Source: Bilabrum cf. latius (Eukaryota). Taken from it: a stretch of DNA of 64,000 nucleotides. The stretch is taken from assembly GCA_965178125.1 (NCBI GenBank), contig OZ237736.1, positions 1,364,001 through 1,428,000 on the forward strand, written 5' to 3'. How positions within the stretch are numbered: the stretch's first letter is position 1; each line of letters opens with the position of its first letter. Positions 1-64,000 of this stretch are shown here, in pieces. Under the pieces are notes generated by a model. The model had not been told where the DNA came from. It saw only the letters and a list, made by a program, of their open reading frames with translations, and ran no database searches. Position numbers and translations under genes: made by a program.

Positions 1-553
1 GGTCAACACCCCGGGGGACCAGGCCCTCCTGGCGTGCGACGTCGCGTGCCCGCTGCCCGGGTGCAGGCCCAAGCACAACCAGCTGCGGCTCAGCGACCTC
101 ACCGGCATCACGGCAGTGGAGCCATCGTCGGGCCTCGAGATCACCGCGCCCTCGGGGGCCGCCGGCGTGCAGTTCGCCGTCACCTTCACTGCCAACGCCA
201 ACCTCGCGTCCGGGTACTCGTTTGAGGTCGTCCGATCGGCGCTCGCGGCGGACGGGACTGCCAGCAGTCCCGCATCTCTCATAACCGCTCCCGTGCCGCT
301 CAACGGAAAGGAAATCACGGTGGCGAACGGATTCAGGTTCAAGATCGATTCGACTGCCATCGCCGGTGCGGGCACGGAGACGTTGCAGTTCTACCCAGCA
401 ACATGCTCGGTTGCGGTTACTCAGCGCGCTGGGCAGAGCTTTGAAAGCGCAGAATGCTCCAACAGGGGCCTATGTGATCGCTCCAGCGGCCTTTGCGACT
501 GCTTCGAGGGGTACGCAGGCTCTGCATGCTCCGACGAGATCGTGTCTGTGTAA
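1..553 (+). CDS. 3' part of an EGF-like-domain protein resembling the stramenopile tubular mastigoneme (Sig/Ocm1-type) family; 5' end lies outside the window
   Basis: C-terminal ECSNRGLCDRSSGLCDCFEGYAGSACS followed by a short tail. Ends at TAA 551-553. Confidence 0.65.
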   Translation, partial: VNTPGDQALLACDVACPLPGCRPKHNQLRLSDLTGITAVEPSSGLEITAPSGAAGVQFAVTFTANANLASGYSFEVVRSALAADGTASSPASLITAPVPLNGKEITVANGFRFKIDSTAIAGAGTETLQFYPATCSVAVTQRAGQSFESAECSNRGLCDRSSGLCDCFEGYAGSACSDEIVSV

Positions 554-743
554 GGCATCGCGATCCAGGGTCGACCGACAGTCTAGGCTTGCCTGAAAAG
601 TTGTTTAATATCAACCACTAACAAACTGAATCAGATACTTGTGCTCCACTTATGGTATAACTGCGAATATAACACAACTTGAGTTGCTTTATGTGTGCGA
701 CTCGGAGTGCCCTCAAATGCCCAGTCACACTCCGTTCCTGGGC

Positions 744-2638
744 ATGGATGCGAAGAATGCCTAGCTGGCATCGTCACTTGTAAAGTCTACATACATTGAG
801 CAGGGAATGGCAAACGTGGTCCGATTGAATCAGAGGCTAAAGGAACTGTTGTCACAATAGCGGCTTCCACCGGAGGGCTGGAGTAGCGATGACGTCGAAA
901 CTTTGTTGCGGCAATTAGGTACGATGGACTCAAATAGTTTTCAAGGCAGTGTCGGCGCAGGGGAGCGTGAAGGCAGAGTTGCGTGCGAACTTGTCCACCG
1001 TCGACATTTCGGCATGGCTCACGGAATTGGACGTTCTGGTGACATTGCCGCCGTGCAACCAAAGGCGGCAGGGTCTTCCATACTGAATATGCTTGTGCAC
1101 AAGCTTGCGCTGTAGGTAGTTAAGATTGCTGGCGTGACGCGGGCAAAGTCGTGCCTGGTGTTGCCAACTGCAACTGGGATGACCTTAACTCTTTGTCTGC
1201 TGGCGTTGCGAGCCTCTCGGCCCAAGGGCCGGTTCGTAATATGGCCAAGAATTGATCAGAAGGCTTGTTTCAAAAGCATTTGCACGAGTGGAGCCGAGCC
1301 CATCATCATTTAGGCGGCAGCTCGTGGGGTGGGTGGTGCTGGCGCCGCTGCTGCTGGAGCAACGCCGGCGCGGGGCTCTGAAGATGAGCTGCGCACGGAC
1401 CTTGAGGCAATTAAAAGAGCTATCGCCGAGCACGGGGCCGATAACATCCTATGCGTGATGAGCACGAGCAGCTGCTTTGCTCCGCGCAGCCACGATGACC
1501 TGCAGGGCATCGCGCGGATCTGCGCCAAGGCGAGCGTCCCGCACATCATCAACAATGCGTACGGCCTGCAGGCTGGCCGCATTACGCACGTCATCAATGA
1601 AGCCTGCCGAGTCGGTCGAGTGGACGCCTTCGTGAGCTCAACGGACAAAAACCTCATGACCCCGGTGGGGGGGGCCATCGTGAGCAGCCCGAGCAAGGCC
1701 TTCATCGAGAGCGTCTCCACGACGTACCCAGGGCGCGCATCGGCGGCTCCTCTGGTGGACGTATTTGCCACCTTGTTGAACCTCGTGAGTGTCTCCGACG
1801 CTTTTCCGCACCGTGAACACCCTGCAAGCTCTCCCTCCGTCGCCCAGGTGCCTATACCATTACTATTGTTATTTTTCTTTCAATAATTGTGTATCCGCGA
1901 TCACGCGCGCAGGGTGCCAACGGCTACAAGAAGCTGCTGGCCGAACGCAAGGCCGCCTTCAAGCATCTCAGGGAACAGATGGAGGCGTGGGCCAGCAGGC
2001 ACGGCGAGCGAGTCCTGGACACCCCCGGCAACCCTATCTCCATCGCAACCACGCTCTCTGCCATCGTGGAGCGGTCGGGGGGCAAGAGCGCGACCATGTT
2101 CGGCGCCATGCTGTTCCAGAGAGGCGTGTCGGGGGCCAGGGTGGTGTCACCGGGGGCCCGCAAGGAGATCGCGGGGCACGTCTTCGAGCACTGGGGCTCC
2201 CAGCAGGTCGGCTTTGAGGTGCCCTACTTCACCGTGGCGGCCGGCATGGGCTCCACGGTCGAGGAGATCCCGGTGCTGATCGCAAGGCTGGACAAGACTG
2301 TCAAGGCGTTCTGCGGGAAGGCTTCGGGGGCTGGGAAAGAGGAAGAGGGGAACGAGGGGGCAGCAGGAGGGGAGCTGGGATTGGAGGGTTCTGGAGCAGG
2401 CGGGAGTGAACCTGCCGAAGGAGGTTAGCCGCCACATGTGCCAGCGCGTGGCTCCGAGGAGGGAAGGAAGGCGGACCTGCGCGGTGCAGCTGCAGCGGGT
2501 GGAGCGGAAGATGCTACTGCAGGCCCCGAGGGGCATTTTGGGCAGGCGGGGGGGCAGGCTGCCGGCACTGGCACCTCCGGGACATTCAGCTCCGCGTCGG
2601 AGCGGAGCAGCGGTGCCGCCAGTGGGGCGGGTTCCTGA
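744..2638 (+). CDS. SEPSECS: O-phosphoseryl-tRNA(Sec) selenium transferase (SepSecS); exons 744-1784 and 1913-2638; in-frame TAG read as sense
   Basis: Motifs [65 protein letters not shown] and YPGRAS. In-frame TAG at 762, 858, 1113, 1311 and 2426. GT-AG intron 1785-1912. Ends at TGA. Confidence 0.95.
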
Positions 2639-2791
2639 AGGCATCAAGCGTGGGCACCAGTTCTACTAACCCCTAGCGTGTATTTGTGCTTCCTTTGATG
2701 TGATTTCTGCTGCGGACTTGCCGTCTGATCGACGTTTGGAGGAGTGCTATGGGATCCCGTATGGCAGATACACAAGTCTTTGCAACTTCGC

Positions 2792-3362
2792 TTAACGCCG
2801 CCCCCTTCCGCGCCCACGACCCCTACCTCGCCCACGCCCTCTTCCTCTACCTCTTGCTGCTCCGGCTCGTGCACGAGGCGGGTTCTGGTTTTGACTGTCA
2901 TCTACAAGCAATGTGTCCAAGTTCAGAGAATCTGGCAGCAGGACGCACCTAACGTTGTTGCCGCGGATACTAATGGACTCGAGGGAAACTGGATCACGGC
3001 CCTTGACTATCATCTTCACTTTCTTCATGTGCATATTCATCTTCATATCAACACCTGCAGATGCGAAACAGTAGCGAAACATCGTGCAAAAAGAGGATGG
3101 GAGATTGCAGTCCTGTGGCGAAACAGCGCGCCATCAACCGGGGAAACTCACCGCCAACTGTTCCATGTACTGTGGTTCCATTTTTCAATTCAACCGTGAC
3201 CGTCTCTTTGGATAACTTCATCAAAAACCTGCGACAATGCAAAAGAGAGGCTAGCCCGTGCTGGCCTGCATATCATCAAACTTGCAAACAACGGCAAAAT
3301 TTGGGCTGTAAACTTTGTTGCTACAATAGAATAGTGCTAGAATCTCACCGAACTAGCTTCAT
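2792..3362 (-). CDS. SNRPD1: Small nuclear ribonucleoprotein Sm D1, 3 exons
   Basis: [23 protein letters not shown]..|[25 protein letters not shown] plus an RG-repeat tail. Two GT-AG introns (about 3229-3348 and 3055-3151). Ends at TAA. Confidence 0.95.
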
Positions 3363-3527
3363 GGCTGCCTGGGGTCGCAGTATTGGCAAAGCTTACATTT
3401 GACGGAACCAGCGGCAATCGCCGCGCAATGTCTTATTTATCCCGGAATCAAAACTAAACTGTACGCTTCATTTGACACGTCGCGATAGGTCGCACCACGT
3501 TGCATCTTGACAAATATTGTCAAAACC

Positions 3528-6500
3528 ATGGCTCCCTTTCGTGGGGCAACAGCCCAGGGGGTTGTATTTGCCGCTGCATTCGCAGCTGTCTCATTTGGAA
3601 CAGCTTCAGGCGCCAAAGCAAAGAGCGGCAAGCCTGGCGTCGAGCTGCACAAAGCCCTGCGCGCGGTCGCAAGGGCCGGCGCAACTGCGCTCAATGAAAA
3701 TGTGCCGCCGAACGGATGGGACGACGATAAGGAATCTGCACGATTTAAGACATCAGGTTTGGCGGTAGACCTCGGTGCTTCGTTCGGTCCTGGACTGCAG
3801 AGGCACATGAAGAAGATGGGCATGAAGAGCTACGCTGTCGCTCAAGCAGGCGACCCATTCGATGACGACAGGCCCCGCCTCCTTACATCAGAGTCAGCAT
3901 GGAAGAATACCGCAAGGACTGCCGGGCGAAAGTTGCTCCAGGACGACCTCCTGGACGGAAAGGTTCCGCTGTCCAGCGCGGATCTTGTTGCGAGCGTCGG
4001 TTGGGGGCATCTCGTTGACGACGGCTCATGGACAGCAGCAATGGGGGTGTACGAGGCATTGAAGCCTGGTGTTCTCGTGATTTCCAGCTCTGCCCCCGGC
4101 GAGGCCGAGTGCCTGTCGTGCTGGGGCGCCCCGAACTCCAGGCGCTGCCGCGAGGTGATGGACACGCTCGGCGCGCAGCGCTTGAGCTCCGGGACGAACC
4201 TGTCCCTCCCCTCTCCGCTGCAGGGCGAGCGCTATCCCTTGCAGTGGATCGACGGCCTGTTCCAGGAGAACCTGGAGCTGAGCCTGCAGTGGACAGCCGC
4301 CCTCAAGGACAACCTCATCGGGCGGGCCGTCCTGCTGGGCGAGAAGCTGCCGGAGTTTAAGGGCCTCTACAAGAGAAACGCGAAGGGCAACGAGGACGTA
4401 GACCTCTCCGCTGGCGTCCCCGGCCGCATCACCGACGCGCCACCCACGGACACCGCAGAGCAGTCAGACGCTGAGCTGGAGGGCTTCACCGGGGGCCTGC
4501 CGGAGGGCTTGCCTGCGGAGGAGATCACTGCCGAGGACCGAGCCAGGATCTTTATGTCGGCGAGCAGGGTGGCCGAGTGGCTGAAGCTCGTGTATCTGGC
4601 GAAGAACGCGCTGGTGCTGCGTAGGTTCGACCCATCCGAGACCGTGGACGCTCAGTTCGCGCTGGACGAGAGCTTCGGTTTCTCGTCGGAGATGTTGCAC
4701 TGGTTCCAGCCCGAGGTGTTCGCCAGGCAGATCGCCAGGGCCGGTGCGATCCTCCGAGTGAACGACACCATCACGCTGGGCGACGAGCAACGCGCGGCTC
4801 GCCTGGCCAAGGCAAGGAGGAAAGAGGAGCTGGAGGAGGCGCTGGAGAACCAGGAGGAAGATGGGCTCGACTCGGTGGAGGCGACGATCGAGGGGGAGAT
4901 CAGGGGGCTGGAGGAGGAAGAGCAGGAGCTCCCGCCCGCCACCGTGTGGTCTGCGGAGCACGCGAGGCAGTTCGAGACCACCAGCCGCCGCATCGCCCGT
5001 CGCTGGGTTCTCGAAGAGGCCCGCTCCTATCGCTCCCTGGTGCGCGTGCAGCTGGAGAAGCTCTTGGACAAGGTCAAGTTCGTGCAGAAGGCGCTGGAGC
5101 ACGCCTACCCGCACACGATCGAGGACCCCGAGTCGGAGCCGAGCCAGCTGCGCGACCAGCTGCAGAGCGTCCCCGAGATGCTGGACGGCATGATGCGCCA
5201 GCTCAAGGACGAGAGGTCCAGGCTATCCAGGCTCGTCAACCAGGCGCACCGCGGGGTGGTGGGGCTAGAGGAGGAGGAAAAGCTTGCCAAAGAGAACGAG
5301 GAGCGCGCCAAGGAGCAGGAGGAGGCGGAGAAGGAGAAGTCCGCCGCGGTGAAGGCTCGGATGCAAGGCAAGCGCCCACCCCAGGAGGAGGCATCCATGC
5401 CCGGGTCCACCGTGGACATCCCTTCCGACTCTCCAAGCGATCCCAGCAAGGCAACTCTCGATCCGGACGGGGGGCAGACCGGAGGCAAGGCCATCAAGAC
5501 GCTTGGAAGACAGGGCAAGGCGAGCCAGGCCTCCGCAGCGGGCGATGCCAGTGACGACGATGAAGAGGACGACGAAGACGGTGATGACACCCAGGCGGAT
5601 CGGGTGCCCATGGACATTGTGGCGGAGATTGAGACCAAGCTGGCAGACGTGGTGGACCCGACCAAGACGCTTGAGGCGAGGATTCCCAGCTCGTCCGAGC
5701 TGGCCAGGGCCTTCGCAAGCGGAGACATGCTGTCAGTGCACCACCTGCTGCTCGTGGGCATCATCTCGTTGGAGAGGAACGAGGCGGGCTGGCTCGGTGC
5801 GAGCATCCAGGCGAGTGACACCAAGGGCCAAGAGGCAGTGCAGGCCAGGCTCAAGCAGCTGAGAAGGTTCGCGGGAGACGCACTGCACTACCTGTCCCAA
5901 CCCAACATGACCATCGGCCACCTCGCTCTCGCCGACCCCTGGACCCGCGCGGCGCCTACGCTGGTGCGCCTGATGCGGGTCACGAGCGGGTCCGTGCAGC
6001 AGGGCCTGTACGACGCGGCTGGAAGCGCCAGAGCGGTGAGCGACCTGAGCGGCGAGCCGACTGCCGTGGCCCAACTCCTGCTCATCTACTCCATGTACAA
6101 CGATGCCAGGGTAAACGCCGAGCAGCTGTGGCCCCAGCGCGCCGGGCTTGCGGACGCTTGGGCTCACACCCAGGTCGCTCTGGCCTCAAGCGGAGCCATG
6201 GCGCACCCGACCTTTTCCCGCAGGCTGCGCGAGACCATCTCCGAGGTGATCGCACTGAGACCGAGGTGGGCCAACGATCGCACGCAGGCAGTGCTCAACA
6301 CGCTGCGCACGAAGGCGTCTTCGCAGAGCAAGACGCTGCTCAAAAAGCTCAAGGAGGTCGCACAGGAGCTGGACCCCCGCGCGGTGGTGACCGTGGTCAA
6401 GCAGTTCGTCAAGGACGCGAGCAAGCTGGGCGCGGACGGCATGGACATCCTCTCCAAGCTGGACAGGGCAAAGGACCTGGCCAAGAGCGTGGTGCTCGAC

Positions 6501-8921
6501 GTGACCGAGAGGGCCAGCCCGCCCCGAGTGCTTGGGTTCGTGGACAGGAAAGGCGAGATCGCCCTCTCAAAGCACGTCCCCATGCATCGGCAGGACAACC
6601 CGCTGAGCGCCGGGCTCGTGCAGTCCACCCGCCCGTGGCTGCCCGCATTCGCACATCGCCACGAGCCTCACTTTTTGATGCCGTACGCCTTCCCGGCTGC
6701 CGAGCGGTTCATGCGCCGGTCCTTCGCGGGTCACCTTATGTCTCTGCCTAACCTGGACGGAGTCACAAACGTGTACGACACTGAGTGGGGCTCTGCCTCC
6801 TCGGGCAGCGAGGGCAGGAAGCTCCTCGTGATCTCATCGCAATGGAAGCCGCTGCACTCGGTGCACCGCAACTTCGCTCCCATGGTTGGAGCCGTGCTGG
6901 GCAGAGAGCCGGCGCCGTGGGGCGAGAAGCGCCGACTGGGCGAGGCCAAGAAGAGTGCGGGAGCTGCAGACAGCGTGTTTGACAGCGCCACGCTGCTTTT
7001 CCTCGAGTCGCAGCAGCTGTCGCTCGCCGATGCCGATCCGACGCTCTTCAACCACGCCCGGGCAGTGCCTGCGAACGCAACCGCGCACGACCTCGTCGAA
7101 GCTATCCAGTGGGCCAGGGCCCAGGGCTTCGACGCCGTCTTCTATCCGCAGGTCGGCATGCACGCCTACGACTACCTGCTGGCAGTGCACCGCATCGCCC
7201 CTGTGCAGATCGCGACGTACGGGCACAGCACGACCACGGATATGCCAGAGATCGACTTTTTCATCGGCTCGCTGGAGGGCGAGCTGGGCACGGCCCTGCT
7301 GTGCGGCCTCAAGGGGGGCAAGGCCGTCATGGGGCAGGACAAGTGCGGGACGGCGTTCCAGGCCGTGTCCGTGAACCCCTCGCAGGAGGACAAGGTGCAC
7401 CAGATCGAGATCACGCCCAACGCGACGAGGTACGTGGTGATCCCTCACCACTACAAGTCCGAGTCGGATGAGGTGCAGCAGCAGCTGGGCGTGGCGCTCG
7501 GGCCGCTGCGCAAGACCAAGGAGACGCAGAGGCTGGCCGAGGCTTCCGGAGTGGAGCAACACGGCGTTCGGCTCGGCCTGGTGATGGCCAAGGCGGGCGA
7601 GTCTGTGCTCAAGGAGGCCGCCCTCGACCCGATGGTGGATCCCAAGCGCCCCGTGTACGTGGGACAGGTGGACGAGGTTCGGACCGTCCTGGATGCTGCG
7701 GGCCAGAGCCCCAAGGGAGAGAAGGCGCTGGCCAAGTCGATCATCGAACAGAAGTACAGGCAGGAGAGGAACATCAAGCGGGACAAGAGCGAGAGGCTGC
7801 AGCTGCTGGGCGTGGGAAGGGCCATCGTCAGCGCAGCGAACCGATTCAGCGAGCACCTCCTCCTTGTGGACGGGCTGGCAGCCGCGTTTGAGCCCGCCCC
7901 AGGTACCGTGGCCAACCGGCCTGCGGCTGACTACCGCCCCGCCTTTATGTCTGCCGGCAACTCATCCAGCGATGCGTCAGGCACATGGGACGGCTCGTTC
8001 CGGCACAGGCAGCAGCCCCGCCTCCCGTCCGAGCAGGGTGGCGTGATGCTGGCAGGCGGGTCAAGGGGCGACCACGACGTGCTGGGCGACCTGCTGGACG
8101 GGGCCACGGACGTTGCCCCACGCCCCGAGGCGCACACGCTGTCCGAGGCGGCCATGTATGCCGGTGCTCCTGCTGACAGGTGCGTAATCGTTGCGCTCGC
8201 GTGGACAGCGGTGAAGATGAACGCGGACCACCTGGCCATGATCGGGGACGCGATGCGAATGGCGACTGACCTGCGCAACGCCTCGACCAGTTCGCCTTGC
8301 ACCATCCTTCGCGTGTTCCCTGGACTGCGCAAGGAGCGTCAGCTAGAGATCCGCTCTCTCGCGTTTGACATCGCCTCGGGGATTGGGCTCTCCTCCATCC
8401 CCGGCCTCAAGCTGGAGATCGTGCCGGGCATGGACTACGGCAGGTACAGGCTCAAGCTGCAGGAGTCTGCCTTCGCCATCGATTCCTACCCCTTCACTGG
8501 CTGCAACTCGATGCACGACCTGCTCTACTCTGGTGTCCCGGCTGTGTCGCTAGAGGGCAAGGCCTGGAGGTCCAAGATCGGCCCGGCCCTCCTCGCGCGC
8601 GCCGGTCTGGGCTACCTCGTCACACAGGACGTGGACCAGTTCCGGCAGACCATCGTCAGCTTGCTGCTCAGCAGCGACATGCGTGCTCGTGTCAGGGGCG
8701 ACCTGGCGGCGGCTGACCTCGACGCGAGGCTGGCGCCGACTGCCGCTGACGTCGGCCAGTGGCGTGCCGCCTTCCAGCTCGCCCTGCAGCGCAGCGATGC
8801 CAGCCGCATGAACGGCGCCCCGTCTCACAACGCGGCGTACTACGAGCACTACACGGTTGAGCTCTCGGATGAGGGCGACCTGCAGGACGGGCCTGCTCCT
8901 GCGGATAGCATGGAGGACTGA
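3528..8921 (+). CDS. Large GT41-family (HMW1C/OGT-like) protein glycosyltransferase with hydrophobic N-terminus and coiled-coil region
   Basis: GT41-like catalytic motifs HSVHRNF, FYPQVGM..RIAPVQIATYGHSTTT..IDFF and IDSYPFTGCNSMHDLL..GVPAVSLEG. Uninterrupted ORF of about 1800 codons ending at TGA. Confidence 0.8.
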   Translation: MAPFRGATAQGVVFAAAFAAVSFGTASGAKAKSGKPGVELHKALRAVARAGATALNENVPPNGWDDDKESARFKTSGLAVDLGASFGPGLQRHMKKMGMKSYAVAQAGDPFDDDRPRLLTSESAWKNTARTAGRKLLQDDLLDGKVPLSSADLVASVGWGHLVDDGSWTAAMGVYEALKPGVLVISSSAPGEAECLSCWGAPNSRRCREVMDTLGAQRLSSGTNLSLPSPLQGERYPLQWIDGLFQENLELSLQWTAALKDNLIGRAVLLGEKLPEFKGLYKRNAKGNEDVDLSAGVPGRITDAPPTDTAEQSDAELEGFTGGLPEGLPAEEITAEDRARIFMSASRVAEWLKLVYLAKNALVLRRFDPSETVDAQFALDESFGFSSEMLHWFQPEVFARQIARAGAILRVNDTITLGDEQRAARLAKARRKEELEEALENQEEDGLDSVEATIEGEIRGLEEEEQELPPATVWSAEHARQFETTSRRIARRWVLEEARSYRSLVRVQLEKLLDKVKFVQKALEHAYPHTIEDPESEPSQLRDQLQSVPEMLDGMMRQLKDERSRLSRLVNQAHRGVVGLEEEEKLAKENEERAKEQEEAEKEKSAAVKARMQGKRPPQEEASMPGSTVDIPSDSPSDPSKATLDPDGGQTGGKAIKTLGRQGKASQASAAGDASDDDEEDDEDGDDTQADRVPMDIVAEIETKLADVVDPTKTLEARIPSSSELARAFASGDMLSVHHLLLVGIISLERNEAGWLGASIQASDTKGQEAVQARLKQLRRFAGDALHYLSQPNMTIGHLALADPWTRAAPTLVRLMRVTSGSVQQGLYDAAGSARAVSDLSGEPTAVAQLLLIYSMYNDARVNAEQLWPQRAGLADAWAHTQVALASSGAMAHPTFSRRLRETISEVIALRPRWANDRTQAVLNTLRTKASSQSKTLLKKLKEVAQELDPRAVVTVVKQFVKDASKLGADGMDILSKLDRAKDLAKSVVLDVTERASPPRVLGFVDRKGEIALSKHVPMHRQDNPLSAGLVQSTRPWLPAFAHRHEPHFLMPYAFPAAERFMRRSFAGHLMSLPNLDGVTNVYDTEWGSASSGSEGRKLLVISSQWKPLHSVHRNFAPMVGAVLGREPAPWGEKRRLGEAKKSAGAADSVFDSATLLFLESQQLSLADADPTLFNHARAVPANATAHDLVEAIQWARAQGFDAVFYPQVGMHAYDYLLAVHRIAPVQIATYGHSTTTDMPEIDFFIGSLEGELGTALLCGLKGGKAVMGQDKCGTAFQAVSVNPSQEDKVHQIEITPNATRYVVIPHHYKSESDEVQQQLGVALGPLRKTKETQRLAEASGVEQHGVRLGLVMAKAGESVLKEAALDPMVDPKRPVYVGQVDEVRTVLDAAGQSPKGEKALAKSIIEQKYRQERNIKRDKSERLQLLGVGRAIVSAANRFSEHLLLVDGLAAAFEPAPGTVANRPAADYRPAFMSAGNSSSDASGTWDGSFRHRQQPRLPSEQGGVMLAGGSRGDHDVLGDLLDGATDVAPRPEAHTLSEAAMYAGAPADRCVIVALAWTAVKMNADHLAMIGDAMRMATDLRNASTSSPCTILRVFPGLRKERQLEIRSLAFDIASGIGLSSIPGLKLEIVPGMDYGRYRLKLQESAFAIDSYPFTGCNSMHDLLYSGVPAVSLEGKAWRSKIGPALLARAGLGYLVTQDVDQFRQTIVSLLLSSDMRARVRGDLAAADLDARLAPTAADVGQWRAAFQLALQRSDASRMNGAPSHNAAYYEHYTVELSDEGDLQDGPAPADSMED

Positions 8922-9312
8922 GGTGCTTGCCATTGCGGAGGAATCAAGGTGCGGCGACTTCATTGTGAATCCTTGGATGGAAAGATTCGTGAGCTGCATT
9001 TGCTCGAATGCCCCACGCGCTTGCGTGCCTGGGGCTGTGGATTGCTTTCTTGTGAATACGGCGGTGTTGCTGGAGACTTGGAGCTGGGGTCGGCAGAGCA
9101 GCTGCGCGCTGCCTGTCGGTGCGGTGCTTCCCCGAGGTGAGCTCATGGTCATTATCTGCTCCTGGCGGATGCCAAGGTGCAGCTGAATGGTTGAAGCAAA
9201 TATCAGCACTCACTGACCATAGTCTCCAGTAGTTGCACAATCATCGCTCCATTTGTGTCAATGTATCCACTGCATCCGCAACTACATAGGCCCCGTTGAC
9301 GCTCTAGACTAG

Positions 9313-12300
9313 TCACCCCACGCACCTTGGCGAGCCACCCTCTAGCACGACCTTGTAGCCAATGCTGGGGTCCAGAAGCATGGATTGCGACACTACCACA
9401 ATCGCCCGATTCATGGTGCTGCCCACTGCTGTGGCCTAAGAGCGCTTGTTGGAGCTTGCGGTAACTCGTGCTCCGCCTCTGCTGACCCTCGCGTGAAACG
9501 CGGCCGCTCCTTCCGCGCCACGAAGGACCTTCGATGCATGCAACGGGTCCACTACCTGCGCAAGGGCAAGCGACTGCCTTGCTATCTTGGATCGAACCAA
9601 GGGTGCATCTTCCTTGCGCTCCTGCACCGCGTGGCTCGCAGCCGCGTACGCGTCTCGCTTGAAGTCCGTCGCGGACATCCCTCTGGACAGCCCACTCGCG
9701 CCCACAACCTGCTCCAACTCATCTCCATCTTGAAGCCTCACAGACTATGGTCTGCCGCTCTGGTTGAGCACTGCTTTGGCCTGCCCTGCCATCGTCAAGT
9801 GCGCGCGTGCAGAGTGCATGCACCGTTCCCCGACGTCTGGACCAGTCAGCCTCGTATCTTGGGCATCCGGATGCGCCCGTGCAGACGCAGGGGCACCGTG
9901 CGTGATATCCTCACCGAATACGATGCTCCTAAAGTACCGATTCAGCTTGGAGCAGCGCGTAGGCCCGGCCCTGCTCGACTCTGTCACCAGTTCTGCCTGC
10001 CGCAGAGCTCTTCGCAGAGGCAACTCACGGGTATGGCGGACTCGGCCGAGATCAAGCGCTGGCACTGCTCGAGTAGCACGACTCGTGCCAGCGTATGAAT
10101 CGCGAGCAAGTTCATGACTTTTGTCGCGCGTTGCTCTTTGTCTACTCTCATGGGTGCCCATGGGATCGCGCCCTTGACCGCGAAGCGAAGTCGCTGCAAC
10201 TCTGCCTCCACGGTGAATAGAACGCCGCTCAATGTATTCGGCAGCTGTCAAGCCAGCACGCAGCCTGTTCCGAGCTCGCCAGCCTGCCACCGTAGCCCCT
10301 TGCGTTAATACAGGGGATGGTGAGGCCGAGCCCCACGCGCGCATGCCAACATCGTCGGATACATGCTCTTCCTCTCGCAGCACCAATCCTTTGGCCATCT
10401 ATGACGGTGGCTTGAGGATAACTTCGCCGTTGTGTGCCACCCTAGGCGAGCTGTCACCGACTTGCCCGTCCGTTCTGGAAAATGGCATGCTATCATTAGA
10501 AGCACGGTCATCATCTCGCCATTGCAACTGGAAATCTCGCTTGAGGCCTTGGCCGTTCTACTCGCGGCTAGCACCGGGGACTGGCGGGCTTCTGGGTAGG
10601 TCGGACTGGTTTACTGCTAGTGCTGCAGCCTTCTTGTGAGATTGCTCTGCAACCGGTGATCCCTAAGCCTGCTCGTTTCTAGATCTTTTATCGACGGTCG
10701 CACCTCCGCGATCACTTGCAGCGTCGGTGTTGCTGCCGGCACCGAAAGCAGCAGTGTCGTCGCTGCTAGAGCTGCCCGTGTCTGCTCGCTCGGCTGCTTG
10801 TTTGAGATCGTCGCCCTGGCCTAGTGCTGCGCGAAGCCTGCGGAGTGTTTCGATTGATGCCTCTGCAGCAGCAAGCGAAGCACCAGCGCCAGCGCCAGGG
10901 CCCTGCTCTTGCTCCTGCTCGAGGGGATTCTGCTCGCGACCTTCGTGGTTTTGCAGTCGATGCATCATGATGGCGGTGCGCGCTAGAGCCTTGACCACAC
11001 TCATGCGACGCACGCGGGCATCTGGCAGCATCTCTGCCTTGACTCTGGCACGGTCCACACTAGACTGTAAAGTTCCTCCGCCCCGCAAAGAGGCATCAGA
11101 GTATTCTGATTGAGGTGTGAGCATTGACGCCCTCGCTTCGGAACCTGCATGATTCTCTGTACGTGTGTCGCTACGGCTGCTTGGCTTGCACATTCTTGCA
11201 ACTAGCATTGCCCGCTTCATTACCCGCTTGTACTTGGAGCGCAGATCCTCTGACATGTTGCTGCGGTGCGGACCCTGGACATGGATGCCATCGACATGTA
11301 TGCCATCTGAGGGACTCTACCCGGGGCTTGCCTGCACGGAATCCACCCCCGACGCTGCTGGCTCGCTGAGTCTGCGTTCCCGCCACGATCGAAGGACGTC
11401 AGACGCATGCACGCCGGTTCCAAGCCCATCATCATCGCCATCGTCCGCGTCGACTGCGCCGTGGGTCTCCACCAAGACCTCTGCAGCCAGACTCATCCTC
11501 CGATATCTAGTGGGGACTCGCTGCAGTCGGACGCGTAGCTGCTCAACCGATGAATCCTTACGACTCTCACCACCCGCCGCAGAGGTTGGAGTTGAAGGGG
11601 CGGAGCCTTCGACCTGTCCTATCCCTGTCACCGGCTTCTGCATATGATCACTGCGGGCAAGGCCTGCCTCGAGCGGCTCTCGAGCGGCCGGTCCCTCGCG
11701 GCTGGGGGTGGATAGGTTCGTCTCATCCAGTGACTGCGCGACAGCATCGCTGGGTCCAAAGTTTTCGTCGACCGGTTGACTTGCGTACACGGGCACTCCC
11801 TTGACTGGGTCGATGGACCTGCCTGCTTCCCCAAGCGAATCATCGCCAAGAGCAGTCGCACCGCCCTTGGACACGGCCTCAAGGGCACGCGCATGCTATC
11901 TTCTCTCTTCCTCCTGGTCCTTCTCAGCCGAATGCGCAGAGCCCTCGCTGCTGCGGCCCGACTCACTTCCTCGTGACACGGTGGAAGCAACCGACTTTTC
12001 GTCGTAGGTATCGCGTGGACCGGGAGCAATGGCACCGTCCGCGTGCACGCCGCCATCGTCCTGTCCGTCAGTATCCACTGCCACCGCTCCGATCTCGGAG
12101 TCCAGGCGCTCCTTCGCAGACTCTGAAGACAGCAGGGGGTGGCGCTGGCCGTCCATCTCGGAGCCACCAGGGCGAGATGGCGCATCTTCTCCTGCCTCGC
12201 GAGACCACGGCGGCGGCGTACCCTCGGATTGCCGGGGCCGGGCTCGCGCCGTGAGCTGCAGGCGGCGCCGTCTCGACGTTCCGAAACCCGGTCGCCCATT

Positions 12301-13615
12301 CGAGTCCGCTGTCTAAGGCGGGACGGGGCGGCCACTGGCGGTTCGGCTCGGATGTCTCATCGAGGCGGTAGTGCCGAGTGGCTTTGCCGTGGCCTGACCC
12401 ATCGATCTGCCAAGCTGCAACTCGCTACCGACGAGAGCGGCAGCTGATCCCCGGTGTCCGCTGGAAGCCTACGAGCTGCGCGATCTACTGAGTCCCCCGG
12501 GGCCAGCAGCCGTGGTCTCCACAGCTGCCATGGCCCTCTGTAGCATCCGCTCCGCCCTGTTCTTGGCTGCCTGAGACCTACTCAGCCCGCCATTAACCGC
12601 CACAGATGCCCCCCCCCTGCCGCCTTCGCCCCCTCCTTCTCGACCGAACCCAACGGGCAGCCCCGGACGATTCGCAACCTTGAAGTCAAAGCGACCGACG
12701 GTGATCTTCCGCATGAGCTTACGGGCCACCTTGCGAGCCGCAGCGATCGTCCCGAATCCACCCACCGTGGCTCGGCCCGGAACAGCGGTGGAAGACCTAG
12801 ATAACGATGCCGCGCTACCTCTCCTGTCACCACGTGATGCAGCTGTGCTGCTGGTTGTATGCCTCAGGTTCCCCTGGTTGCCCCGTGTCCCAGTCGTGGT
12901 CTTAGCCGTGCTCCGCGGGCCACTGGATTTCAGTGCCTTGATCGTGTTGACTAAGAAGGCCACGTATTGCCGCTTGCTGATCCCCTTGGTCCACACGTCG
13001 ACCAGGGCGAAGATGGCATCTGCAAATTCCATCCAGCCGAGGGGCCCGCCGCTGCGGCGAGCGCTGTCGCGCTGCCAGTCTTCCGTCTCTAGCTTCTCAC
13101 GCTCAGTCGCCGATATTCTTGGGAGCATGTGATGGATGATACGCCGATGAAACTGCAAACAATACAGGAAAATGTGACTAGAATCTGCTTCATGAACACG
13201 GGGGAAGTCATATTCTATGCAATCAGTGCTAGTGTCTCACATTCGCATATGACTCTCTGCTGACACGACCGTCTTCATCACAGAAGTCAACGTACAGATC
13301 ATACAATAGCTACTGGACTACTTTGTCCTTCCGTAGGTGCTCTCGTCGACGCAGTGCATCTAGCGAATAGAAGTTCATGTTGGCGTCTACGCCTTCCAGC
13401 GCAACCTTTTTCAGTGCAGCCTTCCGTACAGCTTCACGTCGCTCCACACGAGCACTCAAGTTATCACCCCACTGTCCTCCAGCCCTTTTTGCCATGACCA
13501 GACTGGCAGCAAAGGACTCCACTTTCTCTCGTCCGTGCTGCAGTACCCACGGCTTTCTGGTCCCCACAGACTGAGCCAAACCTGAGTCTCCAAAGCTTGA
13601 GTGCCTCCAGCTCAT
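9313..13615 (-). CDS. Hypothetical protein of about 1400 aa with an N-terminal EF-hand-like region and a long low-complexity tail; exons 13241-13615 and 9313-13152
   Basis: ORF-track pieces 13310-13615, 12469-13158, 11896-12156, 11317-11874, 10663-11256, 9745-10398 and 9436-9741 join through about 10 TAG codons and one GT-AG intron (13153-13240). Contains DFCDEDGRVSRESY and EFADAIFALVDVWT. Ends at TGA. Confidence 0.7.
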
Positions 13616-13814
13616 GGTTTAACGCACAATTATTTTATATATAGAATATACCGCAGTGCATTCGATAAACCTCCGGTTCTTGTCGTACGACTCTAGAGTT
13701 TCCGTTCCACCCGTGGATTCGTAGCGAACCTGATCGAACCTTTCAAGTTTTCACCATGCGGCCTTCCCAGCGGATTTTGAGGGCACCCTGGGTGACAACC
13801 GCAATGTTACGGCC

Positions 13815-15446
13815 ATGGAAGTAGTGAAAATGGTCGAATTGAGTGTAAACCAGTATGTTACACTTGCAATCCTCCTTGCGCAGAACGTTATGGTGTACTT
13901 GTTATTGCATGCGGCCCACGAAGAGCCCAATGCTGATCAATGGAGCAGACTGTCCTGCATAATTCTGCAGGAGTTTGGCAAAATTATTGTGTGCTTGATT
14001 GTTTTGTGGAAGGATCACGGATGGAGTGCAGCAAGACTGCTCGGCACCGTCGTTCGTCTATGCTCAGCGGAAGCAGCCGAAACGATTCAGCTTGCTATTC
14101 CAGGGATACTGTACGCGGTATCAAATCTTGTGTTGTACTATGGTATCGAATATCTAGGTGCGCCAGTGGCTCAAACTCTGGGCCAACTGAAGATCTTGGT
14201 TACAGCGGCCCTTGCGTCCGCCATCCTGCAACAGAGATTTTCTAGCATGCAGATTGGCAGCCTTGTTGGCTTGGCGGTAGGCGCTGGCATGGTAACTGCT
14301 GGGGATCATGTGTCCAATTGGCTGCGTGCTGCGCAACAGGCTGAGCGCGATGCGTTCATGGGCGATGAAGCTGCTTCCATTGGATCCGCAGGCGACCAGG
14401 CCGGCGAGTCGCTTGGGGTGGCAGCGGTGCTTTTGAATTGCCTGTGCGGAGGTCTGGCTAGCATCTACTTCGAGTATATCTTAAAACGCCCGAACAGGCT
14501 CGCTAGAACGCTTGATTCACGCCCTCACATCGGCAAGGTTGCAGGCGGACACAATCAAGTTCAGCCGACTTCGCCACCGCGAACAACAGACACCGAGATG
14601 GGAATCCGGGGAGAACCAGTCGCGCCCACGGGGAGCAACAGCAAAGAAACCCCTGAGGAATCTCCGGCAGGCGCGGCCTCTCCGTCCAGGGTGTATGCAG
14701 GCCGAGCAGCCGAGTCGGACTCCTCCGAGGCCTCCGGACAAGAGGGCCAGGGCCAGGGCTGTGAGGTGATTTAGGCGGAGCCGCAGACCTAGGACAGGAG
14801 ACGGGTCCCCCGCAGGCCCCCGGCAGCCAGTGATTACGGCAATGGCAGCGATTTTGCGCCGGACCTTGGGGAGGAGGAGGCGCGAGAGAACTGCGCAGGA
14901 GTGGAGGAGGGGAACAGCGGAGTTTTGTCTCGTTCGATCCACGCAGTCGCTGCCACTACCAGCGACAGGAGCACGGCTGCCAAGGGTGCTAGGGTGAAGG
15001 GAGATAAGGGAGACAGGGTAACCGTCTCTGTATGGACGCGCAACCTGCAGATGTCTGCATGGGGCCTCTGCTTCGCCTGCTGCACCGGGGCGCTGCAGAG
15101 GGACTTCAGGAGCCGGCTGCTCGACCCAGCTCGCGGGGTCACGTTTGGGTTCACGCCGACCGTGTGGGCAGCTGTGACCAATCAGGTGCTCGGCGGCATC
15201 GTGGTCGCGCTCGTGATCCGGCAGACGTCTAACGTTGCGAAGAACTTCGTCACTTCGGTGGCTATCGTGGTGAATGCGGGGGCTAGCTACTTGGTGTGGG
15301 GCGACAGGCTGTCGATTTGGTTTGCTCTGGGGGCTGGATTAGTAAGCGTGTCGACGGTCGGGTATGCTGTCGGGAGTCCTTAGGCTGGCAGGGACGGAGA
15401 CAAGGAGGTTCTGCGTACAACCAGCAGGGGAATGGCTGTATCATGA
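13815..15446 (+). CDS. SLC35A-type nucleotide-sugar transporter with a large low-complexity insertion
   Basis: IPGILYAVSN, QLKILVTA, GLASIYFEYILK, SVWTRNLQMS and GGIVVALVIRQTSNVAKNF. TAG at 14772, about 14790 and 15381 read through. Ends at TGA 15444-15446. Confidence 0.9.
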
Positions 15447-15788
15447 CCCAGCTGCAGACTGGAATACACCTGACTTGTAGATTAACCGTGTGGCATGCCA
15501 GCGGAGACTGTCGCCTGGTAGTAGCAGGCCATTTGGGTTCCTCCCAGTGCTCGTTGATCCCGAATCGGATTCCCGATATCGGAGAGGAGAGGCAGCAGAT
15601 CATGCTATCCAAGCAATCATCGTGTACCACGCAATCAGATTCATCGAGAACAGCCAAATATTCTGTGGCTGACGCTGACGTGGCTTAAGCTGGCCGAAAC
15701 AGGCGCCGCTGGCATGCACAGGCTGCCGTTGCCCAACTTGAAGCCGCTGCCTCTGCACCTGCGAGAGAGCCACACCTCAGTACAGACC

Positions 15789-16356
15789 TCAGTACAGAGA
15801 GAGCTTCACGTCGACGCAGAACGCCTTCGATCCGTCCGTTGCAGTGGCATCCATTTTCACTTCGAAGTCTCCAGGGGGACAGTAGTCTGGTACCGCGATC
15901 GTCATGTTGACAAGCTGCGAGCTGCTTGCTCCTGCTGGACAAGCCAAGCCGTGCAAGTACGCGTTGCCGGCACCGAACGGCAGTGGAATCACCGATGACC
16001 CGCAGGCCGGACCATTGTAGTCAAACACATCACCTCCATCGTACAAGGCATGCAGAGCGTACGTCGCGTTCGGGATGGCCGTACCAACGCTGCCCCGGCC
16101 AAGAACGTTGATCGTTTGGCCAATCTGGGGCTTGTTTGGAATAATCTGCAACTACGAGAACCGTAGCCCGTAGCTGGAGTCCCCACAATCAACAATCTGC
16201 AGCAGAGAGTTTAGAAGTAAGACGGACAGGCTACAAAACAATCAGAAACACACACAAGTCACAAGAGAGTTGCTGCTACGATCTTACGGAGTCGTCGGCT
16301 GTAACGGACGAAACGCAGGCGATCACACACAATGCAGTTACGAGCACACTTAGCAT
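15789..16356 (-). CDS. Secreted ML (MD-2/NPC2-like) lipid-recognition domain protein, 2 exons
   Basis: Signal peptide MLSVLVTALCVIACVSS, then DCG.., ACG..LPFGAG..GLACP..PPGDFEVKM..FCVDV. One in-frame TAG at 16152-16154. Ends at TGA. Confidence 0.75.
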
Positions 16357-16594
16357 GACTTCGAAGAGGTCTTCTTGTTCAAGCTTGTGGCACAAGGAGG
16401 CTGTTCTGGCAAAGATCGCAAGATTGTGCTCCGATCGGATTTGAGGCATAATGATATGTCGCTTTGAGCGCGGCTTGACGACATCCTTACTTGGCCTTAA
16501 TCGGCTCTTGAACTGTGTAACCACTCTGATGATACCCATTGACTACTTTGTCATACGATTGCTGTAATTTTTTTGTCGTTTAAGTCGAGGGGGC

Positions 16595-19500
16595 ATGCAA
16601 AGTGAACACCAAGTCATGGCCGAAGTATCTGAGCAACTATCACAAGACTTGAATAACAAAAGAGTAATGCCCCCGCATGCAACGTTCAAGCAATTTACCA
16701 AGAAGGATGCTGCCGACGGGAATGGTCAAGCAAAAGTCCGTGGTGAGGATGGGGATGAGGACTGGGGCGCGTTCGACGATGCTAGCGCCGAGGGAGCCTC
16801 AGTCGATGAGGGCGGGGCGGTAGACTCTGGCTCGGGAGGCAGCGTTGATGGCGGTGCAGGGTCCATGAGCGGGGGCCGTGCAGGAGATGGCGTGGTTGAA
16901 GACGGCGGGGATGGGGATGGGGATGGGGATGGGGATGAGGATGGGGATGGGGATGAGGACTGGGGCGCGTTCGACGATGCGGGCGAGGAGGAGGACGGGC
17001 AGGATGGGCAGGATGGGCAGGATGGGCAAGATGGCAAGGCGGCTGTGGGAGTGGTTGAGGGGGAGGGCGTGGCGAGCCAGCCGGACGGGACTGAGGGTGC
17101 GGCTGTTGCGGCGCCAGCGGACGATGCATCTGGTCGTGGTCGTGGTTCTGTTTCCGAGACAGGGCCAGGGTCAGGCGCCGAGGTAGCCTCAGTCGATGAG
17201 GGCGGGGCGGTAGATTCTGGCTCGGGAGGGAGCGTTGATGGCGGTGCAGGGTCCATGAGTGGGGGCCGTGCAGGAGATGGCGTGGTTGAAGACGGCGGGG
17301 ATGGGGATGGGGATGGGGATGGGGATGGGGATGGGGATGGGGATGGGGATGAGGACTGGGGCGCGTTCGACGATGCGGGCGAGGAGGAGGACGGGCAGGA
17401 TGGGCAGGATGGGCAGGATGGGCAAGATGGCAAGGCGGCTGTGGGAGTGGTTGAGGGGGAGGGCGTGGCGAGCCAGCCGGACGGGACTGAGGGTGCGGCT
17501 GTTGCGGCGCCAGCGGACGATGCATCTGGTCGTGGTCGTGGTTCTGTTTCCGAGACAGGGCCAGGGTCAGGCGCCGAGGTAGCCTCAGTCGATGAGGGCG
17601 GGGCGGTAGATTCTGGCTCGGGAGGGAGCGTTGATGGCGGTGCAGGGTCCATGAGTGGGGCCCGTGCAGGAGATGGCGTGGTTGAAGACGGCGGAGATGG
17701 GGATGGGGATGAGGATGGGGATGGGGATGGGGATGGGGATGGGGATGAGGACTGGGGCGCGTTCGACGATGCGGGCGAGGAGGAGGACGGGCAGGATGGG
17801 CAGGATGGGCAGGATGGCAAGGCGGCTGTGGGAGTGGTTGAGGGGGAGGGCGTGGCGAGCCAGCCGGACGGGACTGAGGGTGCGGCTGTTGCGGCGCCAG
17901 CGGACGATGCATCTGGTCGTGGTCGTGGTTCTGTTTCCGAGACAGGGCCAGGGTCAGGCGCCGAGGTAGCCTCAGTCGATGAGGGCGGGGCGGTAGATTC
18001 TGGCTCGGGAGGGAGCGTTGATGGCGGTGCAGGGTCCATGAGTGGGGGCCGTGCAGGAGATGGCGTGGTTGAAGACGGCGGAGATGGGGATGGGGATGAG
18101 GATGGGGATGGGGATGGGGATGGGGATGGGGATGGGGATGAGGACTGGGGCGCGTTCGACGATGCGGGCGAGGAGGAGGACGGGCAGGATGGGCAGGATG
18201 GGCAGGATGGCAAGGCGGCTGTGGGAGTGGTTGAGGGGGAGGGCGTGGCGAGCCAGCCGGACGGGACTGAGGGTGCGGCTGTTGCGGCGCCAGCGGACGA
18301 TGCATCTGGTCGTGGTCGTGGTTCTGTTTCCGAGACAGGGCCAGGGTCAGGCGCCGAGGTAGCCTCAGTCGATGAGGGCGGGGCGGTAGATTCTGGCTCG
18401 GGAGGGAGCGTTGATGGCGGTGCAGGGTCCATGAGTGGGGGCCGTGCAGGAGATGGCGTGGTTGAAGACGGCGGAGATGGGGATGGGGATGGGGATGGGG
18501 ATGGGGATGGGGATGAGGACTGGGGCGCGTTCGACGATGCGGGCGAGGAGGAGGACGGGCAGGATGGGCAGGATGGGCAGGATGGGCAGGATGGGCAGGA
18601 TGGCAAGGCGGCCGTGGGAGTGGTTGAGGGGGAGGGCGTGGCGAGCCAGCCGGGCGGGACTGAGGGTCGTGGTTCTGTTTCCGAGACAGGGCCAGGGTCA
18701 GGCGCCGAGGTAGCCTCAGTCGATGAGGGCGGGGCGGTAGCTTCTGGCTCGGGAGGGAGCGTTGATGGCGGTGCAGGGTCCATGAGTGGGGCCCGTGCAG
18801 GAGATGGCGTGGTTGAAGACGGCGGGGATGGGGATGGGGATGGGGATGGGGATGGGGATGGGGATGGGGATGGGGATGGGGATGGGGATGGGGATGGGGA
18901 TGGGGATGAGGACTGGGGCGCGTTCGACGATGCGGGCGAGGAGGAGGAGGGGCCGGATGGGCAGGACGGCAAGGCGACTGTGGGAGTGGTTGAGGGGGAG
19001 GGCGTGGCGAGCCAGCCGGACGGGACTGAGGGTCGTGGTCGTGGTTCTGTTTCTGAAACAGGGCCAGGGTCAGGCGCCGAGGTAGCCTCAGGAGGAGATG
19101 AGGGCGGGGCGGTAGATTCTGGCTCGGGAGGGAGCGTTGATGGCGGTGCAGGGTCCATGAGTGGGGGCCGTGCGGGAGAGGGCGCGGTTGAAGACGGCGG
19201 AGATGGGGATGGGGATGGGGATGAGGACTGGGGCGCGTTCGACGATGCGGGCGAGGAGGAGGAGGGGCCGGATGGGCAGGACGGCAAGGCGGCTGTGGGA
19301 GTGGTTGAGGGGGAGGGCGTGGCGAGCCAGCCGGACGGGACAGGTGCCACAGACAAGGCTGCGAGCAGTTTTCTAGCTGCAGTGTTCGGGGCTGAGCCAC
19401 GCGCTGGCCCAAAACGCACGGCTGTGGGGTTAGACCAAAGCCAAGGCGGTGATGCTTTAAAACCAGACTCGAGCAATGAGCAGTGGTAGAAGCAGTGCTC

Positions 19501-20917
19501 GGCCGCAGCTCTCAGAATGGCAAGCGGCATGCTGACTACGTCGCGCAGTCGTGTTGTTGCAAGGAAGAGGGCAGCCAGAGACGCAGTGATCAGGTAGCTC
19601 GCGATCCACCTGTGGGCATCGTCCTGGGGGTGGAGCCCGCATGACCCCGTGCAGAACGCTCTGGATGCAGACGGTGAACTGGCACTCTTCCGACCCAACG
19701 AGCTGGGAGTCACCGCCCTAGATGCGCCGCTTGCTGCAGCCGACCCAGCGGTCGTGCGGCGAAAGTTGCAGGCTAAGGCTGATGCCAGGAGACGCAGTCG
19801 CAAGCGGAAGAGAGCAAACGCACGGGCTCGCCGCAGCCATGAACCGAATGGATCGGTGCAGGCCCCAGCAGGCCGTGCTGCTGGGCCACCCGCCCTGCCA
19901 GTCAGGAGCTCTCTCTCTTGTTTCCTAGGCAAGTCAGCACGTGGTAGGAAGGATGGAGCACGAAATGAAGGGGCATCACCCGCTGAACAGGTTAAGACGA
20001 CGAAGCCCCATGACCCCGCTGCTGCCAGTGGCGGCATAGTTGATCCAACTTCCCGTGAGTAGAAGGACAGTATTGCGTTGCGCAAGCACAGCAATGCTGA
20101 CGCGAGCAGTTCGCGAGCGGTGCGCAGCAGCGGGGCAGTAGCAGCAGCTAGTGTGGGTGTTGGTGTCGCAGGCGAGGGCGACCAAGCAGCAAGCGCACCT
20201 ACATCGAGCAGCAAGGTCGAGGTGGAGGCGCGAGGCACTGCGGGTGCTCCGGCCGTGGGTGCTGACTAGGCTGCAGGTTAGACCGACGAAGTTGAGGACG
20301 AGGGCGAGAAGGAGGGCGAGGACGAGGGCGAGGACTGGGCCGATTTCGAGGACGCCGATCCGGAGGAAGAGTCGTCGAGTCATGCTGCGGTGGCTACAGG
20401 CCAGCATGGCGGCAGCGAGTCGCTACCTGCCACTAGCGGTGCAGGTGGGGCTGCAGAGGTATCTACCAGCGGAGGCAAGAGCCCTGGGAGTAGCCCTAGC
20501 CCCCCAAGCACGGACTTTGGAGATATCTTTGATGCTCTCGATGGCGGCATGCTCGGCGATGCAGGTGCGCGGGAAGCGGAAGATGTCGAGCAGGCAATCG
20601 GCGGAGGGCTGCGTGGCGCATTCGCTGCGAATGCGGCTGGTAGTAGCAGTAGCGCAAAGTCTGATGAATCAGTAGAACTGTCGGGCAGCCTGGGCGATCC
20701 GGGCATGGCCGAGCGTTTGCTTGCAGTGTTGCAGCCGGTCCAAAGTGGAGCTGCTGCTGGCTCGAAACCATCGCTGGATTCGGTCGGGGGGGATGCCAGT
20801 GCTGCTCTGGCTGCTCTGCAGGCATCCGCGAGGGCGTGCCCAGCCGCAGCTGCGGACCAGGTAGCCGATGAAATGGCGGCCATGCTTGGGCTCTTGACTG
20901 GCTCCGCGGAGGACTGA
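16595..20917 (+). CDS. Acidic repeat protein with multiple WxxF/DFGxx adaptin-ear-binding-like motifs (aftiphilin/synergin-like architecture)
   Basis: ORFs 16595-19489, 19649-20062, 20078-20269 and 20390-20917 are one frame joined by 5 TAGs. Has 8x DEDWGAFDDA plus EDWADFEDAD and TDFGDIF. Ends at TGA. Confidence 0.65.
16750..19340 (+). repeat. Coding tandem repeat, unit about 350-400 bp, about 7 copies, with nested (GGGGAT)n and (GGGCAGGAT)n microsatellites
   Basis: Near-identical units differ mainly in (GD)n and (GQD)n copy number and in in-frame deletions. Confidence 0.95.
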
Positions 20918-21053
20918 ACCCAGGTTTCAATATCATCCTGACGCTTCCACCCTTTCGTTGATGAACAGCTGTTGCTCTGGGTAGTACAGTGCAGTGCAAC
21001 CAAGTGTAGGCTGAGCCAAAGTTCAACAAAGCCCCGTCAAATATTTGTTCACG

Positions 21054-24000
21054 ATGGAAAGAAGCTACCTCGACTTGTTAGATGCAGATAGTAGCGGCAA
21101 AGAACCATTCTCAGAAGCCCTCTTCCTTTCTGAGGCTCTAGAAGCGCATGACTTGAGGCAAGTCCGAGCGCTTCTAGAGCGGGAGCTACGATCCACTAAC
21201 GCGTCCATACGGCAGAACGTCCTCGAAAGCTTTGAGCGGTTTCAATAGTTGTCTGATCGACTTGCTGGCACGCAGATGGCTTCCTAGGCCATGGAAGTGC
21301 CGCTTTCTGCTGCCCGGTCGCGTCTGGACCGCCTGAGCGCATTCGACGAGGCAACGCAAGACAGGCTCGCCAGTACATCAAGGGAGATTGCTAGGCAGCA
21401 CAGTGTCATCTAGAGCACGGATCGAATTAGATGTTTGTAGCAGAGAGTAGAGGTTGTTGCATCGCGCCCCGTACTCCCCTCGACTCTGAGCGACAGTTGT
21501 CGGGCAGTCAGTCTCCAAGCAATGGCAGCCTTCTAGCTCGTCCAAGCCCAGAGAACCACGGTCAGACCATCTGCGCAGCTATCTGCACAGCACGACGATA
21601 TTCCAGCGCAAGCGTGGTCTGGACTGTTGGACACGCTCTAGCACGCAACGAGGCGGTGTGCCACAGCACTGCGGTTGGAGGTGTCCGCGCACGAGATTCC
21701 ATCGGACCATGCTGGCACTAGGGGTACAAGCGTACAACCACAACCTGCTCCTTCTCTGGGTGCTTCTAGCGTGGCATTCAGCGAGAAGGCGTTTTTCCAT
21801 GAGGCAGCCGAGAGAACGCGTGACGAACGCGAGCCGCTCCGCACCGGGGCTCTCGTAGAGGCGGCGGCAAGCCTTGATATAGCCCTCTGCTGCCTCTCTG
21901 CATGCCCCCCCGAACTAGGAAATCCGCCGGACAGAACTGGCGTGCTACGGCTGGCACGTGAGCCGGGCGAGTTTGTATCCAAGGTGCTCAAGAAACTCGC
22001 TGCGGCTGCGCACGGCACTGGATCGCGCGGAGACCTCGGCAGTGGGCCTCTCGACGTCCTGGGCGCCATTCGGGATGCATCCGTGTGCGATAGAAGCATA
22101 GCGTTCGTGAATGAGTGTCGGAGTGCCATTGCAACGCATTTCATGAGCGATTACCTGCTCAATCAGATCGTTGCAGACGGCAAGCAGCGTGACGAGACCG
22201 ACCGAGCCGGTCCCATGAGCACTCCTGGTTCCATGGGACGAGGTCCAGTTGCAGAAGACCGGGAGTTCTCCAAGATGGCAACAACCCGTCACCCATTGAG
22301 CTCCAGCCGCGACTTGTTCGTCTTCTTGCTGTGGGAGCGGTTTAGAGATTCACTGGCAGTCCCTTAGGAGCATCGCAGCGAGGGCAGCAGCAGCAGTAGC
22401 ACTGCCGCATCATACACGAGCACCGGCGGCGGCGAGTCCTCCTTTTTTGCCCCTGGTGACCCCCGTTAGTTTGCGCACCGCGTGCATCTTTTTGATGAGG
22501 CTTTGGCCGCCACTGTGGGAACGTTGCAAGCAGCCAGCGACATCTTGGCAGACGACGGGAAGGCAGAGCATGGTACGCAGTCACAGTCAGCTAGTGTCAC
22601 AGCACCGTTACCTTTTGGGAGTGCGGCCATTTCAGACTCGGAGCCGGCTAGTGCTTCTGCGGTGCTGCGGCGCGCTGCTCACACTGAGGAGGGAGCACGT
22701 GCTCTCCGCTGCGTGTCCGCGTGCGCATCTATCGCTGCCAGCGGTGAGGCGATCGCTGCCGCACTGCCAGTGTACGCATCATTGTGCGAGCAAGCGCTTC
22801 TTGGAGCTGTCCGAACCAGCACCGAGGCCCTCTTGTCTGGCACGTCTTGGGCTGCATCTGCTCCAAAGCGAGCTGGCGCGCAGCCCTCGCTTGGGATTCT
22901 AGGCCCCGCCGAGGTCTTTCGAGCACGTGCCATGGGGCCGGCGCTGGCTTGCGTCGATGCCGTCTTGGGTGGCCCGCATGAGTCTTCTGCTGCTGATCGA
23001 GGGAGTGCACGCGTTGCCATCGATGGCGACCACAAGTCGTCGCCTTTACCCGGGCAGCTTTGGCCCATGGTGCTGCCGGGTCGGACGCCCAGCCTCCGTC
23101 GCGTTGGCCTGCAGCAAGCACACTCCGCCCTGGCCTCGGCGTGGAAGCTCCTGTCGTCCGCCTGGGACCCGAGCGACGGCACAGCTCCAAGCGGAGCAAC
23201 TTCACCCGAGGGCACCGATGCAGCTGCAGCATTAGCTGCGTGTCTCGGAGCAGCGGCAGATGCACAAAGCGGGCCGTTGAGCGCCAGTGAATCTCCGCCC
23301 GAGCTTGACGCGGCGGTCGGCGAGCTCCTTCGCCTCGGGTGGGGCCATTCGCAGGCGACCAGCGTGAGAGCGCACCGGGACGAGGATGATGGTAGTCTCG
23401 CGGAACAAAACCCGGCCAGCGGTGCTGGGGCTAGCGAATCCAAGGAAGAATATGTCGGCGAATCAATAGGAAAGCAAGGGACAGCTATTGCTCTTGCAAG
23501 GCAGCAGGGGCCAAACCGATCGGATGTCGAGCGAGTATGCGAGCATCTGGGCCGAGCAAGTGCTCGTCTTGCGGATCCAGGGTAGGTTACCCTCGGAGAT
23601 GCTCGGAGATGCACTGCACTGCAAGGGGTGCTGGTGGACTCTGCCATGTTGCGAGAGCGGCTGGACGGGGCTGAAGTCGACGGCGAGGCAGCGGTCCAGC
23701 TGCGGCGCGCCCTGGCTGTGCTCGCAGCCGGGAGCTGCATGGCACTGCACCGCTTGGCCAGTAGCGACAGCAGCGGGCGCGGCCCTTTCGCGAATACCGA
23801 TGCGCCGCTGCCGCTGCTCGCAGGGGCGCACAAGCTGCTCGTAGACCGAGGCTCTGGTCCTGTTCCCCAACCATCGCGGAGGTTTGCAGCGGCTGCTGCG
23901 GGGGCCTGCAGCGCTGCCGCGAAGAGTGCCGCCACCCGCCAGCTGGATGCGTTTTCCAGGGAACAGTGTGCACGGGTGGCCGAGGCAGAGGCGAAGGACT

Positions 24001-24323
24001 CCAAGCTGAGCTGGCTGAGGGAAGAGGCCAGGACCGGCAGCAGCGGTGGCGGCAGTGGTGACAGTGGGCTCTCTGCAAAATACTCTGGGGGAACCCTGGC
24101 GCATGGTACAAGTGAAGGTGTGGGTGGGGGGGCAGACCGAGGGGAAGCCGCGGCCCAGGCCTGGCGCCTGGCGAGAAAAGCCGCTGGCGCGTGGAAGGAG
24201 GGCTTGGGGCGGCTGTGGCGCGAGTCGTTCGGAGCAGAGAATCTCCCTGGTGCAGTGTAGGCCCGATTGGACCGGTTGGTTGCAGGAAGCTTTGACGGGG
24301 AAGGTGTACCCGGCCCGCGGTAA
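21054..24323 (+). CDS. COG2: COG2-like vesicle-tethering (CATCHR) subunit; 3' end uncertain
   Basis: N-terminal F..LSDRLAG....AMEVPL pattern and internal FFAPGDPR*F resemble COG2 (FVNLSTNLVGM..LSVPL; FNPGNPDAF). About 10 in-frame TAGs and no TAA/TGA until TAA 24321, which also overlaps a possible donor CG|GTAAG. Confidence 0.6.
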
Positions 24324-25468
24324 GCTGCTGGTATCTCCAGATCGATCGATCGATCGGCCGATCGACACTATTGTGCTGTCTTGGAGGAGCGGAGGCTGGG
24401 GCGGCCAGGCCAGGGCATGTACGCGGCAATCAGGGCATCAGCTAGGGTAATAGTACGCTACCAAGCTTGTGGTCTCGGTGCTGCAGCTGTCATGCGGGAG
24501 TGCAGCTACTTGCCGGCGTTTCCTTGGTAAGGGGGAATCGAGTGCTCACGAAGAAAGCGCGATGCTACATAAAATGAGCCCTTCGATGCGCCAAAGTCAT
24601 TCACGTCTGCCGACAGACTACTTTTGAGAGAGTTTGGAGACATCAGTTTGCAGTACACTAGCTGGTTTGGCGCAGCATTCGCGTTGGCACCCATATTTGC
24701 GGAATGCAGCTACAGTCCTTTTCCGGTTTTTGTCGGCTTGCGACCAACTGCAGTACCCCAGCCTGCCGACCAGCCGTTTGGGTCCACTTCAAAATCGCCA
24801 ATCTCTACTAGCCATGGCTAGTGATTCAAAGCCTTTTTGCTGTAAGTTAATCTATATTTCTTGTTCATTATGCTTGCATTGCTTTCGAGGCGCTGCTGTG
24901 GCTGCTTTCAACAAAATGCTCGGAGAGACGTCACGTCTGCTATGCTGCTCTTCTCATCAGGCATACCCCTCAATTATCGCAGCATATGACCGAATCGGAT
25001 GCATAAACGTTACAGTGAAACCTAAGCTAGATCCTGGTACGCATCATTGCTCCGTGAGATATCTATATTGGTCTGAGAAGCTTGAGCATTGTTGCGATTG
25101 CGTCGGGGCACGTGCAGCATGTCGGTTGCACCGAATCAACCACAGGCTCCGCCTGCTTTCGCGTTTCTGATTGTAATATTGCCAATAAAATTGACTAGAG
25201 CCCAGTGTTTGCTTCATTATTGTCCCTCTGGCCCGTATTCTCGTGATGGGTAGGTGCTTCACATGACCTTGAGAACGGAGTAGTCTTGCTGATACAGACC
25301 GTCCTGGGTACCATGGTGCACCGATTCGTGTTGTTTGAATAGGTTACGTGCAGCTGTCCTTCAAATTGACCCAATGCTGGGGATTATTTAGTGAATTGGG
25401 GTTGGGGTTGAAGTGCTTTCTAACGTGGTTCGCGAGACCGAGCCCGACTGGCTAAGAATAATCGCGCC

Positions 25469-28253
25469 ATGGGTATCAGCCTGAGTATTTCAACATCATG
25501 AAAATGCTTTGCCATTGGTCTCGCGTCGCGTATCTCAGCGGAGGCTCAGGCCAAAGCACCGAATGAGCTCCCGAGCTTGACGGTTTGGGAGAACGCAGTC
25601 ATTACAAACGCGCACTCTTTCGTATCGATCCGTATCGCATCGCAGGGAGTGTTGCTGACCTTCTGCATCCCTGTGGTCATTGCCATTTACATCGTATCTG
25701 TGGTCGCGGAGCTGGACATCAACCCGTTCGAGAACACGGCCGAGACATTCGTGACCAGCGATCCTCGCACCGTTCAGATCATCTGCGAGGCACCGGGAGG
25801 CTGCCTGCTAGAGCGCAAGTACACATACACGACTGGGCCATCACGCGACTGCGCCCCACCTCGCGCGTGAGCAAGCATGTCATCTCCGCTTGGTCGGATC
25901 ACCGGTGCCGAGGCCACGTCCGCGCTATCTCTCTTGCTGTGTCTCTTTGTCTCATTGCATGTCGCGCCGCCCTGTATGCACAACGTTGTATCCGTTCGCG
26001 CTTGCAGATGTGAGCATTCTTTCTCTTGTTCATTTGGCATCACAGCAAGGATGCCGGCGTGTGCATCTCGCTCGCCTACAAACGTGCGCTGCGCCTGCCC
26101 ATCTGCGCCAGCCCTGCTGCTAACGACGGCATCATCGTGTACTGGAACAGGACCGCCAACGTGGCTGCCCTGCAGAGGACCACCACCACCACCACCACGC
26201 GGCGCCTGGCCCGCATGCAGTCCCGTGACACCCCCGTGCACGAGGTCAACGCCATCAGCGGTGCGCAGAGCAGGCTGGACTGGGCCCGGGTGCGGCCAGC
26301 CTTGTTCCCTGGCCACCTGTACCCCGTCACCGAGGACACTCATGTCGCCGCTGTGGACGTGCAGCAGGACGAGGCGGAGCGCGTGCGGATCCGTGCGGGC
26401 ATCGTGCGGGCCATGCGTCGCCGCGCAGCGATCAAGGCGCGCCGGCTGACTGACGACCTCAACGGAGGCGGCGGTGATGACCTCAACGGAGGCGGCGGTG
26501 ATGACCTCAACGGAGGCGGCGGTGATGACCTCAACGGAGGCGGCGGTGATGACCTCAACGGAGGCGGCGGTGACGACCTCAACGGAGGCGGCGGTGACGA
26601 CCTCAACGGAGGCGGCGGTGATGACCTCAACGGAGGCGGCGGTGACGACCTCAACGGAGGCGGCGGTGACGACCTCAACGGAGGCGGCGGCGACGATATC
26701 GGCGGACCTGGGACTGGCGCTGACGATTTCGGTGGGCCTGGCGGTGTGGTGGTGAGCTTTCTCTTTGTATCCGATGCACGTCTCGACAGCATGATGTGCA
26801 TGCTCACACTGTACGATTTCCTGCCTTGAGTATCCTTTTCGATGCTTGCCCGCAGGACGACTTCTTCGCCGGTGGGGGGACATACGAGGACGATTTCTTC
26901 CGCTTCGACCCTGGTGAGTGGGCTAGTATATGCCCTTCGCTGGAGTGATGCTGTGTATCTCTTGTGCATCGGCAGTCAGTATGCCGTGATATATTGCTCG
27001 CCTTGTTTCATCAATTTGGCATGTGCTCTCGCAGGTGCCGGCTTCCAGGACGACTACTACGGCGGTCTCGAGACCCTGTCCGACGAGGAGCTGGGCCAGT
27101 TCTTCGGGGAAGACTTCGGCGGCGCGGGCGGGTTTGGCGGCGGGCCCGGCGCGTACGGTGACGACGAGTGGCAGACGGATCTGAACCCCAACACGTGGAA
27201 CCAGTGGGACGACGGGGAGGCGCCCCCTGTGGAGTCCGAGTCCGCGTTGAACGAGGCTAGGAAGGAAGGGTAAGAGGCGACATGGATCTGTGCATAGTGG
27301 TACAAGCATCCTAACCGTCACAAGTGCGCGAGCAACCTTGACAGGTTGAGTTCTCACCTATACTACCTTGGGCGTGGTCATGTTCTTCTTACTACCCCAT
27401 TTGTGCACATTCTGCCCGCAGGTTCGACACCGAGTACTCGTACACAGACTTCAACCGCGGCCGTCCCACCGCCGAGGTTGGCATCTCCATCCGCTCCGAG
27501 ATCCTGTCCCTGCGAGACAACCCCTCGGGCAAGAAGGAGCTGCTGCGGTCAGTGGGCGGCGTGCCCATCGCCCGTGGTCGTGTGCTGCTCCAACACCACT
27601 CGTCCTCGTACAAGGAGGGCGGCAGCCTCAACAGCAACCCGGAAGGGGCGCGCCTGTCCACCGGGTACCTGTCTATCGCCACCGACCGCTCGTCCACGTT
27701 CAGCGACGATGACATCAAGGAGACGCTCAGCACGCAGAACCGGACGTCGTGCCTCTGGAGGGTCATCAGAGCTGTCAACCGTACCGTCACCCTTCCGAGT
27801 GACGCCGAGTTCATCACCTTGGAAGGTAAGAACTCCGCAGTGCCTATCCCCGTGGTGGCCATCGACACGCTGAATGACATCAACGGAGACTACTCAACGG
27901 CTCAGGTCATCCTGTCGGGGCAACGGTCCAGTGGCACCATCGTGAAGCGGTCCTGGGAGTACATTCTGGGCGCTGCTGGTGGTTTCGTGACCATCATCAT
28001 GGGTGCGTTCGCCGGCGTGGCGGCGGGCATCCGGGCCTTTGACGTGATCGTGTGCGGCGGGTGCCTGAGCTGCGGGTCCATCGAGCCCACCGAGGACGAG
28101 CTCGCCAAGAAGGCCAAGGACGGCGACGACGGGGGCGACAGCAAGCCGGCCGAGGGGGCATCCCAGAACACGGTGGCTCCGGCTCCAGCTCCTGCCCCGC
28201 AGACTACCACCAGTCAGACTGGCGCGAAGGCCGGTTTCGCGGATGAGGTGTGA
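25469..28253 (+). CDS. Two-transmembrane protein with a large Cys-containing extracellular loop (ENaC/DEG/P2X/PAC-like topology), 6 exons
   Basis: Spliced through GT-AG introns at about 25473-25538, 25867-26045, 26752-26855, 26914-27034 and 27270-27421. TM1 VLLTFCIPVVIAIYIVSVV; TM2 SWEYILGAAGGFVTIIMGAFAGVAAGI. Ends at TGA. Confidence 0.6.
26452..26691 (+). repeat. 24-bp coding minisatellite x10 encoding DDLNGGGG
   Basis: Tandem array of GAYGACCTCAACGGAGGCGGCGGT. Confidence 0.95.
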
Positions 28254-28971
28254 TCATCCCGGGGCTGTGGGGGCACTAGCACGCAGCGACCAGCTGCGCT
28301 GCGTGCTTGGGAACGAGGCTCGCTGGTGTTCGCTGGGTGCATTCTGCAGTCCCGCGGCCTCTCGGCGTGTCAGGCCTTGCCCACTGCGACTCCGTTTGTG
28401 TCGCGATGAAGGGGGGTTGAATGCCTTGTTTGATCCTTCTGTTTGCGCTCGGCGGCGGCTCGTGGTGTGGTGCGGTCTGGTAGCTTGCGATTTCCTGATT
28501 GGTTTATGTGTTGGGGATTGCATCGGTGCTGGCTCGTTGCGTTTCGTTGCTTCGCGCCGCGAGCGCACGGGCAATGCGGCACGGCCCATGTCGGGCTGGT
28601 CGTGGAGGAGGGGCGGGGGTGCCTGTAGCTAGTCGAGGCTACTGGCGGGCACGCGACCGGACCGATGCCTCGTGTGCAGCCTTGTGCGCTACATTTTTGA
28701 TGCAATCTTCAGGCTATCTCGCACCAACCGGCTTCAGATAGAGATCAATTGGCTCCGTGTTGTGCCGTCCGACAGAGGGGCTGGTGTGTGCAGTGCACGC
28801 GACGGGGTCAGGCGTGCTGCAGTGCAACGCACATTGCCCCACCAAACCTGCCATGCCGCGAGCACACACCACTGCATGCACACACGCGTGGCCACTGTGC
28901 CTGCTCATCATCACACGCCCCCCGCTCCGGGGCCCGTATCTCTCTCAAAGTTCAGCGCCAGCTCTGATCCC

Positions 28972-30714
28972 ATGCTCTCCGCTCGCATGTTGTTGCTGTA
29001 CGTGGTCGTAACATTATCAGCTTTGGCATTCCCTCCTGGCTGCAGCTCGTTCGGTTGCGACCCGTTTCGTTCGGCGGTCATCCACGGCGTCATGCTGGAA
29101 CGAGGCGGCTAGCTCCAGACACCGAGATTGCAGTCCTTAGATAGCATCCAGCCAGGGAAATTAGGTGATTTAGCAACGGTTCGCTTCAACCCAACAGGTG
29201 TTGGTTGCATCGGGAGCGGGGTCGCAGCAACTTGCCTAGCTGGAAACAAGCTTGTGCAATTGAACAGCTCGGGCACGATTTAGTGGCAGTGGAGCGAGCA
29301 AGGAGACGGCAAGTCTGTCTCGATGCCAGGTACCAAGTTTGCAAGAACCCTGCCGGTGGCAGGATATCAGGGCAAAATCGAGACTGCATCCGAAAACCAA
29401 GTATGCTACATCCAAGACAACGGCACGACGCAGTGGTCTTAGAACGTGTTGCCGTCGCTCTCGTTCGGGATTGTGAGTGCTCCCGTGACAAACAACCGGT
29501 CTTTGAACTTTTATACCCGCTCCGACGGCTACAGCTTCGGTTATGATGATCGATCGACTCCCGTGGCCCAAATCCCAACTCGAGTTTGCGGCAGCGCCAG
29601 CTGCAGCACATCAGACCCAGTGGCATCGGTTGGAGCTCCGACCGTGGCCGGCCAGCGCGTCGTTTTTGTCGGCGGCGTCTTTAAGGACATTCAGCCATTC
29701 CCTTCGGATTCCGCGGGCGTGTGCGCCGCGGTCGCTTACGATCAAGCAGACAGCATCGTGAAGCGGCTACAGACCGCATGGCAGGTGACTGTTCCATGCA
29801 GTGGCTTTCAAGCTCCTGGAAGTGATCGGTGGCCACAGGCCGTGCTGCCCATGGGCGACCCCTTCGTGTTTGCGACCAGTTCGAACCAGCTGGGAGCAGC
29901 ACGCGAGGCCGCCGTCCCCGTCCCCACAGTGGGGCTCACCTGGGTGACCCCCGGGGGAACACTCGGACTCGGCGCCGTCACTGCATTCCCCGAGGGCCTG
30001 GACCCCGAGGCGCAGCAGCCCAACACCACGCTGGCCTGGGAGGCCGCGGGGCTCCCGCAGGCGATGGCTGAGGCCGGTTGCACGCTGCCCTATGCGCTGG
30101 GAGTCGCAGTGGAGCCGCTGCAGTTCGATGCACCCATCGGACCGGGATCGCCATCGATCTCCCGGCGCATCTGGGTGGCACCCCGCCATTGTAGCGTGCT
30201 GTTTCCGCTGGACCCCGCCTCAGGCAGGGTTATCTCGGAAGAGGCCATCAATGTGACGTTGCTTGCCGCTGCTGCCATGCTGGGAGCCGAGCCAGTAACT
30301 GTGTCCAGGGCCGGCACCGCGGCCCCCATGGTGATGATTTCCCCCCCGCAGCTGCTGCAGGTCAACTCTACTGGTGCAGAGCCGGGGGCGGACCGGCTCC
30401 TGATGCTGGCCCTTGCCCCCGCGAACACCTTCGCCCCGACGCCCCGGCTGCAGGACGCAGTGCTCGTGCTCATTCGTCCTCCTAGCGACGGAGCACCTGC
30501 TCGGCTGCTTTCGTCGCAGCCCCTCTGCAACAGCGGCAGCGGCGGGAGCCTGTGCCAGGCCCGCGTGCTGGCACTGGGCCAGCCTGCCGTGCCCCAGTCA
30601 GACGCGGGAGTGAGCTACAAGGGGGCTGCGGTCGTGGTCCCGTCCTGGATCCGGCCCGACCCGGGGTCCAACGCCACCGAGGCAGTGGTCTCTGTGCTGC
30701 CGCTGCGCCGCTGA
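28972..30714 (+). CDS. Secreted protein with PQQ-like beta-propeller-type repeats
   Basis: Signal peptide MLSARMLLLYVVVTLSALA; repeats NSSGTI*WQ, DNGTTQWS and LDPASGRV. TAG at 29110, 29281 and 29440 read through. Ends at TGA. Confidence 0.6.
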
Positions 30715-31072
30715 TGCTGGTCTATTTCCGACGTGGTGGGAGCTACTCCTTCTGCTTGCTTGCACAGTGAGCACGCAGGAGCGTCGTTTCCCGCATGGTT
30801 ACGTGGATCGAAACGGCTAGCCCAGTTCGCTCTGCTGCTGCCGCTATCCCGCGTGGTCCTGCGACTTGGCAGTCTGTGACGCCGCGCATGGCCCGCGGCT
30901 GGCGGCAGCAGCGCATGCTCACTAGTTTGGAGTGCTTTGCTCGACTTTGTATCGAAACGAAGTTCCAAATCGATATGCGATAGCTTGTAATGCACAACTG
31001 CATCTCCGTGCGGGCGCTTCAATGATGCCGCCGAGCTGCTGTAGTGCCAGCTTCACCATTCGTTCCGACAGA

Positions 31073-32677
31073 TCACGCGAGCCCAGCCGATCCGCTGGCC
31101 AGCATACCCTCGCCCATCATGCGATGCGTCGTACCACTCCCGCCCCTCCCCTCCTTTGGCCCGAGAGAGAGCGGCCCCTCTGGCATTGGCAGCTGCAGCA
31201 CAGCCCCCGGCACGGCGCACAGGAAAGGGACGGACACCAGGGCCTCGTACTCGCAGGCGCCCGTCTCCTCGACTTGCACCAAGGAGGGCGGGGGAGAGTT
31301 GGAGGCGGCCCAGAGGGCGTCCCACGGGCAGCTGCTGTCGGGGGAATCGGGCTCATGGCCGGGACCAGCACCAGCTCTAGCACCAGCACCAGCACCAGCA
31401 CCAGTACTTCCACTGTTGCCAGCACCGCCACTATCCAACATCTCACCACGGGTGGCAGCAGCAGCTAAGGCGGTAGCTCGGGCCCGTCCGTGACGCGTGG
31501 CCTCGAGTCCAATCGCTTCCGCATGCCTCACCGTGAATCTGTTCCCTGGGTCGCCCACCATGCCCCCTGCCACCGCCTGCACCCAGGGCATGCGGCCGAG
31601 CCAGGCAGCCAGCAGCTCCCCTGGACATCGCTTCCGCAGATCTGCATCGCTCGATGCCTCAGCCAGCATGCGCCCGCTTCCCTCGCTTCCACTAGCCTGG
31701 CCAACTGGCTGCTGTTCGGGCCGCATCAGGTGCTGGAAGACCCGAGCCATGTCGGACGCGTAGGCAATACTATCATTCGCCCTCGCGACCATGGCGTGCC
31801 ACCCACAGCGCAAAGAAGACTCTCCTGGCATGGACGCAGTGTAGCTGCCCTCCGATGTGGAGTGCACGTGGGACTCCTTGGGGGGCGCCGAGCTGGGGCT
31901 GTGGATCCTGGCGAGAAACTGGCAGAGAGCGGCGAAGCAGGCGCTGTCTCGAAGTTGATCAGATGGTGTGCTATCGTCCCAGCGGGGCACATTGGAGAGC
32001 GCCGGAGGTTGTGGCCCTGCGTCTCCCCCCGCGCCTTGCAAGTTGCGGCTGGCAGTGGCAGTGGGGGTGCTGCCCACCACGCCCAGGCCTGCGGCTCGCA
32101 TCGCTGCCGCCGTGCGTATCGCGCCGCGATCGCATGCTTCATTCCGTGCCTAGCCAACTTCGTTGAGATCCTAATGCTTAGGATGGCGATCTATTTGATT
32201 GATCGGCCGCGTAACATTGCCGGTGGCCGCCAACCTGAGGCAATCTCCCTCAGCTGGCTGAGTCAGCGGGCAAACGTACCGCACAAGAAGACGCCGCCTT
32301 GAGTGGATGCCTTGTCCACATGGGGAGCCCCCGGTAAAAATTTCGACGTACTCGGGACCCTCGCGGCCAATTCCCTCTGAAATGCCCAGAGACACTACGC
32401 CGGAACCGGCAAAACCGGTTTCGTCAAAATGCAATCCGCTCGGTGACCTGAACTGACGTGCGTGCGCGCCTGGGCAAATCTCGTACGAAAACATGCTAGA
32501 TGATCCCATGAGAACATAGCAGCTCCCTACGAGCGGGAGAACCATCGAAGGGCTGGAATTACACGTGGACGTGGTAGCGGTGAAAAGGTGGCTTCGTATG
32601 GCCGTCGACAGAGCAACATCAACTGGCCGGCCTACGGTAGCGGTAACCATGAACAGGCTCAGCATGTCCTTTAGCAT
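31073..32677 (-). CDS. MRH (mannose-6-phosphate receptor homology; OS-9/PRKCSH-like) domain protein with the domain split by a long insertion
   Basis: FSYEICPGAHARQF, IFTGGSPCG..RRRLLVRYVC, and far downstream VQVEETGACEYEALVSVPFLC. TAG at 32171 and 32150 read through. Ends at TGA. Start codon uncertain. Confidence 0.7.
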
Positions 32678-32797
32678 TGCATGCACGCCTCTCGTACACG
32701 CAAGGTATTCTTTAAACTGGAATAGGCTTTTCGCCAATGGAAAGCCGGAACCACCTCCAGAAGCATTGCGTCCCGATCTTGCATTCGCTCTGAAACA

Positions 32798-34042
32798 ATG
32801 AGCAACGATGATATTGAAAAAGAGTGGTAGCTTCTGAGATCAGGGCTGCCATCGCCTGAATCGGTGGAACTGGAGGCCCCAGGAGTGCTGCCAGTCGGCG
32901 CGACATCGAAGCCTCGAGTATACCCGTCAGTTATAGCTAGTCGTGGGTAGTGCGCCCCTAGGTTTGTTCTCAGGGGTTTTACGAGAGATGAACTCCCCCC
33001 AACCAAGTCTGTAAACCCTCCTGTCAAGCACATAGGGTGGCTGTACAAGCGCGGAGGGGGTACCTCCATGTTTGGCTCGAAAGGTTGGAAGCGACGAAGA
33101 TTTTATCTTTCGGGTAGCGTCCTGCGATACTTTAAGTCGTAGAAGGAACTGGATGCGTTCGAGGCTGGTTTTGGCACCACCAGCCCTGCTAGTCCCACTG
33201 GGTAGCCGTAGCTGGCTGCAGGTGACGATAGGATCGCTGGAAACGCAGCAGGACAAGGGCCAACCGAGCCTGAGGCAATCATCCGCTCAAAGAGCCTCAA
33301 CTTGGTCCACAAGTTCCCCGTAGTAGATACTCAGGCTTCGTCTGGACGAACAGCTCCATCGATTCGAAGGCGCAGGGTGCAGTCCTCCGGCGCAGCAGCA
33401 GCAGCAGCCGCCCTGACCCTTCCAGTGGGCTCTCCCTTGGCCCGCGCAGCTGACTCGTCTCAGTCTAGTGGCTCAGGTAGCCAATCGGTGCCTCCGACTC
33501 TGCCCCGAGCAGCCGCTGGCGGATCCAGCGGAGGGAATGGCAGCGGCAGCGAACCCTCCTCGCGCCTGGGTCTGCCAGTGGGGCTAGGGCTAGGAGCAGC
33601 CGCTGGCGGATCCAGCAGAGGGAATGGCAGCGGCAGCGAACCCTCCTCGCGCCTGGGTCTGCCAGTGGGGCTAGGGCTAGGAGCAGCCGCTGGCGGGGCG
33701 GGGCACGGAGGGGCGGGGCCAGGCATGGCCACTGGTAGTGGTGGGGCGGGATCGGAGGCGGGTGTGACGAGTGCGGGGGCTCAATCGCCAACCACGGCAG
33801 GAGCGGCGGCGGGGCTAGGGCTAGGGGCCATCGTGGTGTACGGCGGGTGGATGCGTCGTCTTCGCGGCTACGAAGAGGCCACGAGGAATCACGTCCTACT
33901 GTTGCTCCCCCCCTTGGGCCACCGCGTGTACTTCGTATCGGCGGAGAGCGAGCTGGAGCTGCAGGGGTGGGAGAGGGCGCTGCGGCTGGGGGGTATGCGG
34001 GACGTGCCGCCGGACGATGATTCCGAGCTGCCGCCCGGCTGA
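32798..34042 (+). CDS. Protein with a split PH domain
   Basis: KHIGWLYKRGGG..GWKRRRFYLSGSVLRYFKS* and C-terminal RVYFVSAESELELQGWERALR. TAG at 32828, 32948, 33140, 33203 and 33209. Internal duplication of about 87 bp at about 33508-33695. Ends at TGA. Confidence 0.8.
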
Positions 34043-34229
34043 TCAATGCGTTGATCCAAAAGAAAATCTTCTGCAGTACTCCAGTTTAGTTGCGCTATCC
34101 TTTTCATCTCTTGCTAGCACTGTGGGCGCAAAACCCTGATCTTCTTCATGAAATGTTGGTTGCAACCGCCTGGCCGCTGCGATCCACGTGTCGTACAAAG
34201 TCGGAGAGGTACCTCCTTGGGTTCGTCCG

Positions 34230-35121
34230 ATGATCACTGCGCTAGCTGCCGCAGCATCCTCTTTTTTGCTGCTTGAGGTGGCTCTTGCAGCGCCAAAGAG
34301 CCGCTTTGCGAAGGAGATTGACGTCCACAAGCTTGATAAGGTACGTCAACCCGGCTGTTGCAGATGCCAACAGAGTTCGCCGTCTTGGTCCAGTATTCCA
34401 TTGGAACGATCAACCTCGCGTTTTTCCTGCAGGAATGGGCCGAAGATGACGTTGAGAGCGACAACTGGCACGAGGATACCTACGAGTGGAGGCAAAAGGA
34501 CCAAAAGAAGAAGCAGAAGCCATTCGACCCGAAAAACCCGGACGCATTCTTGGCACAAGCCATGTCAGGCAGTGGTATGCAGATGCTATTTGTAACTCTG
34601 AAGGAAGAGTTCCATCAGCATAAAGACTAGACTGCAGAGCTTGCGGTAAAGTGGCAAAGTGAGGTGGTTTGTCCCTTCTTCCCCTTGTTTCAGGAGCTTG
34701 TTTGGCGCATGCTACCATTTTTCGATATATTGTGTTCGTCCTAAGTACTTTGACTCTCGCAGCTTTGCTCCAGACGGATGGTGTCGGAGTTAAGGTATAC
34801 CCACTTGGCGCAAACCAGGTAATCTTTACACAAGAGGATGGCCGCGTGATGCAGACGAAGGGATTCGTCCTGCAGCAGCCAGAGGTTCTCAAGTTCCGCT
34901 GGAAGGACACAGATTACTACCCCGAGGGGTCGGAGCACGACCCCAAGAACAAGGGCAAGGTCAAGAAGGGGAAGAAGAAAGGCAAGAAAGGCAAGAAGGG
35001 GAAGAAGAAGGGCAAGAAAGGCAAGAAGAGCAAGTCAGCCTCATCCTCGGACAAGTCCGCGGGTTCACGTCCCTCGGAGCGGCCCCCTACGCCCGTGCCA
35101 CCTGCCAAGGAGGACCTGTGA
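34230..35121 (+). CDS. MESD: MESD/Boca-like ER chaperone, 3 exons
   Basis: Signal peptide, EWAEDD, MLFVTL, *TAELAVKWQTLL, QVIF..DG..TKGFVLQQPEV, Lys-rich tail and C-terminal KEDL. Introns 34341-34432 and 34659-34762. TAG at 34628. Confidence 0.7.
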
Positions 35122-35259
35122 TATGGGTGGCACCATGCCCTGTGGGTCGAAGGATAGCGCAGCGCTGCAGCAGCCATGCGTTTGGACGATGGATTCCACG
35201 ATGACACTAGCATATCCACAGCGCACTCGACTGTTCAATTCCCTTTCTCGCGCGAAGGG

Positions 35260-35373
35260 GAGACCAGCCGCCCTTCAGTGGAGGCGCTCTCGAACGGTTC
35301 TAATCCTCCGGTCGAAGAGACCAGCCGCCCTTCAGTGGAGGCGCTCTCGAACGGTTCTAATCCTCCGGTCGAA
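35260..35373. repeat. Perfect 57-bp tandem duplication spanning the lipoate-ligase stop codon
   Basis: 35260-35316 is identical to 35317-35373. Confidence 0.95.
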
Positions 35374-36435
35374 CGGTTTCTTGGGCCTGTCTGCGACCGG
35401 TACGTCGAGCAGCCGCTCCGCCTCTTCAGCCGTCATTCCCGCCGCCTCCCAGGCATCCTCCTCACTGACGTGCTCCACGTCATCGAACCACATCCCGAGC
35501 CCGTCCACCACGGCGCTCGCCAGCTCCTCCGGCCCCGCCAGTCCACCCGACTCTCTTCGGGCCGTCGTGAGGAAGTCCTCGTGCGATCGGTCCCCACGGT
35601 ATGCCGGCCGCTTGGGCGGGAGCTTGAGGACGCGCATGAGAGCGGGGTCCATGTTCGTCAGGAAGCTCGTGTGGTGCACGAAGCGCCCCCTTGTGATGGT
35701 CTGCGCGTTGCCCCCCACCTTGCGGGGCCCGAAGCAGTAGTCGTGCTCGGACAGATGGAAGGGGCCGGACGGGCCTCGTGCCACATCGACGAATCCTCTC
35801 GAGGTAGCTCTGCGCCGCAGGGCGAGCAAATCGCTGTCCTCTCTCGGTTGGGTTTCACCTGCGGTCATAGGCTCTGCAGATCCGAACAAGGGCGCATATG
35901 CCCTACTGTACAGCTCCGATGTCCACGCCATGATCTCTCGTGGGTGTTTCGGCACGCCATCGCCGGAGTTGAGAATCAAGGATCCAAAAAAGGTGTCCTG
36001 ATCGGCCACAACCGTGCCGCCGCCCGTGAACCTTCGAAGCACATCTACCTCTGCACTGCGGATGACAGCGGGAGGTAGCAGCGATTCCGGGGGAAGGCAC
36101 TATTACTCAATAGGACAACAAAAGCGTGTGGTGGATGACGTCTGCACTAACCTGGCCGCCGCAGTCGAATCAATCAATTCGCTTGCCACGCCGGACATGC
36201 CTAGGACTACTGTTGGCCTCTACAAGCCAGAACCAACAACACACCTGTAAATATGAGGATAGTGAATAGGAAAATGCGGAATGAATCGGGACCAAGGAGC
36301 TTGGGCGGGGCATGCAAAAGGCCGGACATACCAATCATGCTGTGTCCTCCGAAGCAAAGCCTCCTCAAGAATTAAGCACTTGCCAATGCTGATGCGAGCA
36401 AGCTGCAGAGCAAACACTTTCCTGCTACCAATCAT
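35332..36435 (-). CDS. Lipoate-protein ligase A-like (BPL/LplA/LipB family), 3 exons
   Basis: LEEALLR..W|CVV..PTVVLGMSG, RRFTGGGTVV, DYCFGPRKVGGNAQ, HHTSFL and YRGDRSHEDFL. Introns 36245-36331 and 36056-36151. TAG at 36220. Confidence 0.9.
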
Positions 36436-36628
36436 GCGTTGATGGGCATACCGCTAGTCATCCTATTCGATGCCAAGGACAGTGAAATTGCAGTCATCAT
36501 GGAAGGTTCACCGATTTCGTTCAAGACGGCCCGCCGGTCAACAATCGGCGCATTTCACACGCCGTTCGGTGATCTTTGCGAAATCAAACTCCAAACGAGT
36601 AATTCCAGGCGAGTATTAATCGCAAGGA

Positions 36629-39600
36629 ATGGGATGCTGCTACAGCGCCGTTCAACCTGTCGGAAAAGGATGTCAAAGTGACGTAGACCGAAGCATGCTG
36701 CTCGACCGGCTAGGCAAGAGAGATGGACGAATTGGGGGAGACCTAGAGGACGACCGGATGAGCGGAAGATGAGAGGCGTGCGAAAGTAGATGGAGGAGAT
36801 ATGGTGCAGGACTGGGCTAAGAGCGATCCGAGGAACCGTTAGGTTGAGGGACGGAGAAAGGAAGCTTTGGAACAGGTAGAATGACGTCAACGAGGCACTG
36901 CAGACGAGATTGGTAAGGCGGATGGCGCCACGAGCAAGTCTGTATGGATGGTGAGAAGACGGAGTGGATGGGACCTGCAGATGGAAGTGGTGAATCTTTC
37001 ATCTGTATGGTTGCGGACGAAAGTCCACCGTCATGGTTATGCTGTCTTGTGCAGCACCCATTGTTCGGTTATGCTTGACCCTAAATCAGATTTCAGATTT
37101 CAGATTTTTTTTTTCGAGGATCCAGGAGCCTTAGCTGCACCACAACCCCACCACGGCGGGCAATAGGTGCTGCTAGGTCATCCTGAGTGAACTCGGGAGC
37201 CTCGACGAGTGCCACAGAGTTTGAGCTTTGGACGAGGGTCCATTGTGAGATCTCGAAGGTGATGATGATGAGTGAATGTAATGATACGACTTTTTCAGAT
37301 TTTTGTAGGCGCGTGGCGCTACTATGATCAGGGGTAAACCCTATGATCAGGTAAGTAATCATGACAAGGTAAGTCTGAACGTGATTGCGCCGGACGATCT
37401 CTTCTACTGCAGAACGCATGGGATCCAATTCCTGTATGGCGCGAGAGTGCTGATCGACGTGATCAACTACGGTTGGGAGTACGACTTCCAGAAGGACGAA
37501 TGGAAGTCAGGGGCCAAACTCCCAAAAGTCAAGCGGGTTAGCCTGGAGCCGTTCATACGCAAGCTCCGAGACATTTGCTGGTACAACCCCGTCGCGGAGG
37601 CACGGGACGAACTAGCCAACATGTTCGAGTTCATCGGCGATGCAGTCGCGGAGGTCCGAAAGACTGGCATGTACGTATCCATGGCTCAAGTGGAACTGAA
37701 TGACTACCAGAACGCGATCGCATTCTGCTCATTCAAGTGGACAGAGATGGGCAAACTTGAGACTACCGAAGGAGAGAAGTGGCGCCAAGCCATCCTGGAG
37801 CCCGAAAAGTTTGACGTACCTCAGCCACGCAGGAAGAAACGGGCCAAGAAGAAGAAGAAGAAGAAGAAGGACAAGGCTACAGAACCAGAGCCAGAGACCC
37901 AAGCAGCAGCAAGTGTATCGACACCAACGGCTATCAACACGTTCACCCGCGAGGAGGATCCCGACCAATCGCGGTCTTCGCACACTAGCCCTCCAGCGAG
38001 CCAGGTGAAACTGGAGGAGTGCACAACCACCACAGATCTAGGCCACGCCGAGATCGACAATATCAAGGCCCGGAGAGGGGCCAGTGGCAGCTGGGCTGCT
38101 GCTGATGGAGAGCCACTGGAAGCTGATGCGGATGGGTACATCAAGGGGACGGAGTGCGCTGCCTGGGGCAGGCCTCCAGGAGAGGAAGGAACGGAGGGCG
38201 CTGCCTGGGGCAGGCCTCCAGGAGAGGAAGGGACGGAGGGCGCTGCCTGGGGCAGGCCTCCAGGAGAGGAAGGGACGGAGGGCGCTGCCTGGGGCAGGCC
38301 TCCAGGAGAGGAAGGGACGGAGGGCGCTGCCTGGGGCAGGCCTCCAGGAGAGGAAGGGACGGAGTGCGCTGCCTGGGGCAGGCCTCCAGGAGAGGAAGGG
38401 ACGGAGTGCGCTGCCTGGGGCAGGCCTCCAGGAGAAGAAGGGACGGAGGGCGCTGCCTGGGGCAGGCCTCCAGGAGAGGAAGGGACGGAGGGCGCTGTGT
38501 GGGGTTGGCCTCCAGGAGAGGAAGGGACGGAGTGCGCTGCCTGGGGCAGGCCTCCAGGAGAGGAAGGGACGGAGGGCGCTGCCTGGGGCAGGCCTCCAGG
38601 AGAGGAAGGGACGGAGTGCGCTGCCTGGGGCAGGCCTCCAGGAGAGGAAGGGACGGAGGGCGCTGCCTGGGGCAGGCCTCCAGGAGAGGAAGGGACGGAG
38701 GGCGCTGCCTGGGGCAGGCCTCCAGGAGAGGAAGGGACGGAGGGCGCTGCCTGGGGCAGGCCTCCAGGAGAGGAAGGGACGGAGGGCGCTGCCTGGGGCA
38801 GACCTCCAGGAGGCGGGTCAGACCAGAAGAACGGGGAAGGGGCAGGAAGGTCAGGGCGTCCTCCACCCCCATGGCCCGATGGAGACGGGAATGGGGACAT
38901 GAGTGCAATGGGCTGGTGGAGTCCGGCACTCAATGGTCATCGCGACACCTCCTGCGCAGCAGATGGTGCCCATGACTCGGCTAAACTATTAACTTCTACC
39001 AGCCGAGTTCATGGAGCTGTCGTCTTGCCTGTGGTGGAGAACGCGCGAGGCCTCCGGTGGATTTTGAACTGGCAACAGTTTCCACAGAGCCGGAATCGGA
39101 AAGGAGCTGGCATGCCGGTGGTCGGGAAGCCCTCCTATGGGTATCGAGCCCGAGGCTCCAGGAGTTTCAGTTGCGCCACAACCCCACCACGGCGGGGTAT
39201 AGGCGTTTCTGGATCATCCTGAGTGAGCTCGGAAGTCTCGATAAGTGCCACAGAGAATTAGTTTTGGGCGAGGGTCCAAGGCGAGGTCTCGAAGGTGATG
39301 ATGACGATTGATTATGAAGATACGACTTTTCACAGATTTCAGGCATCAATGAAGCCCGTAACCAGCTGGTGGATGATGTTGCTGGCCAAGAATACGCAAA
39401 CATACGAGATTTCGACGACATCACGGTTGATTCTATCTTCGAGCACCCGCTTCTCCGGCAACTATTTATGATTTTCGTGTCGAGCCGACTGGCGGAAGAG
39501 AATGGACGCTTCCTGCTCGACATGCGGGAGCTGAACAAGAACAGCATCGCCATGAGCGAGGTCATATTGCGCACGGCAATCGATTTTATGTAAGGCGATC

Positions 39601-41756
39601 GCTTTGATCCACCTGTGGGGTTGTGGACTGCAGAACAGCTGCGGTCAACTTCGCTTCACTACCCGTGGATTTCTCATTCGTCTCCCCGCAGAGTCGATGA
39701 ATACATCCGGCGTTCGTCTCCGATGTGCATCAACCTTCCTGATACCATTCGGCGAAACGTAGAGCGTAAAGCAGACGACAGAGACACCACCGAAGGAGCA
39801 GAAATACTGCTAGCACTGGGGTCAGCCGATTCGGAGATTCGCAGGCTGGTTCGGTCCAACTTCCTCAGCGAGTTCAAGCGATGGCTAAAGGGCGAAGGCG
39901 CTGTTGAAGGATTCTAGGCCGCGGCGCCGCTGCGAGCCCTGGATGGCCGCAAACGAGTCGTGATCATCGGCGGGGGCTTCTGCGGGGCCTTTGCAGCTCG
40001 AGAGCTTGATCAGCATCCGGGGCTGCACGTGACCATGGTAGATACCAAGAGTTTCATGGAGTACACACCATCGGTGCTGAAGGTGTTTTGTCGTCCAGAC
40101 TACCACGAGAAGATCATCGTGCCTCACGGGGCCGTGGTGAAAAGAGGCGACGTTGTAGTGGGCGCCGTGCGAGCCATCCGGGACCGCGAGATAGTGGTGA
40201 ATCAGGCGTCTATCCCATTCGACTTTGCAGTGGTGGCCACTGGTACTCACTACCCTTAGCACTTCAAGAGCGTTGCCATCAGCTCGAAGTTCCGTGGCAA
40301 GCAGGTGGCACAGCAGCGCAAGGTGATGGACCAGGCCAAGAGCATCTGCATTGTGGGCGGCGGCTTTGTCGGGTGCACGTTGGCCAGCGAGATCAAGGAG
40401 ACGATGCCCGATACGGAGGTGTCTCTCGTGCACTCCCGCGCCCGGCTCATGCAGCGCCTCGTGCACTCGGGGGCGGGGGACCCGCACGAGCTGGCCGTGG
40501 CGCGGTTGCGGGAGCTGGGGGTGCAACTGTTCATGGAATAGCGAGCCACGAGCTGGGACCGGAGGGCCAGGCAGGTCATCACCACGGGCGGGGCAAGAGT
40601 GGACGCGGACCACGTGTTCTGGTGCGGAGGTCCTGAGCCCATGACCAAGTTCATGGTCCCGCACTTGCCGCAGACTCTGGACAGCCGGGGGTACATCCAG
40701 GTGGACGCTCACCAGCAGGTGGTGGGTGCCTCAGGTGTGTTTGCCGGAGGCGACTGCATGGTGTATCGGCTGGGGGACAACGACAGGGAGGCGAGGCAGC
40801 GGTTGCGTACCTTGGGAGCAGTGGATGCTATCCAGCTGCACCACGACTTTGTGGCATCTCTGGACAAGCCCGGGGGAGAGGTGGACGGGGGCGGGGAGCA
40901 AGGCGGGGAGGACGTGGCATTGTCGGGCATGAATGGGACAGGGGCTAGGCACGACAAATTGACGACAGGGCTAGCGCACAAGCACGCCGGCGCAGGAAGC
41001 GGCCTTGGCGTGGTTAGCAAGGGAAGCGAGGGTGGTGGTCTTCAAGGTGGCGATTACAGTCGCGAGACCGAGGGAGGAAGCAGTCCCACGGCATCCAACT
41101 GTCGAGGGCGAGCATATCTGGTCGAAGTGACCCGCAAGGATACGATGTCAGGGTCATTGTCACAGCATGGGCGAAGTGACAAGCGAGGCACCGGCATGGC
41201 ATGGGGGGATCGCGCCACAATCGGGTCTCTGTCACAGCATGGGCGAAGTGACAAGCGAGGCACAACCACATCTGAATGGAGGGATCGTGACACCACAGAG
41301 CCAGTTGGGAGCACTTAGGTCGCCACTGTGAAACCATAGGTAGTTTTAACTGGTGATCCAACAGTTGGGAGCACTTAGGTCGCCAATGTGAAACCATAGG
41401 TAGTTTCAACTGGTGATCCAAGGTAGCCCCAGTCCCAGACGCAGTCCTCGGTGGCCCTGCCCAGCGACACGGGCTGCGTGCACGAGGAGAAGATGGCCAA
41501 GAACGCCATCCAGCACGGCATCATCATCGCAGAGAACATCAAGAGGCAGCTGGAGGGGACCAGCCTGAGGGCGCGCAAGCCCGAGGTGGGCATCAACCTC
41601 ATGATCATAGCCATGGGACTCAAGAAAGGTATCATGGTGCAGAACGGGGTGGCCCAGGCGGGGGACTTTGTGGCCAAGAAGGACTGGATCGAGCAGACGG
41701 TGATTGGTGAGCTTGTGGAGGGAAAGCACATCCAGCACATTGTGGGGGCGTTCTGA
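36629..41756 (+). CDS. RGS domain + AIFM2/FSP1-like FAD/NAD(P)H oxidoreductase fusion, copy 1; exons 36629-36713, 39343-39589 and 39692-41756
   Basis: N-terminus MGCCYS..DRSMLLDRL|GINEARNQLVDD is homologous to copy 2. RGS motifs LFMIFV..LAEENGRF, YIRRSSPMCINL and EIRRLVRSNFLSEF; Rossmann motifs VIIGGGFCG, IVGGGFVG and VFAGGD. TAG at 39915, 40257, 40539 and five more in 41316-41426. Ends at TGA. Confidence 0.8.
37115..37308 (+). repeat. Diverged direct repeat of about 190 bp, copy 1 (copy 2 at about 39151-39342)
   Basis: Shared collinear blocks CCACAACCCCACCACGGCGGG, TCATCCTGAGTGA, AGTGCCACAGAG, CGAGGGTCCA, TCTCGAAGGTGATGATGA and GATACGACTTTT..CAGATTT. Confidence 0.85.
37324..39222 (+). CDS. 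Hypothetical ORF inside the insertion: globular-looking N-terminal part, poly-Lys stretch, 16x WG-containing repeats
   Basis: 632-codon ORF with RRKKRAKKKKKKK and GTE[G/C]AAWGRPPGEE repeats. No recognisable family; start and splicing uncertain. Confidence 0.45.
   Translation: MIRGKPYDQVSNHDKVSLNVIAPDDLFYCRTHGIQFLYGARVLIDVINYGWEYDFQKDEWKSGAKLPKVKRVSLEPFIRKLRDICWYNPVAEARDELANMFEFIGDAVAEVRKTGMYVSMAQVELNDYQNAIAFCSFKWTEMGKLETTEGEKWRQAILEPEKFDVPQPRRKKRAKKKKKKKKDKATEPEPETQAAASVSTPTAINTFTREEDPDQSRSSHTSPPASQVKLEECTTTTDLGHAEIDNIKARRGASGSWAAADGEPLEADADGYIKGTECAAWGRPPGEEGTEGAAWGRPPGEEGTEGAAWGRPPGEEGTEGAAWGRPPGEEGTEGAAWGRPPGEEGTECAAWGRPPGEEGTECAAWGRPPGEEGTEGAAWGRPPGEEGTEGAVWGWPPGEEGTECAAWGRPPGEEGTEGAAWGRPPGEEGTECAAWGRPPGEEGTEGAAWGRPPGEEGTEGAAWGRPPGEEGTEGAAWGRPPGEEGTEGAAWGRPPGGGSDQKNGEGAGRSGRPPPPWPDGDGNGDMSAMGWWSPALNGHRDTSCAADGAHDSAKLLTSTSRVHGAVVLPVVENARGLRWILNWQQFPQSRNRKGAGMPVVGKPSYGYRARGSRSFSCATTPPRRGIGVSGSS
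38146..38812 (+). repeat. 42-bp minisatellite, about 16 copies
   Basis: Tandem array of GGGACGGAG[G/T]GCGCTGCCTGGGGCAGGCCTCCAGGAGAGGAA. Confidence 0.95.
39151..39342 (+). repeat. Diverged direct repeat of about 190 bp, copy 2, forming the 3' end of the insertion
   Basis: Collinear with 37115-37308. Both copies end in a pyrimidine tract followed by AG|GC. Confidence 0.85.
41302..41421 (+). repeat. 60-bp tandem duplication within the coding linker of RGS-oxidoreductase copy 1
   Basis: CAGTTGGGAGCACTTAGGTCGCCA[C/A]TGTGAAACCATAGGTAGTTT[T/C]AACTGGTGATCCAA x2. Each unit has two in-frame TAGs. Confidence 0.9.
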
Positions 41757-42233
41757 TCACCAAGCCTCCATCCGACGTGGAAGCGCAGCAACGCTGGCTT
41801 CTGGCCCGGAACTTATGTGCTCTATCATGGTGCAGCAGCATGATGGCGGCCTTAAGCAGAATAGTCGATTGGATGGCTATATGACGAGTCGGGTGCCAGC
41901 ACTGCCCAGCGGGGTATTTGCTGTCAACGTTCAAGTCCATGAGTCGAATGCGACCCGAAAAGCAGCGCAGGGCTAGCAGCCTTAGTTTGAGTTCGAAAAT
42001 TATTGCAAGATTGTCCCCCCGCCGATTTTTTTTTCCTTCCAGTCGTCTCGACTCTCGGGTTGGGCCCTTCAACGAATATTCGTGCTCGCCCAGTTCCCCA
42101 GGGGGATCTCGCCGAACACACGAAGGCCTACCCGGCTGCTGCTGCGTCACCCAAACACAACCACCCCACCTGTGTGCGTCAAATTGTGAGATTGATCCGC
42201 ATACTTCTTTATTGTATCTGCAACACTAACAGG

Positions 42234-44581
42234 ATGGGTTGCTGCAGCAGCTCTTCGGTCCGACCCGTGGGACAAGGACGTGAAAGTAGCGATGTTGAAC
42301 GAAGCATGCTGCTCGACCAGCTAGGCATTAGCCAAGCCCACAATCAGCTCGTCGATGACATAGCGGGCTATGAAAATGTTACGGTGTCAGCTGTCGACGA
42401 CATCACGGTTGATTCTATCTTCGAGCACCCACTTCTCCGGCAACTATTTATGATTTTCGTGTCGAGCCGACTGGCGGAAGAGAATGGACGCTTCCTGCTC
42501 GACATGCGGGAGCTGAACAAGAACAGCATCGCCATGAGCGAAGACCACGTACGCACGGCAATCGATTTTATGTGAGTACGGTGTGGCTTGCATCTTGTGG
42601 TATCAGAGGACGCTTTGACGTGCATGTTCCAAGTTGCTCAACTTCGCTACACATCTCGTGGATTTCTCATTCGTCTCCCCGCAGAGTCGATGAATACATC
42701 CGGCGTTCGTCTCCGATGTGCATCAACCTTCCTGATACCATTCGGCGAAACGTAGAGCGTAAAGCAGACGACAGAGACACCACCGAAGGAGCAGAGGCGC
42801 TGCAGTCTCTTGGCACAGCCGATTCTGAGATTCGCAGGCTGGTTCGGTCCAACTTCCTCAGCGAGTTCAAGCGATGGCTAAAGGGCGAAGGCGCTGTTGA
42901 AGGATTCTAGGCCGCGGCGCCGCTGCGAGCCCTGGATGGCCGCAAACGAGTCGTGATCATCGGCGGGGGCTTCTGCGGGGCCTTTGCAGCTCGAGAGCTT
43001 GATCAGCATCCGGGGCTGCACGTGACCATGGTAGATACCAAGAGTTTCATGGAGTACACACCATCGGTGTTGAAGGTGTTTTGTCGTCCGGACTACCACG
43101 AGAAGATCATCGTGCCTCACGGGGCCGTGGTGAAGCGAGGCGACGTTGTAGTGGGCGCCGTGCGAGCCATCCGGGACCGCGAGATAGTGGTGAATCAGGC
43201 GTCTATCCCATTCGACTTTGCAGTGGTGGCCACTGGTACTCACTACCCGTCTAGCATCAAGAGCGTTGCCATCAGCTCGAAGTTCCGTGGCAAGCAGGTG
43301 GCACAGCAGCGCAAGGTGATGGACCAGGCCAAGAGCATCTGCATCGTGGGCGGCGGCTTCGTTGGATGCGAACTGGCCAGCGAGATCAAGGAGACGATGC
43401 CCGATACGGAGGTGTCTCTCGTGCACTCCCGCGCCCGGCTCATGCAGCGCCTCGTGCACTCGGGGGCGGGGGACCCGCACGAGCTGGCCATGGCGCGGTT
43501 GCGGGAGCTGGGGGTGCGCCTGTTCATGGAGTAGCGAGCCACGAGCTGGGACCGGAGGGCCAGGCAGGTCATCACCACGGGCGGGGCAAGAGTGGACGCG
43601 GACCACGTGTTCTGGTGCGGAGGTCCTGAGCCCATGACCAAGTTCATGGTCCCGCACTTGCCGCAGACTCTGGACAGCCGGGGGTACATCCAGGTGGACG
43701 CTCACCAGCAGGTGGTGGGTGCCCCAGGTGTGTTTGCCGGAGGCGACTGCATGGTGTATCGGCTGGGGGACAACGACAGGGAGGCGAGGCAGCGGTTGCG
43801 TACCTTGGGAGCAGTGGATGCTATCCAGCTGCACCACGACTTTGTGGCATCTCTGGACAAGCCCGGGGGGGAGGCGGACGGGGGCGGGGAGCAAGGCGGG
43901 GAGGACGCCGACGACAAGAAAGGAGATGCCGACGACCCCGCAAGCACCCCTGCCGCAGGAGCAGCCGTGGACATATACGAGGGCAAGGAGCCCACGAGCG
44001 GTGGCATCGGGAGCACGGGGGGTAGCTCTTCGGAAGGCACCGAGGACCACTCCAGTGCCGCTGTAGCGGACAGCAGAGGCAGCAGGTACCAGGCTGGCAG
44101 CAACACGAAGTCCGTTCCTTCGGGCACACTCTCCCAGCAGGGGGCGCCGGAGGGACCAGGCGACCCCAGCACTGCCTAGGGCAATGGGGACGCCTCGTAG
44201 GCGGGTAGCGGCGGCGTCGGTGACACAGGGGCTCAGACGGACAAGGGGGGCAAGAAAGCCGCCTCTCGCAGGTCCCAGTCGCAGTCCTCGGTGGCCCTGC
44301 CCAGCGACACGGGCTGCGTGCACGAGGAGAAGATGGCCAAGAACGCCGTCGAGCACGGCATCATCATCGCAGAGAACATCAAGAGGCAGCTGGAGGGGAC
44401 CAGCCTGAGGGCGCGCAAGCCCGAGGTGGGCATCAATCTCATGATCATCTCCATGGGACTCAAGAAAGGCATCATGGTGCAGAACGGGGTGGCCCAGGCG
44501 GGGGACTTTGTGGCCAAGAAGGACTGGATCGAGCAGACGGTGATCGCGGAGCTCGCGGAGGGAAAGCACATCCTGCACTGA
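42234..44581 (+). CDS. RGS domain + AIFM2/FSP1-like oxidoreductase fusion, copy 2; exons 42234-42571 and 42685-44581
   Basis: MGCCSSS start and the same RGS and Rossmann motifs as copy 1. TAG at 42908, 43532, 44177 and about 44198. Ends at TGA. Confidence 0.85.
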
Positions 44582-44947
44582 GGCAGTGGCAAGACACCCG
44601 ACTGTCTGCATCGCGATGGGCCTCGCCAGAGGCTACATGCCCTGACGCGTCAGCCGATGCCACACAGAGTTGGAGTTGACATGTGATGGGCTGCTCGAGC
44701 CACCGGGTGCAGGCTGCTAGCCTGCCACACCACGCCACGGTAGACCACCCCAATGCATTTACTGCAACTGCCTGTAGCAAAGCAAACCATATTGTTTAAG
44801 TCAGTCATTTGCAGCACTTCTTGTAGAATCTGGGATGTACCGTGCAACATCTGAGCACGCGTGGTACATCCAATTTTTGGGATTGATCGCGGTGGATCCA
44901 GGCCGCTTGCGCGGACCTGGTAAAGCCAATAACACGCAAGCCAGGCA

Positions 44948-47900
44948 TCACTGGGCTGCCTGTACGGTCACAGTGACGGCGTCTGCATACGCCACGACGT
45001 CCTCATCGTAGTACAGGTATGCCTTGGACGTGGGACCGACAAACCTGCCAATGCCCGCGGCGCTCAGCTGCACAGGCGCCTTCTTGCTCTCGCCGGCGTC
45101 TAGCTCCCTCCAGTACAGCAGCAGCTCCCTCCCGCGCTGCTCCCACGCGTCGATGGTGCCCTGGGCCACGAGTCCCTGCAGCTGGGATGGCTGCAGCTGC
45201 AGGCCAGCGGGGACGCCCACCACAGCGATGGTCATGGGCACCCCCTTGGAGGCGCGCTCGTTGGTGACGGTGACTGTCATCTCCGTGGACCTGCCTTCCG
45301 CCATTGTGGTGTCGGCGAGGTTCACTGCAATGCTCAACTGAGCGGCGTCTGCATCTGCGGAGGCGGGCTTTACTTCTCCCCCTGCTTGGCGTGTTTCAGG
45401 CTGGGGTGCCGAGCGCGAGCGGTACGACACCTTCAACGACCACGGCAACACTGCTTCGGAACCTTGCTGACCGCCGACTGCTCCTCGCTACGTCGATGCG
45501 GACCATGTGTCATCATAGTACTCAATGTAGGTCTACTGCTGCTGCACACGAACGCTAGTGCCAGACAGGCGAGCTCTGAAGACCAGTGCCTCCGGGGACT
45601 GTGCGTCTGCCTGGATGCTCTAGTCGATCGCCTCCAGTAGTGGGCGCTCTTTTAGCAGTACCGGGGCGAGGGGTGAGGACCCTTGTGCCTAGGAACGGGT
45701 CACTACCCCAGGCATTGTGCCCTCCGCAACTGACTTCCCCTTCGAGTCAAACATGAAGAAGCTGGTGCCTGCCACCCGCTTCGCCATCACTGCGTCCAGC
45801 TTCGTAATGGCTTTGAGCGCGAGGACGGTAGCCTGCGTGGTCCCAAACCGGCCTCCCCGGTTCTGAGTCAGGACCCACTGCACCCCTTGCGTGGCCGCTG
45901 TAATAAGCTTCATCGCGTCTTGGGCAGAGCTCGTACCGGGGTAACGCTGTAGAATTTCGCTTGCCTTGATCCAGGCCAGAACGGCAAGCGAGGTCGTCTC
46001 CACGCGCAAACCATCGCCGTCGCTGCAAGTTATTGACGCCACCGCCCCCGGCACGCTGCCTTCGTAGCATGCTGCTGTTGAATCGCTCCCACCGCCACTG
46101 CAGCTAGTCTGCTGTGCATCGAGGAGGGAGAGTGCCATCGCTGTCGCCAGAACGGCCGACTCTTTCCGGGTAGCTGTTTCCACTACGTGCTCAGCTGCTT
46201 CCATGGAAGCCAGTGCCACCAGGGCTGCAAAGTACGGATCGTTGGCATACGTCAAGCTAGCATCTGCAGCGGCTGGCTTCCCCTTGAGTATTGGCCGGCC
46301 GGACCGCTGTGCGGTGCACTGCTTGCTGGTCGTGCTTCTGACGATAGGACGGGACAGCTGCTGGACGGCGTGATCAAGCTCAGCGCGCAGCTCAGTGGCT
46401 AGACCGCGCAGAATATTTTTCTCCCGCAGCATTTTTGAGGGTGACAGCATTGCCCACAGAATGTACGCATCCGTCGTGTGAGGAGGAGCGCGACCGAATG
46501 AATCCAGGGCCTGGCTGTCGCGCTGGAACCCCCCAGAGCCGTCCCTCTTGCTGAGCAGGAAGGATCGAACCCTTTTAAGAAGCGCGGGGTCCACGCCTGA
46601 CCACACGGTTGACATGTCTAGAAACTGCAGCGCGCCGTAGGCAGTCAGCGCTTCGTGGGGACCCGCCCTGCCGCCCTGGCACCCGAACCACTCGAACCCT
46701 CCGGGGTGCCCCTCGCACTCGAACGTGAGCAGCTTCTTGTAGCCCTCTTCTACTAGGGTCTGCGCCTTTAGCTTTATTGCATTCGGCACACTTGGGTGCA
46801 TGTTGAAGTAGTGCATGGCCATCGTCATCGGGTACACGGTGGAGCTGCTCTGCTCGAAGCAGCCGTGCGGTTGCTGAATGAGAGACTCCAGGGCACTCCC
46901 TAGAGTTGCCGCAGGGGACTGGTACAAGGCAAATGCAGCTCGCATGGAGCCAGGGATGACATCGGCTTTGCTTGGGAGCGTCAGTTTGATCTCGTTGTCG
47001 CCCTCGGAGGACAGCACCCCTGACGCGTGCTCCTCTCTCAGGAAGCCGGAAGATTCCACCTTGAAAGAGCCCTCCCACGCGTCTTGGTGTCCGCTGATAT
47101 GAGCGGCCTTCTTGTTTGTTGACTTTGTTTGGCTCGCTCTTGCCCCTGGAGTCGGTGTTGGGAGCGGGTTGCAGCCTCGACAAGCAGCGATGCGGATCGT
47201 CTGGACCCCCACCTTGGCTGGCGTGGGCTGCCCAGCGTACTTGCGAGCGTTGCCCTTCCATACTCTTTGACCAGAGCTTCGCCCCGGATTCTGGGTGCTA
47301 ATGTCTGCAACTGGGCGCTCCGGACGTGGAAGCAATCCGTGCAAAGGGAGAAAGGCGCGATCTCCGGAAGAGCCGCGCGTCAGGTTCATCGCAGTCAGCA
47401 GTGCAAAGGCGGCTTCTGGCTCATCCGAAGCCACAGTGTCCGGCACAAACTCCTTCTTAGCCGGACGGGCAATCACGTTCCATTCAGTTGGCGAAATAGT
47501 GCCGGCGCTGCCGGAGCTGCGAATAAAGTCGCTTGCCTACTTCCAGCTCATCGGAGCTGCGTACGGTCCCATATCTACCCGCACACTCACAGACGCACGA
47601 TCCCGAGCGGGCTCCGAGAGCCCCACCAAGACCGGCAGGAGGTACTGGTCCTCGCTCCCGATCACAGGGAGGGGCGCCACGGCCAGTGACAGAGGTTTGG
47701 CGGTGCGGATGTACCCCGTCATCGCGCCAAGCCCCGTGTGCTCGCCGCCCAGCTGCAGTGTGGCAGAGCCCCGGTTGCGCTGAGCCAGCTTCGCGGGCGA
47801 GTAGGCAGATTGATCGAGAGAGGAGTGCGAAACGACGTCCACCTCGATGCGAAACCGCCCGATGGTGTCGGGCAGGCCGAGCTCTAGCTGCGCGAACCCG

Positions 47901-50900
47901 GTTGATGTTGCGACAGAACCGAACGCGACAGTCTTGGCGAAGTCGGTGCGCACGTCTGTAGAAGCGCCATTCGTGTTGGTCACCTGCCTGTGCGCGAACA
48001 CTCGCTGGAAAAAGTGGGCTCGTCGCTGCTGGCGATGGCGCTCGTTGTAAGATCGCTTGTCCACGACACTCGGGGCGGGTCTCGCTGGTGGGACGGCAGC
48101 AACGTCGTGGACCGCTCCGAAGTCAGCCGCGCCCTCCATTGCTGGGGCCGCCCCTGCTGCCATTGCCATTTCAGGAGCTCCGTCTGCCATGGCCATCATC
48201 GGGACCGGGGCACCGAAGGCTCTGTCCATGATCTCACCTCGAATTGCATGCATGCGCTACATCTTCATGTTCGCGGCACCCCCACCTCCGCGAGCCATCA
48301 CTAAGCCAGCTGGTCTTACTCCAGTTGCCGATGCGTACATGATGTCTGGCGAGTAGCCCGATACGCTCGAAGTGGGCGCAAGACACACCGCTCTTGCAAT
48401 TTTCTCAGCATCCTTCCTGTCCTTGGAAGGAACAAACAACCGCTTCCAGTGCAAGCTAGCTAGCGTCTGCTGGCTGCTCTGCGAGTCCGCTCCCTCATTT
48501 CCATGGATGCCACGTGAATCGCCTTCACCGGCTGATTCCGGCGCACTGCCGGCATGAGGTCCAGCCCTGGATATCCCAGGCATTCCGATGGGACCTCCTT
48601 CGTTGCCATCGCCCTAGCCAGCTGCCTCCTCCGCCAGTGCATCGCGATCGATCCCAATGTCTGCGCCACGACCGGCAGCGAACACGGGGCGACCACCAGG
48701 CGTCCCTCCGCCGCGCTGCTGCGGTATGAACCGAGGCCCGCTAGGGGCGAGCGGTGACAGCGCGCCTGCCAGATCCGTGTACACGAACCTGCGCCAGCCC
48801 TGGGTGCCCAGCAGCAAGTCGGTGGCGTCAGCAGGCGACGCACCCCGATCTCCTTCCTCTCCCGTGGCTGCCTGCCTCTCGGACACGCCGCTGCCAGGGA
48901 ACACACTCGCAAGATAGGCGCCTGCGTCGGGGAGGGGAGCGCCGAACGGCTTGCCGCTCAGGGCGTCTACCTCGCTCTCGAGCAGCAGCTGGGCCATGGG
49001 CCGGGGCTGCCACCGGCGGCGCTGCACCCGCGAGGTCTCCTGGTCATCGACCACGCGGACCAAGATGAGGGAAGGCGTGTCCTGTCCTCTAGCGCGTGCA
49101 CGCACCGAGAGACTGACGGTGGCGCCAGGTGCAAATGCCGGTGGCTCGTTGCGCGCGGCACCGGCCGGGCCTAGCTGTCCGACGGCAGGCATAGACTCCC
49201 ACGAGCTGTGGCTGATCGCATCGGTGTTCTTCGTGGCGAGCCCGTCGTAGCTCGTGGCGTATTGCATCTGTGACGTCTCTAGCTTGGTAGGCGCGTCCAT
49301 CTCGGTCACTCGCGCGTCGAGCTGGACTCGGCTGGATTCCGGCGGGGCCCGGAATACCAGCCTCTCGGCGAGCGGTGTCCCCGTCTCGCTCTCTACCACC
49401 GTGATGCGCAGCACGCCGACCGCTGAAGAACTCAGTTGGGGCACCAGGTTCACTGCAGTGCTTATGGGCGCCGTGCCCTGTAGCGTCACACCGACCTGGC
49501 ACAGCATCTGCTCCTTCTTGTACATTCCGACAGTCACGTGCCCGCGGTGCGTGGAAGCCAGCAGCACCTTGACCGCGCTTTCTCCGTCATACATGCTCTC
49601 AGGTGCAAACATGGACACGCCGAACGGACGGGGTGCCTGCAGGGGCAGAGTCCGAGCCGCAGAGTCGGGCTCCAGAATCCTGAGCTCGAGCTGGCCCGCA
49701 CCTGAGGGAACAACGAACACCGGAGTCACGCCACGGCCTTCGTGCTGCGTTCGTGCAGCCACGATACATCCGCTCGGAGCCGCCACGCCTCCCTCCCCTG
49801 CTCCCCGCACGCCGCCGCGGGAGGAGGGTCCCGCGGCGCCATCTCCGCCGTCCCTGCCCAGCGACAGGAACTCGCCCAGCGAGCCCATGACACCGCCTCC
49901 GAACGAGCCGCTGGGAGCATTGCCCTGCAGCGGCGCTTGGTCCCCGGCGGAGCACACCGCCACTGTGACGTCAGCCGGGTCACCACTCGGCAGAGCAGCT
50001 TCGAAGTACACGCGGCCCGGCAGGCCGGCCACCAGCTCTCCTCCCTCGGGGTATGCCAGCACGTCGATGGCGCGGGTCGCGATGGGAATCGCGCGAGAGG
50101 ACGACTCTACCTGATTCGTTCCGCCCGCCGCCCTGTCCTGGTCGAAGACCGTTACGCTCAGCGTGTCTGCGCCACTGCCGGCCCCGGGTCCGAGGGGCGC
50201 GGGCAAGGTGAACTCGAGCGCGCCCCTGCCAGCCGCATCCAGCACCACCTCTCCCTGCCACACCTCCTGCCCGCCCACGCGCGCACTACCGCTGACTCGC
50301 GCCCGCCAGGCAGGCGCGCCCGAGGACCTGGTGGCCTTGATCGATGCGCGCACGGCGTCCCCCTGGCCGTAGGCGTCCTTGTCGAATGCGAGCTCAACGG
50401 ACATGAGGCGGTCCCTGCTCGCGAGAATCACGATTCGCCTCTCCACGGAGGGCATGGTTACCCGCATCGCTTGCGCGCTTGCGCCGCCCTGCCCTGCAGG
50501 CTGCTGCACCACTACTCCCTGGGCGTCTGCTAAGGTGACCGCGATCGTGTACTCGCCGCCCGGCTGGGAGTCGCTGGTCTGCCACGCAGCGACGAGAACT
50601 CCGTCGGTCGATTGCAGCGATACCTTGCTTGGTGTGTTGCCCACATTTCCTCTGCCCGAGTTCCTTGGATTCGAGCTACCAGGGGTGCCATCGGCTTGCA
50701 TCGTGTCCGAGAAGACCACACCACCGGCCGCATCCTTCACCTGCACGGCGAGGCGCGGCATCTTCACCATCGGAGGGTAACCCCCAGACTCAATGGCGCT
50801 GCTGGCGCGAGGCGGTGCAAATGTTATCGGATCCACACACTGCACACGGATGAGCACAGCCTGCCCGGGCTGATACTGGTCAAGGTCCGTGCTGATGTGA

Positions 50901-50947
50901 GCTTGAAGCCGAAGGGACTGCACAGACTCTTTGATCATCTCCTGCAA
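44948..50947 (-). CDS. Alpha-2-macroglobulin-like thioester-containing protein (about 2000 aa; 5' end unresolved)
   Basis: MG-domain motifs ISTDLDQYQPGQAV and AYPEGGELVAG; VRTDFAKT..LPDTIGRFRI; thioester PHGCFEQ; GGFEWFG; HEALTAYG; GRFGTTQATVLAL; C-terminal SKAYLYY. Five ORF-track pieces are joined in frame by 7 TAGs. Ends at TGA. Confidence 0.88.
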
Positions 50948-51463
50948 ATATCTAGGGTGGAATCAGACTGGAATTACAGTATGCTGTGCCACGACAAACG
51001 GGACCTCGGTCCTTCCGAGTCCGAAAGATGTGTTGCTCCAAAAACTGCTTCGGAATGATCCACCAACGTGTGCTCTCACCGCCGCGTCGTGATTCGACTC
51101 AGACTCGAAAGTCACTGATTTCCCAAGCAATTGGTCCAGTGGCGGACCAGGTCTGCACGAGAGAATGGAAAGGTGCTCCAAATGAACATGCTCCAATGCT
51201 ACAAGATAGCCTACAATTATTCCGAGGTGCGTTGGCTTACCGCGGGGATACTAGAGACACTGTACGGAAAACGGCCATCGTCCCCAAAAGTGTTACGAGT
51301 AAGGATGACCCTATGGTCCACACAAGGCATTTCCGAGAGACCATTGTAAACAAAAATGGGGCGTTTTAAACCGAAAAATTTGGATGAACACAAGTGCTCG
51401 CTACTGCTAAAATTTAACCGGATGTATTGCAAGATGCAACACTTCACTTTCCTCGGTAGAGAA

Positions 51464-54181
51464 ATGGGAAATGCGGACTCAAGACCCGGAAGTGTACCAA
51501 TTATAGCTAGGCCTAGCCTTCCAGGAGGAAGTAGCAGGCCTCCAGTTCCGTCTACCTCCGAGATAGCGAAGCGATTGCGAGCAGCACTCGTAGGGCAAGA
51601 TCGGTCGTACTGGCTGAGAACGTATCAAGGAGTCATGTTAGGCAATGAAGTAGTAGATTGTTTGGCTGCGCAAGATTGGGCAGAGTCGCGCGAGCATGCC
51701 CTCACGGTGGGGCAGCGGCTGGTGGATGGAGGTGAGATTGGAAGAAGCGTCACACAGCAGCATTATCTGCCGACGCACGAAGCCAATGAAGGCGATCGAT
51801 TCTATCAAACTCGGTTGTTGATTACATGTGTTGCTATTGCTGTGTACGCTATTGCATAGAGGGCAAGTCTGTTTGCGGGTCACACCGTTCATTCCGCCTC
51901 TCGAAGGCGACGTGGCAAGCAGTGCGTCGCCGCATTTCCGTACGGCTCACGTGCCAGGCCTTTGAATTGACCTTTTGTGGCTCGCATGTAGGATCCCCAG
52001 CGATAGGCATGTGTTTTCATCTCATTGCAACGTTGCCGAGCAACGATCCGGGATGCGAGATCCATAACCAGTCCAAACACATACCCTCTCTCCGCCGCAG
52101 GATTCATTCACCACGTAACGCACGACCACCCGTTAAAGGACAAGCCCTTTTTCTACCGACATGCCGGCGCGGTGGCCCCTGATGACCCGCGCCTCAACGC
52201 CGTGGAGCGGGCGGCGATGGAGTACGACCTGATCGTGATCGGCGCGGGTTCCGCTGGGCTCACGGCCGCCAGCTTCGCCGCAAAGATGGGTGCCCGCGTG
52301 GCGATGGTGGAGAAGAACCGCCTGGGAGGGGACTGCACATGGACTGGCTGCGTACCGTCCAAGACCCTCCTGCACATCGCCAAGGTCGCGAGGACTGCCC
52401 GGCGGGCGTCCACCATGGGCCTGGGCGTCTCGGTGGACGAGGGGGCGGTCAAAGTGGACATGAAGAAGGTCCGCGACAAGATCATGTCTGTGATCCACGA
52501 GATATACGCGGAAGAGACTCCGGAGCAGATCGCCCACAAGGGGACGGGCGTTGACGTGGTTCTGGGCGAGGCGCGGTTCACGGGGCCGCACTCCGTGGTG
52601 GTCAAGCTCAAGAACCCGGAGCAGCCCATCGTGAGCGCGTGTGCATCCAAAGTTGGAGGGAGCGCTGCTGCTGCGGCGTGCAGCGGTGGCGAGGCAGCCG
52701 AGGGAACAGCCTCCTCCAAGGAGCCAGGCAACCCGGCATCAGCCGCAGCAGCGGGCCGGTCGGGAGCAACGACGGGTAGTGCAGGGGGTGGGGCCGGGGC
52801 CGGCCAGGCGCCGCCCAAAGCTGAGACAGGCCCCGACGGAAAGGTGCTGCCCGGCCACAGGCATCTGACAGGTAAAGCTTTTGTCATCGCAACTGGGGCC
52901 GTGCCATCCATCCCCGCATTGGCTGGCCTCGGCGAGGTCGAGTACCACACGTACGAGTCCATCTTTGAGAACGACAGGCTGCCCGAGCGCCTGTGCGTGC
53001 TCGGAACTGGACCCATCGGGTGCGAGCTGGCGCAGGCGTACGCCTATTTGGGCAGCAAGGTGACGATATTCGGCCGTCACCTGATGGGCAAAGAGCACGA
53101 GGGCGCGAGGGACGTGATCCAAAGGGTCTTCGAGAGAGAGGGCATCGAATGGGTGCCTGAGAGGCCCACCCGGGTGGACAACTTGGAGAAGCTGGGGAGT
53201 GCGGGCGCAGGCGATGGAGCTGGCGCCGTCAGTGTAACGGGAAGCGGGCAAGGGCAGTTGCCGTCACAAACAGGAGAGGAAGGGGGAGGCAAGGCGCCGT
53301 ACAAGCCGACCATCGCGGTGACCGCCGGCCGACGGCGAGTCGTCTGCGACATGCTTCTAGTGTGCACGGGCCGCCGCAGCAAGGTGGACGGCATGGAGCT
53401 AGGCAAGGCCGGGGTCACGCTCAGCGCGAAGGGCGGCCTCAAGGTGAGCGATTACCTGGCGACCAACGCGCCGCACGTGTTTGCGTGCGGGGACTGCATC
53501 GAGGACATGCCGCAGTTCACGCATCTCGCTGGCAAGCAGGGCTTCGTGGCCGCCCGCAATGCGTTGTTCCCTGGGCGCTCCGTGGGCTGGAACGAGACTG
53601 TGGTGAACCCCCGCTGCACCTTCACAGACCCAGAGGTGGCATCGGTGGGCCTGTAGCCCCAGCAGGCGGAGGCCTTGCACGGGGCAGAAGACGTCATGAC
53701 CGTGCGGCGGGCCAACGGGAAGATCGACCGGTCCCTGTGTGACGACGACGTCCCTGGGTTCGTGGAGATGACGGTGAAGCGGTCGGACGGCTCCATCCTC
53801 GGGGCGACGATCGTGGGGCAGCGGGCGGGCGAGCTGGTGAGTGAGGTTGCACTGGCGATGACCAAAGGTCTCAAGGCGGCGGACATCGCGCTGACAATCC
53901 ACGCCTACCCCACGCACAGCATCGGCCTGCAGCAGGTCGCGAGCGAGATAGGGAGCGCGGTGTTCAGGGCAAGCACAGTGGGCCGCATCGCATCGAGCCT
54001 CTACTCCAAGGCAAGGATCGTGAGGGACCACTCCTCCCTTGCCGTGGACGAGCACGACGAGGGCCTCGCGCAGGCAGTGCCCATGCCGCTGCTCGAGTCC
54101 ACCGAGGAGAAGGCAACCGCCGCCGACGCAGGGGGTGCGAGCAGTGGCGCTGGTGCGGGCCTGGGGAGCAGCGGGCCCTGA
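51464..54181 (+). CDS. DEP domain + class I pyridine nucleotide-disulfide oxidoreductase (DLD/MerA-like) fusion; exons 51464-51731 and 52101-54181
   Basis: MGNADS start. DEP motif QDRSYWLRTYQGVMLGNEVVDCL..SREHALTVGQRLVDG|GFIHHV..HPLKDKPFFYR. Oxidoreductase motifs YDLIVIGAGSAG, GGDCTWTGCVPSK, GTGPIGCE, FTDPEVASVGL* and IHAYPT. TAG at 53654. Ends at TGA. Confidence 0.88.
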
Positions 54182-54242
54182 GTGGGCGCTGCACCGGCTG
54201 CTGAAGCCGATAGGAAGTCTAGTACTTCGGAAGGAGCTTTGT

Positions 54243-55709
54243 ATGGGGCGGTACGGCAGCGGCCAACCGGACCGCCGGCGTTCATCCAAATTCAAAACCG
54301 GAACCGCCGCCAGCGAAAGCCCAAAAACTTTCACTCCAAAAATGCGAGCCGTCAGCAATGCTTCTCGAATAACCATGCAGCTTAGCGAATCTTGGCTGAG
54401 CAAAGCACTTGCTTCGCGCCGTGCGGTACTCCCAGATGGAGCTCTCGCAACGCAAGAGCACCTCGAATCGTTCATGCAGGCATGCTCAGAACGATACGGA
54501 ATCGCTCGGCTGGATTCAGCCGAACGCTCTAATGTATCAATACAACTTGCTTATAAGGAAGTTAACGAAGAAATCGGGGGGCCCCTGCAGCTTGAGCGGG
54601 GGATCGTTGGTCAGTCGATACGTCCAGTGGTGTTGCCTGCGGCCCGGCTTGTGCACCGCATCAACGGAAACGTGTCGTCCGTTGACGCATGTCTGGACAG
54701 TAAGAGGCTAAAGTCAAGAGTAAGATCCATGATCCACCACATGCCGGGCCTGCTCAAGGCGATTGGCTGGAGGAAAGGCAGGGATAGAACTGTGCTAGAT
54801 TGCACCGGCGGGCTGGGGCACGATGCCGTTGCCATGGCAAGCTTTGGAGGGACGCGGGTGGTTACTGTAGAGCGACACCCTGCTGTTGCTGCTATTTTAG
54901 ATATCGGACTCCAGCGGATGCAGCACGACAAGGACTTTGTGGACATTTTCGACGACGGCCGTCTGCAGCTGCTGCACGATGACGCGAGGCAGGTGCTCCG
55001 GAGGATGCTCAGGCGAGAGCTGTCGGGGAAAGCGACCCAGGCTGCTCGACCGGACATAGTCTACATGGATCCGATGTTTTCGCGCGATTCAAACAACGGC
55101 AAGGCCGGTCGCGCAGCTCCCAAGTCGGGGTCCCAGATCCTGGGCGCAATCGTGCGGTCCGACGAGCAGCTGCCTGGCAGTGGCAGCGGCGGCGCCTCCG
55201 GGGCACGGGCGCGAGCAGTCGTGTTGCAAGAGGAAGCGGAACAGCTCGAGCTCCTCCGCCTGGCCCTGCTCGTCGCCAAAGAGCGTGTCGTGGTGAAGAC
55301 CCACAAGAGCCTGCCAGCTATCAGCGGGCACCTGGAGCCGATCGATGGATCCAGGTCACAGGGGGATGCCGACAGGATTGAAAATACAGTCGGTATCGAT
55401 AGCACTTTGCATGGTGACCTTACAAACCCGCAGCACCTGGTGGCCCGGACCGATGCCTTGCAGCAGATGCAGAGCAAGGCGCCCGTGCCTCGACCCATGT
55501 TTTCCGTGCCGGGCAAGTCTGTGCGCTTCGACGTGTTTCGAACGCACAGCAAGTCCAAGCGAAAAGAGCTGCTGCAGGTAGTCAGAGACACTGGGATGCT
55601 GGCACCGTCGTGGGCCGCCTGGGCTGGGAACGCGGCGGGCGCGCAGCTGACCGACGGCGGCGGGCGCATGGATCCTGGGGAGGATTCGATTGACTTTGGT
55701 CGATAGTGA
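54243..55709 (+). CDS. rsmJ: RsmJ (YhiQ)-like SSU rRNA m2G methyltransferase; start codon uncertain
   Basis: VLDCTGGLGHDA, VERHPAVAAILDIGL, PDIVYMDPMF, AKERVVVK and RFDVF. Ends CGA-TAG-TGA. Confidence 0.8.
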
Positions 55710-55769
55710 TACCTTGCACAGCGATTTTATTCCCTACTACGAATGCGTGGTCATGACCTTGCCACCAAT

Positions 55770-57390
55770 TCACCTTGCATCCCCTGCCTTGCCGTTCGAT
55801 TTGCCAGCGGACCCGAGCAGCCACCCCTGCAGCCCCTTGAGCTTGGGTGCCTCCGACCGCCCAGCCGCCCGCTAGGCTTTGCCAGCCGGTGCTACCCTGC
55901 GCCGTTGCGCCTCGGGTGTGCCTTTCTCGACGTCTAACTCACCCCGTTGCTTCCGCTTGTCGCCAATCTTGCCGCCAGATGCAGCGGCCGTGCCATCCAG
56001 CTGGGTCGAGCCCCCCTCTGCATCGCTGGGCGCACCAGATCCATGCGATCCAGAGGTGGTTCCTTCGTCCTATTGCTATTTCTAGCGCTGCCGTGCCACG
56101 TGAAACATCATACCGATGTTTCCGCTGCTGGATCGAGAGGCAGGGCGCCGCTTGCTGCCACTGGCGGCCTCGCCAGAGCCAGGGCTGCCAATCGGCGCAG
56201 GCGTACCACCGGCAGATGTGGGCGGGAAACAGCTGCGCCACGGAAGCAGCGCCTTGTACCTAACGTCTACTGCCTTGGCTGCCGCAACAGCGGCGTCGAC
56301 TCTGGCAATGTACCGCTACAAGCCCCTGCCGTACTTGCCCCCTAGCCCTGCCTTGGTCATCATGCGCACAGTGCCTGTGATTGAGCGCTCGGCAAACCTG
56401 GACCGTCCCTTTCCTTGGTCGTCAGCCAGACCCAAGCACCAGAGGATACCGGCATAACCGTTCGGGTCGCGGCCGTCCAGCTGCCACTTGTCGTTTAGCC
56501 TGACTCCCCACTCAAACGCAGTCCTCGCGTCTGGGGTCCACAGCAGCAGTGCCTTCATCCAGTACATGCGCATCCTCCCGTGCATCCTGCCGGTGGCCAC
56601 AAGCTCTCGCTGGGCCGCGTTCCAGTATTCGTCCCCCGTCTGTGCCTTTTCTAGCTAATCGTACGTGTAGAGCACCGGCCTCGCGTCGACCTCGTGGTTC
56701 TCAAGCGTGTGCCGGGCCCAACCAGGCAACGCTTCGTATCTGTCGTACACGTCGGGAGCTCTGAGAACTAGGTTAATCGACTTCTCCCGCCAGACAAACA
56801 CCTCTTGGAGCCACTTGTCGCAATCAACTTGCGATGGGCCGGGGTCTGCAAGACTGCGGTGCCCAGGCCCAGCTGCCTTGGTACCGGCAGCAGCTTGCGA
56901 TCGGCCTCGTCCTTCCCTCTGGGCTGCCCTTGCCTGCATGATTCGCAGCGCTGGGATGATCTCGAGAGGAGAGAGGTGCCCAAAGTGAAGGTATGGGCTG
57001 ATGCAGCTCGTGTGGCCCTCCCCTGGGTCGTTTCGGTGGGCAGCATACCCTGCCAGGCCCCTGCCTCGCTGCACCGCTGTCGCGATCGAAGCGTCCCGCA
57101 CCTGCTCCTTGCTGGGGTCGCCGGGTTCGCTACCAGCTAGAGAGGCAAGGCTGCGTCGAGACCTCGGTGCCATCAAGAAAGCTCGTAGCCACGCCCTGCC
57201 GTGTCTGTACCCTCCTCGAAATGCATGCTTGGCGGCAGGCACGTTCGTGTCAACCTGGGGTAGAACCCAGTTCATGATTGCAGATACCACCGCTTCCCAT
57301 TCGTCCCAGCGCCAGTCAAGCCAGGCCTGCGGGTTAGACGGTTCTGTCAGGGTAGCCTATGGTGGCGCCTTTTGCTGCTTCTCTAAGCTA

Positions 57391-57434
<44 letters not shown>

Positions 57435-58391
57435 ACTGCTCTCAATTGCCGCTGACTGTTGAGCGTCATTGTCACTTGCTGAGTGCCACTGGAGCCCCTG
57501 CATCAGCAAGTCAGGGTGCTGTCGGGCTGCGGGTGCACCACTGGCAGAGCCTGGCGGTGTGCTGCTGGCAGCTGCAGGTCTGCTGGCTGCTGGTGCTGCC
57601 GATGCGCGTGGCAAACTGCTGTCACCTGCTCCATCGCTTGCGCTCAAATGCAGAGCTGCATGATAACTTAACCAGTTTACATCAGCGCAAACCCACCTGC
57701 ACGAACTACAAGCAGCAGACTGCTTGTCCCCTGCCTAGTCGCCGGTGCCCACGCCTGTTACAACGCCGGCCGAACCGACAGCTTCAGCTGGAGGTAGCCG
57801 TGTGCTAGTTCTTGCATGGGCGGATAAGCTGCAGTGCTGCGGGGCCCAACCTGTAGGCATCACTCGATTAAGGCCGCGGAATAACTTGGTGCGCAGCGAG
57901 GCCGCTGTAGGCTCGAGGCGGAGGGATGCAGCGTCGGTCGGGCATGCCACGTCACCCTCCACCTCCCAGACATGTCTGGCAAATTCAGCGCCTCGAAGCA
58001 GCCTCCTCCACGCTCGGATAGTTCGCTGATATCCCGCATCCATAACCAACTCGTGTGCTTGTATTGCCTTGCATAGGGCAGGTACCACAGCTGCCGGGTA
58101 CCCGTGAAGTACGATGCATCGGATTCCTCTACTTCGCAGGGACAAGGCGGCATCTGCAAGACCTTCGGCCAAGAATTGAAATGATCGTTCGTTTGCCCCG
58201 GGATACCTTGGCTCGATGCAGAAGCATACGAACAGCCTGAGTTTCTGATCGGATGCTAGCTTGATTGCTAGCTCAAGCGCTGGATTCACGACTGCTCGGA
58301 CAGATCTTTGCATCCAGTAGAGCACCGATCGAGGCGCATCCTTAGGTTTGAATGATGATGAGACGTCGCGCCTGGTCCTGCCTTGCCACAT
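55770..58391 (-). CDS. phr: Class II CPD photolyase with low-complexity insertions and a C-terminal extension
   Basis: VLYWMQRSVRAVVNPAL, ISPYLHFGHLS, TGDEYWNAAQREL..GRMHGRMRMYW and LNDKWQLDGRDPNGY. Single frame through TAGs at 57735, 57357, 56655, 56316, 56082, 56076, 56070 and about 55873. Ends at TGA. Start uncertain. Confidence 0.9.
57393..57440. repeat. (CTG/CTA)n microsatellite encoding poly-Ser in the photolyase
   Basis: Run of gctgctgct... in the sequence. Confidence 0.85.
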
Positions 58392-58539
58392 CCGAACTGG
58401 AGATAGTGTTTGCACTTCTATTCACGGTTGCAGCACGGAACTGCAACTGCGTTTAGCCCGGGCCCCAGGCGGTCTTGGACTGCAATACACTACACTCACA
58501 AGCAAAAGCTAAAGCAATGACAAACATAAAGACATGCCG

Positions 58540-59838
58540 TTAACCTGGCTTGGCAGCCGAGCTCGCAGAAGCTGCCCCATGTAGCGGGCCAAGCTCAGCG
58601 AGAGAGTCAGCATCCCAGCCGCTTGCCAGCTGAACTGCGGGTCCAGTTGAGCCCATTGTCGCTGTTGCATCTTCCTATGCTGTAGAGCTGGAATCTCCGG
58701 CCCTACCAGTCGCTTGCCGTCCCATGCCATCCTGGGCACCAACGGCCCCGTCACTACTAGTAGCCGCTTGACCTGTCGCGGTCTCGGGGCCATCCTCCGA
58801 TTGCTTGCTCTCCCTGTGGCCCGCACCCGCAGCACCGTCGTGCTCGTGCCCCTCCTTGATTATCATCATCTCCCCAACCTGAACCTTAATCCCTCCGGCC
58901 ACCCCAGCCATAGGAGCAAGTCCTTCCCCGCCCTCTACAGCACCCACATCAACCCCCCCATCCCCCTGTTCCCCACCCCCTCCATCCCCACCACCATGTT
59001 CACTGGCAGCCCCCTGGTCCCTGTCCCCGTCCCCGTCCCCGTCCTCGGCCAGGAGCGCGTCGAGGGAGCCCATCATCTCGTCGACCGTGGCGTCAGCCGC
59101 GGCCAGGTCCCGCTCGACCCTCTCGTTCTCTGCGTTCACCGCCCGGAGAACAAGCTCGAGGGCCCTCGTCCTACCGAACCATGCCGCCTTGTGCAGCTAA
59201 AGCTCCTCGCACATGCCATCGAGCGCACCACGCTGCTTGCGGAGGTCGCTCTTGCGCGCGGCCTCCTGCTCAAGCGCAGTCTGCTTCTCTGCCGCCATTC
59301 GGTCTAATCGAGCAGCCCCCTATCGAATCTCGTCAACTTTACCGCGCCTTTCGGAGTCTTCTCTCAGCTCGTCTTGTGCTCGGTCCCGTGCTTCCTTTCG
59401 AAAGTCGATAGCCGATTTTTTCGCCACAGTTCCTACAGTGCCACGACATGTTTCCCATTTTTCGAGGAATTCTACGGACGACGCCAATGCACCAAATCCA
59501 CCCGCTACCTTGCTGCCTCCGCCCCCCGTTGATGCCGCGGGATCCACGCCGCTACGCTGCAAATGCCTGAGATACTCAGCCGAGCTCATGTCTGGCTTCG
59601 TTCCTTTGGACTGCAACCAATCTACGTCGGCCGACAGTTTCTAAAGCCTTTCAATTTGCAATGCAAGCTCATGCGCTGCAATCTACTTCTGCTACAGGCG
59701 GGCCTCGGCATCTCGCTGCCTGCTAGCGAGCCGCTCCAGCTTTGCTTCGATTCCGCTGGCCTACCCATACGAGGTCTGGGACGATTTATCGATAGATGAT
59801 GCATACTACGCTATGGAGCTGGCCTTCCAAGCGGCCAT
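58540..59838 (-). CDS. Hypothetical coiled-coil protein (start at 59838 or 59949)
   Basis: Single frame through about 8 TAGs joining ORFs 59320-59616 and 58675-59139. Heptad-like segments such as AEARL*QK*IAAHEL. Ends at TAA 58540-58542. Confidence 0.6.
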
Positions 59839-59987
59839 CGAAGCTTCTATCTGTAGTAGCTGCCCAATAGCAAAAGCCAGCACATTGCAATTGTACCGTG
59901 CTGTTATGAAATTTCCCGGGCCTTTCTCTTCGGTTTCGCCAAGCGACATCAGTCTCGGCACACATTACCGATCACGCAGAATTCGCG

Positions 59988-60992
59988 ATGGGGCAATCAG
60001 TACCAAAACCAACTATGAAAGAGCAAATGAGGTAGAACGTCCGACAGATTGATCGTGCGTGCAGAGAGCTCGACAGGGAGCGCAGGACTTTGGAGCGGCA
60101 GCAGGTCAAGTTATAGGCTGACATTCGATCAGCTGTAACAAAGGGTCAAACCGTGAGATACTAGTCGATGGATAGCAATGGAGGTGCTTGCAGGGGGCGC
60201 AGACTGTCAAAAGCGCCTGGTAGACGCTGCACCTGCAAACCGAGCGAGTACTGCTTGTATTTACCCGCAGAGCTCTGCCAAAATCATGGCAAAAGACTAC
60301 GTCAGATCGAAAAAATACGTGGAAAAGTTTTACGCTATGAGAACATAGCTGCAGGGAGTCAAACTGTAGATGCAAGTGAGAGGAACGCAATGAAACGATC
60401 CCAAGAGCCCTTTGTGCATCATGCATGATGCATGTGCTGCACCGCCCCAATGGGACTCAATTAAGCATTCATGTATGCATCGCAGACGGTTAAAAGCCAA
60501 CACGCCATGACAGAGGCCATGAAGTCCACCACGAAGTCCATGGTCAGGATGGGCAAAGCAATCAAGATGCCGCAACTCCAGAAGATTGTGAGGGACTTTG
60601 CAGTGCAGTCGGAGCGCATGGAAATGACAGGAGAAGTCATGAGCGATGCCATCGACATGGCCATGGAAGGCTCCGATGACGAGGAGGAGGAGGAGGAAAT
60701 GCTCAAGTCGGTGGAAGCCGAGCTGGGCCTGTCGCTCATGGACGGTGCACCGGCGGTAGGAGCAGGAGCGGCAGTGGGCACAAAGGCGCCGTCTGCAGCT
60801 GTAGCAGCTCCCGTGGGGGCTGGTGGCGCTGGAGGGACCCCACCTGGTGGTCCCAAGCCACCAGGGGGCAGCGGGGGCGGTGACTCTGGTGGCGGCGGCG
60901 CGGCACCGGGGGGTGCTGGCGGCGGCTCGGGGGGGGGCGGCGGCGGCGGCGTTTCCGATCTGGAGGCTCGTTTGGCGAACCTGCGATCGTGA
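59988..60992 (+). CDS. CHMP2: ESCRT-III subunit CHMP2/Vps2; exons 59988-60152, 60271-60375 and 60486-60992
   Basis: EQMR*NVRQIDRACRELDRER, IMAKDYVR..KFYAMRT*LQGVKL*MQ|TVKS, and MIM tail DLEARLANLR. TAG at 60033, 60114, 60346 and 60367. Ends at TGA. Confidence 0.93.
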
Positions 60993-61265
60993 ACAGTATC
61001 GTGCAGGCCGAGCTGTCTGGTGCAGTCGTGTTGGGATGGTGCAGTGTGAGGTGAAGCGTCATCCTCCAGCCAGGACGGCAGTGGGAGCCTTTCGTTGTCT
61101 TGAACCTGACAAATAATGAATGTGAAGCGTGCCTATACGTTTGTTTGATCGGATCGAAAGCCTGCATAGTTTGTAGCGCAGGTCAAAACACATCGCCAGG
61201 GGCACCCATGCCCACCCCTGCACACACCACCCACACCGAGCTTCCTCACCAGGCCTGCCCCTCAC

Positions 61266-64000
61266 TCACTTGCCCTCAGTGGAAGGCTTCACCTGCGAGG
61301 CAGACGCGATGGAAGCGGCCCGGTCCTATCCACCCCGGGCGCCAGCCGCGGACAGCGCCGTGCCTCCAGAGCCAGAGCCAGCTGCAGCCCCGCCGCTTGC
61401 CGCCCCGCCAGCAGCCATCCGAGCCACCCGCTGGAATCTCGTCCGCAGGAACCTGCGTGTGTCTCCGGCACTGAGGTCTGCCTGCCTCTCTCCGTGGTTC
61501 TCGTCGCCCGTCTGCTGCACTGCGAGGTTCATGTTGGAGCCGGCCGAGAACCGCTGCACGACCTCGTCGCCCTCGCCCCGCTTCTCCACCTCGTCGATGC
61601 TGCCCATCACGATGTCGTCGTCCGCCAGCTTGCGCAGGCCGACCGCGTCCCTAGTGAGCCTGCCCTGCTGCACCAGGTTGAGGATTCTCTTCCGCACCAG
61701 CAGGCTGTAGTAGAAGTGGTACGGGTACTGCAGGCGGGTCCTCTCCTCCTGCGCCAGCTTCTCCTGCATCTGCGACTCGATCGGGTGCAACACCAGCGCG
61801 GCTTCCTGCTCGGCCCACGTCGCGTCCACGTCGTCGGCGCGCATGGTGCCGCCGGTGACGAAGGCCTTGGTGAACAGGTCGGACCTGTCGAAGCGGATGT
61901 CGCTCTTGATTAGCCTGCGCCTGTACTCGTCCACGGTCTCACCCGTCTTGCGCCTCCGGATAGTGTCATCCGACTCGACCTGCGGGGCGAACGTGTCGTC
62001 CTGCTGCCCGTTGCGGATGAAAAACTCGCTCTCGCGCACCACCATGGCGTAGGTTGGCAGCAGCACCGACTGCACGAACTTGACGAGGAGGGTGGGGATG
62101 AGGGACAGGAACACAACCATGGGCACGGTGAACCAGAAGGCCGCGCTCCCGAAGACCTTGCTCATGATCCCCTTGGAGCCCTCGGAGTCGAAGTAGTCGA
62201 TCAGGTACGCCACGGCAGGCCAGGAGGCAGTGCTGAGGAACGTGAAGCACACAAAGATGATCTCGTGCTGGTAGGTCTCGATGGCGATGCGGATGTTCAC
62301 CACGCACACCACGATGCTCATGAGCACGCTACCAAACCCAAAGATGCTGGCAGTGTACCCGTCAGGCTGCGCGGACTCTCCCATGGCTAGCACGCACAGG
62401 AAGAAGATCAGCAGCGACTCGTACACAGACTGGAAGAGCCAGCGGACTGCCACGTAGGAGTTGAAGTGCTTGCGGAGGCGCCCAGAGCTGTACAGGGCAG
62501 GGAACCGCTGCGCCGAGTCCTGGTCCACGTCCTGGTCCATGGCTCCCACCGCAATGATGGCCACGCCAGTGAACGTCATGTTGTAGGCCTGTGTGGCGAA
62601 CTCGGGGAATACCTTCTGTCCGGACCAGCCCGTGTAGATGTTGTACCAGTACTGCACCAGCGTGAAGAGGCTGTTCTTGTAGAAAACAACCAGGATGAGG
62701 ATGGCCATCCGCATGTAGTTCCAGCGGCCGTGCACCAGCAGGAGCTTCTGCAGGAAGCGGAACTGGCCGAACGAGTAATCGGAGGCGTTGGCGGCGCTGT
62801 TGCCCTCCAGCCCCTCGATGCCCACCCCCACGTGCGCCGCCGAGATCATCTCCACGTCGTTGGCGCCGTCGCCGATGCCAAGGCAGCACGAGTTGGGCAC
62901 CTCATACTTGACCAGCTCAAGCACCGTGCGCTTCTGTGAGGGCTAGCAGCGTGCACCGATCACGCTCGTGCACCGCTGCAGCATCTCAAGGAAGGCCGCC
63001 CTGCGGTCCCTCTTGAAGTCGAGGTTCTTGGACATGACGCCGTTCGGGTACTTGGCCGTGTCCGCCTCGATCTCCTCGTAGCCGGGCCAGTCGAGGAAGA
63101 AGCTCATCGAGCCCTCGTCCACGACGAGCGCGAGGGGTCGGGAGTTGCCGCCAGCGTACTTGACGAGCAGCATCACCAGATCAAAGGCAAGCACCCACTC
63201 CACCACGTCGCGCTTGTCCTGCGCGGCCTTCTCCTTGTTCTTCTCCGTCTTGGCAGCGCGGACCCTCAGGTCCACCTCCTTGATCTCGCGATAGAGACCC
63301 TTCACCACGGACTGCGCCGCGTTCAGGACAGACTGGCTGACTCTGCCGTCCTCGCCCCGCGTGGGCACGAGGAAGTCCCTGAGCTTGGTCAGCTGCGTCT
63401 CGCGCACCTTGCCATACGGGAGCGGGGAGCGGCCGAGCCCCATCGCTGGGTTGCTCATCGGGCTGACGGCCGCGCTGTCCCGCCGCACCGAGTCGAGCTC
63501 AGCGAGGGGGTTGGGCGACCGGTGGTTCCCGGGCGTGACTCCTCCTTCCTCCAGGTCCGCGTCGGGGGACTGCGACGTGGCCTTATCGTCGGCCGCCACC
63601 TTGCGCGAGAGGGCCGAGTGAGGCGAAGGCGCGTCCCCACCGGATGCAGCCGCAGCCGCGCCCCCCACACCCCGAGCGGAGCGCATCTTCGGCCCCCCGC
63701 CGAAGCTGGAGCTGCGGCTGGAGCGGCGCAGCGGGTTGGCATCTGCGTCCACGAAGGCCTGCCCCTTGCTGAGGGCCTTGTCCACCTCGCGCAGCAGCGC
63801 GCGCTCGAACCGCAGCGGGTCCCGGTTGCCCGCCTCGTCATCGTCGTCGCCAAAGAGCTTGCCGTAGCGCCACTCCCAAGTTAGCTTCTGCATCTCAGTC
63901 TCGCTCGTGAGCATCTGCACGCCGTATCCGATGTTGATGGCCGTGCCCTCCTTGTCTCCCGTGAGCATAAACACGCTGATGCCCGCGTCCGAGAGCCTGG
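61266..64000 (-). CDS. P4-type phospholipid-translocating ATPase, 3' part; continues beyond the window
   Basis: MLTGDKEGTAINIG, VIGARC*PSQK, LGIGDGANDVEMI, GVGIEGLEG, QFRFLQKLLLVHGRWNY and FYKN. TAG at 62943 and 61326. Ends at TGA 61266-61268. Confidence 0.93.

Follow-up and report, generated by a model that had tools for sequence, protein, structure and literature searches.

Conserved genes in this locus contain TAG in frame, which raises the question of whether the organism reads UAG as an amino acid and, if so, as which one. The window (the whole 64-kb stretch of DNA analysed) comes from the nuclear genome of a eukaryote with few introns and a high GC content (61%). Its nuclear code very probably has UAG as a sense codon, most likely for glutamine, with UAA and UGA as stops. 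An earlier note on this DNA had proposed that UAG is sense, most likely Gln; we come to the same reading because of the counts of TAG in homology-bracketed spans, RNA contigs that retain TAG, and the equivalence of TAG and Gln codons between the window and its relatives at four sites. The code is of the NCBI table 15 or Iotanema type and is not new as a code. It is a rare variant known from few other lineages, and literature searches returned no matching description.

Under this code, cytoplasmic ribosomes would decode UAG as glutamine, and translation would still be ended by UAA and UGA. As PMC5304391 describes for other such codes, a tRNA-Gln(CUA), which would probably have arisen by mutation in a copy of tRNA-Gln(CUG), would decode UAG but not UAA, and eRF1 would have lost or weakened its recognition of UAG while keeping that of UAA and UGA. 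No tRNA genes were found within the 64-kb window.

Stop codons in conserved frames

Where alignments to Pfam families, PDB structures or the proteins of relatives bracket the coding sequence, 14 genes contribute 6,797 codons, with 32 TAG, no TAA and no TGA in frame. Read in its two remaining frames, this DNA gives 92 TAG, 40 TAA and 232 TGA; at that ratio, the chance of all 32 in-frame stops being TAG is about 1e-19 (our own arithmetic). This bears out the observation in the earlier note that TAG occurs inside intact conserved frames free of TAA and TGA, and also its claim that UAA and UGA remain stops, since both are missing from the bracketed codons and both are found at gene ends. UAG accounts for about a tenth of Gln codons (32 TAG, 220 CAG and 52 CAA) and is less frequent in high-GC3 genes. 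The 19 long ORFs taken as genes with TAG as sense hold 91 TAG in total, including a few that are upstream of a start or intronic (three in 3312-3527, two in the intron of a MerA-like gene at 51730-52098), and 11 Pfam-identified genes hold 53. Among 15 identified genes, 12 end in TGA and three in TAA; that none ends in TAG is true by construction of TAG-as-sense ORFs.

Genes and transcripts carrying TAG

The SepSecS gene (630..2638, plus strand; Pfam SepSecS 5.7e-97) has an exon 1 to 1784, a GTGAGT..CAG intron at 1785-1912 located by a frame-preserving GT..AG search, and an exon 2 at 1913-2635, also identified, before TGA 2636-2638. Human PDB 7l1t aligns with residues 45-387 unbroken across all four in-frame TAG (762, 858, 1113 and 1311). 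In the nucleotide-sugar transporter (13815..15446, plus strand; Pfam Nuc_sug_transp 1.3e-51; ending in TGA), TAG 14772 and 14790 are in an insert separating the two halves of the fold, flanked by the alignments of PDB 6oh4 (query 45-225 and 404-521), and a third TAG, 15381, is two residues past the last aligned helix. The class II photolyase (55770..58421, minus strand; Pfam DNA_photolyase; ending in TGA) has eight TAG (57735, 57357, 56655, 56316, 56082, 56076, 56070 and 55872), four of them inside the span aligned with PDB 8oet (25-184, 432-490 and 536-712). A P4-ATPase that runs off the window is represented by its C-terminal 910 codons (61266..63998, minus strand; Pfam PhoLip_ATPase_C 3.1e-73; ending in TGA); PDB 8ox7 aligns across TAG 62943 in the conserved CR(V)(S/T)PxQK motif, with T opposite, and a second TAG, 61326, is in the tail.

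Two neighbouring genes had been described as RGS paralogs. They are instead FSP1/AIFM2-like (Pyr_redox_2) oxidoreductases, and no RGS domain was found in either, even at E<=1. Paralog 1 (39594..41756, plus strand; Pfam Pyr_redox_2 7.5e-34; ending in TGA) has TAG at 39915, 40257, 40539, 41316, 41337, 41376, 41397 and 41424, and seven of these eight fall between the parts aligned with PDB 9ift (117-389 and 629-695). Paralog 2 (42413..44581, plus strand; Pfam-identified; GT..AG intron 42572-42684; ending in TGA) has four, at 42908, 43532, 44177 and 44198. The paralogs do keep TAG at matching positions, with two sites in common (39915/42908 and 40539/43532). A MerA/glutathione-reductase-like gene (51528..54181, plus strand; Pfam Pyr_redox_2 and Pyr_redox_dim; ending in TGA) consists of exons 51528-51729 and 52099-54178 around the GT..AG intron mentioned above, and PDB 4k8d aligns across its TAG 53654. 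The A2M-like gene with a TED domain (44948..51241, minus strand; Pfam TED_complement) has a main exon at 44951-50940, introns at 50941-51078 and 51153-51240, TGA at 44948-44950, and seven TAG, the number given before (48614, 48257, 47537, 45689, 45620, 45533 and 45488). The RsmJ-like SAM methyltransferase (54348..55709, plus strand; Pfam SAM_MT 1.6e-27) ends in TAG-TGA as reported, with TAG 55704-55706 as its last sense codon and TGA at 55707-55709.

The highest TAG density, six per 132 codons, occurs in the COG2-like gene (21054..24323, plus strand; ending in TAA 24321-24323), whose ten TAG are at 21246, 21285, 21411, 21438, 21534, 21639, 22365, 22467, 23583 and 24258; the coordinates agree with the six counted earlier in 21246-21641. 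Its name holds insofar as COG2_N is matched, but the match is weak: its score of 20.2 bits falls below the cutoff, which is 24.3. A PH-domain protein (32798..34042, plus strand; Pfam PH 4.4e-08; ending in TGA; start codon chosen by inference) has five TAG after its first ATG (32828, 32948, 33140, 33203 and 33209). A 1,307-codon ORF of unknown family (9313..13236, minus strand; ending in TGA) is open only if TAG is sense and has nine (12469, 12313, 11896, 11317, 10663, 10558, 10399, 9745 and 9436); no Pfam family was found for it, and its status as a gene is less supported than that of the others.

Contigs of run X6 (records 9-14) include 13 TAG codons without a difference from the window. Contigs 9 and 10 contain all four TAG of FSP1/AIFM2-like paralog 2, contigs 11 and 12 cover the A2M-like gene, contig 13 is the spliced MerA-like gene and contig 14 spans 54348-55737 over the RsmJ-like gene, each with no other letters. 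We read these contigs as RNA because they make four GT..AG-bounded skips (42571>42685, 51729>52099, 50940>51079 and 51152>51241; the CT..AC joints in contigs 11 and 12 are GT..AG on the minus strand), stop at gene borders, and differ in depth more than 100-fold between genes. The run carries the label 'RNA? (probably DNA)', at variance with the RNA reading here. The earlier note had suggested looking for UAG in mRNA and in raw reads; the spliced contigs keep all 13 TAG, and when words were sampled from the A2M-like gene, seven runs belonging to three studies contained 0.99-1.00 of them. Perfect agreement between the spliced, TAG-bearing contigs and the window excludes editing, micro-introns and assembly error.

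The residue read at UAG and the role of UAA

It is improbable that the code is ambiguous, with UAG read as Gln within genes and as a context-dependent stop elsewhere (as in Condylostoma), or read only partially by a near-cognate tRNA-Gln(CUG). Such a code would suit the several genes, the sugar transporter among them, in which a TAG is found close to where the homology stops, as well as the TAG-TGA end of the RsmJ-like gene and the TAG that precede TGA by 24 codons in the P4-ATPase and by 33 in the photolyase. However, UAG is frequent and stands upstream of essential protein parts, and inefficient read-through would therefore cripple many genes. The cluster of six in the COG2-like gene also argues against it, as do the SepSecS alignment across four TAG, the transporter halves around two, the C-terminal part of FSP1 after seven, and the sequence after the last TAG of the COG2-like and A2M-like genes, which is kept in relatives.

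Ranking below ambiguity, and likewise improbable, is that UAG is sense for another residue, likeliest Glu, then Ser or Asp; Glu, Ser and Leu are all known as meanings of UAG elsewhere, as PMC11687900 records. At the four SepSecS sites, the columns of distant homologues are D (117/120), E (117/120, with Q in 2), G/R/K and S/T/N; elsewhere they are E in the photolyase, Q or E in FSP1, S in the MerA-like gene and T in the P4-ATPase motif. Such columns suit Glu better than Gln when BLOSUM62 scores are roughly summed (our own arithmetic). Even for ordinary Gln codons, PMC5304391 reports, the conserved column is dominated by Gln in only about 44% of cases. Close relatives (Logan proteins, 77-86% identical) favour Gln: at all three of the window's TAG sites that they span they have Q, with no E, S or D. 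Opposite TAG 23583 and 24258 of the COG2-like gene (codons 844 and 1069), Q is found in P0271/P0277 (77-79% identical), which extend to the same final residue as the window's protein, and at A2M codon 1758 Q is found in P0122 (86% identical) and P0124 (51%). At A2M codon 1927 (45182..45184, minus strand) the window has CAG (Gln) and relatives have TAG; the G>A change at 45184 stands at 11.4/11.4 in X9, 4.2/4.2 in X11, 6.95/16.4 in X8 and 0/275.8 in X6. This CAG>TAG is one of 22 A2M coding differences shown, the others being 17 synonymous and four non-synonymous. Thus UAG is interchangeable with CAG/Gln between the organism and its relatives in these comparisons, a small sample of four sites.

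The relatives of the A2M-like protein are P0121-P0124. P0122 ends exactly before the window's TAG codon 1781, and P0121 and P0124 come from one 3,776-base contig split within the gene, both signs that relatives share in-frame TAG; P0123, which speaks against this, ends opposite a Ser codon (TCT) in the window. The more distant relative (45-51% identical) has Q at one of six covered A2M sites, and H, D, A, S or a gap, and a gap at the other five, mostly poorly aligned. UAG as Gln is common to a clade comprising three or more lineages, namely this organism, one whose DNA differs by about 10% and one whose proteins are about 50% identical. Relatives occur in sequencing runs designated as protist or algae metagenomes. 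The sugar transporter's nearest cluster is haptophyte-dominated, not stramenopile, which is weak and the only lead on taxonomy.

It is very improbable that UAA and UAG both encode Gln (table 6) and that UAA is merely scarce owing to the high GC. TAA is indeed the rarest of the three triplets on both strands of the window (376, against 880 TAG and 1,617 TGA), and relatives' predicted proteins are uninformative, since TAA is treated as a stop by gene callers in any case. Yet about 7.6 in-frame TAA would be expected in the 6,797 codons from the CAA:CAG ratio of 52:220, and none was observed. TAA ends three of the 15 identified genes, two of which had been named before. The SmD1 gene (2792..3215, minus strand; short GT..AG introns, no TAG, read by three-frame translation) ends at TAA 2792-2794 directly after the RG tail ...GRGRGRGRR, and no further in-frame TAA or TGA occurs in the 64 codons read downstream. 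The C-terminal part of an EGF-domain protein (2..553, plus strand; Pfam EGF_2 and others; no TAG) ends at TAA 551-553. Read with table 6, the COG2-like frame would extend 167 codons further. Finally, nothing was found to favour the absence of any code change (sequencing or assembly errors, pseudogenes, editing, or tiny introns removing TAG), which the reads and spliced RNA contigs, the in-frame TAG of relatives and the lack of TAA and TGA in those very frames make barely credible.

Comparison with known codes

The three assignments in the window (UAG to Gln, UAA and UGA to termination) are those of the nuclear code reported for Iotanema spirale (Fornicata; Panek et al. 2017, PMC5304391; PMC11687900). 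In both, UAG is scattered through conserved genes, no gene needs a UAG stop, and a tRNA-Gln(CUA) and an altered eRF1 are predicted, here by analogy. Unlike the window, with 12 TGA and three TAA terminators, Iotanema terminates mostly with UAA (104 UAA against 15 UGA in PMC5304391). Iotanema is an anaerobic gut flagellate represented by a transcriptome, whereas the window is genomic DNA of 61% GC; formally, the organism could still be a fornicate. Translation with NCBI table 15 gives open frames identical to those obtained with TAG as Q. PMC5304391 calls it an error that this table was attributed to Blepharisma, and the table names a code without implying a lineage.

Among ciliates, PMC11687900 lists reassignment of UAG alone to Gln in Protocruzia tuzeti and two phyllopharyngean lineages, which resemble the window in that UAA is not Gln. 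We infer that the window is not from a ciliate. Its introns are ordinary GT..AG introns of 88-369 bases and its GC content is 61%; ciliate macronuclear genomes are AT-rich.

The UAR=Gln codes of table 6 (Amoeboaphelidium protococcarum, hexamitids, oxymonads, ulvophytes and many ciliates) also turn stops into Gln and, like the code proposed here, have UAG read by a Gln tRNA, but UAA is Gln there and a stop in the window. Amoeboaphelidium has a GC content given as about 40% (PMC10608142), compared with 61% here. In the rhizarian exLh (Leu), Scotinosphaera (Ser) and an oligohymenophorean ciliate (Glu), UAG is decoupled from UAA as in the window, but it encodes another residue, in contrast to the Gln found in the window's relatives.

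In-frame TAG in conserved genes

Both strands of the window (G+C content 61%) bear eukaryotic nuclear genes whose GT..AG introns are few and short. The genes recognised by Pfam and PDB searches encode an EGF-domain protein, SepSecS (630-2638), a nucleotide-sugar transporter, a PH-domain protein, a lipoate-protein ligase, two tandem FSP1/AIFM2-like oxidoreductases (39594-44581), a bacterial-type A2M/TED protein (minus strand, 44948-51241), a MerA/glutathione-reductase-like enzyme, an RsmJ-like methyltransferase, a class II photolyase and a P4-ATPase of which the window holds the C-terminal half only. A gene for SmD1, ending in TAA, is also present. The label COG2-like, taken from an earlier note on this DNA, corresponds to a weak COG2_N match that is present but under Pfam's cutoff. 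We found neither tRNA genes nor an eRF1 gene within the 64-kb window, and no match to rRNA or to any other Rfam family.

Frames of at least 500 codons number 12 with the standard stops and 25 with TAG read as sense. This gain in length alone proves little, because reading TGA as sense also lengthens frames in GC-rich DNA. The decisive count was therefore restricted to spans bracketed by homology, that is, by Pfam or PDB alignments or by proteins of relatives. Across these spans (14 genes; 6,797 codons) there are 32 in-frame TAG codons and neither a TAA nor a TGA, whereas the two alternative frames of this DNA contain 92 TAG, 40 TAA and 232 TGA. The alignment to human SepSecS (residues 45-387) crosses four TAG codons, two TAG codons in the sugar transporter are flanked by the two halves of its fold in the PDB alignment, and the C-terminal segment of FSP1 still aligns downstream of seven. 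In-frame UAG is found within conserved coding sequences, as in the Iotanema-type code, in which UAG is Gln and UAA and UGA are stops.

The claim of the earlier note that TAG is a sense codon in conserved frames is thus upheld, and TAA or TGA in comparable numbers, which would have spoken against it, are absent from the bracketed codons. Several of its details also hold: six TAG codons within 21246-21641, seven in the A2M-like gene, a TAG-TGA end for RsmJ, and TAA as the terminator of SmD1 and the EGF protein. It had also reported TAG codons shared by two RGS paralogs. Two sites are indeed shared, but the proteins belong to Pyr_redox_2, and relaxing the threshold to E<=1 still gave no RGS match.

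TAG is unevenly used among the window genes, falling as GC3 rises. Genes with a GC3 of ~0.6 (COG2-like, photolyase, SepSecS, PH protein) carry 9-17 TAG per 1,000 codons, the P4-ATPase gene (GC3 0.89) has two in 910 codons, and a gene at 3528-8918 (GC3 0.82) has none in 1,797 codons. This pattern of TAG usage resembles that of a non-preferred Gln codon. The 1,797-residue product of the TAG-free gene belongs to no Pfam family, and a search of proteins 988-3,145 residues long gave no homolog at E<=0.001.

Other features of the window lie outside this count. Open frames contain long in-frame tandem arrays at 16785-19233 (396-base units, 4.8 copies), 26451-26696 (24-base units, 10 copies) and 38146-38812 (42-base units, 16 copies, encoding GAAWGRPPGEEGTE). 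The tandem FSP1/AIFM2-like genes are near-identical over two stretches of ~1.3 and ~0.3 kb, with 153 mismatches across 1,917 aligned bases, and differ in a repeat-rich insert. In X8 and X11, sequencing runs from relatives, a contig links 41359 to 44273 and skips 2,913 bases, as if these relatives had a single or recombined copy. The RsmJ gene is convergent with the photolyase gene, their stop codons being only ~60 bases apart (55704-55772). A minus-strand 'coiled-coil' ORF of no family (58543-59964; GC3 0.60), with eight TAG codons, overlaps a TAG-free plus-strand ORF (58651-59304; GC3 0.76), and several contigs of run X6 have loose ends at 59011-59047; the minus-strand ORF was excluded from every supported-gene count.

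TAG in transcripts and the residue that it encodes

Of the words sampled from the A2M gene, seven runs from three studies contain 0.99-1.00, and the runs listed as containing them include no RNA run. Four runs were aligned to positions 39594-59593. Contigs of run X6 omit 42572-42684 and 51730-52098, both bounded by GT..AG, as well as 50941-51078 and 51153-51240, bounded by CT..AC as expected for a minus-strand gene. Their ends coincide with gene borders and depth varies between neighbouring genes from ~1 to 276. Because of these skips, ends and depth contrasts we read the X6 contigs as RNA, although the run carries the automatic label 'RNA? (probably DNA)'. Six X6 contigs (records 9-14) match the window with no other letter and no gap, and they span 13 in-frame TAG codons: four in the second FSP1 paralog, seven in A2M and one each in the MerA-like and RsmJ genes. 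With X6 taken as RNA, TAG is therefore retained in spliced messages, and editing, micro-introns and assembly error are ruled out for these 13 sites by contigs identical to the window. The deepest coverage by far (~276) is that of the A2M-like gene, which encodes a protein of ~2,000 residues with a thioester-type GCFEQ motif; an atlas search gave a weak lead to bacterial-type A2M clusters.

Relatives of two genes bear on the residue inserted at UAG. The queries were the last 1,200 residues of the A2M-like protein, run against 1.84 billion representatives, and the COG2-like protein, run as a word-based search limited to shorter proteins. Among Logan proteins, the A2M search gave two close fragments, P0122 (86% identical) and P0123 (95%), and two distant ones, P0121 and P0124 (45-55%). 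The COG2-like search gave P0271, P0277 and P0272 (73-79% identity). JGI metagenome scans yielded no relatives, whether the query was the A2M-like protein or an alignment of the COG2-like C-terminus.

At all three window TAG sites spanned by close relatives, the relatives have glutamine: A2M codon 1758 (Q in P0122, and also in the distant P0124) and COG2-like codons 844 and 1069 (Q in P0271 and P0277, both members of one 90% cluster). The reverse exchange is seen at 45184, where G>A turns a window CAG (A2M codon 1927) into TAG in relatives, with full support in X9 (11.4/11.4) and X11 (4.2/4.2) and partial support in X8 (6.95/16.4). It is the single CAG-to-TAG change among the 22 read differences in A2M coding sequence within the 40 rows listed of 2,082; 17 of the others are synonymous and four non-synonymous. 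TAG and Gln codons are thus exchanged with relatives at four sites, and at none of them does a close relative have another residue. Of the six TAG sites that the distant A2M relative covers, one shows Q, one H and one a gap, and the other three, with D, A and S-or-gap, lie in poorly aligned stretches.

Columns of distant homologs are less uniform. Among 120 SepSecS homologs, mostly from animals, the four TAG columns hold S/T/N, G/R/K, D (117 of 120) and E (117 of 120, with Q in two). The residue opposite TAG is E in photolyase, Q or E in FSP1, S in the MerA-like enzyme and, inside a conserved motif, T in the P4-ATPase. These residues are polar throughout, Gln does not dominate, and by a rough BLOSUM sum Glu fits somewhat better than Gln. 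General A2M homologs (150 representatives) gave no alignment at the six TAG sites tested, with at most six sequences per site. According to Panek et al. (PMC5304391), the fraction of cases in which even ordinary Gln codons fall at conserved columns dominated by Gln is only ~44%. Judged from the close relatives, a small sample of four sites, UAG very probably encodes glutamine, as the earlier note had proposed.

UAA and UGA as stops

The bracketed spans contain 220 CAG and 52 CAA codons. If TAA were used like CAA, ~7.6 in-frame TAA codons would be expected alongside the 32 TAG, and none was observed. Table 6, in which both UAA and UAG are Gln, is accordingly rejected, with no in-frame UAA in 6,797 codons; under it the COG2-like frame would gain 167 extra codons. 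TGA is absent in frame against 232 off frame, and is the main terminator: the 15 identified genes end in TGA (12) or TAA (3). Both codons thus remain stops, in agreement with the earlier note. In SmD1, TAA directly follows the RG tail in which proteins of this family end, and the frame beyond it was read for 64 codons without a further TAA or TGA. As to a possible use of UAG itself as a terminator, sequence past the last TAG is conserved in relatives for two genes (A2M and COG2-like), and in three genes a TAG lies close to the end of the homologous part. In expressed genes, UAG is a sense codon, and UAA and UGA are not.

The presence of SepSecS indicates that this organism makes selenoproteins, and other parts of its genome may hold a few UGA=Sec sites. 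UGA would then carry two meanings, stop and Sec, beside the changed UAG.

A shared code and its place among known codes

The close A2M fragment P0122 ends directly before window TAG codon 1781, a single gene on a 3,776-base contig is split between the distant P0121 and P0124, and X9, X11 and X8 have an in-frame TAG at a window CAG. X9 differs from the window at 566 of 5,486 bases and is spliced RNA of a ~10% divergent organism. Together, the P0122 end, the P0121/P0124 split and the in-frame TAG point to a UAG code common to a clade of some depth rather than a quirk of one strain. P0123 terminates where the window codes for Ser (TCT); a TAG, a contig end or an intron could lie there.

Since UAG without UAA can be read only by a CUA anticodon, according to PMC5304391, a tRNA-Gln(CUA) is expected. 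By analogy with the case described there, such a tRNA, derived from tRNA-Gln(CUG), would decode UAG, and an eRF1 with weakened recognition of UAG would complete the change.

As to the source, ciliate genomes are generally AT-rich. With 61% GC and ordinary introns of 88-369 bases, we infer that the organism is not a ciliate. The earlier note had suggested a probable stramenopile. The best SepSecS matches are animals (52-56% identity) and uninformative for placement, and the atlas gives a weak lead to haptophyte-dominated clusters, not to stramenopiles, for the sugar transporter. We consider the chances evenly balanced that the window represents an undescribed clade of GC-rich eukaryotes, neither ciliate nor fornicate, with a common UAG-to-Gln-only code in three or more lineages that range from about 10% divergent in DNA to about 50% identical in protein.

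Changes of the nuclear code are rare, and cases in which UAG parts from UAA even more so. If our reading is correct, the decoupled variant would have arisen independently in a major group of algae or protists, in a genome whose GC pressure would be expected to favour UAG as a stop codon, not erase it, and both the expected tRNA-Gln(CUA) and the change in eRF1 would be directly readable from genomic DNA. A further case would offer a test of how eRF1 tells UAG from UAA and of whether AT pressure is needed for stop-codon capture; this one offers genomic DNA as well as living relatives at two levels of divergence, in a GC-rich genome whose genes end mainly in UGA. There is also a practical consequence. 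Gene calling with the standard code fragments these genes, public proteins of the relatives are such fragments (P0122 stops at a TAG site, and one gene is cut into the halves P0121 and P0124), and table 15 is required to annotate this genome and its kin.

PMC11687900 and PMC5304391 place codes that separate UAG from UAA in a handful of named lineages, with the UAG=Gln-only type in Iotanema, Protocruzia and two phyllopharyngean lineages. The present code is therefore not a new type, and we file it as the already known Iotanema type (table 15). The literature surveyed held no report of a UAG=Gln-only code in a GC-rich eukaryote that is neither ciliate nor fornicate. Amoeboaphelidium is ruled out as the source, with 40% GC (as given in PMC10608142) and UAR=Gln against 61% GC here. 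Iotanema itself was set aside on the account in PMC5304391, where it is a gut anaerobe whose terminators are mostly UAA, whereas those of the window are mostly TGA.

Follow-up and report, generated by a model that had tools for sequence, protein, structure and literature searches.

FSP1/AIFM2 is a myristoylated protein that reduces CoQ10, and the type II NADH:quinone oxidoreductases (NDH-2) are monotopic membrane flavoenzymes reducing quinones. Canonical RGS domains are combined with partner modules such as DEP/GGL, PDZ, or RhoGEF, and some RGS-homology domains do not bind G-alpha. In the window, i.e., the whole stretch of 64,000 nucleotides analysed here (Bilabrum cf. latius, contig OZ237736.1), one gene, referred to as copy 2, encodes a protein with features of both groups. 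It shares with FSP1/AIFM2 (8jsc, 9ift, 8wik, 8yo8, 7xpi) the two Rossmann motifs, the glutamate after the second of these, the GD motif, the C-terminal domain, and an N-terminal Gly-2 acylation motif, but differs from FSP1 in the RGS domain that precedes the enzyme, in the pair of cysteines following Gly-2, and in a disordered loop of about 190 residues after GDCM. NDH-2 proteins are less similar to it than FSP1 (second-tier fold matches with target TM 0.64–0.83; bacterial proteins named “NADH dehydrogenase” match at E 1e-8 and weaker) and lack the RGS domain. With canonical RGS domains (RGS2, RGS7, RGS17, and others) the domain of copy 2 has two conserved asparagines in common, whereas its own sequence similarity to them is weak and it is fused to an enzyme. 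Database proteins with RGS and Pyr_redox_2 domains have the same domain order as copy 2 and align collinearly with it. However, identity to the fungal members is only 26–31%, the fungal and nucleariid members have neither the MG start nor the loop (many carry long C-terminal tails instead), and the in-frame TAGs distinguish the gene in the window from the database proteins. Copy 2 is a real new member of this existing, uncharacterised family. Taken as a whole, the observations are probably best explained by copy 2 (42234–44581, plus strand) being one expressed two-exon gene of a eukaryote that translates TAG.

Gene structure and transcript of copy 2

42158–42233, plus strand: 5′ untranslated part of the transcript (X1 and X2 contigs start at 42158 and 42172)
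42234–42571, plus strand: exon 1, MGCCSSSS acylation motif and first half of the RGS domain (112 codons plus 2 nt)
42572–42684, plus strand: intron of 113 nt, GT..AG, phase 2, splitting the RGS domain
42685–44581, plus strand: exon 2, second half of the RGS domain, linker, and FSP1-like oxidoreductase (TGA stop at 44579–44581)

The coding sequence opens with ATG GGT TGC TGC (MGCC) at 42234. No ATG occurs from 42158 up to this codon, and no contig from run X1 or X2 lies in the region 41739–42019. One contig of X1 and one of X2 contain the joint 42571→42685, flanked by 255 letters on each side; the joint was not present in X5 and X6, whose contig 42657–43907 enters the intron. The spliced contigs (42158–43865 in X1, 42172–43850 in X2) contain the RGS domain, the TAG at 42908, and the oxidoreductase in one molecule, and further contigs (43886–44783 in X1, 43912–44695 in X2) include the insert as well as the stop codon; along exon 2, contigs 42685–43865 and 43886–44783 have no further joint. 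The exon 2 frame stays open with TAG read through, and the product has a length of 744 residues. The ortholog P0118 is 60% identical to exon 1, starts with MGCLLS, and has the same end point. X1 and X2 carry no record of being RNA, and X1 is marked “probably DNA”; the joint could instead represent an intron-less DNA copy, yet RGS domain and oxidoreductase are joined there all the same.

The initial annotation had named separate transcripts for the RGS and oxidoreductase parts as an outcome that would speak against a fusion. For copy 2 the opposite was observed, as X1 and X2 each yielded a spliced contig that spans both parts. The predicted architecture, an acylation motif, an RGS domain, and an FSP1-like oxidoreductase in a single polypeptide, was borne out, and the gene is indeed hidden under the standard code. 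The listed motifs (MGCC, the junction, the GxGxxG pair, and VFAGGD) were all recovered at the given coordinates, with agreement far above chance expectation, whereas the RGS intron in both copies, the interruption of copy 1, the additional TAGs, and the insert of about 190 residues had been missed or oversimplified.

TAG as sense codon

42908–42910, plus strand: TAG of copy 2 in the linker between RGS domain and oxidoreductase (GF-TAG-AAAPLRALDG)
43532–43534, plus strand: TAG of copy 2 within the oxidoreductase (FME-TAG-RATSW)

Across the whole window, TAG is a sense codon. Twelve gene frames contain 54 in-frame TAGs, and neither TAA nor TGA occurs in frame in any of them. Reading TAG through gives 51 stop-to-stop frames of at least 300 amino acids, compared with 27 in the standard code, and TAGs occur in blocks that are conserved in SepSecS and in class II photolyase. 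Four in-frame TAGs are found in copy 2 and eight in copy 1. The linker TAG of copy 2 sits in a stretch modelled with pLDDT <50 (residues 69–79), no letter difference is listed there in the X1/X2 contigs covering it, and the counterpart junction of copy 1, also GF-TAG-AAAPLRALDG, has its TAG at 39915–39917. At the column of the TAG at 43532, the 159 homologs have E (n = 94), D (n = 18), Q (n = 16), T (n = 9), a gap (n = 6), or other residues (n = 16).

The amino acid assigned to TAG was assessed on five columns with many homologs, i.e., on few sites and with a SepSecS sample consisting mostly of fish: Gln was present in 3, 0, 0, and 2 of 120 sequences in the four SepSecS columns and made up 16 of the 153 residues at the oxidoreductase position; Glu accounted for 118 of 120 in one TAG column and for 94 of 153 in a second, and Asp for 117 of 120 in a third. 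The summed log-likelihoods over the TAG columns were −13.1 for Glu, −16.5 for Asp, and −19.6 for Gln. The original suggestion that TAG encodes Gln is doubtful and not established, as the conserved columns favour Glu over Gln.

Oxidoreductase and predicted lipid anchor

42947–43753, plus strand: FAD and NAD(P)H Rossmann core with GGGFCG, GGGFVGCE, and VFAGGD (Pyr_redox_2 and FSP1 matches; pLDDT mostly >90)
43754–44317, plus strand: lineage-specific insert of about 190 residues that separates GDCM from VHEEKMAK and contains two in-frame TAGs (44177 and 44198)
44318–44578, plus strand: C-terminal part of the FSP1-like fold (aligns with FSP1 residues 283–345; pLDDT 84–98)

Pyr_redox_2 (PF07992) was matched by copy 2 at E 9.5e-37 with 127.4 bits (cutoff 26.1; residues 88–356 of the exon 2 product) and by copy 1 at E 6.7e-34, and the GxGxxG pair and VFAGGD were seen in both copies. 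FSP1/AIFM2 chains were the six best of 48 PDB sequences (E 1.8e-24 to 6.1e-19) and also the top five Foldseek matches (target TM 0.84–0.86). Copy 2 retains the glutamate after the second GxGxxG, a residue shared by 147 of 159 homologs. In the tree, the fused proteins make up a clade of their own, separate from stand-alone relatives of about 345 residues; the likeness to FSP1 is one of sequence and fold. In the alignment with FSP1, the insert moves the query from position 273 to 462 while the FSP1 chain advances from 281 to 283. It is modelled as disordered (pLDDT <50, residues 392–540) and retained in the X1/X2 contigs, and shorter inserts occupy this position in P0001 and P0002. The myristoylation consensus is MGxxxS/T, and Gly-2 is accompanied by Ser-6 in both copies and in P0118; from its MGCC start, the protein is predicted to be N-myristoylated and S-palmitoylated.

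RGS domain

42399–42886, plus strand: RGS domain of copy 2 (residues 56–180 of the spliced protein, across the intron)

A family RGS HMM constructed from 18 RGS stretches of the family, each scoring at least 28 bits in Pfam and thus past Pfam's cutoff, matched spliced copy 2 with 92.7 bits (E 1e-27) in an alignment that crosses the exon junction, whereas the best of 1000 shuffled controls reached 5.2 bits. Pfam scans took the exons singly, each containing half of the domain: PF00615 scored 19.7 bits on exon 1 alone (profile positions 2–41, E 0.0012), below the gathering cutoff of 23.9, and the first 74 residues of exon 2 gave no Pfam RGS match even at E 10. The ortholog P0001 scored 21.1 bits on positions 54–111 of the Pfam profile, and other relatives exceed the Pfam cutoff, such as P0006 with 44.1 bits, which also matches RGS2 at E 6.4e-08.

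The top PDB matches of exon 1 were RGS7 (E 0.5). The asparagine of AEEN in copy 2 aligns with that of SSEN in RGS7, and the asparagine of CINL aligns with the family consensus LELN, which itself aligns with KEIN of RGS2; we take these two residues to be the equivalents of Asn88 and Asn128 of RGS4 on the G-alpha contact surface. RGS domains fold into nine helices; the exon 2 share of the domain, modelled alone, consists of four helices (residues 17–65) with pLDDT of about 70–86.

Copy 1

36629–36713, plus strand: exon 1a, MGCCYSAV... (28 codons plus 1 nt)
36714–39342, plus strand: insertion of 2,629 nt or putative GC..AG intron, with GGCA at both ends
37324–39222, plus strand: ORF of 632 codons in the insertion, with 42-nt tandem repeats at 38020–38949
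39343–39589, plus strand: exon 1b, remaining N-terminus and first half of the RGS domain, collinear with copy 2
39590–39691, plus strand: intron of 102 nt, GT..AG, at the position of the copy 2 intron, with sequence diverged between the copies
39692–41756, plus strand: exon 2, with eight in-frame TAGs and a TGA stop at 41754–41756
40377–40379, plus strand: ACG (Thr) in place of the GAA (Glu) of copy 2 in GGGFVGC-E, a position occupied by E in 147 of 159 homologs

Copy 1 opens with ATG GGA TGC TGC (MGCC) at 36629 and has a mean column identity of 87% to copy 2, the exons being nearly identical. Its start is homologous to that of copy 2 from the ATG onward, not upstream, and the homology ends at CTAG|GCAAGAG. 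A continuous frame, collinear with copy 2, requires the putative GC..AG splice. Near the ends of the insertion lie direct repeats (37115–37294 and 39151–39330) that are 82% identical. The segment also lies elsewhere, because contigs starting at 36713 have a different preceding sequence in four of four runs; one X6 contig (36400–36746) bridges the 36713 junction as in the window. The ORF in the insertion has no Pfam family and no Atlas match, and was counted as expressed based on X1/X2 contigs over 37272–38175 and 38772–39320. No X1/X2 contig covers exon 1b, which is covered by X5 and X6, and no RNA-like contig was found for copy 1. The diverged 681-nt insert of this copy is free of TAA and TGA, as were only 22 of 5000 shuffles. 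The two genes had been annotated as a tandem pair, and they are indeed two homologous copies, but copy 1 is interrupted by 2,629 nt and altered at a near-invariant glutamate. It is a diverging paralog and has perhaps lost its function.

Distribution and phylogeny of the fusion family

Both domains were found in six named Mucoromycota proteins, and PF00615 together with PF07992 in 16 of 28 further cluster representatives (RGS at E 1e-5 or better). The combination occurs in Mucoromycota, Zoopagomycota, Blastocladiomycota, Fonticula, Parvularia, and a cercozoan MAG; named members are Rhizopus stolonifer, R. microsporus, R. delemar, Umbelopsis vinacea, Thamnidium elegans, Phycomyces nitens, Halteromyces radiatus, Pilaira anomala, Jimgerdemannia flammicorona, Paraphysoderma sedebokerense, Piptocephalis tieghemiana, Fonticula alba (whose entries UniRef labels “RGS domain-containing protein”), Parvularia atlantis, and Cercozoa sp. 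M6MM. The architecture, which the initial annotation did not recognise as described, is thus already present in databases, where the family is common and extends over many early fungi and some protists; literature searches found no paper on an RGS-oxidoreductase fusion.

FastTree analysis recovered a 55-row clade (support 96) comprising the copies in the window and 39 rows with RGS, and a 77-row clade with no RGS. In a quick IQ-TREE analysis of 75 rows, the 44 sampled rows of the former clade regrouped (SH-aLRT 96). Nearest to the proteins of the window were P0001, P0002, and P0250, followed by cercozoan proteins (support 88–90); P0001 and P0002 are 41–46% identical and have a single ORF running from the second half of the RGS domain into the enzyme. 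Judged from these sequences, the clade is old and conserved, and includes early-diverging fungi, nucleariids, and at least one cercozoan. MG starts occur in the proteins of the window and in P0118 (MGCLLS), P0269 (MGVCCS), P0276 (MGVNQS), and P0365 (MGICTS). Lipid anchoring is not a family feature, since 18 of 22 other fusion proteins whose starts were inspected, including six from Mucoromycota, two from Fonticula, and one from Parvularia, have no MG start.

Proposed mode of action and alternative explanations

The product of copy 2 consists, in this order, of a predicted MGCC lipid anchor, the RGS domain, a short disordered linker, and the FSP1/AIFM2-like enzyme with its long disordered loop, and would reside on the cytosolic face of a membrane. 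Electrons would pass from NAD(P)H via FAD to a membrane quinone, as in FSP1 and type II NADH dehydrogenases. The RGS domain would bind the GTP form of G-alpha, so that the place or the timing of quinone reduction would be tied to G-protein activation, and G-alpha might be switched off at the same time. The quinone substrate, the binding of G-alpha, and the direction of regulation are what we infer here; no G-alpha gene lies within the window.

Conversely, the RGS domain could be the working end, with the flavoenzyme sensing the NAD(P)H/quinone state and altering GAP activity or access; in that case, G-protein signalling would be under the influence of metabolism and not vice versa. The short disordered linker and the retention of both asparagines aligned with those of RGS2 and RGS7 would suit such a redox-gated GAP, and the two parts would be expected to work together because the fusion is conserved as one clade. 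We nevertheless regard this as unlikely, as the cofactor motifs and the near-invariant glutamate are those of active enzymes and point to catalysis, not mere sensing. The RGS-like domain could also be a helical targeting or scaffold module without a role in G-alpha binding, which would make the protein a plain membrane FSP1-like quinone reductase. RGS-homology domains of this kind are known, the domain in the window is divergent (19.7 bits on one half of the Pfam model, no match to the other), and 12 of the 28 representatives, although collinear at the N-terminus, have no PF00615 match at E 1e-5. Its conservation over very distant lineages, the two retained asparagines, and the 16 of 28 representatives that do pass at E 1e-5 or better make this explanation quite unlikely.

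The locus might instead yield two products, with the TAG at 42908, where the standard-code frame stops, terminating a small lipid-anchored RGS protein and the oxidoreductase being made separately or by rare read-through. However, the downstream part has no ATG near its beginning, TAG lies within conserved catalytic domains of SepSecS, photolyase, and this oxidoreductase, the 12 gene frames are crossed by TAG and never by TAA or TGA, and relatives encode the junction without any stop. This reading is already largely refuted and highly improbable.

A direct link between heterotrimeric G proteins and membrane redox defence across the clade, in which activated G-alpha binds the RGS domain, recruits or switches on the FSP1-like NAD(P)H:quinone reductase at the membrane where signalling takes place, and is itself turned off, is proposed tentatively and is somewhat unlikely at present. 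If such a link exists, family members without an anchor would be tethered to the membrane by lipidated G-alpha, and receptor signalling would locally control the regeneration of quinol antioxidants.

Gene structure and spliced form of copy 2

Copy 2 of the tandem gene pair is a single coding unit and was recovered as a spliced molecule. Its start codon (42234) has A at -3 and G at +4 and opens a product that begins MGCCSSSS; the frame is interrupted by an intron with the donor GTGAGT at 42572, beyond which it resumes past CGCAG (42684). Joining 42571 to 42685 restores the codon and renders the sequence collinear with RGS domains. From 42685 onward the gene is open to the TGA at 44579-44581, given read-through of four TAG codons (42908, 43532, 44177, and 44198).

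Eight sequencing runs contain this stretch, none of which is on record as RNA, and contigs of four of them (X1, X2, X5, and X6) were compared with the window. The joint 42571 to 42685, which skips 113 nt with GT..AG ends, occurs in one contig of X1 and one of X2. These contigs (42158-43865 and 42172-43850) extend from the 5' leader across the RGS domain and the TAG codon at 42908 through most of the oxidoreductase part; the insert and the stop codon lie on further contigs of X1 (43886-44783) and X2 (43912-44695), which contain no additional joint. No letter difference is listed in X1 or X2 for any of the four TAG codons. Runs X5 and X6 lack the joint, and their contig 42657-43907 starts within the intron. 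Upstream of copy 2, at 41739-42019, X1 and X2 show no depth. That X1 and X2 derive from RNA is our guess, X1 being flagged as “probably DNA”; if they were DNA, the joint would represent an intron-less copy, which would still unite the RGS and oxidoreductase parts. Instead of separate transcripts for these parts, a case which the initial annotation had considered, X1 and X2 each provide a contig carrying both.

TAG as a sense codon and its amino acid

The window has a G + C content of about 60%. Reading through TAG yields 51 stop-to-stop frames with 300 codons or more, compared to 27 with the standard code. In a set of 12 frames (10 supported by Pfam and two long unnamed ones) 54 in-frame TAG codons were counted and no in-frame TAA or TGA, and TGA terminates 10 of the 12. 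Since TAG also occurs within conserved blocks of SepSecS and a class II photolyase, these counts identify it as a sense codon and TGA as the usual stop. No tRNA was found in the window. Besides the fusion genes, the following features were recognized.

Other genes and repeats of the window
630-1886 (+): SepSecS gene
13734-15446 (+): nucleotide-sugar transporter, with insert
16568-20917 (+): frame of a very acidic protein, with repeats of about 390 nt rich in GDGD, DEDW, and GAFDD
26403-26762: tandem array of 11 copies of a 24-nt unit
35332-36042 (-): lipoate-protein ligase fragment
44948-50938 (-): alpha-2-macroglobulin-like protein, a 1,996-codon frame with seven in-frame TAGs, a TED domain (E 1.5e-17), a weak MG2 match, and the string GCFEQ
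51971-54181 (+): mercuric-reductase-like flavoprotein, with insert
54024-55709 (+): SAM-dependent methyltransferase (PF04445)
55770-58421 (-): class II photolyase, with insert
61266-63998 (-): C-terminal part of a P4 phospholipid flippase, extending beyond the window

The SepSecS product is 54% identical to animal enzymes and matches human structures with E 1.2e-107; its frame enters a probable intron after residue 387 or so. The presence of this gene implies that the organism has selenocysteine machinery, even though TGA is its main stop codon.

Residues of homologs at in-frame TAG codons
SepSecS TAGs at 762-764, 858-860, 1113-1115, and 1311-1313 (+): acidic in homologs at codons 162 and 228
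SepSecS codon 45: variable (120 homologs)
SepSecS codon 77: G 100 (120 homologs)
SepSecS codon 162: D 117 (120 homologs)
SepSecS codon 228: E 118, Q 2 (120 homologs)
Oxidoreductase TAG at 43532-43534: E 94, D 18, Q 16 (159 homologs)
Photolyase TAG at 56655-56657 (-): opposite Glu in one PDB photolyase chain
P4-ATPase TAG: Thr in one PDB chain, uninformative
MerA-like TAG: S, T, or F in PDB chains, uninformative

When log frequencies were naively summed over the five columns with many homologs, which come from only two proteins and, for SepSecS, mostly from fish, Glu scored -13.1, Asp -16.5, and Gln -19.6. The glutamine assumed in the initial annotation thus fits these columns less well than glutamate, a lead rather than a proof that UAG may encode Glu. 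The identity of the residue has no effect on the inferred architecture because the linker residue falls in a disordered stretch. When repeat units of the ORF 16568-20914 were compared for codons matching TAG, every TAG context matched itself alone. In Amoeboaphelidium, UAR is reported to encode Gln (PMC5304391). A nuclear code that uses UAG for Glu and keeps UGA as the stop would be unusual for a GC-rich eukaryote that has spliceosomal introns, and an abstract-level search outside subscription journals returned no published case of UAG as Glu in GC-rich eukaryotes other than ciliates and trypanosomatids.

The RGS domain and the predicted N-terminal anchor

The N-terminal domain of copy 2 is split by the intron, and neither piece by itself reaches the cutoff of the Pfam RGS profile. 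Exon 1 alone scored 19.7 bits on positions 2-41 of the Pfam RGS profile (cutoff 23.9) and had RGS7 as its best PDB match (E 0.5), and the 74 residues at the start of exon 2, taken alone, had no Pfam match even at E 10. The orthologous database protein P0001 scored 21.1 bits on profile positions 54-111. A family HMM was built on 18 RGS stretches taken from members of the family, each above the Pfam cutoff. It aligned with residues 56-180 of the spliced N-terminus, across the exon junction, at 92.7 bits (E 1e-27), whereas the best of 1000 shuffles reached 5.2 bits. The RGS domain proposed from the sequence was hence borne out, and copy 2 contains an RGS-homologous domain. The N-terminal domain of P0006, a member from Rhizopus, matches RGS2 with E 6.4e-08. 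In the window's protein, AEEN and CINL supply two asparagines that RGS2 and RGS7 also conserve; these would be the counterparts of Asn88 and Asn128 in RGS4, which contact G-alpha.

Both copies start with Met-Gly-Cys-Cys and have Ser at position 6. Motifs of this type direct N-myristoylation and palmitoylation, and the Gly-Cys-Cys anchor predicted from the motif resembles that of G-alpha subunits. P0118, an ortholog of exon 1 (60% identical), begins MGCLLS. Among the 22 other fusion proteins with known starts, an MG start with Ser at position 6 was also found in P0269, P0276, and P0365, two of which come from Cercozoa sp. M6MM; 18 of the 22, including the members from Mucoromycota, Fonticula, and Parvularia, have no MG start.

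The oxidoreductase domain

Pyr_redox_2 matched copy 2 with 127.4 bits (E 9.5e-37). At E values of 0.001 or below, 48 distinct PDB sequences matched; the top six were FSP1/AIFM2 (E 1.8e-24 to 6.1e-19), followed by an NADH oxidase (E 6.9e-07). The exon 2 product was modelled with AlphaFold from an input alignment of 40 rows; the mean pLDDT was 74.8, with most of the core above 90. The top five Foldseek matches of this model in the PDB were FSP1 structures (target TM 0.84-0.86), with type II NADH dehydrogenases next. Copy 2 thus combines its acylation motif and RGS-homologous domain with intact cofactor motifs and an FSP1-like fold, and the initial domain reading (MGCC anchor motif, RGS, FSP1-like oxidoreductase) proved right as judged by the domain matches and the spliced contigs. 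In animals, FSP1 has been studied intensely as a lipid-anchored enzyme that reduces quinones and vitamin K and blocks ferroptosis; to our knowledge, little is understood of how signalling pathways regulate it.

Between GDCM and VHEEKMAK the alignment with FSP1 is interrupted by an insert of about 190 residues. The pLDDT falls below 50 at model residues 392-540 and in the linker (residues 69-79), which holds the first TAG. An intron at the site of the insert was considered and ruled out, as the X1 contigs 43886-44783 and 42685-43865 retain the sequence. The diverged 681-nt insert of copy 1 contains no in-frame TAA or TGA, which was equalled by just 22 of 5000 shuffles, and P0001 and P0002 have in-frame inserts at the same site, both of which likewise argue against an intron. 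Long low-complexity inserts between conserved blocks were also observed in the photolyase, the mercuric-reductase-like flavoprotein, and the nucleotide-sugar transporter. The fusion protein shares this feature with them, and such inserts look like a genome-wide habit.

Distribution and phylogeny of the fusion family

The first search (116 matches) returned two close unnamed relatives, P0001 and P0002, which are 41-46% identical to the window's protein (E about 1e-115). Both are single ORFs from the intron position or after it, running from the second half of the RGS domain into the enzyme without a stop. The same search revealed PF00615 and PF07992 together in six proteins of Mucoromycota. In a profile search of 1.84 billion representatives, 875 proteins were found at E up to 1e-30. 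From the best 150 of these, the 28 with a match starting in the profile's N-terminal part were selected, and 16 of these 28 representatives contain PF00615 as well as PF07992 at E up to 1e-5. P0239 from Dichotomocladium has no PF00615 match at E 1e-5 and is RGS-bearing by the family HMM alone, which detected an RGS-like stretch in 46 of 160 proteins. A metagenome scan with alignment A3 yielded 80 loci, the best 35% identical, and no close orthologs.

Organisms with members of the fusion family
Mucoromycota with PF00615 and PF07992: Rhizopus stolonifer, R. microsporus, R. delemar, Umbelopsis vinacea, Thamnidium elegans, Phycomyces nitens
Further fungal members: Halteromyces, Pilaira, Jimgerdemannia, Dichotomocladium, Paraphysoderma (Blastocladiomycota), Piptocephalis (Zoopagomycota)
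Fonticula alba: two genes, UniRef name “RGS domain-containing protein”
Parvularia atlantis
Cercozoa sp. M6MM: two genes

The initial annotation did not recognise the architecture as described; the same fusion is already present in databases across early fungi, nucleariids, and at least one cercozoan. Among the papers listed in literature searches, judged by title and abstract start and drawn mostly from outside subscription journals, none dealt with a fusion of RGS to an oxidoreductase or to FSP1; comparative RGS surveys may mention it.

A FastTree tree of the oxidoreductase domain, for which 145 of 162 rows were kept, placed both copies within a 55-row clade (support 96), where “clade” here presumes a root outside the group. 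An RGS stretch is present in 39 of the 55 rows, several of the remaining 16 being truncated calls, and in none of the 77 rows of another clade (support 98). In a quick IQ-TREE run with 75 hand-chosen rows, the 44 sampled from the 55-row clade regrouped as one (SH-aLRT 96) next to 31 others, and the window's proteins grouped with P0001, P0002, P0250, P0364, P0269, P0276, and P0365 (support 90). The oxidoreductase thus lies closest to unnamed proteins, then to a cercozoan MAG, and not to fungi. An aphelid origin, considered in view of the code of Amoeboaphelidium, was rejected on this ground and because the TAG columns do not favour Gln.

The interrupted paralog

Homology between copy 1 and copy 2 starts at the ATG at 36629, is absent upstream, ends 85 nt further on at CTAG|GCAAGAG, and picks up again at 39343, past TTTCAG. 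A putative GC..AG splice (36714-39342) would create a continuous 799-codon frame collinear with copy 2; no contig of the four runs contains this joint. The 2,629-nt segment contains a 632-codon ORF (37324-39222, +) with 42-nt tandem repeats at 38020-38949 encoding about 17 tandem 14-residue units (AAWGRPPGEEGTEG). Contigs of X1 and X2 cover this ORF at a higher depth than the fusion gene. It matched no Pfam family, and an Atlas search gave no usable match. Direct repeats with 82% identity (37115-37294 and 39151-39330) flank the ORF and belong to a dispersed repeat unit of about 187 nt (37115-37301 and 39151-39330). In all four runs a contig starts at 36713 after different sequence, so that the segment beginning there is repeated elsewhere in the genome, and one X6 contig crosses 36713 as the window does. 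Contigs of all four runs join 36713-37102 and the dispersed unit to other sequence, and a 4,628-nt X1 contig has 36713-37102 as its end.

Copy 1 contains eight in-frame TAGs and differs from copy 2 outside the insert by 36 synonymous and 39 non-synonymous codon differences. Its PSSI patch is changed to PQHF, and it has Thr for the Glu of GGGFVGC-E, a position where 147 of 159 homologs carry Glu. Parts specific to copy 1 (39321-42157) are covered by X5 and X6 and by no contig of X1 or X2, which is missing cover and no proof of silence. The open reading of its insert counts against decay. Copy 1 is a diverging paralog, with a functional and a dying gene about evenly balanced.

Proposed mechanism and implications

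The fusion is conserved, and the architecture of copy 2 is not new. Copy 2 is a new, somewhat embellished member of an existing, widespread, and uncharacterised family, and an expressed one if X1 and X2 are read as RNA-derived. Since the family was already in the databases, the discovery lies in recognizing it rather than in the gene of the window.

Judging from the families of its two parts, the enzyme would reduce a membrane quinone using NAD(P)H, and the RGS domain would bind activated G-alpha. We favour a mechanism in which G-alpha guides the placement of the reductase or controls it. Control might also run in the reverse direction, with the RGS domain acting as a redox-gated GAP, or the RGS-like module might act without G-alpha.

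That the fusion of an FSP1-like reductase to an RGS domain has been conserved suggests that, in some eukaryotes at least, both activities act jointly. The range of the fusion includes early fungi, nucleariids, and rhizarians, and yields a hypothesis testable in tractable Mucoromycota. To this family the window contributes a member that is expressed on the RNA reading of X1 and X2 and has a predicted Gly-Cys-Cys anchor, and its gene is a clear case of a reassigned stop codon hiding a multidomain gene from standard annotation.

Follow-up and report, generated by a model that had tools for sequence, protein, structure and literature searches.

A 2.6-kb insertion of multicopy, probably mobile DNA in the first coding exon of one of two tandem paralogs

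The window analysed here, that is, the whole stretch of 64,000 nucleotides, is eukaryotic DNA of about 60% G+C with short GT-AG introns. Its plus strand, to which the features described below belong unless stated otherwise, carries two tandem paralogs: copy 1, with its ATG at 36629 and its end near 41755, and copy 2, with its ATG at 42234 and its end near 44580. The product of each copy consists of an N-terminus beginning MGCC..., an RGS-like part and a pyridine-nucleotide-disulphide oxidoreductase. The N-terminus of copy 1 is of the acylation type; the RGS part matches PF00615 weakly (E about 1e-3, below the Pfam cut-off); and the best solved relatives of the oxidoreductase part are FSP1/AIFM2 (E = 3e-22).

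The coding part of exon 1 of copy 1 (36629-36713) runs from the ATG and ends in phase 1 at CTAG. The coding exon is continued, with the RGS-like part, at 39343-39589, and is followed by a 102-nt GT-AG intron at 39590-39691. Over the first 88 nt of coding sequence (36629-36716 in copy 1 versus 42234-42327 in copy 2) the paralogs are 77% identical, and immediately 3' of the insertion site they are 86% identical. Farther downstream they switch sharply to stretches that are ~99% identical, and their intron parts are partly unalignable. The pair looks, from this pattern of identity, like an old duplication patched by gene conversion.

We compared the locus with four public sequencing runs (X1, X5, X6 and X8), all of them used as contigs. 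Since introns and spacers are covered in X1 and X5, these two runs behave as DNA; X6 and X8 hold spliced RNA, as their contigs contain GT..AG joints of neighbouring genes. Below, the word depth of a contig serves as an approximate measure of copy number.

Conserved genes throughout the window contain TAG in frame and are closed only by TGA or TAA, and homology to solved structures passes straight through the in-frame TAGs. An alpha-2-macroglobulin-like frame of 2,004 codons contains 7 TAGs. The TAG of a class II photolyase is aligned to E, the 4 TAGs of SepSecS to A, G, D and E, that of a mercuric-reductase-like enzyme to S or T, and that of the FSP1-like part, in both paralogs, to E. The TAGs of copy 2 are retained in a contig of the RNA-containing run X6. 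Judging from the in-frame TAGs of conserved genes, from the homology that runs through them and from their retention in an RNA contig, it is evident that the source organism translates TAG, and Glu or Gln is its most likely meaning. Precedents for the reassignment of UAG alone are reported (PMC5304391). The reading of the insertion is unchanged by TAG being a sense codon.

Copy 1 holds 2,629 bp (36714-39342, with GC...AG ends) that are absent from copy 2 at CTAGGCAT (42318-42329); the empty site of copy 2, CAGCTAGGCATT, is uninterrupted. The 5' junction, between 36713 and 36714, reads ...CGGCTAG/GCAAGAG..., where the slash marks the boundary, and the 3' junction, between 39342 and 39343, reads ...ATTTCAG/GCATC. 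Each junction thus has an AGGCA (36712-36716 and 39341-39345), and the empty site has a single one. Identity of 5 nt at both junctions in a fixed register has a probability of about 1 in 1,000 by chance, and the occurrence of AGGCA at both ends exceeds chance. When 36629-36713 is joined in silico to 39343, the translation reads MGCC...LLDRLGINEARNQ... and is colinear with copy 2. This restoration of the frame is a trivial consequence of how the insertion is defined, and is therefore not independent support for splicing. Left unspliced, the frame of copy 1 meets a TGA at 36770-36772 and yields a product of 47 residues. The preliminary description of this locus had reported the 2,629-bp insertion against an uninterrupted paralog, and its coordinates, AGGCA junctions, GC...AG ends and restored frame are all borne out.

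Past the insertion, copy 1 still has a fully open frame of 720 codons (39594-41753), which, with TAG taken as sense, ends only at a TGA. In a comparison of 446 codons, the downstream parts of copies 1 and 2 differ by 17 synonymous and 14 non-synonymous codon changes, a pattern that, at the level of codons, would fit continued use of the gene no less than a recent hit or gene conversion. The open frame itself could be explained by recent arrival of the insertion, by gene conversion or by real splicing. A search with the exon-2 translation, and among longer proteins, found no database protein with the spliced N-terminus of copy 1. The product of copy 2 is equally absent, so that the collection appears to be without these proteins and the blank for copy 1 is uninformative.

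The insertion is a head-to-tail mosaic of unit A, DR1 and a unit X that ends in DR2. Unit A (36717-37114), a multicopy repeat, ends in (CAGATTT)x3 plus T10, this tail occupying 37087-37114. DR1 (37115-37308), a 194-bp 5'-truncated repeat copy, starts 401 bp inside the insertion and ends ...CAGATTTTTGTAG, then GC. Unit X (37309-39342, delimited by the sequence and by contig joints) holds an open reading frame, and its last 192 bp are the 3'-terminal repeat DR2 (39151-39342), which ends ...CACAGATTTCAG. DR1 is 81-82% identical to 39151-39339 of DR2, and CAGATTT-type tails close all three units. Since GC stands directly 3' of DR1 as it does of DR2, AGGC may be the repeat's own end; and because DR1 also precedes AGGC, the origin of the AGGCA at the junctions is ambiguous between a target duplication and the end of the repeat.

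Besides the DR1/DR2 pair, we find no further copies of the insertion inside the window. As the preliminary description had noted, terminal inverted repeats are lacking: the ends aligned against each other give local scores of 8-14, whereas 300 random pairs average 13.6, with a 95th percentile of 18; there are no inverted repeats of at least 60 nt; and neither the whole segment nor any of its units has inverted termini. Rfam gives no matches between 36000 and 40000 at E <= 1. There are no tRNA genes in the window, and the insertion has no tRNA-like part.

The open reading frame in unit X comprises 632 codons (37324-39222, with its ATG at 37324 and its TGA at 39220), in a frame that opens at 37309 or, with TAG as sense, at 37285. 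It is laid out as a conserved N-terminal domain, a K-rich linker, a GTEGAAWGRPPGEE repeat and a C-terminal part; a 42-bp tandem repeat at 38146-38812 (15.9 copies, 96% matches) lies in frame within it. An exhaustive protein search with the ORF gave 194 matches at E <= 0.001; among the 150 matches listed, 147 are to the repeat region and 3 to the N-terminal domain. The relatives of the N-terminal domain, from 1.84 billion representatives searched, are P0001 (95% identity), P0012 (55-56%) and P0011 (40-41%). For residues 1-290 no near-length homologue was found, a search of the ESM Atlas with the ORF gave no usable match, and the predicted structure of the N-terminal domain, at a mean pLDDT of 42.4, is unusable. 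The stretch 37351-37412 looks like a small intron, but it is coding, because homology covers it, and we rule out the intron on that ground. Contigs of the RNA-containing runs cover the ORF at 37272-38175 (X6) and 37333-38175 (X8) with 0 differences, including the DR1-X junction, so that the ORF is transcribed somewhere in those organisms. It is a real, conserved, expressed gene of an orphan family.

Pfam assigns the ORF to no family at E <= 0.1, and hence to no reverse transcriptase or endonuclease, and 0 of the 16 other long frames of the window that were scanned match a mobile-element family. These searches agree with the preliminary description, which had recognised neither transposase nor reverse transcriptase. 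It had also described a cargo-carrying mobile element. The cargo is confirmed, in that the insertion carries a real coding gene; the notion of one coherent element is not, as the segment is a mosaic of three tail-bearing units.

Evidence that the inserted DNA is multicopy comes from the contigs of the public runs. In X1, a contig at 36735-37049 has a word depth of 228, compared with 35 for the flanking unique contig at 35800-36737, though depth reflects copy number only roughly. Position 37050 and the stretch 39034-39283 are each covered by several variant contigs, with up to 4 contigs of X1 at 39258, and unit A shares identical stretches with other copies. In both X5 and X8 the shared contigs set in at 36717, and the unique contigs crossing the junction run on to 36746, so that the two overlap by k-1 = 30 letters. 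From these contig ends, and on the assumption of 31-letter words, we infer that the sequence common to other copies starts at 36717, directly behind AGGCA.

Loose contig ends, observed in contigs only, lie before 37009, 37044, 37115, 38988 and 39143 and behind 37099-37107, and X8 has a loose end before 36713 as well. Those before 37115 and 39143 show that other copies extend upstream of both positions with one shared, different sequence. Record 16 of X6 (4,628 nt) consists of 4,238 nt of other sequence followed by 36713-37102, and therefore at least one other copy extends far upstream of 36713. In addition, 37703 is joined to a DR-like tail (X1 and X5), and 38760 to an A-like tail (X1), in contigs that stem from other places in the genome; these are 5'-truncated copies of X behind tails. 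The contigs support an insertion composed of multicopy DNA that has further copies in the genome, set in different flanks. A metagenome scan for a 20-nt word common to DR1 and DR2 returned 15 loci, which share just 21-31 nt by blastn; we rejected them as relatives of the insertion, such matches being due to chance.

Under an introner-like gain, as proposed in the preliminary description, the spliceosome would remove the element as a 2.6-kb GC-AG intron and copy 1 would stay functional, a reading we consider unlikely. It is favoured by the dinucleotides GC...AG standing exactly at the boundaries (AG/GCAAGA...TTTCAG/GC), by the frame that removal restores, by the exon-side AG/G contexts that the AGGCA duplication supplies at both ends, by the intact downstream frame of copy 1 and by the multicopy nature of the element's parts. 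The donor AG/GCAAGA and the acceptor TTTCAG/G match the splice-site consensus well. However, the joint 36713>39343 is present in 0 of the 4 runs, two of which have spliced contigs of neighbouring genes, although contigs are compatible with a spliced form as well. Record 23 of X8 (36569-36746), from an RNA-containing run, crosses the 5' junction unspliced, and another copy of unit A is retained, also unspliced, in the 4.6-kb contig of X6.

The length of the proposed intron also argues against splicing. Three nearby introns are supported by RNA contigs. Two lie in an upstream lipoate-ligase-like gene on the minus strand, with CT..AC joints 36055>36152 (X6 and X8) and 36242>36330 (X8), and one lies in copy 2, where the GT..AG joint 42571>42685 in X6 removes 42572-42684. 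They measure 96, 87 and 113 nt and all are GT-AG, in keeping with the short introns noted earlier by the preliminary description, whereas the would-be intron of 2,629 nt is more than 20 times longer. Furthermore, the segment holds a transcribed gene on the same strand, and it is a mosaic rather than a single unit. X6 and X8 have no cover over the later exons of copy 1 (39364-41442), and X6 has none over 36394-36690; we did not use these gaps as evidence. Likewise, 39288, where all X6 and X8 contigs end, was rejected as a transcript end: it lies exactly 30 nt behind the variant site 39258, and we attribute it to a break in the assembly graph. These contigs do not support the earlier suggestion that the segment can splice out as a GC-AG intron; of the further expectation concerning copies elsewhere, the multicopy parts in different flanks are found, and the copy of unit A in X6 is unspliced.

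Introner elements, known from Micromonas, Aureococcus, dinoflagellates and others, resemble the insertion in several respects, as they are described in the review PMC11282704. In both, repeat DNA lies in sense orientation inside a coding exon, and a short duplication at the junctions supplies the AG/G contexts. The same review states that the splice signals of introners may be contributed by the element, by the target duplication or by the exon, that target duplications or inverted repeats are missing from some introners, and that GC-AG borders, like the GC...AG borders here, prevail in some dinoflagellate introners; all of this leaves room for the introner reading. There are differences as well. 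The present insertion is 2.6 kb long, a three-unit mosaic without inverted termini, and carries an expressed gene; most introners, according to PMC11282704, appear to be DNA transposons, whereas the pattern of copies of the insertion suggests retroposition; and the contigs support splicing neither for the insertion nor for any of its other copies that we see. That a gene-carrying 2.6-kb composite of retroposon type freshly made a GC-AG intron, with the empty site 5.6 kb away in the paralog, seems to us decidedly unlikely. The insertion is mobile-type DNA and not a typical introner.

In our view the best explanation, to which we give about an even chance of being right, is that a 5'-truncated, retroposition-like insertion of multicopy mobile-type DNA interrupts the first coding exon of copy 1. 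Retroposition, as in non-LTR retroposons and chimeric template-switch retrocopies, is recognised by fixed 3' tails made of simple repeats, by variable 5' starts, by truncated units behind tails, by a short flanking duplication or microhomology, and by the lack of inverted repeats. Among these traits of non-LTR retroposons, a common 3' end with a simple-repeat tail is present in the units, and variable 5' truncation is present among the copies, as read from contigs. The likeness to 5'-truncated non-LTR retroposons or chimeric retrocopies extends to the head-to-tail joins behind tails and to the short flanking duplication or microhomology. Variable 5' starts and shared 3' tails, together with the absence of inverted repeats, argue for retroposition rather than for cut-and-paste introners. 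The insertion differs from non-LTR retroposons in that its tail is of CAGATTT type and not poly(A), in that its ORF encodes an orphan protein, and in that neither its ORF nor the other long frames scanned in the window offered a reverse transcriptase or endonuclease partner.

By this mechanism, a longer repeated element or its transcript would have been the source, and target-primed reverse transcription, with 5' truncation and/or template switching, would, in the simplest history, have inserted a 5'-truncated piece of 2.6 kb in a single event. The internal mosaic may have been inherited from the source or made by template switching, and the AGGCA flanks may be either a short duplication of the target or microhomology that the element's end shares with the target. 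The GC...AG ends would then be a by-product, as flanks of AGGCA automatically give AG/GC...AG/GC, and the donor context GCAAGA would be composed of the flank plus the first bases of unit A. With its product cut short at 47 residues when the segment stays in, copy 1 has most likely been interrupted, and the working gene is most likely copy 2. The inserted DNA is probably mobile; we infer both that it arrived by retroposition and that copy 1 lost its function.

Retroposition must be weighed against capture at the level of DNA, in which a repeat-rich donor segment of 2.6 kb would have been copied into a break by microhomology-mediated repair or by replication template switching. AGGCA would then be microhomology, and the composite itself would not have transposed. 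We regard capture as doubtful, but deserving of some weight. Both junctions show 5 nt of microhomology, and the segment is a mosaic of different repeat families without termini of its own. The RNA contigs of X6, which are exact at the DR1-X junction and lack exon 1 of copy 1, would fit an identical donor locus and favour capture weakly. On the other hand, the 5' edge of the shared sequence falls exactly at the junction (36713-36717), and the arrangement of a tail followed by a truncated X occurs at least at two other places, which recurrent retroposition explains more easily. It is very improbable that the segment is instead an ancestral intron that repeats filled later and that copy 2 lost precisely. 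The paralogs are old, gene conversion has homogenised them in patches, and any consensus intron gives AG/G...AG/G, leaving only the extra CA unexplained (1 in 16); yet repeat-derived sequence begins 3 nt past the donor GC and reaches the acceptor AG, with zero private intron sequence, and the stretches of unit A identical to other copies indicate a recent arrival.

Nor does the insertion owe its existence to the assembly. The segment is repetitive and unspanned by any single listed contig, as would suit repeats misplaced into copy 1. But contigs of X5 and X8 span the 5' junction, with 31 letters or more to either side of it (in X1 the insertion is entered for only 24 letters), and record 14 of X5 (38772-41038) spans the 3' junction. 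Both junctions are therefore bridged by contigs of independent runs, and misassembly, which the preliminary description had raised, receives next to no credence from us. An LTR retrotransposon would likewise have two direct repeats flanking an ORF, as the insertion does with its repeats of about 190 bp; we rejected this identification, as the repeats are 82% identical, the first lies 401 bp inside the insertion and not at its edge, there is no gag/pol and no Pfam match, and the flanks of DR1...DR2 are not duplicated. The termini and flanks seen in the sequence likewise led us to reject a Helitron.

If the segment is not spliced, as is more likely, we are looking at an ordinary hit of mobile DNA on a redundant gene copy, which would then serve mainly to lead into a repeat family so far uncharacterised, marked by CAGATTT-type tails and an orphan ORF, in a eukaryote about which little is known. 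If it is spliced, the locus would present a datable intron gain with the empty site next door, brought about by an element that differs from the short introners of DNA-transposon type known to date. That is, were the intron reading true, an intron would have been gained from an element that does not move by cut-and-paste, in an organism that reads TAG as a sense codon.

TAG is evidently a sense codon in Bilabrum cf. latius. Throughout the window, the conserved domains of many genes carry in-frame TAG codons, and long frames are closed by TGA or TAA only. Examples of frames with an in-frame TAG inside a conserved domain are found on both strands, at 630-1883 (+), 51971-54178 (+), 44951-50962 (-) and 55773-58421 (-). 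Homology to solved structures spans the TAG positions, at which the aligned residues are E, E, D, E, S/T, G and A; the residue inserted at TAG is most likely Glu or Gln. TAGs are also retained in a contig from the public run X6, whose contigs contain spliced RNA.

The tandem paralogs likewise contain in-frame TAGs, at 39915, 40257 and 40539 in copy 1 and at 42908 and 43532 in copy 2. The architecture of this gene (36629-41755 and 42234-44580) is unusual, in that three parts share one frame: an acylation-type N-terminus (MGCC), an RGS-like region, and an oxidoreductase like FSP1/AIFM2. One TAG, common to both paralogs (39915 and 42908), lies between the RGS-like and oxidoreductase parts. Since the Rossmann motif has no ATG ahead of it, the conserved TAG must be read through.

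Comparing copy 1 with copy 2 (36560-36716 versus 42165-42327, 39340-39720 versus 42322-42715, and 40915-41431 versus 43908-44271), we find that patches of ~99% identity alternate abruptly with diverged ones at about 65-77%, and that one stretch is wholly unalignable. Such switches are what gene-conversion tracts between old duplicates would be expected to leave. Copy 1 also holds an exact-type tandem duplication of 60 bp (41302-41421; two copies, 96-97% identity), in a part that is absent from copy 2.

Upstream of copy 1, a lipoate-protein-ligase-like gene (PF21948) occupies 35332-36460 on the minus strand, and two of its introns (36056-36151 and about 36243-36329) are spliced out in contigs from RNA-containing runs, the first in X6 and X8 and the second in X8. 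Its ATG, near 36435, lies only ~190 bp from that of copy 1, so a divergent promoter probably serves both genes.

Elsewhere, a very long, acidic frame at 16568-20914 (+) consists of repeat units of ~390 bp, with GC skew up to 0.56; no Pfam family was found for it. The frame at 630-1883 encodes SepSecS, of selenocysteine synthesis (E = 1e-107 against the human enzyme), and some TGA codons of the genome may therefore encode selenocysteine.
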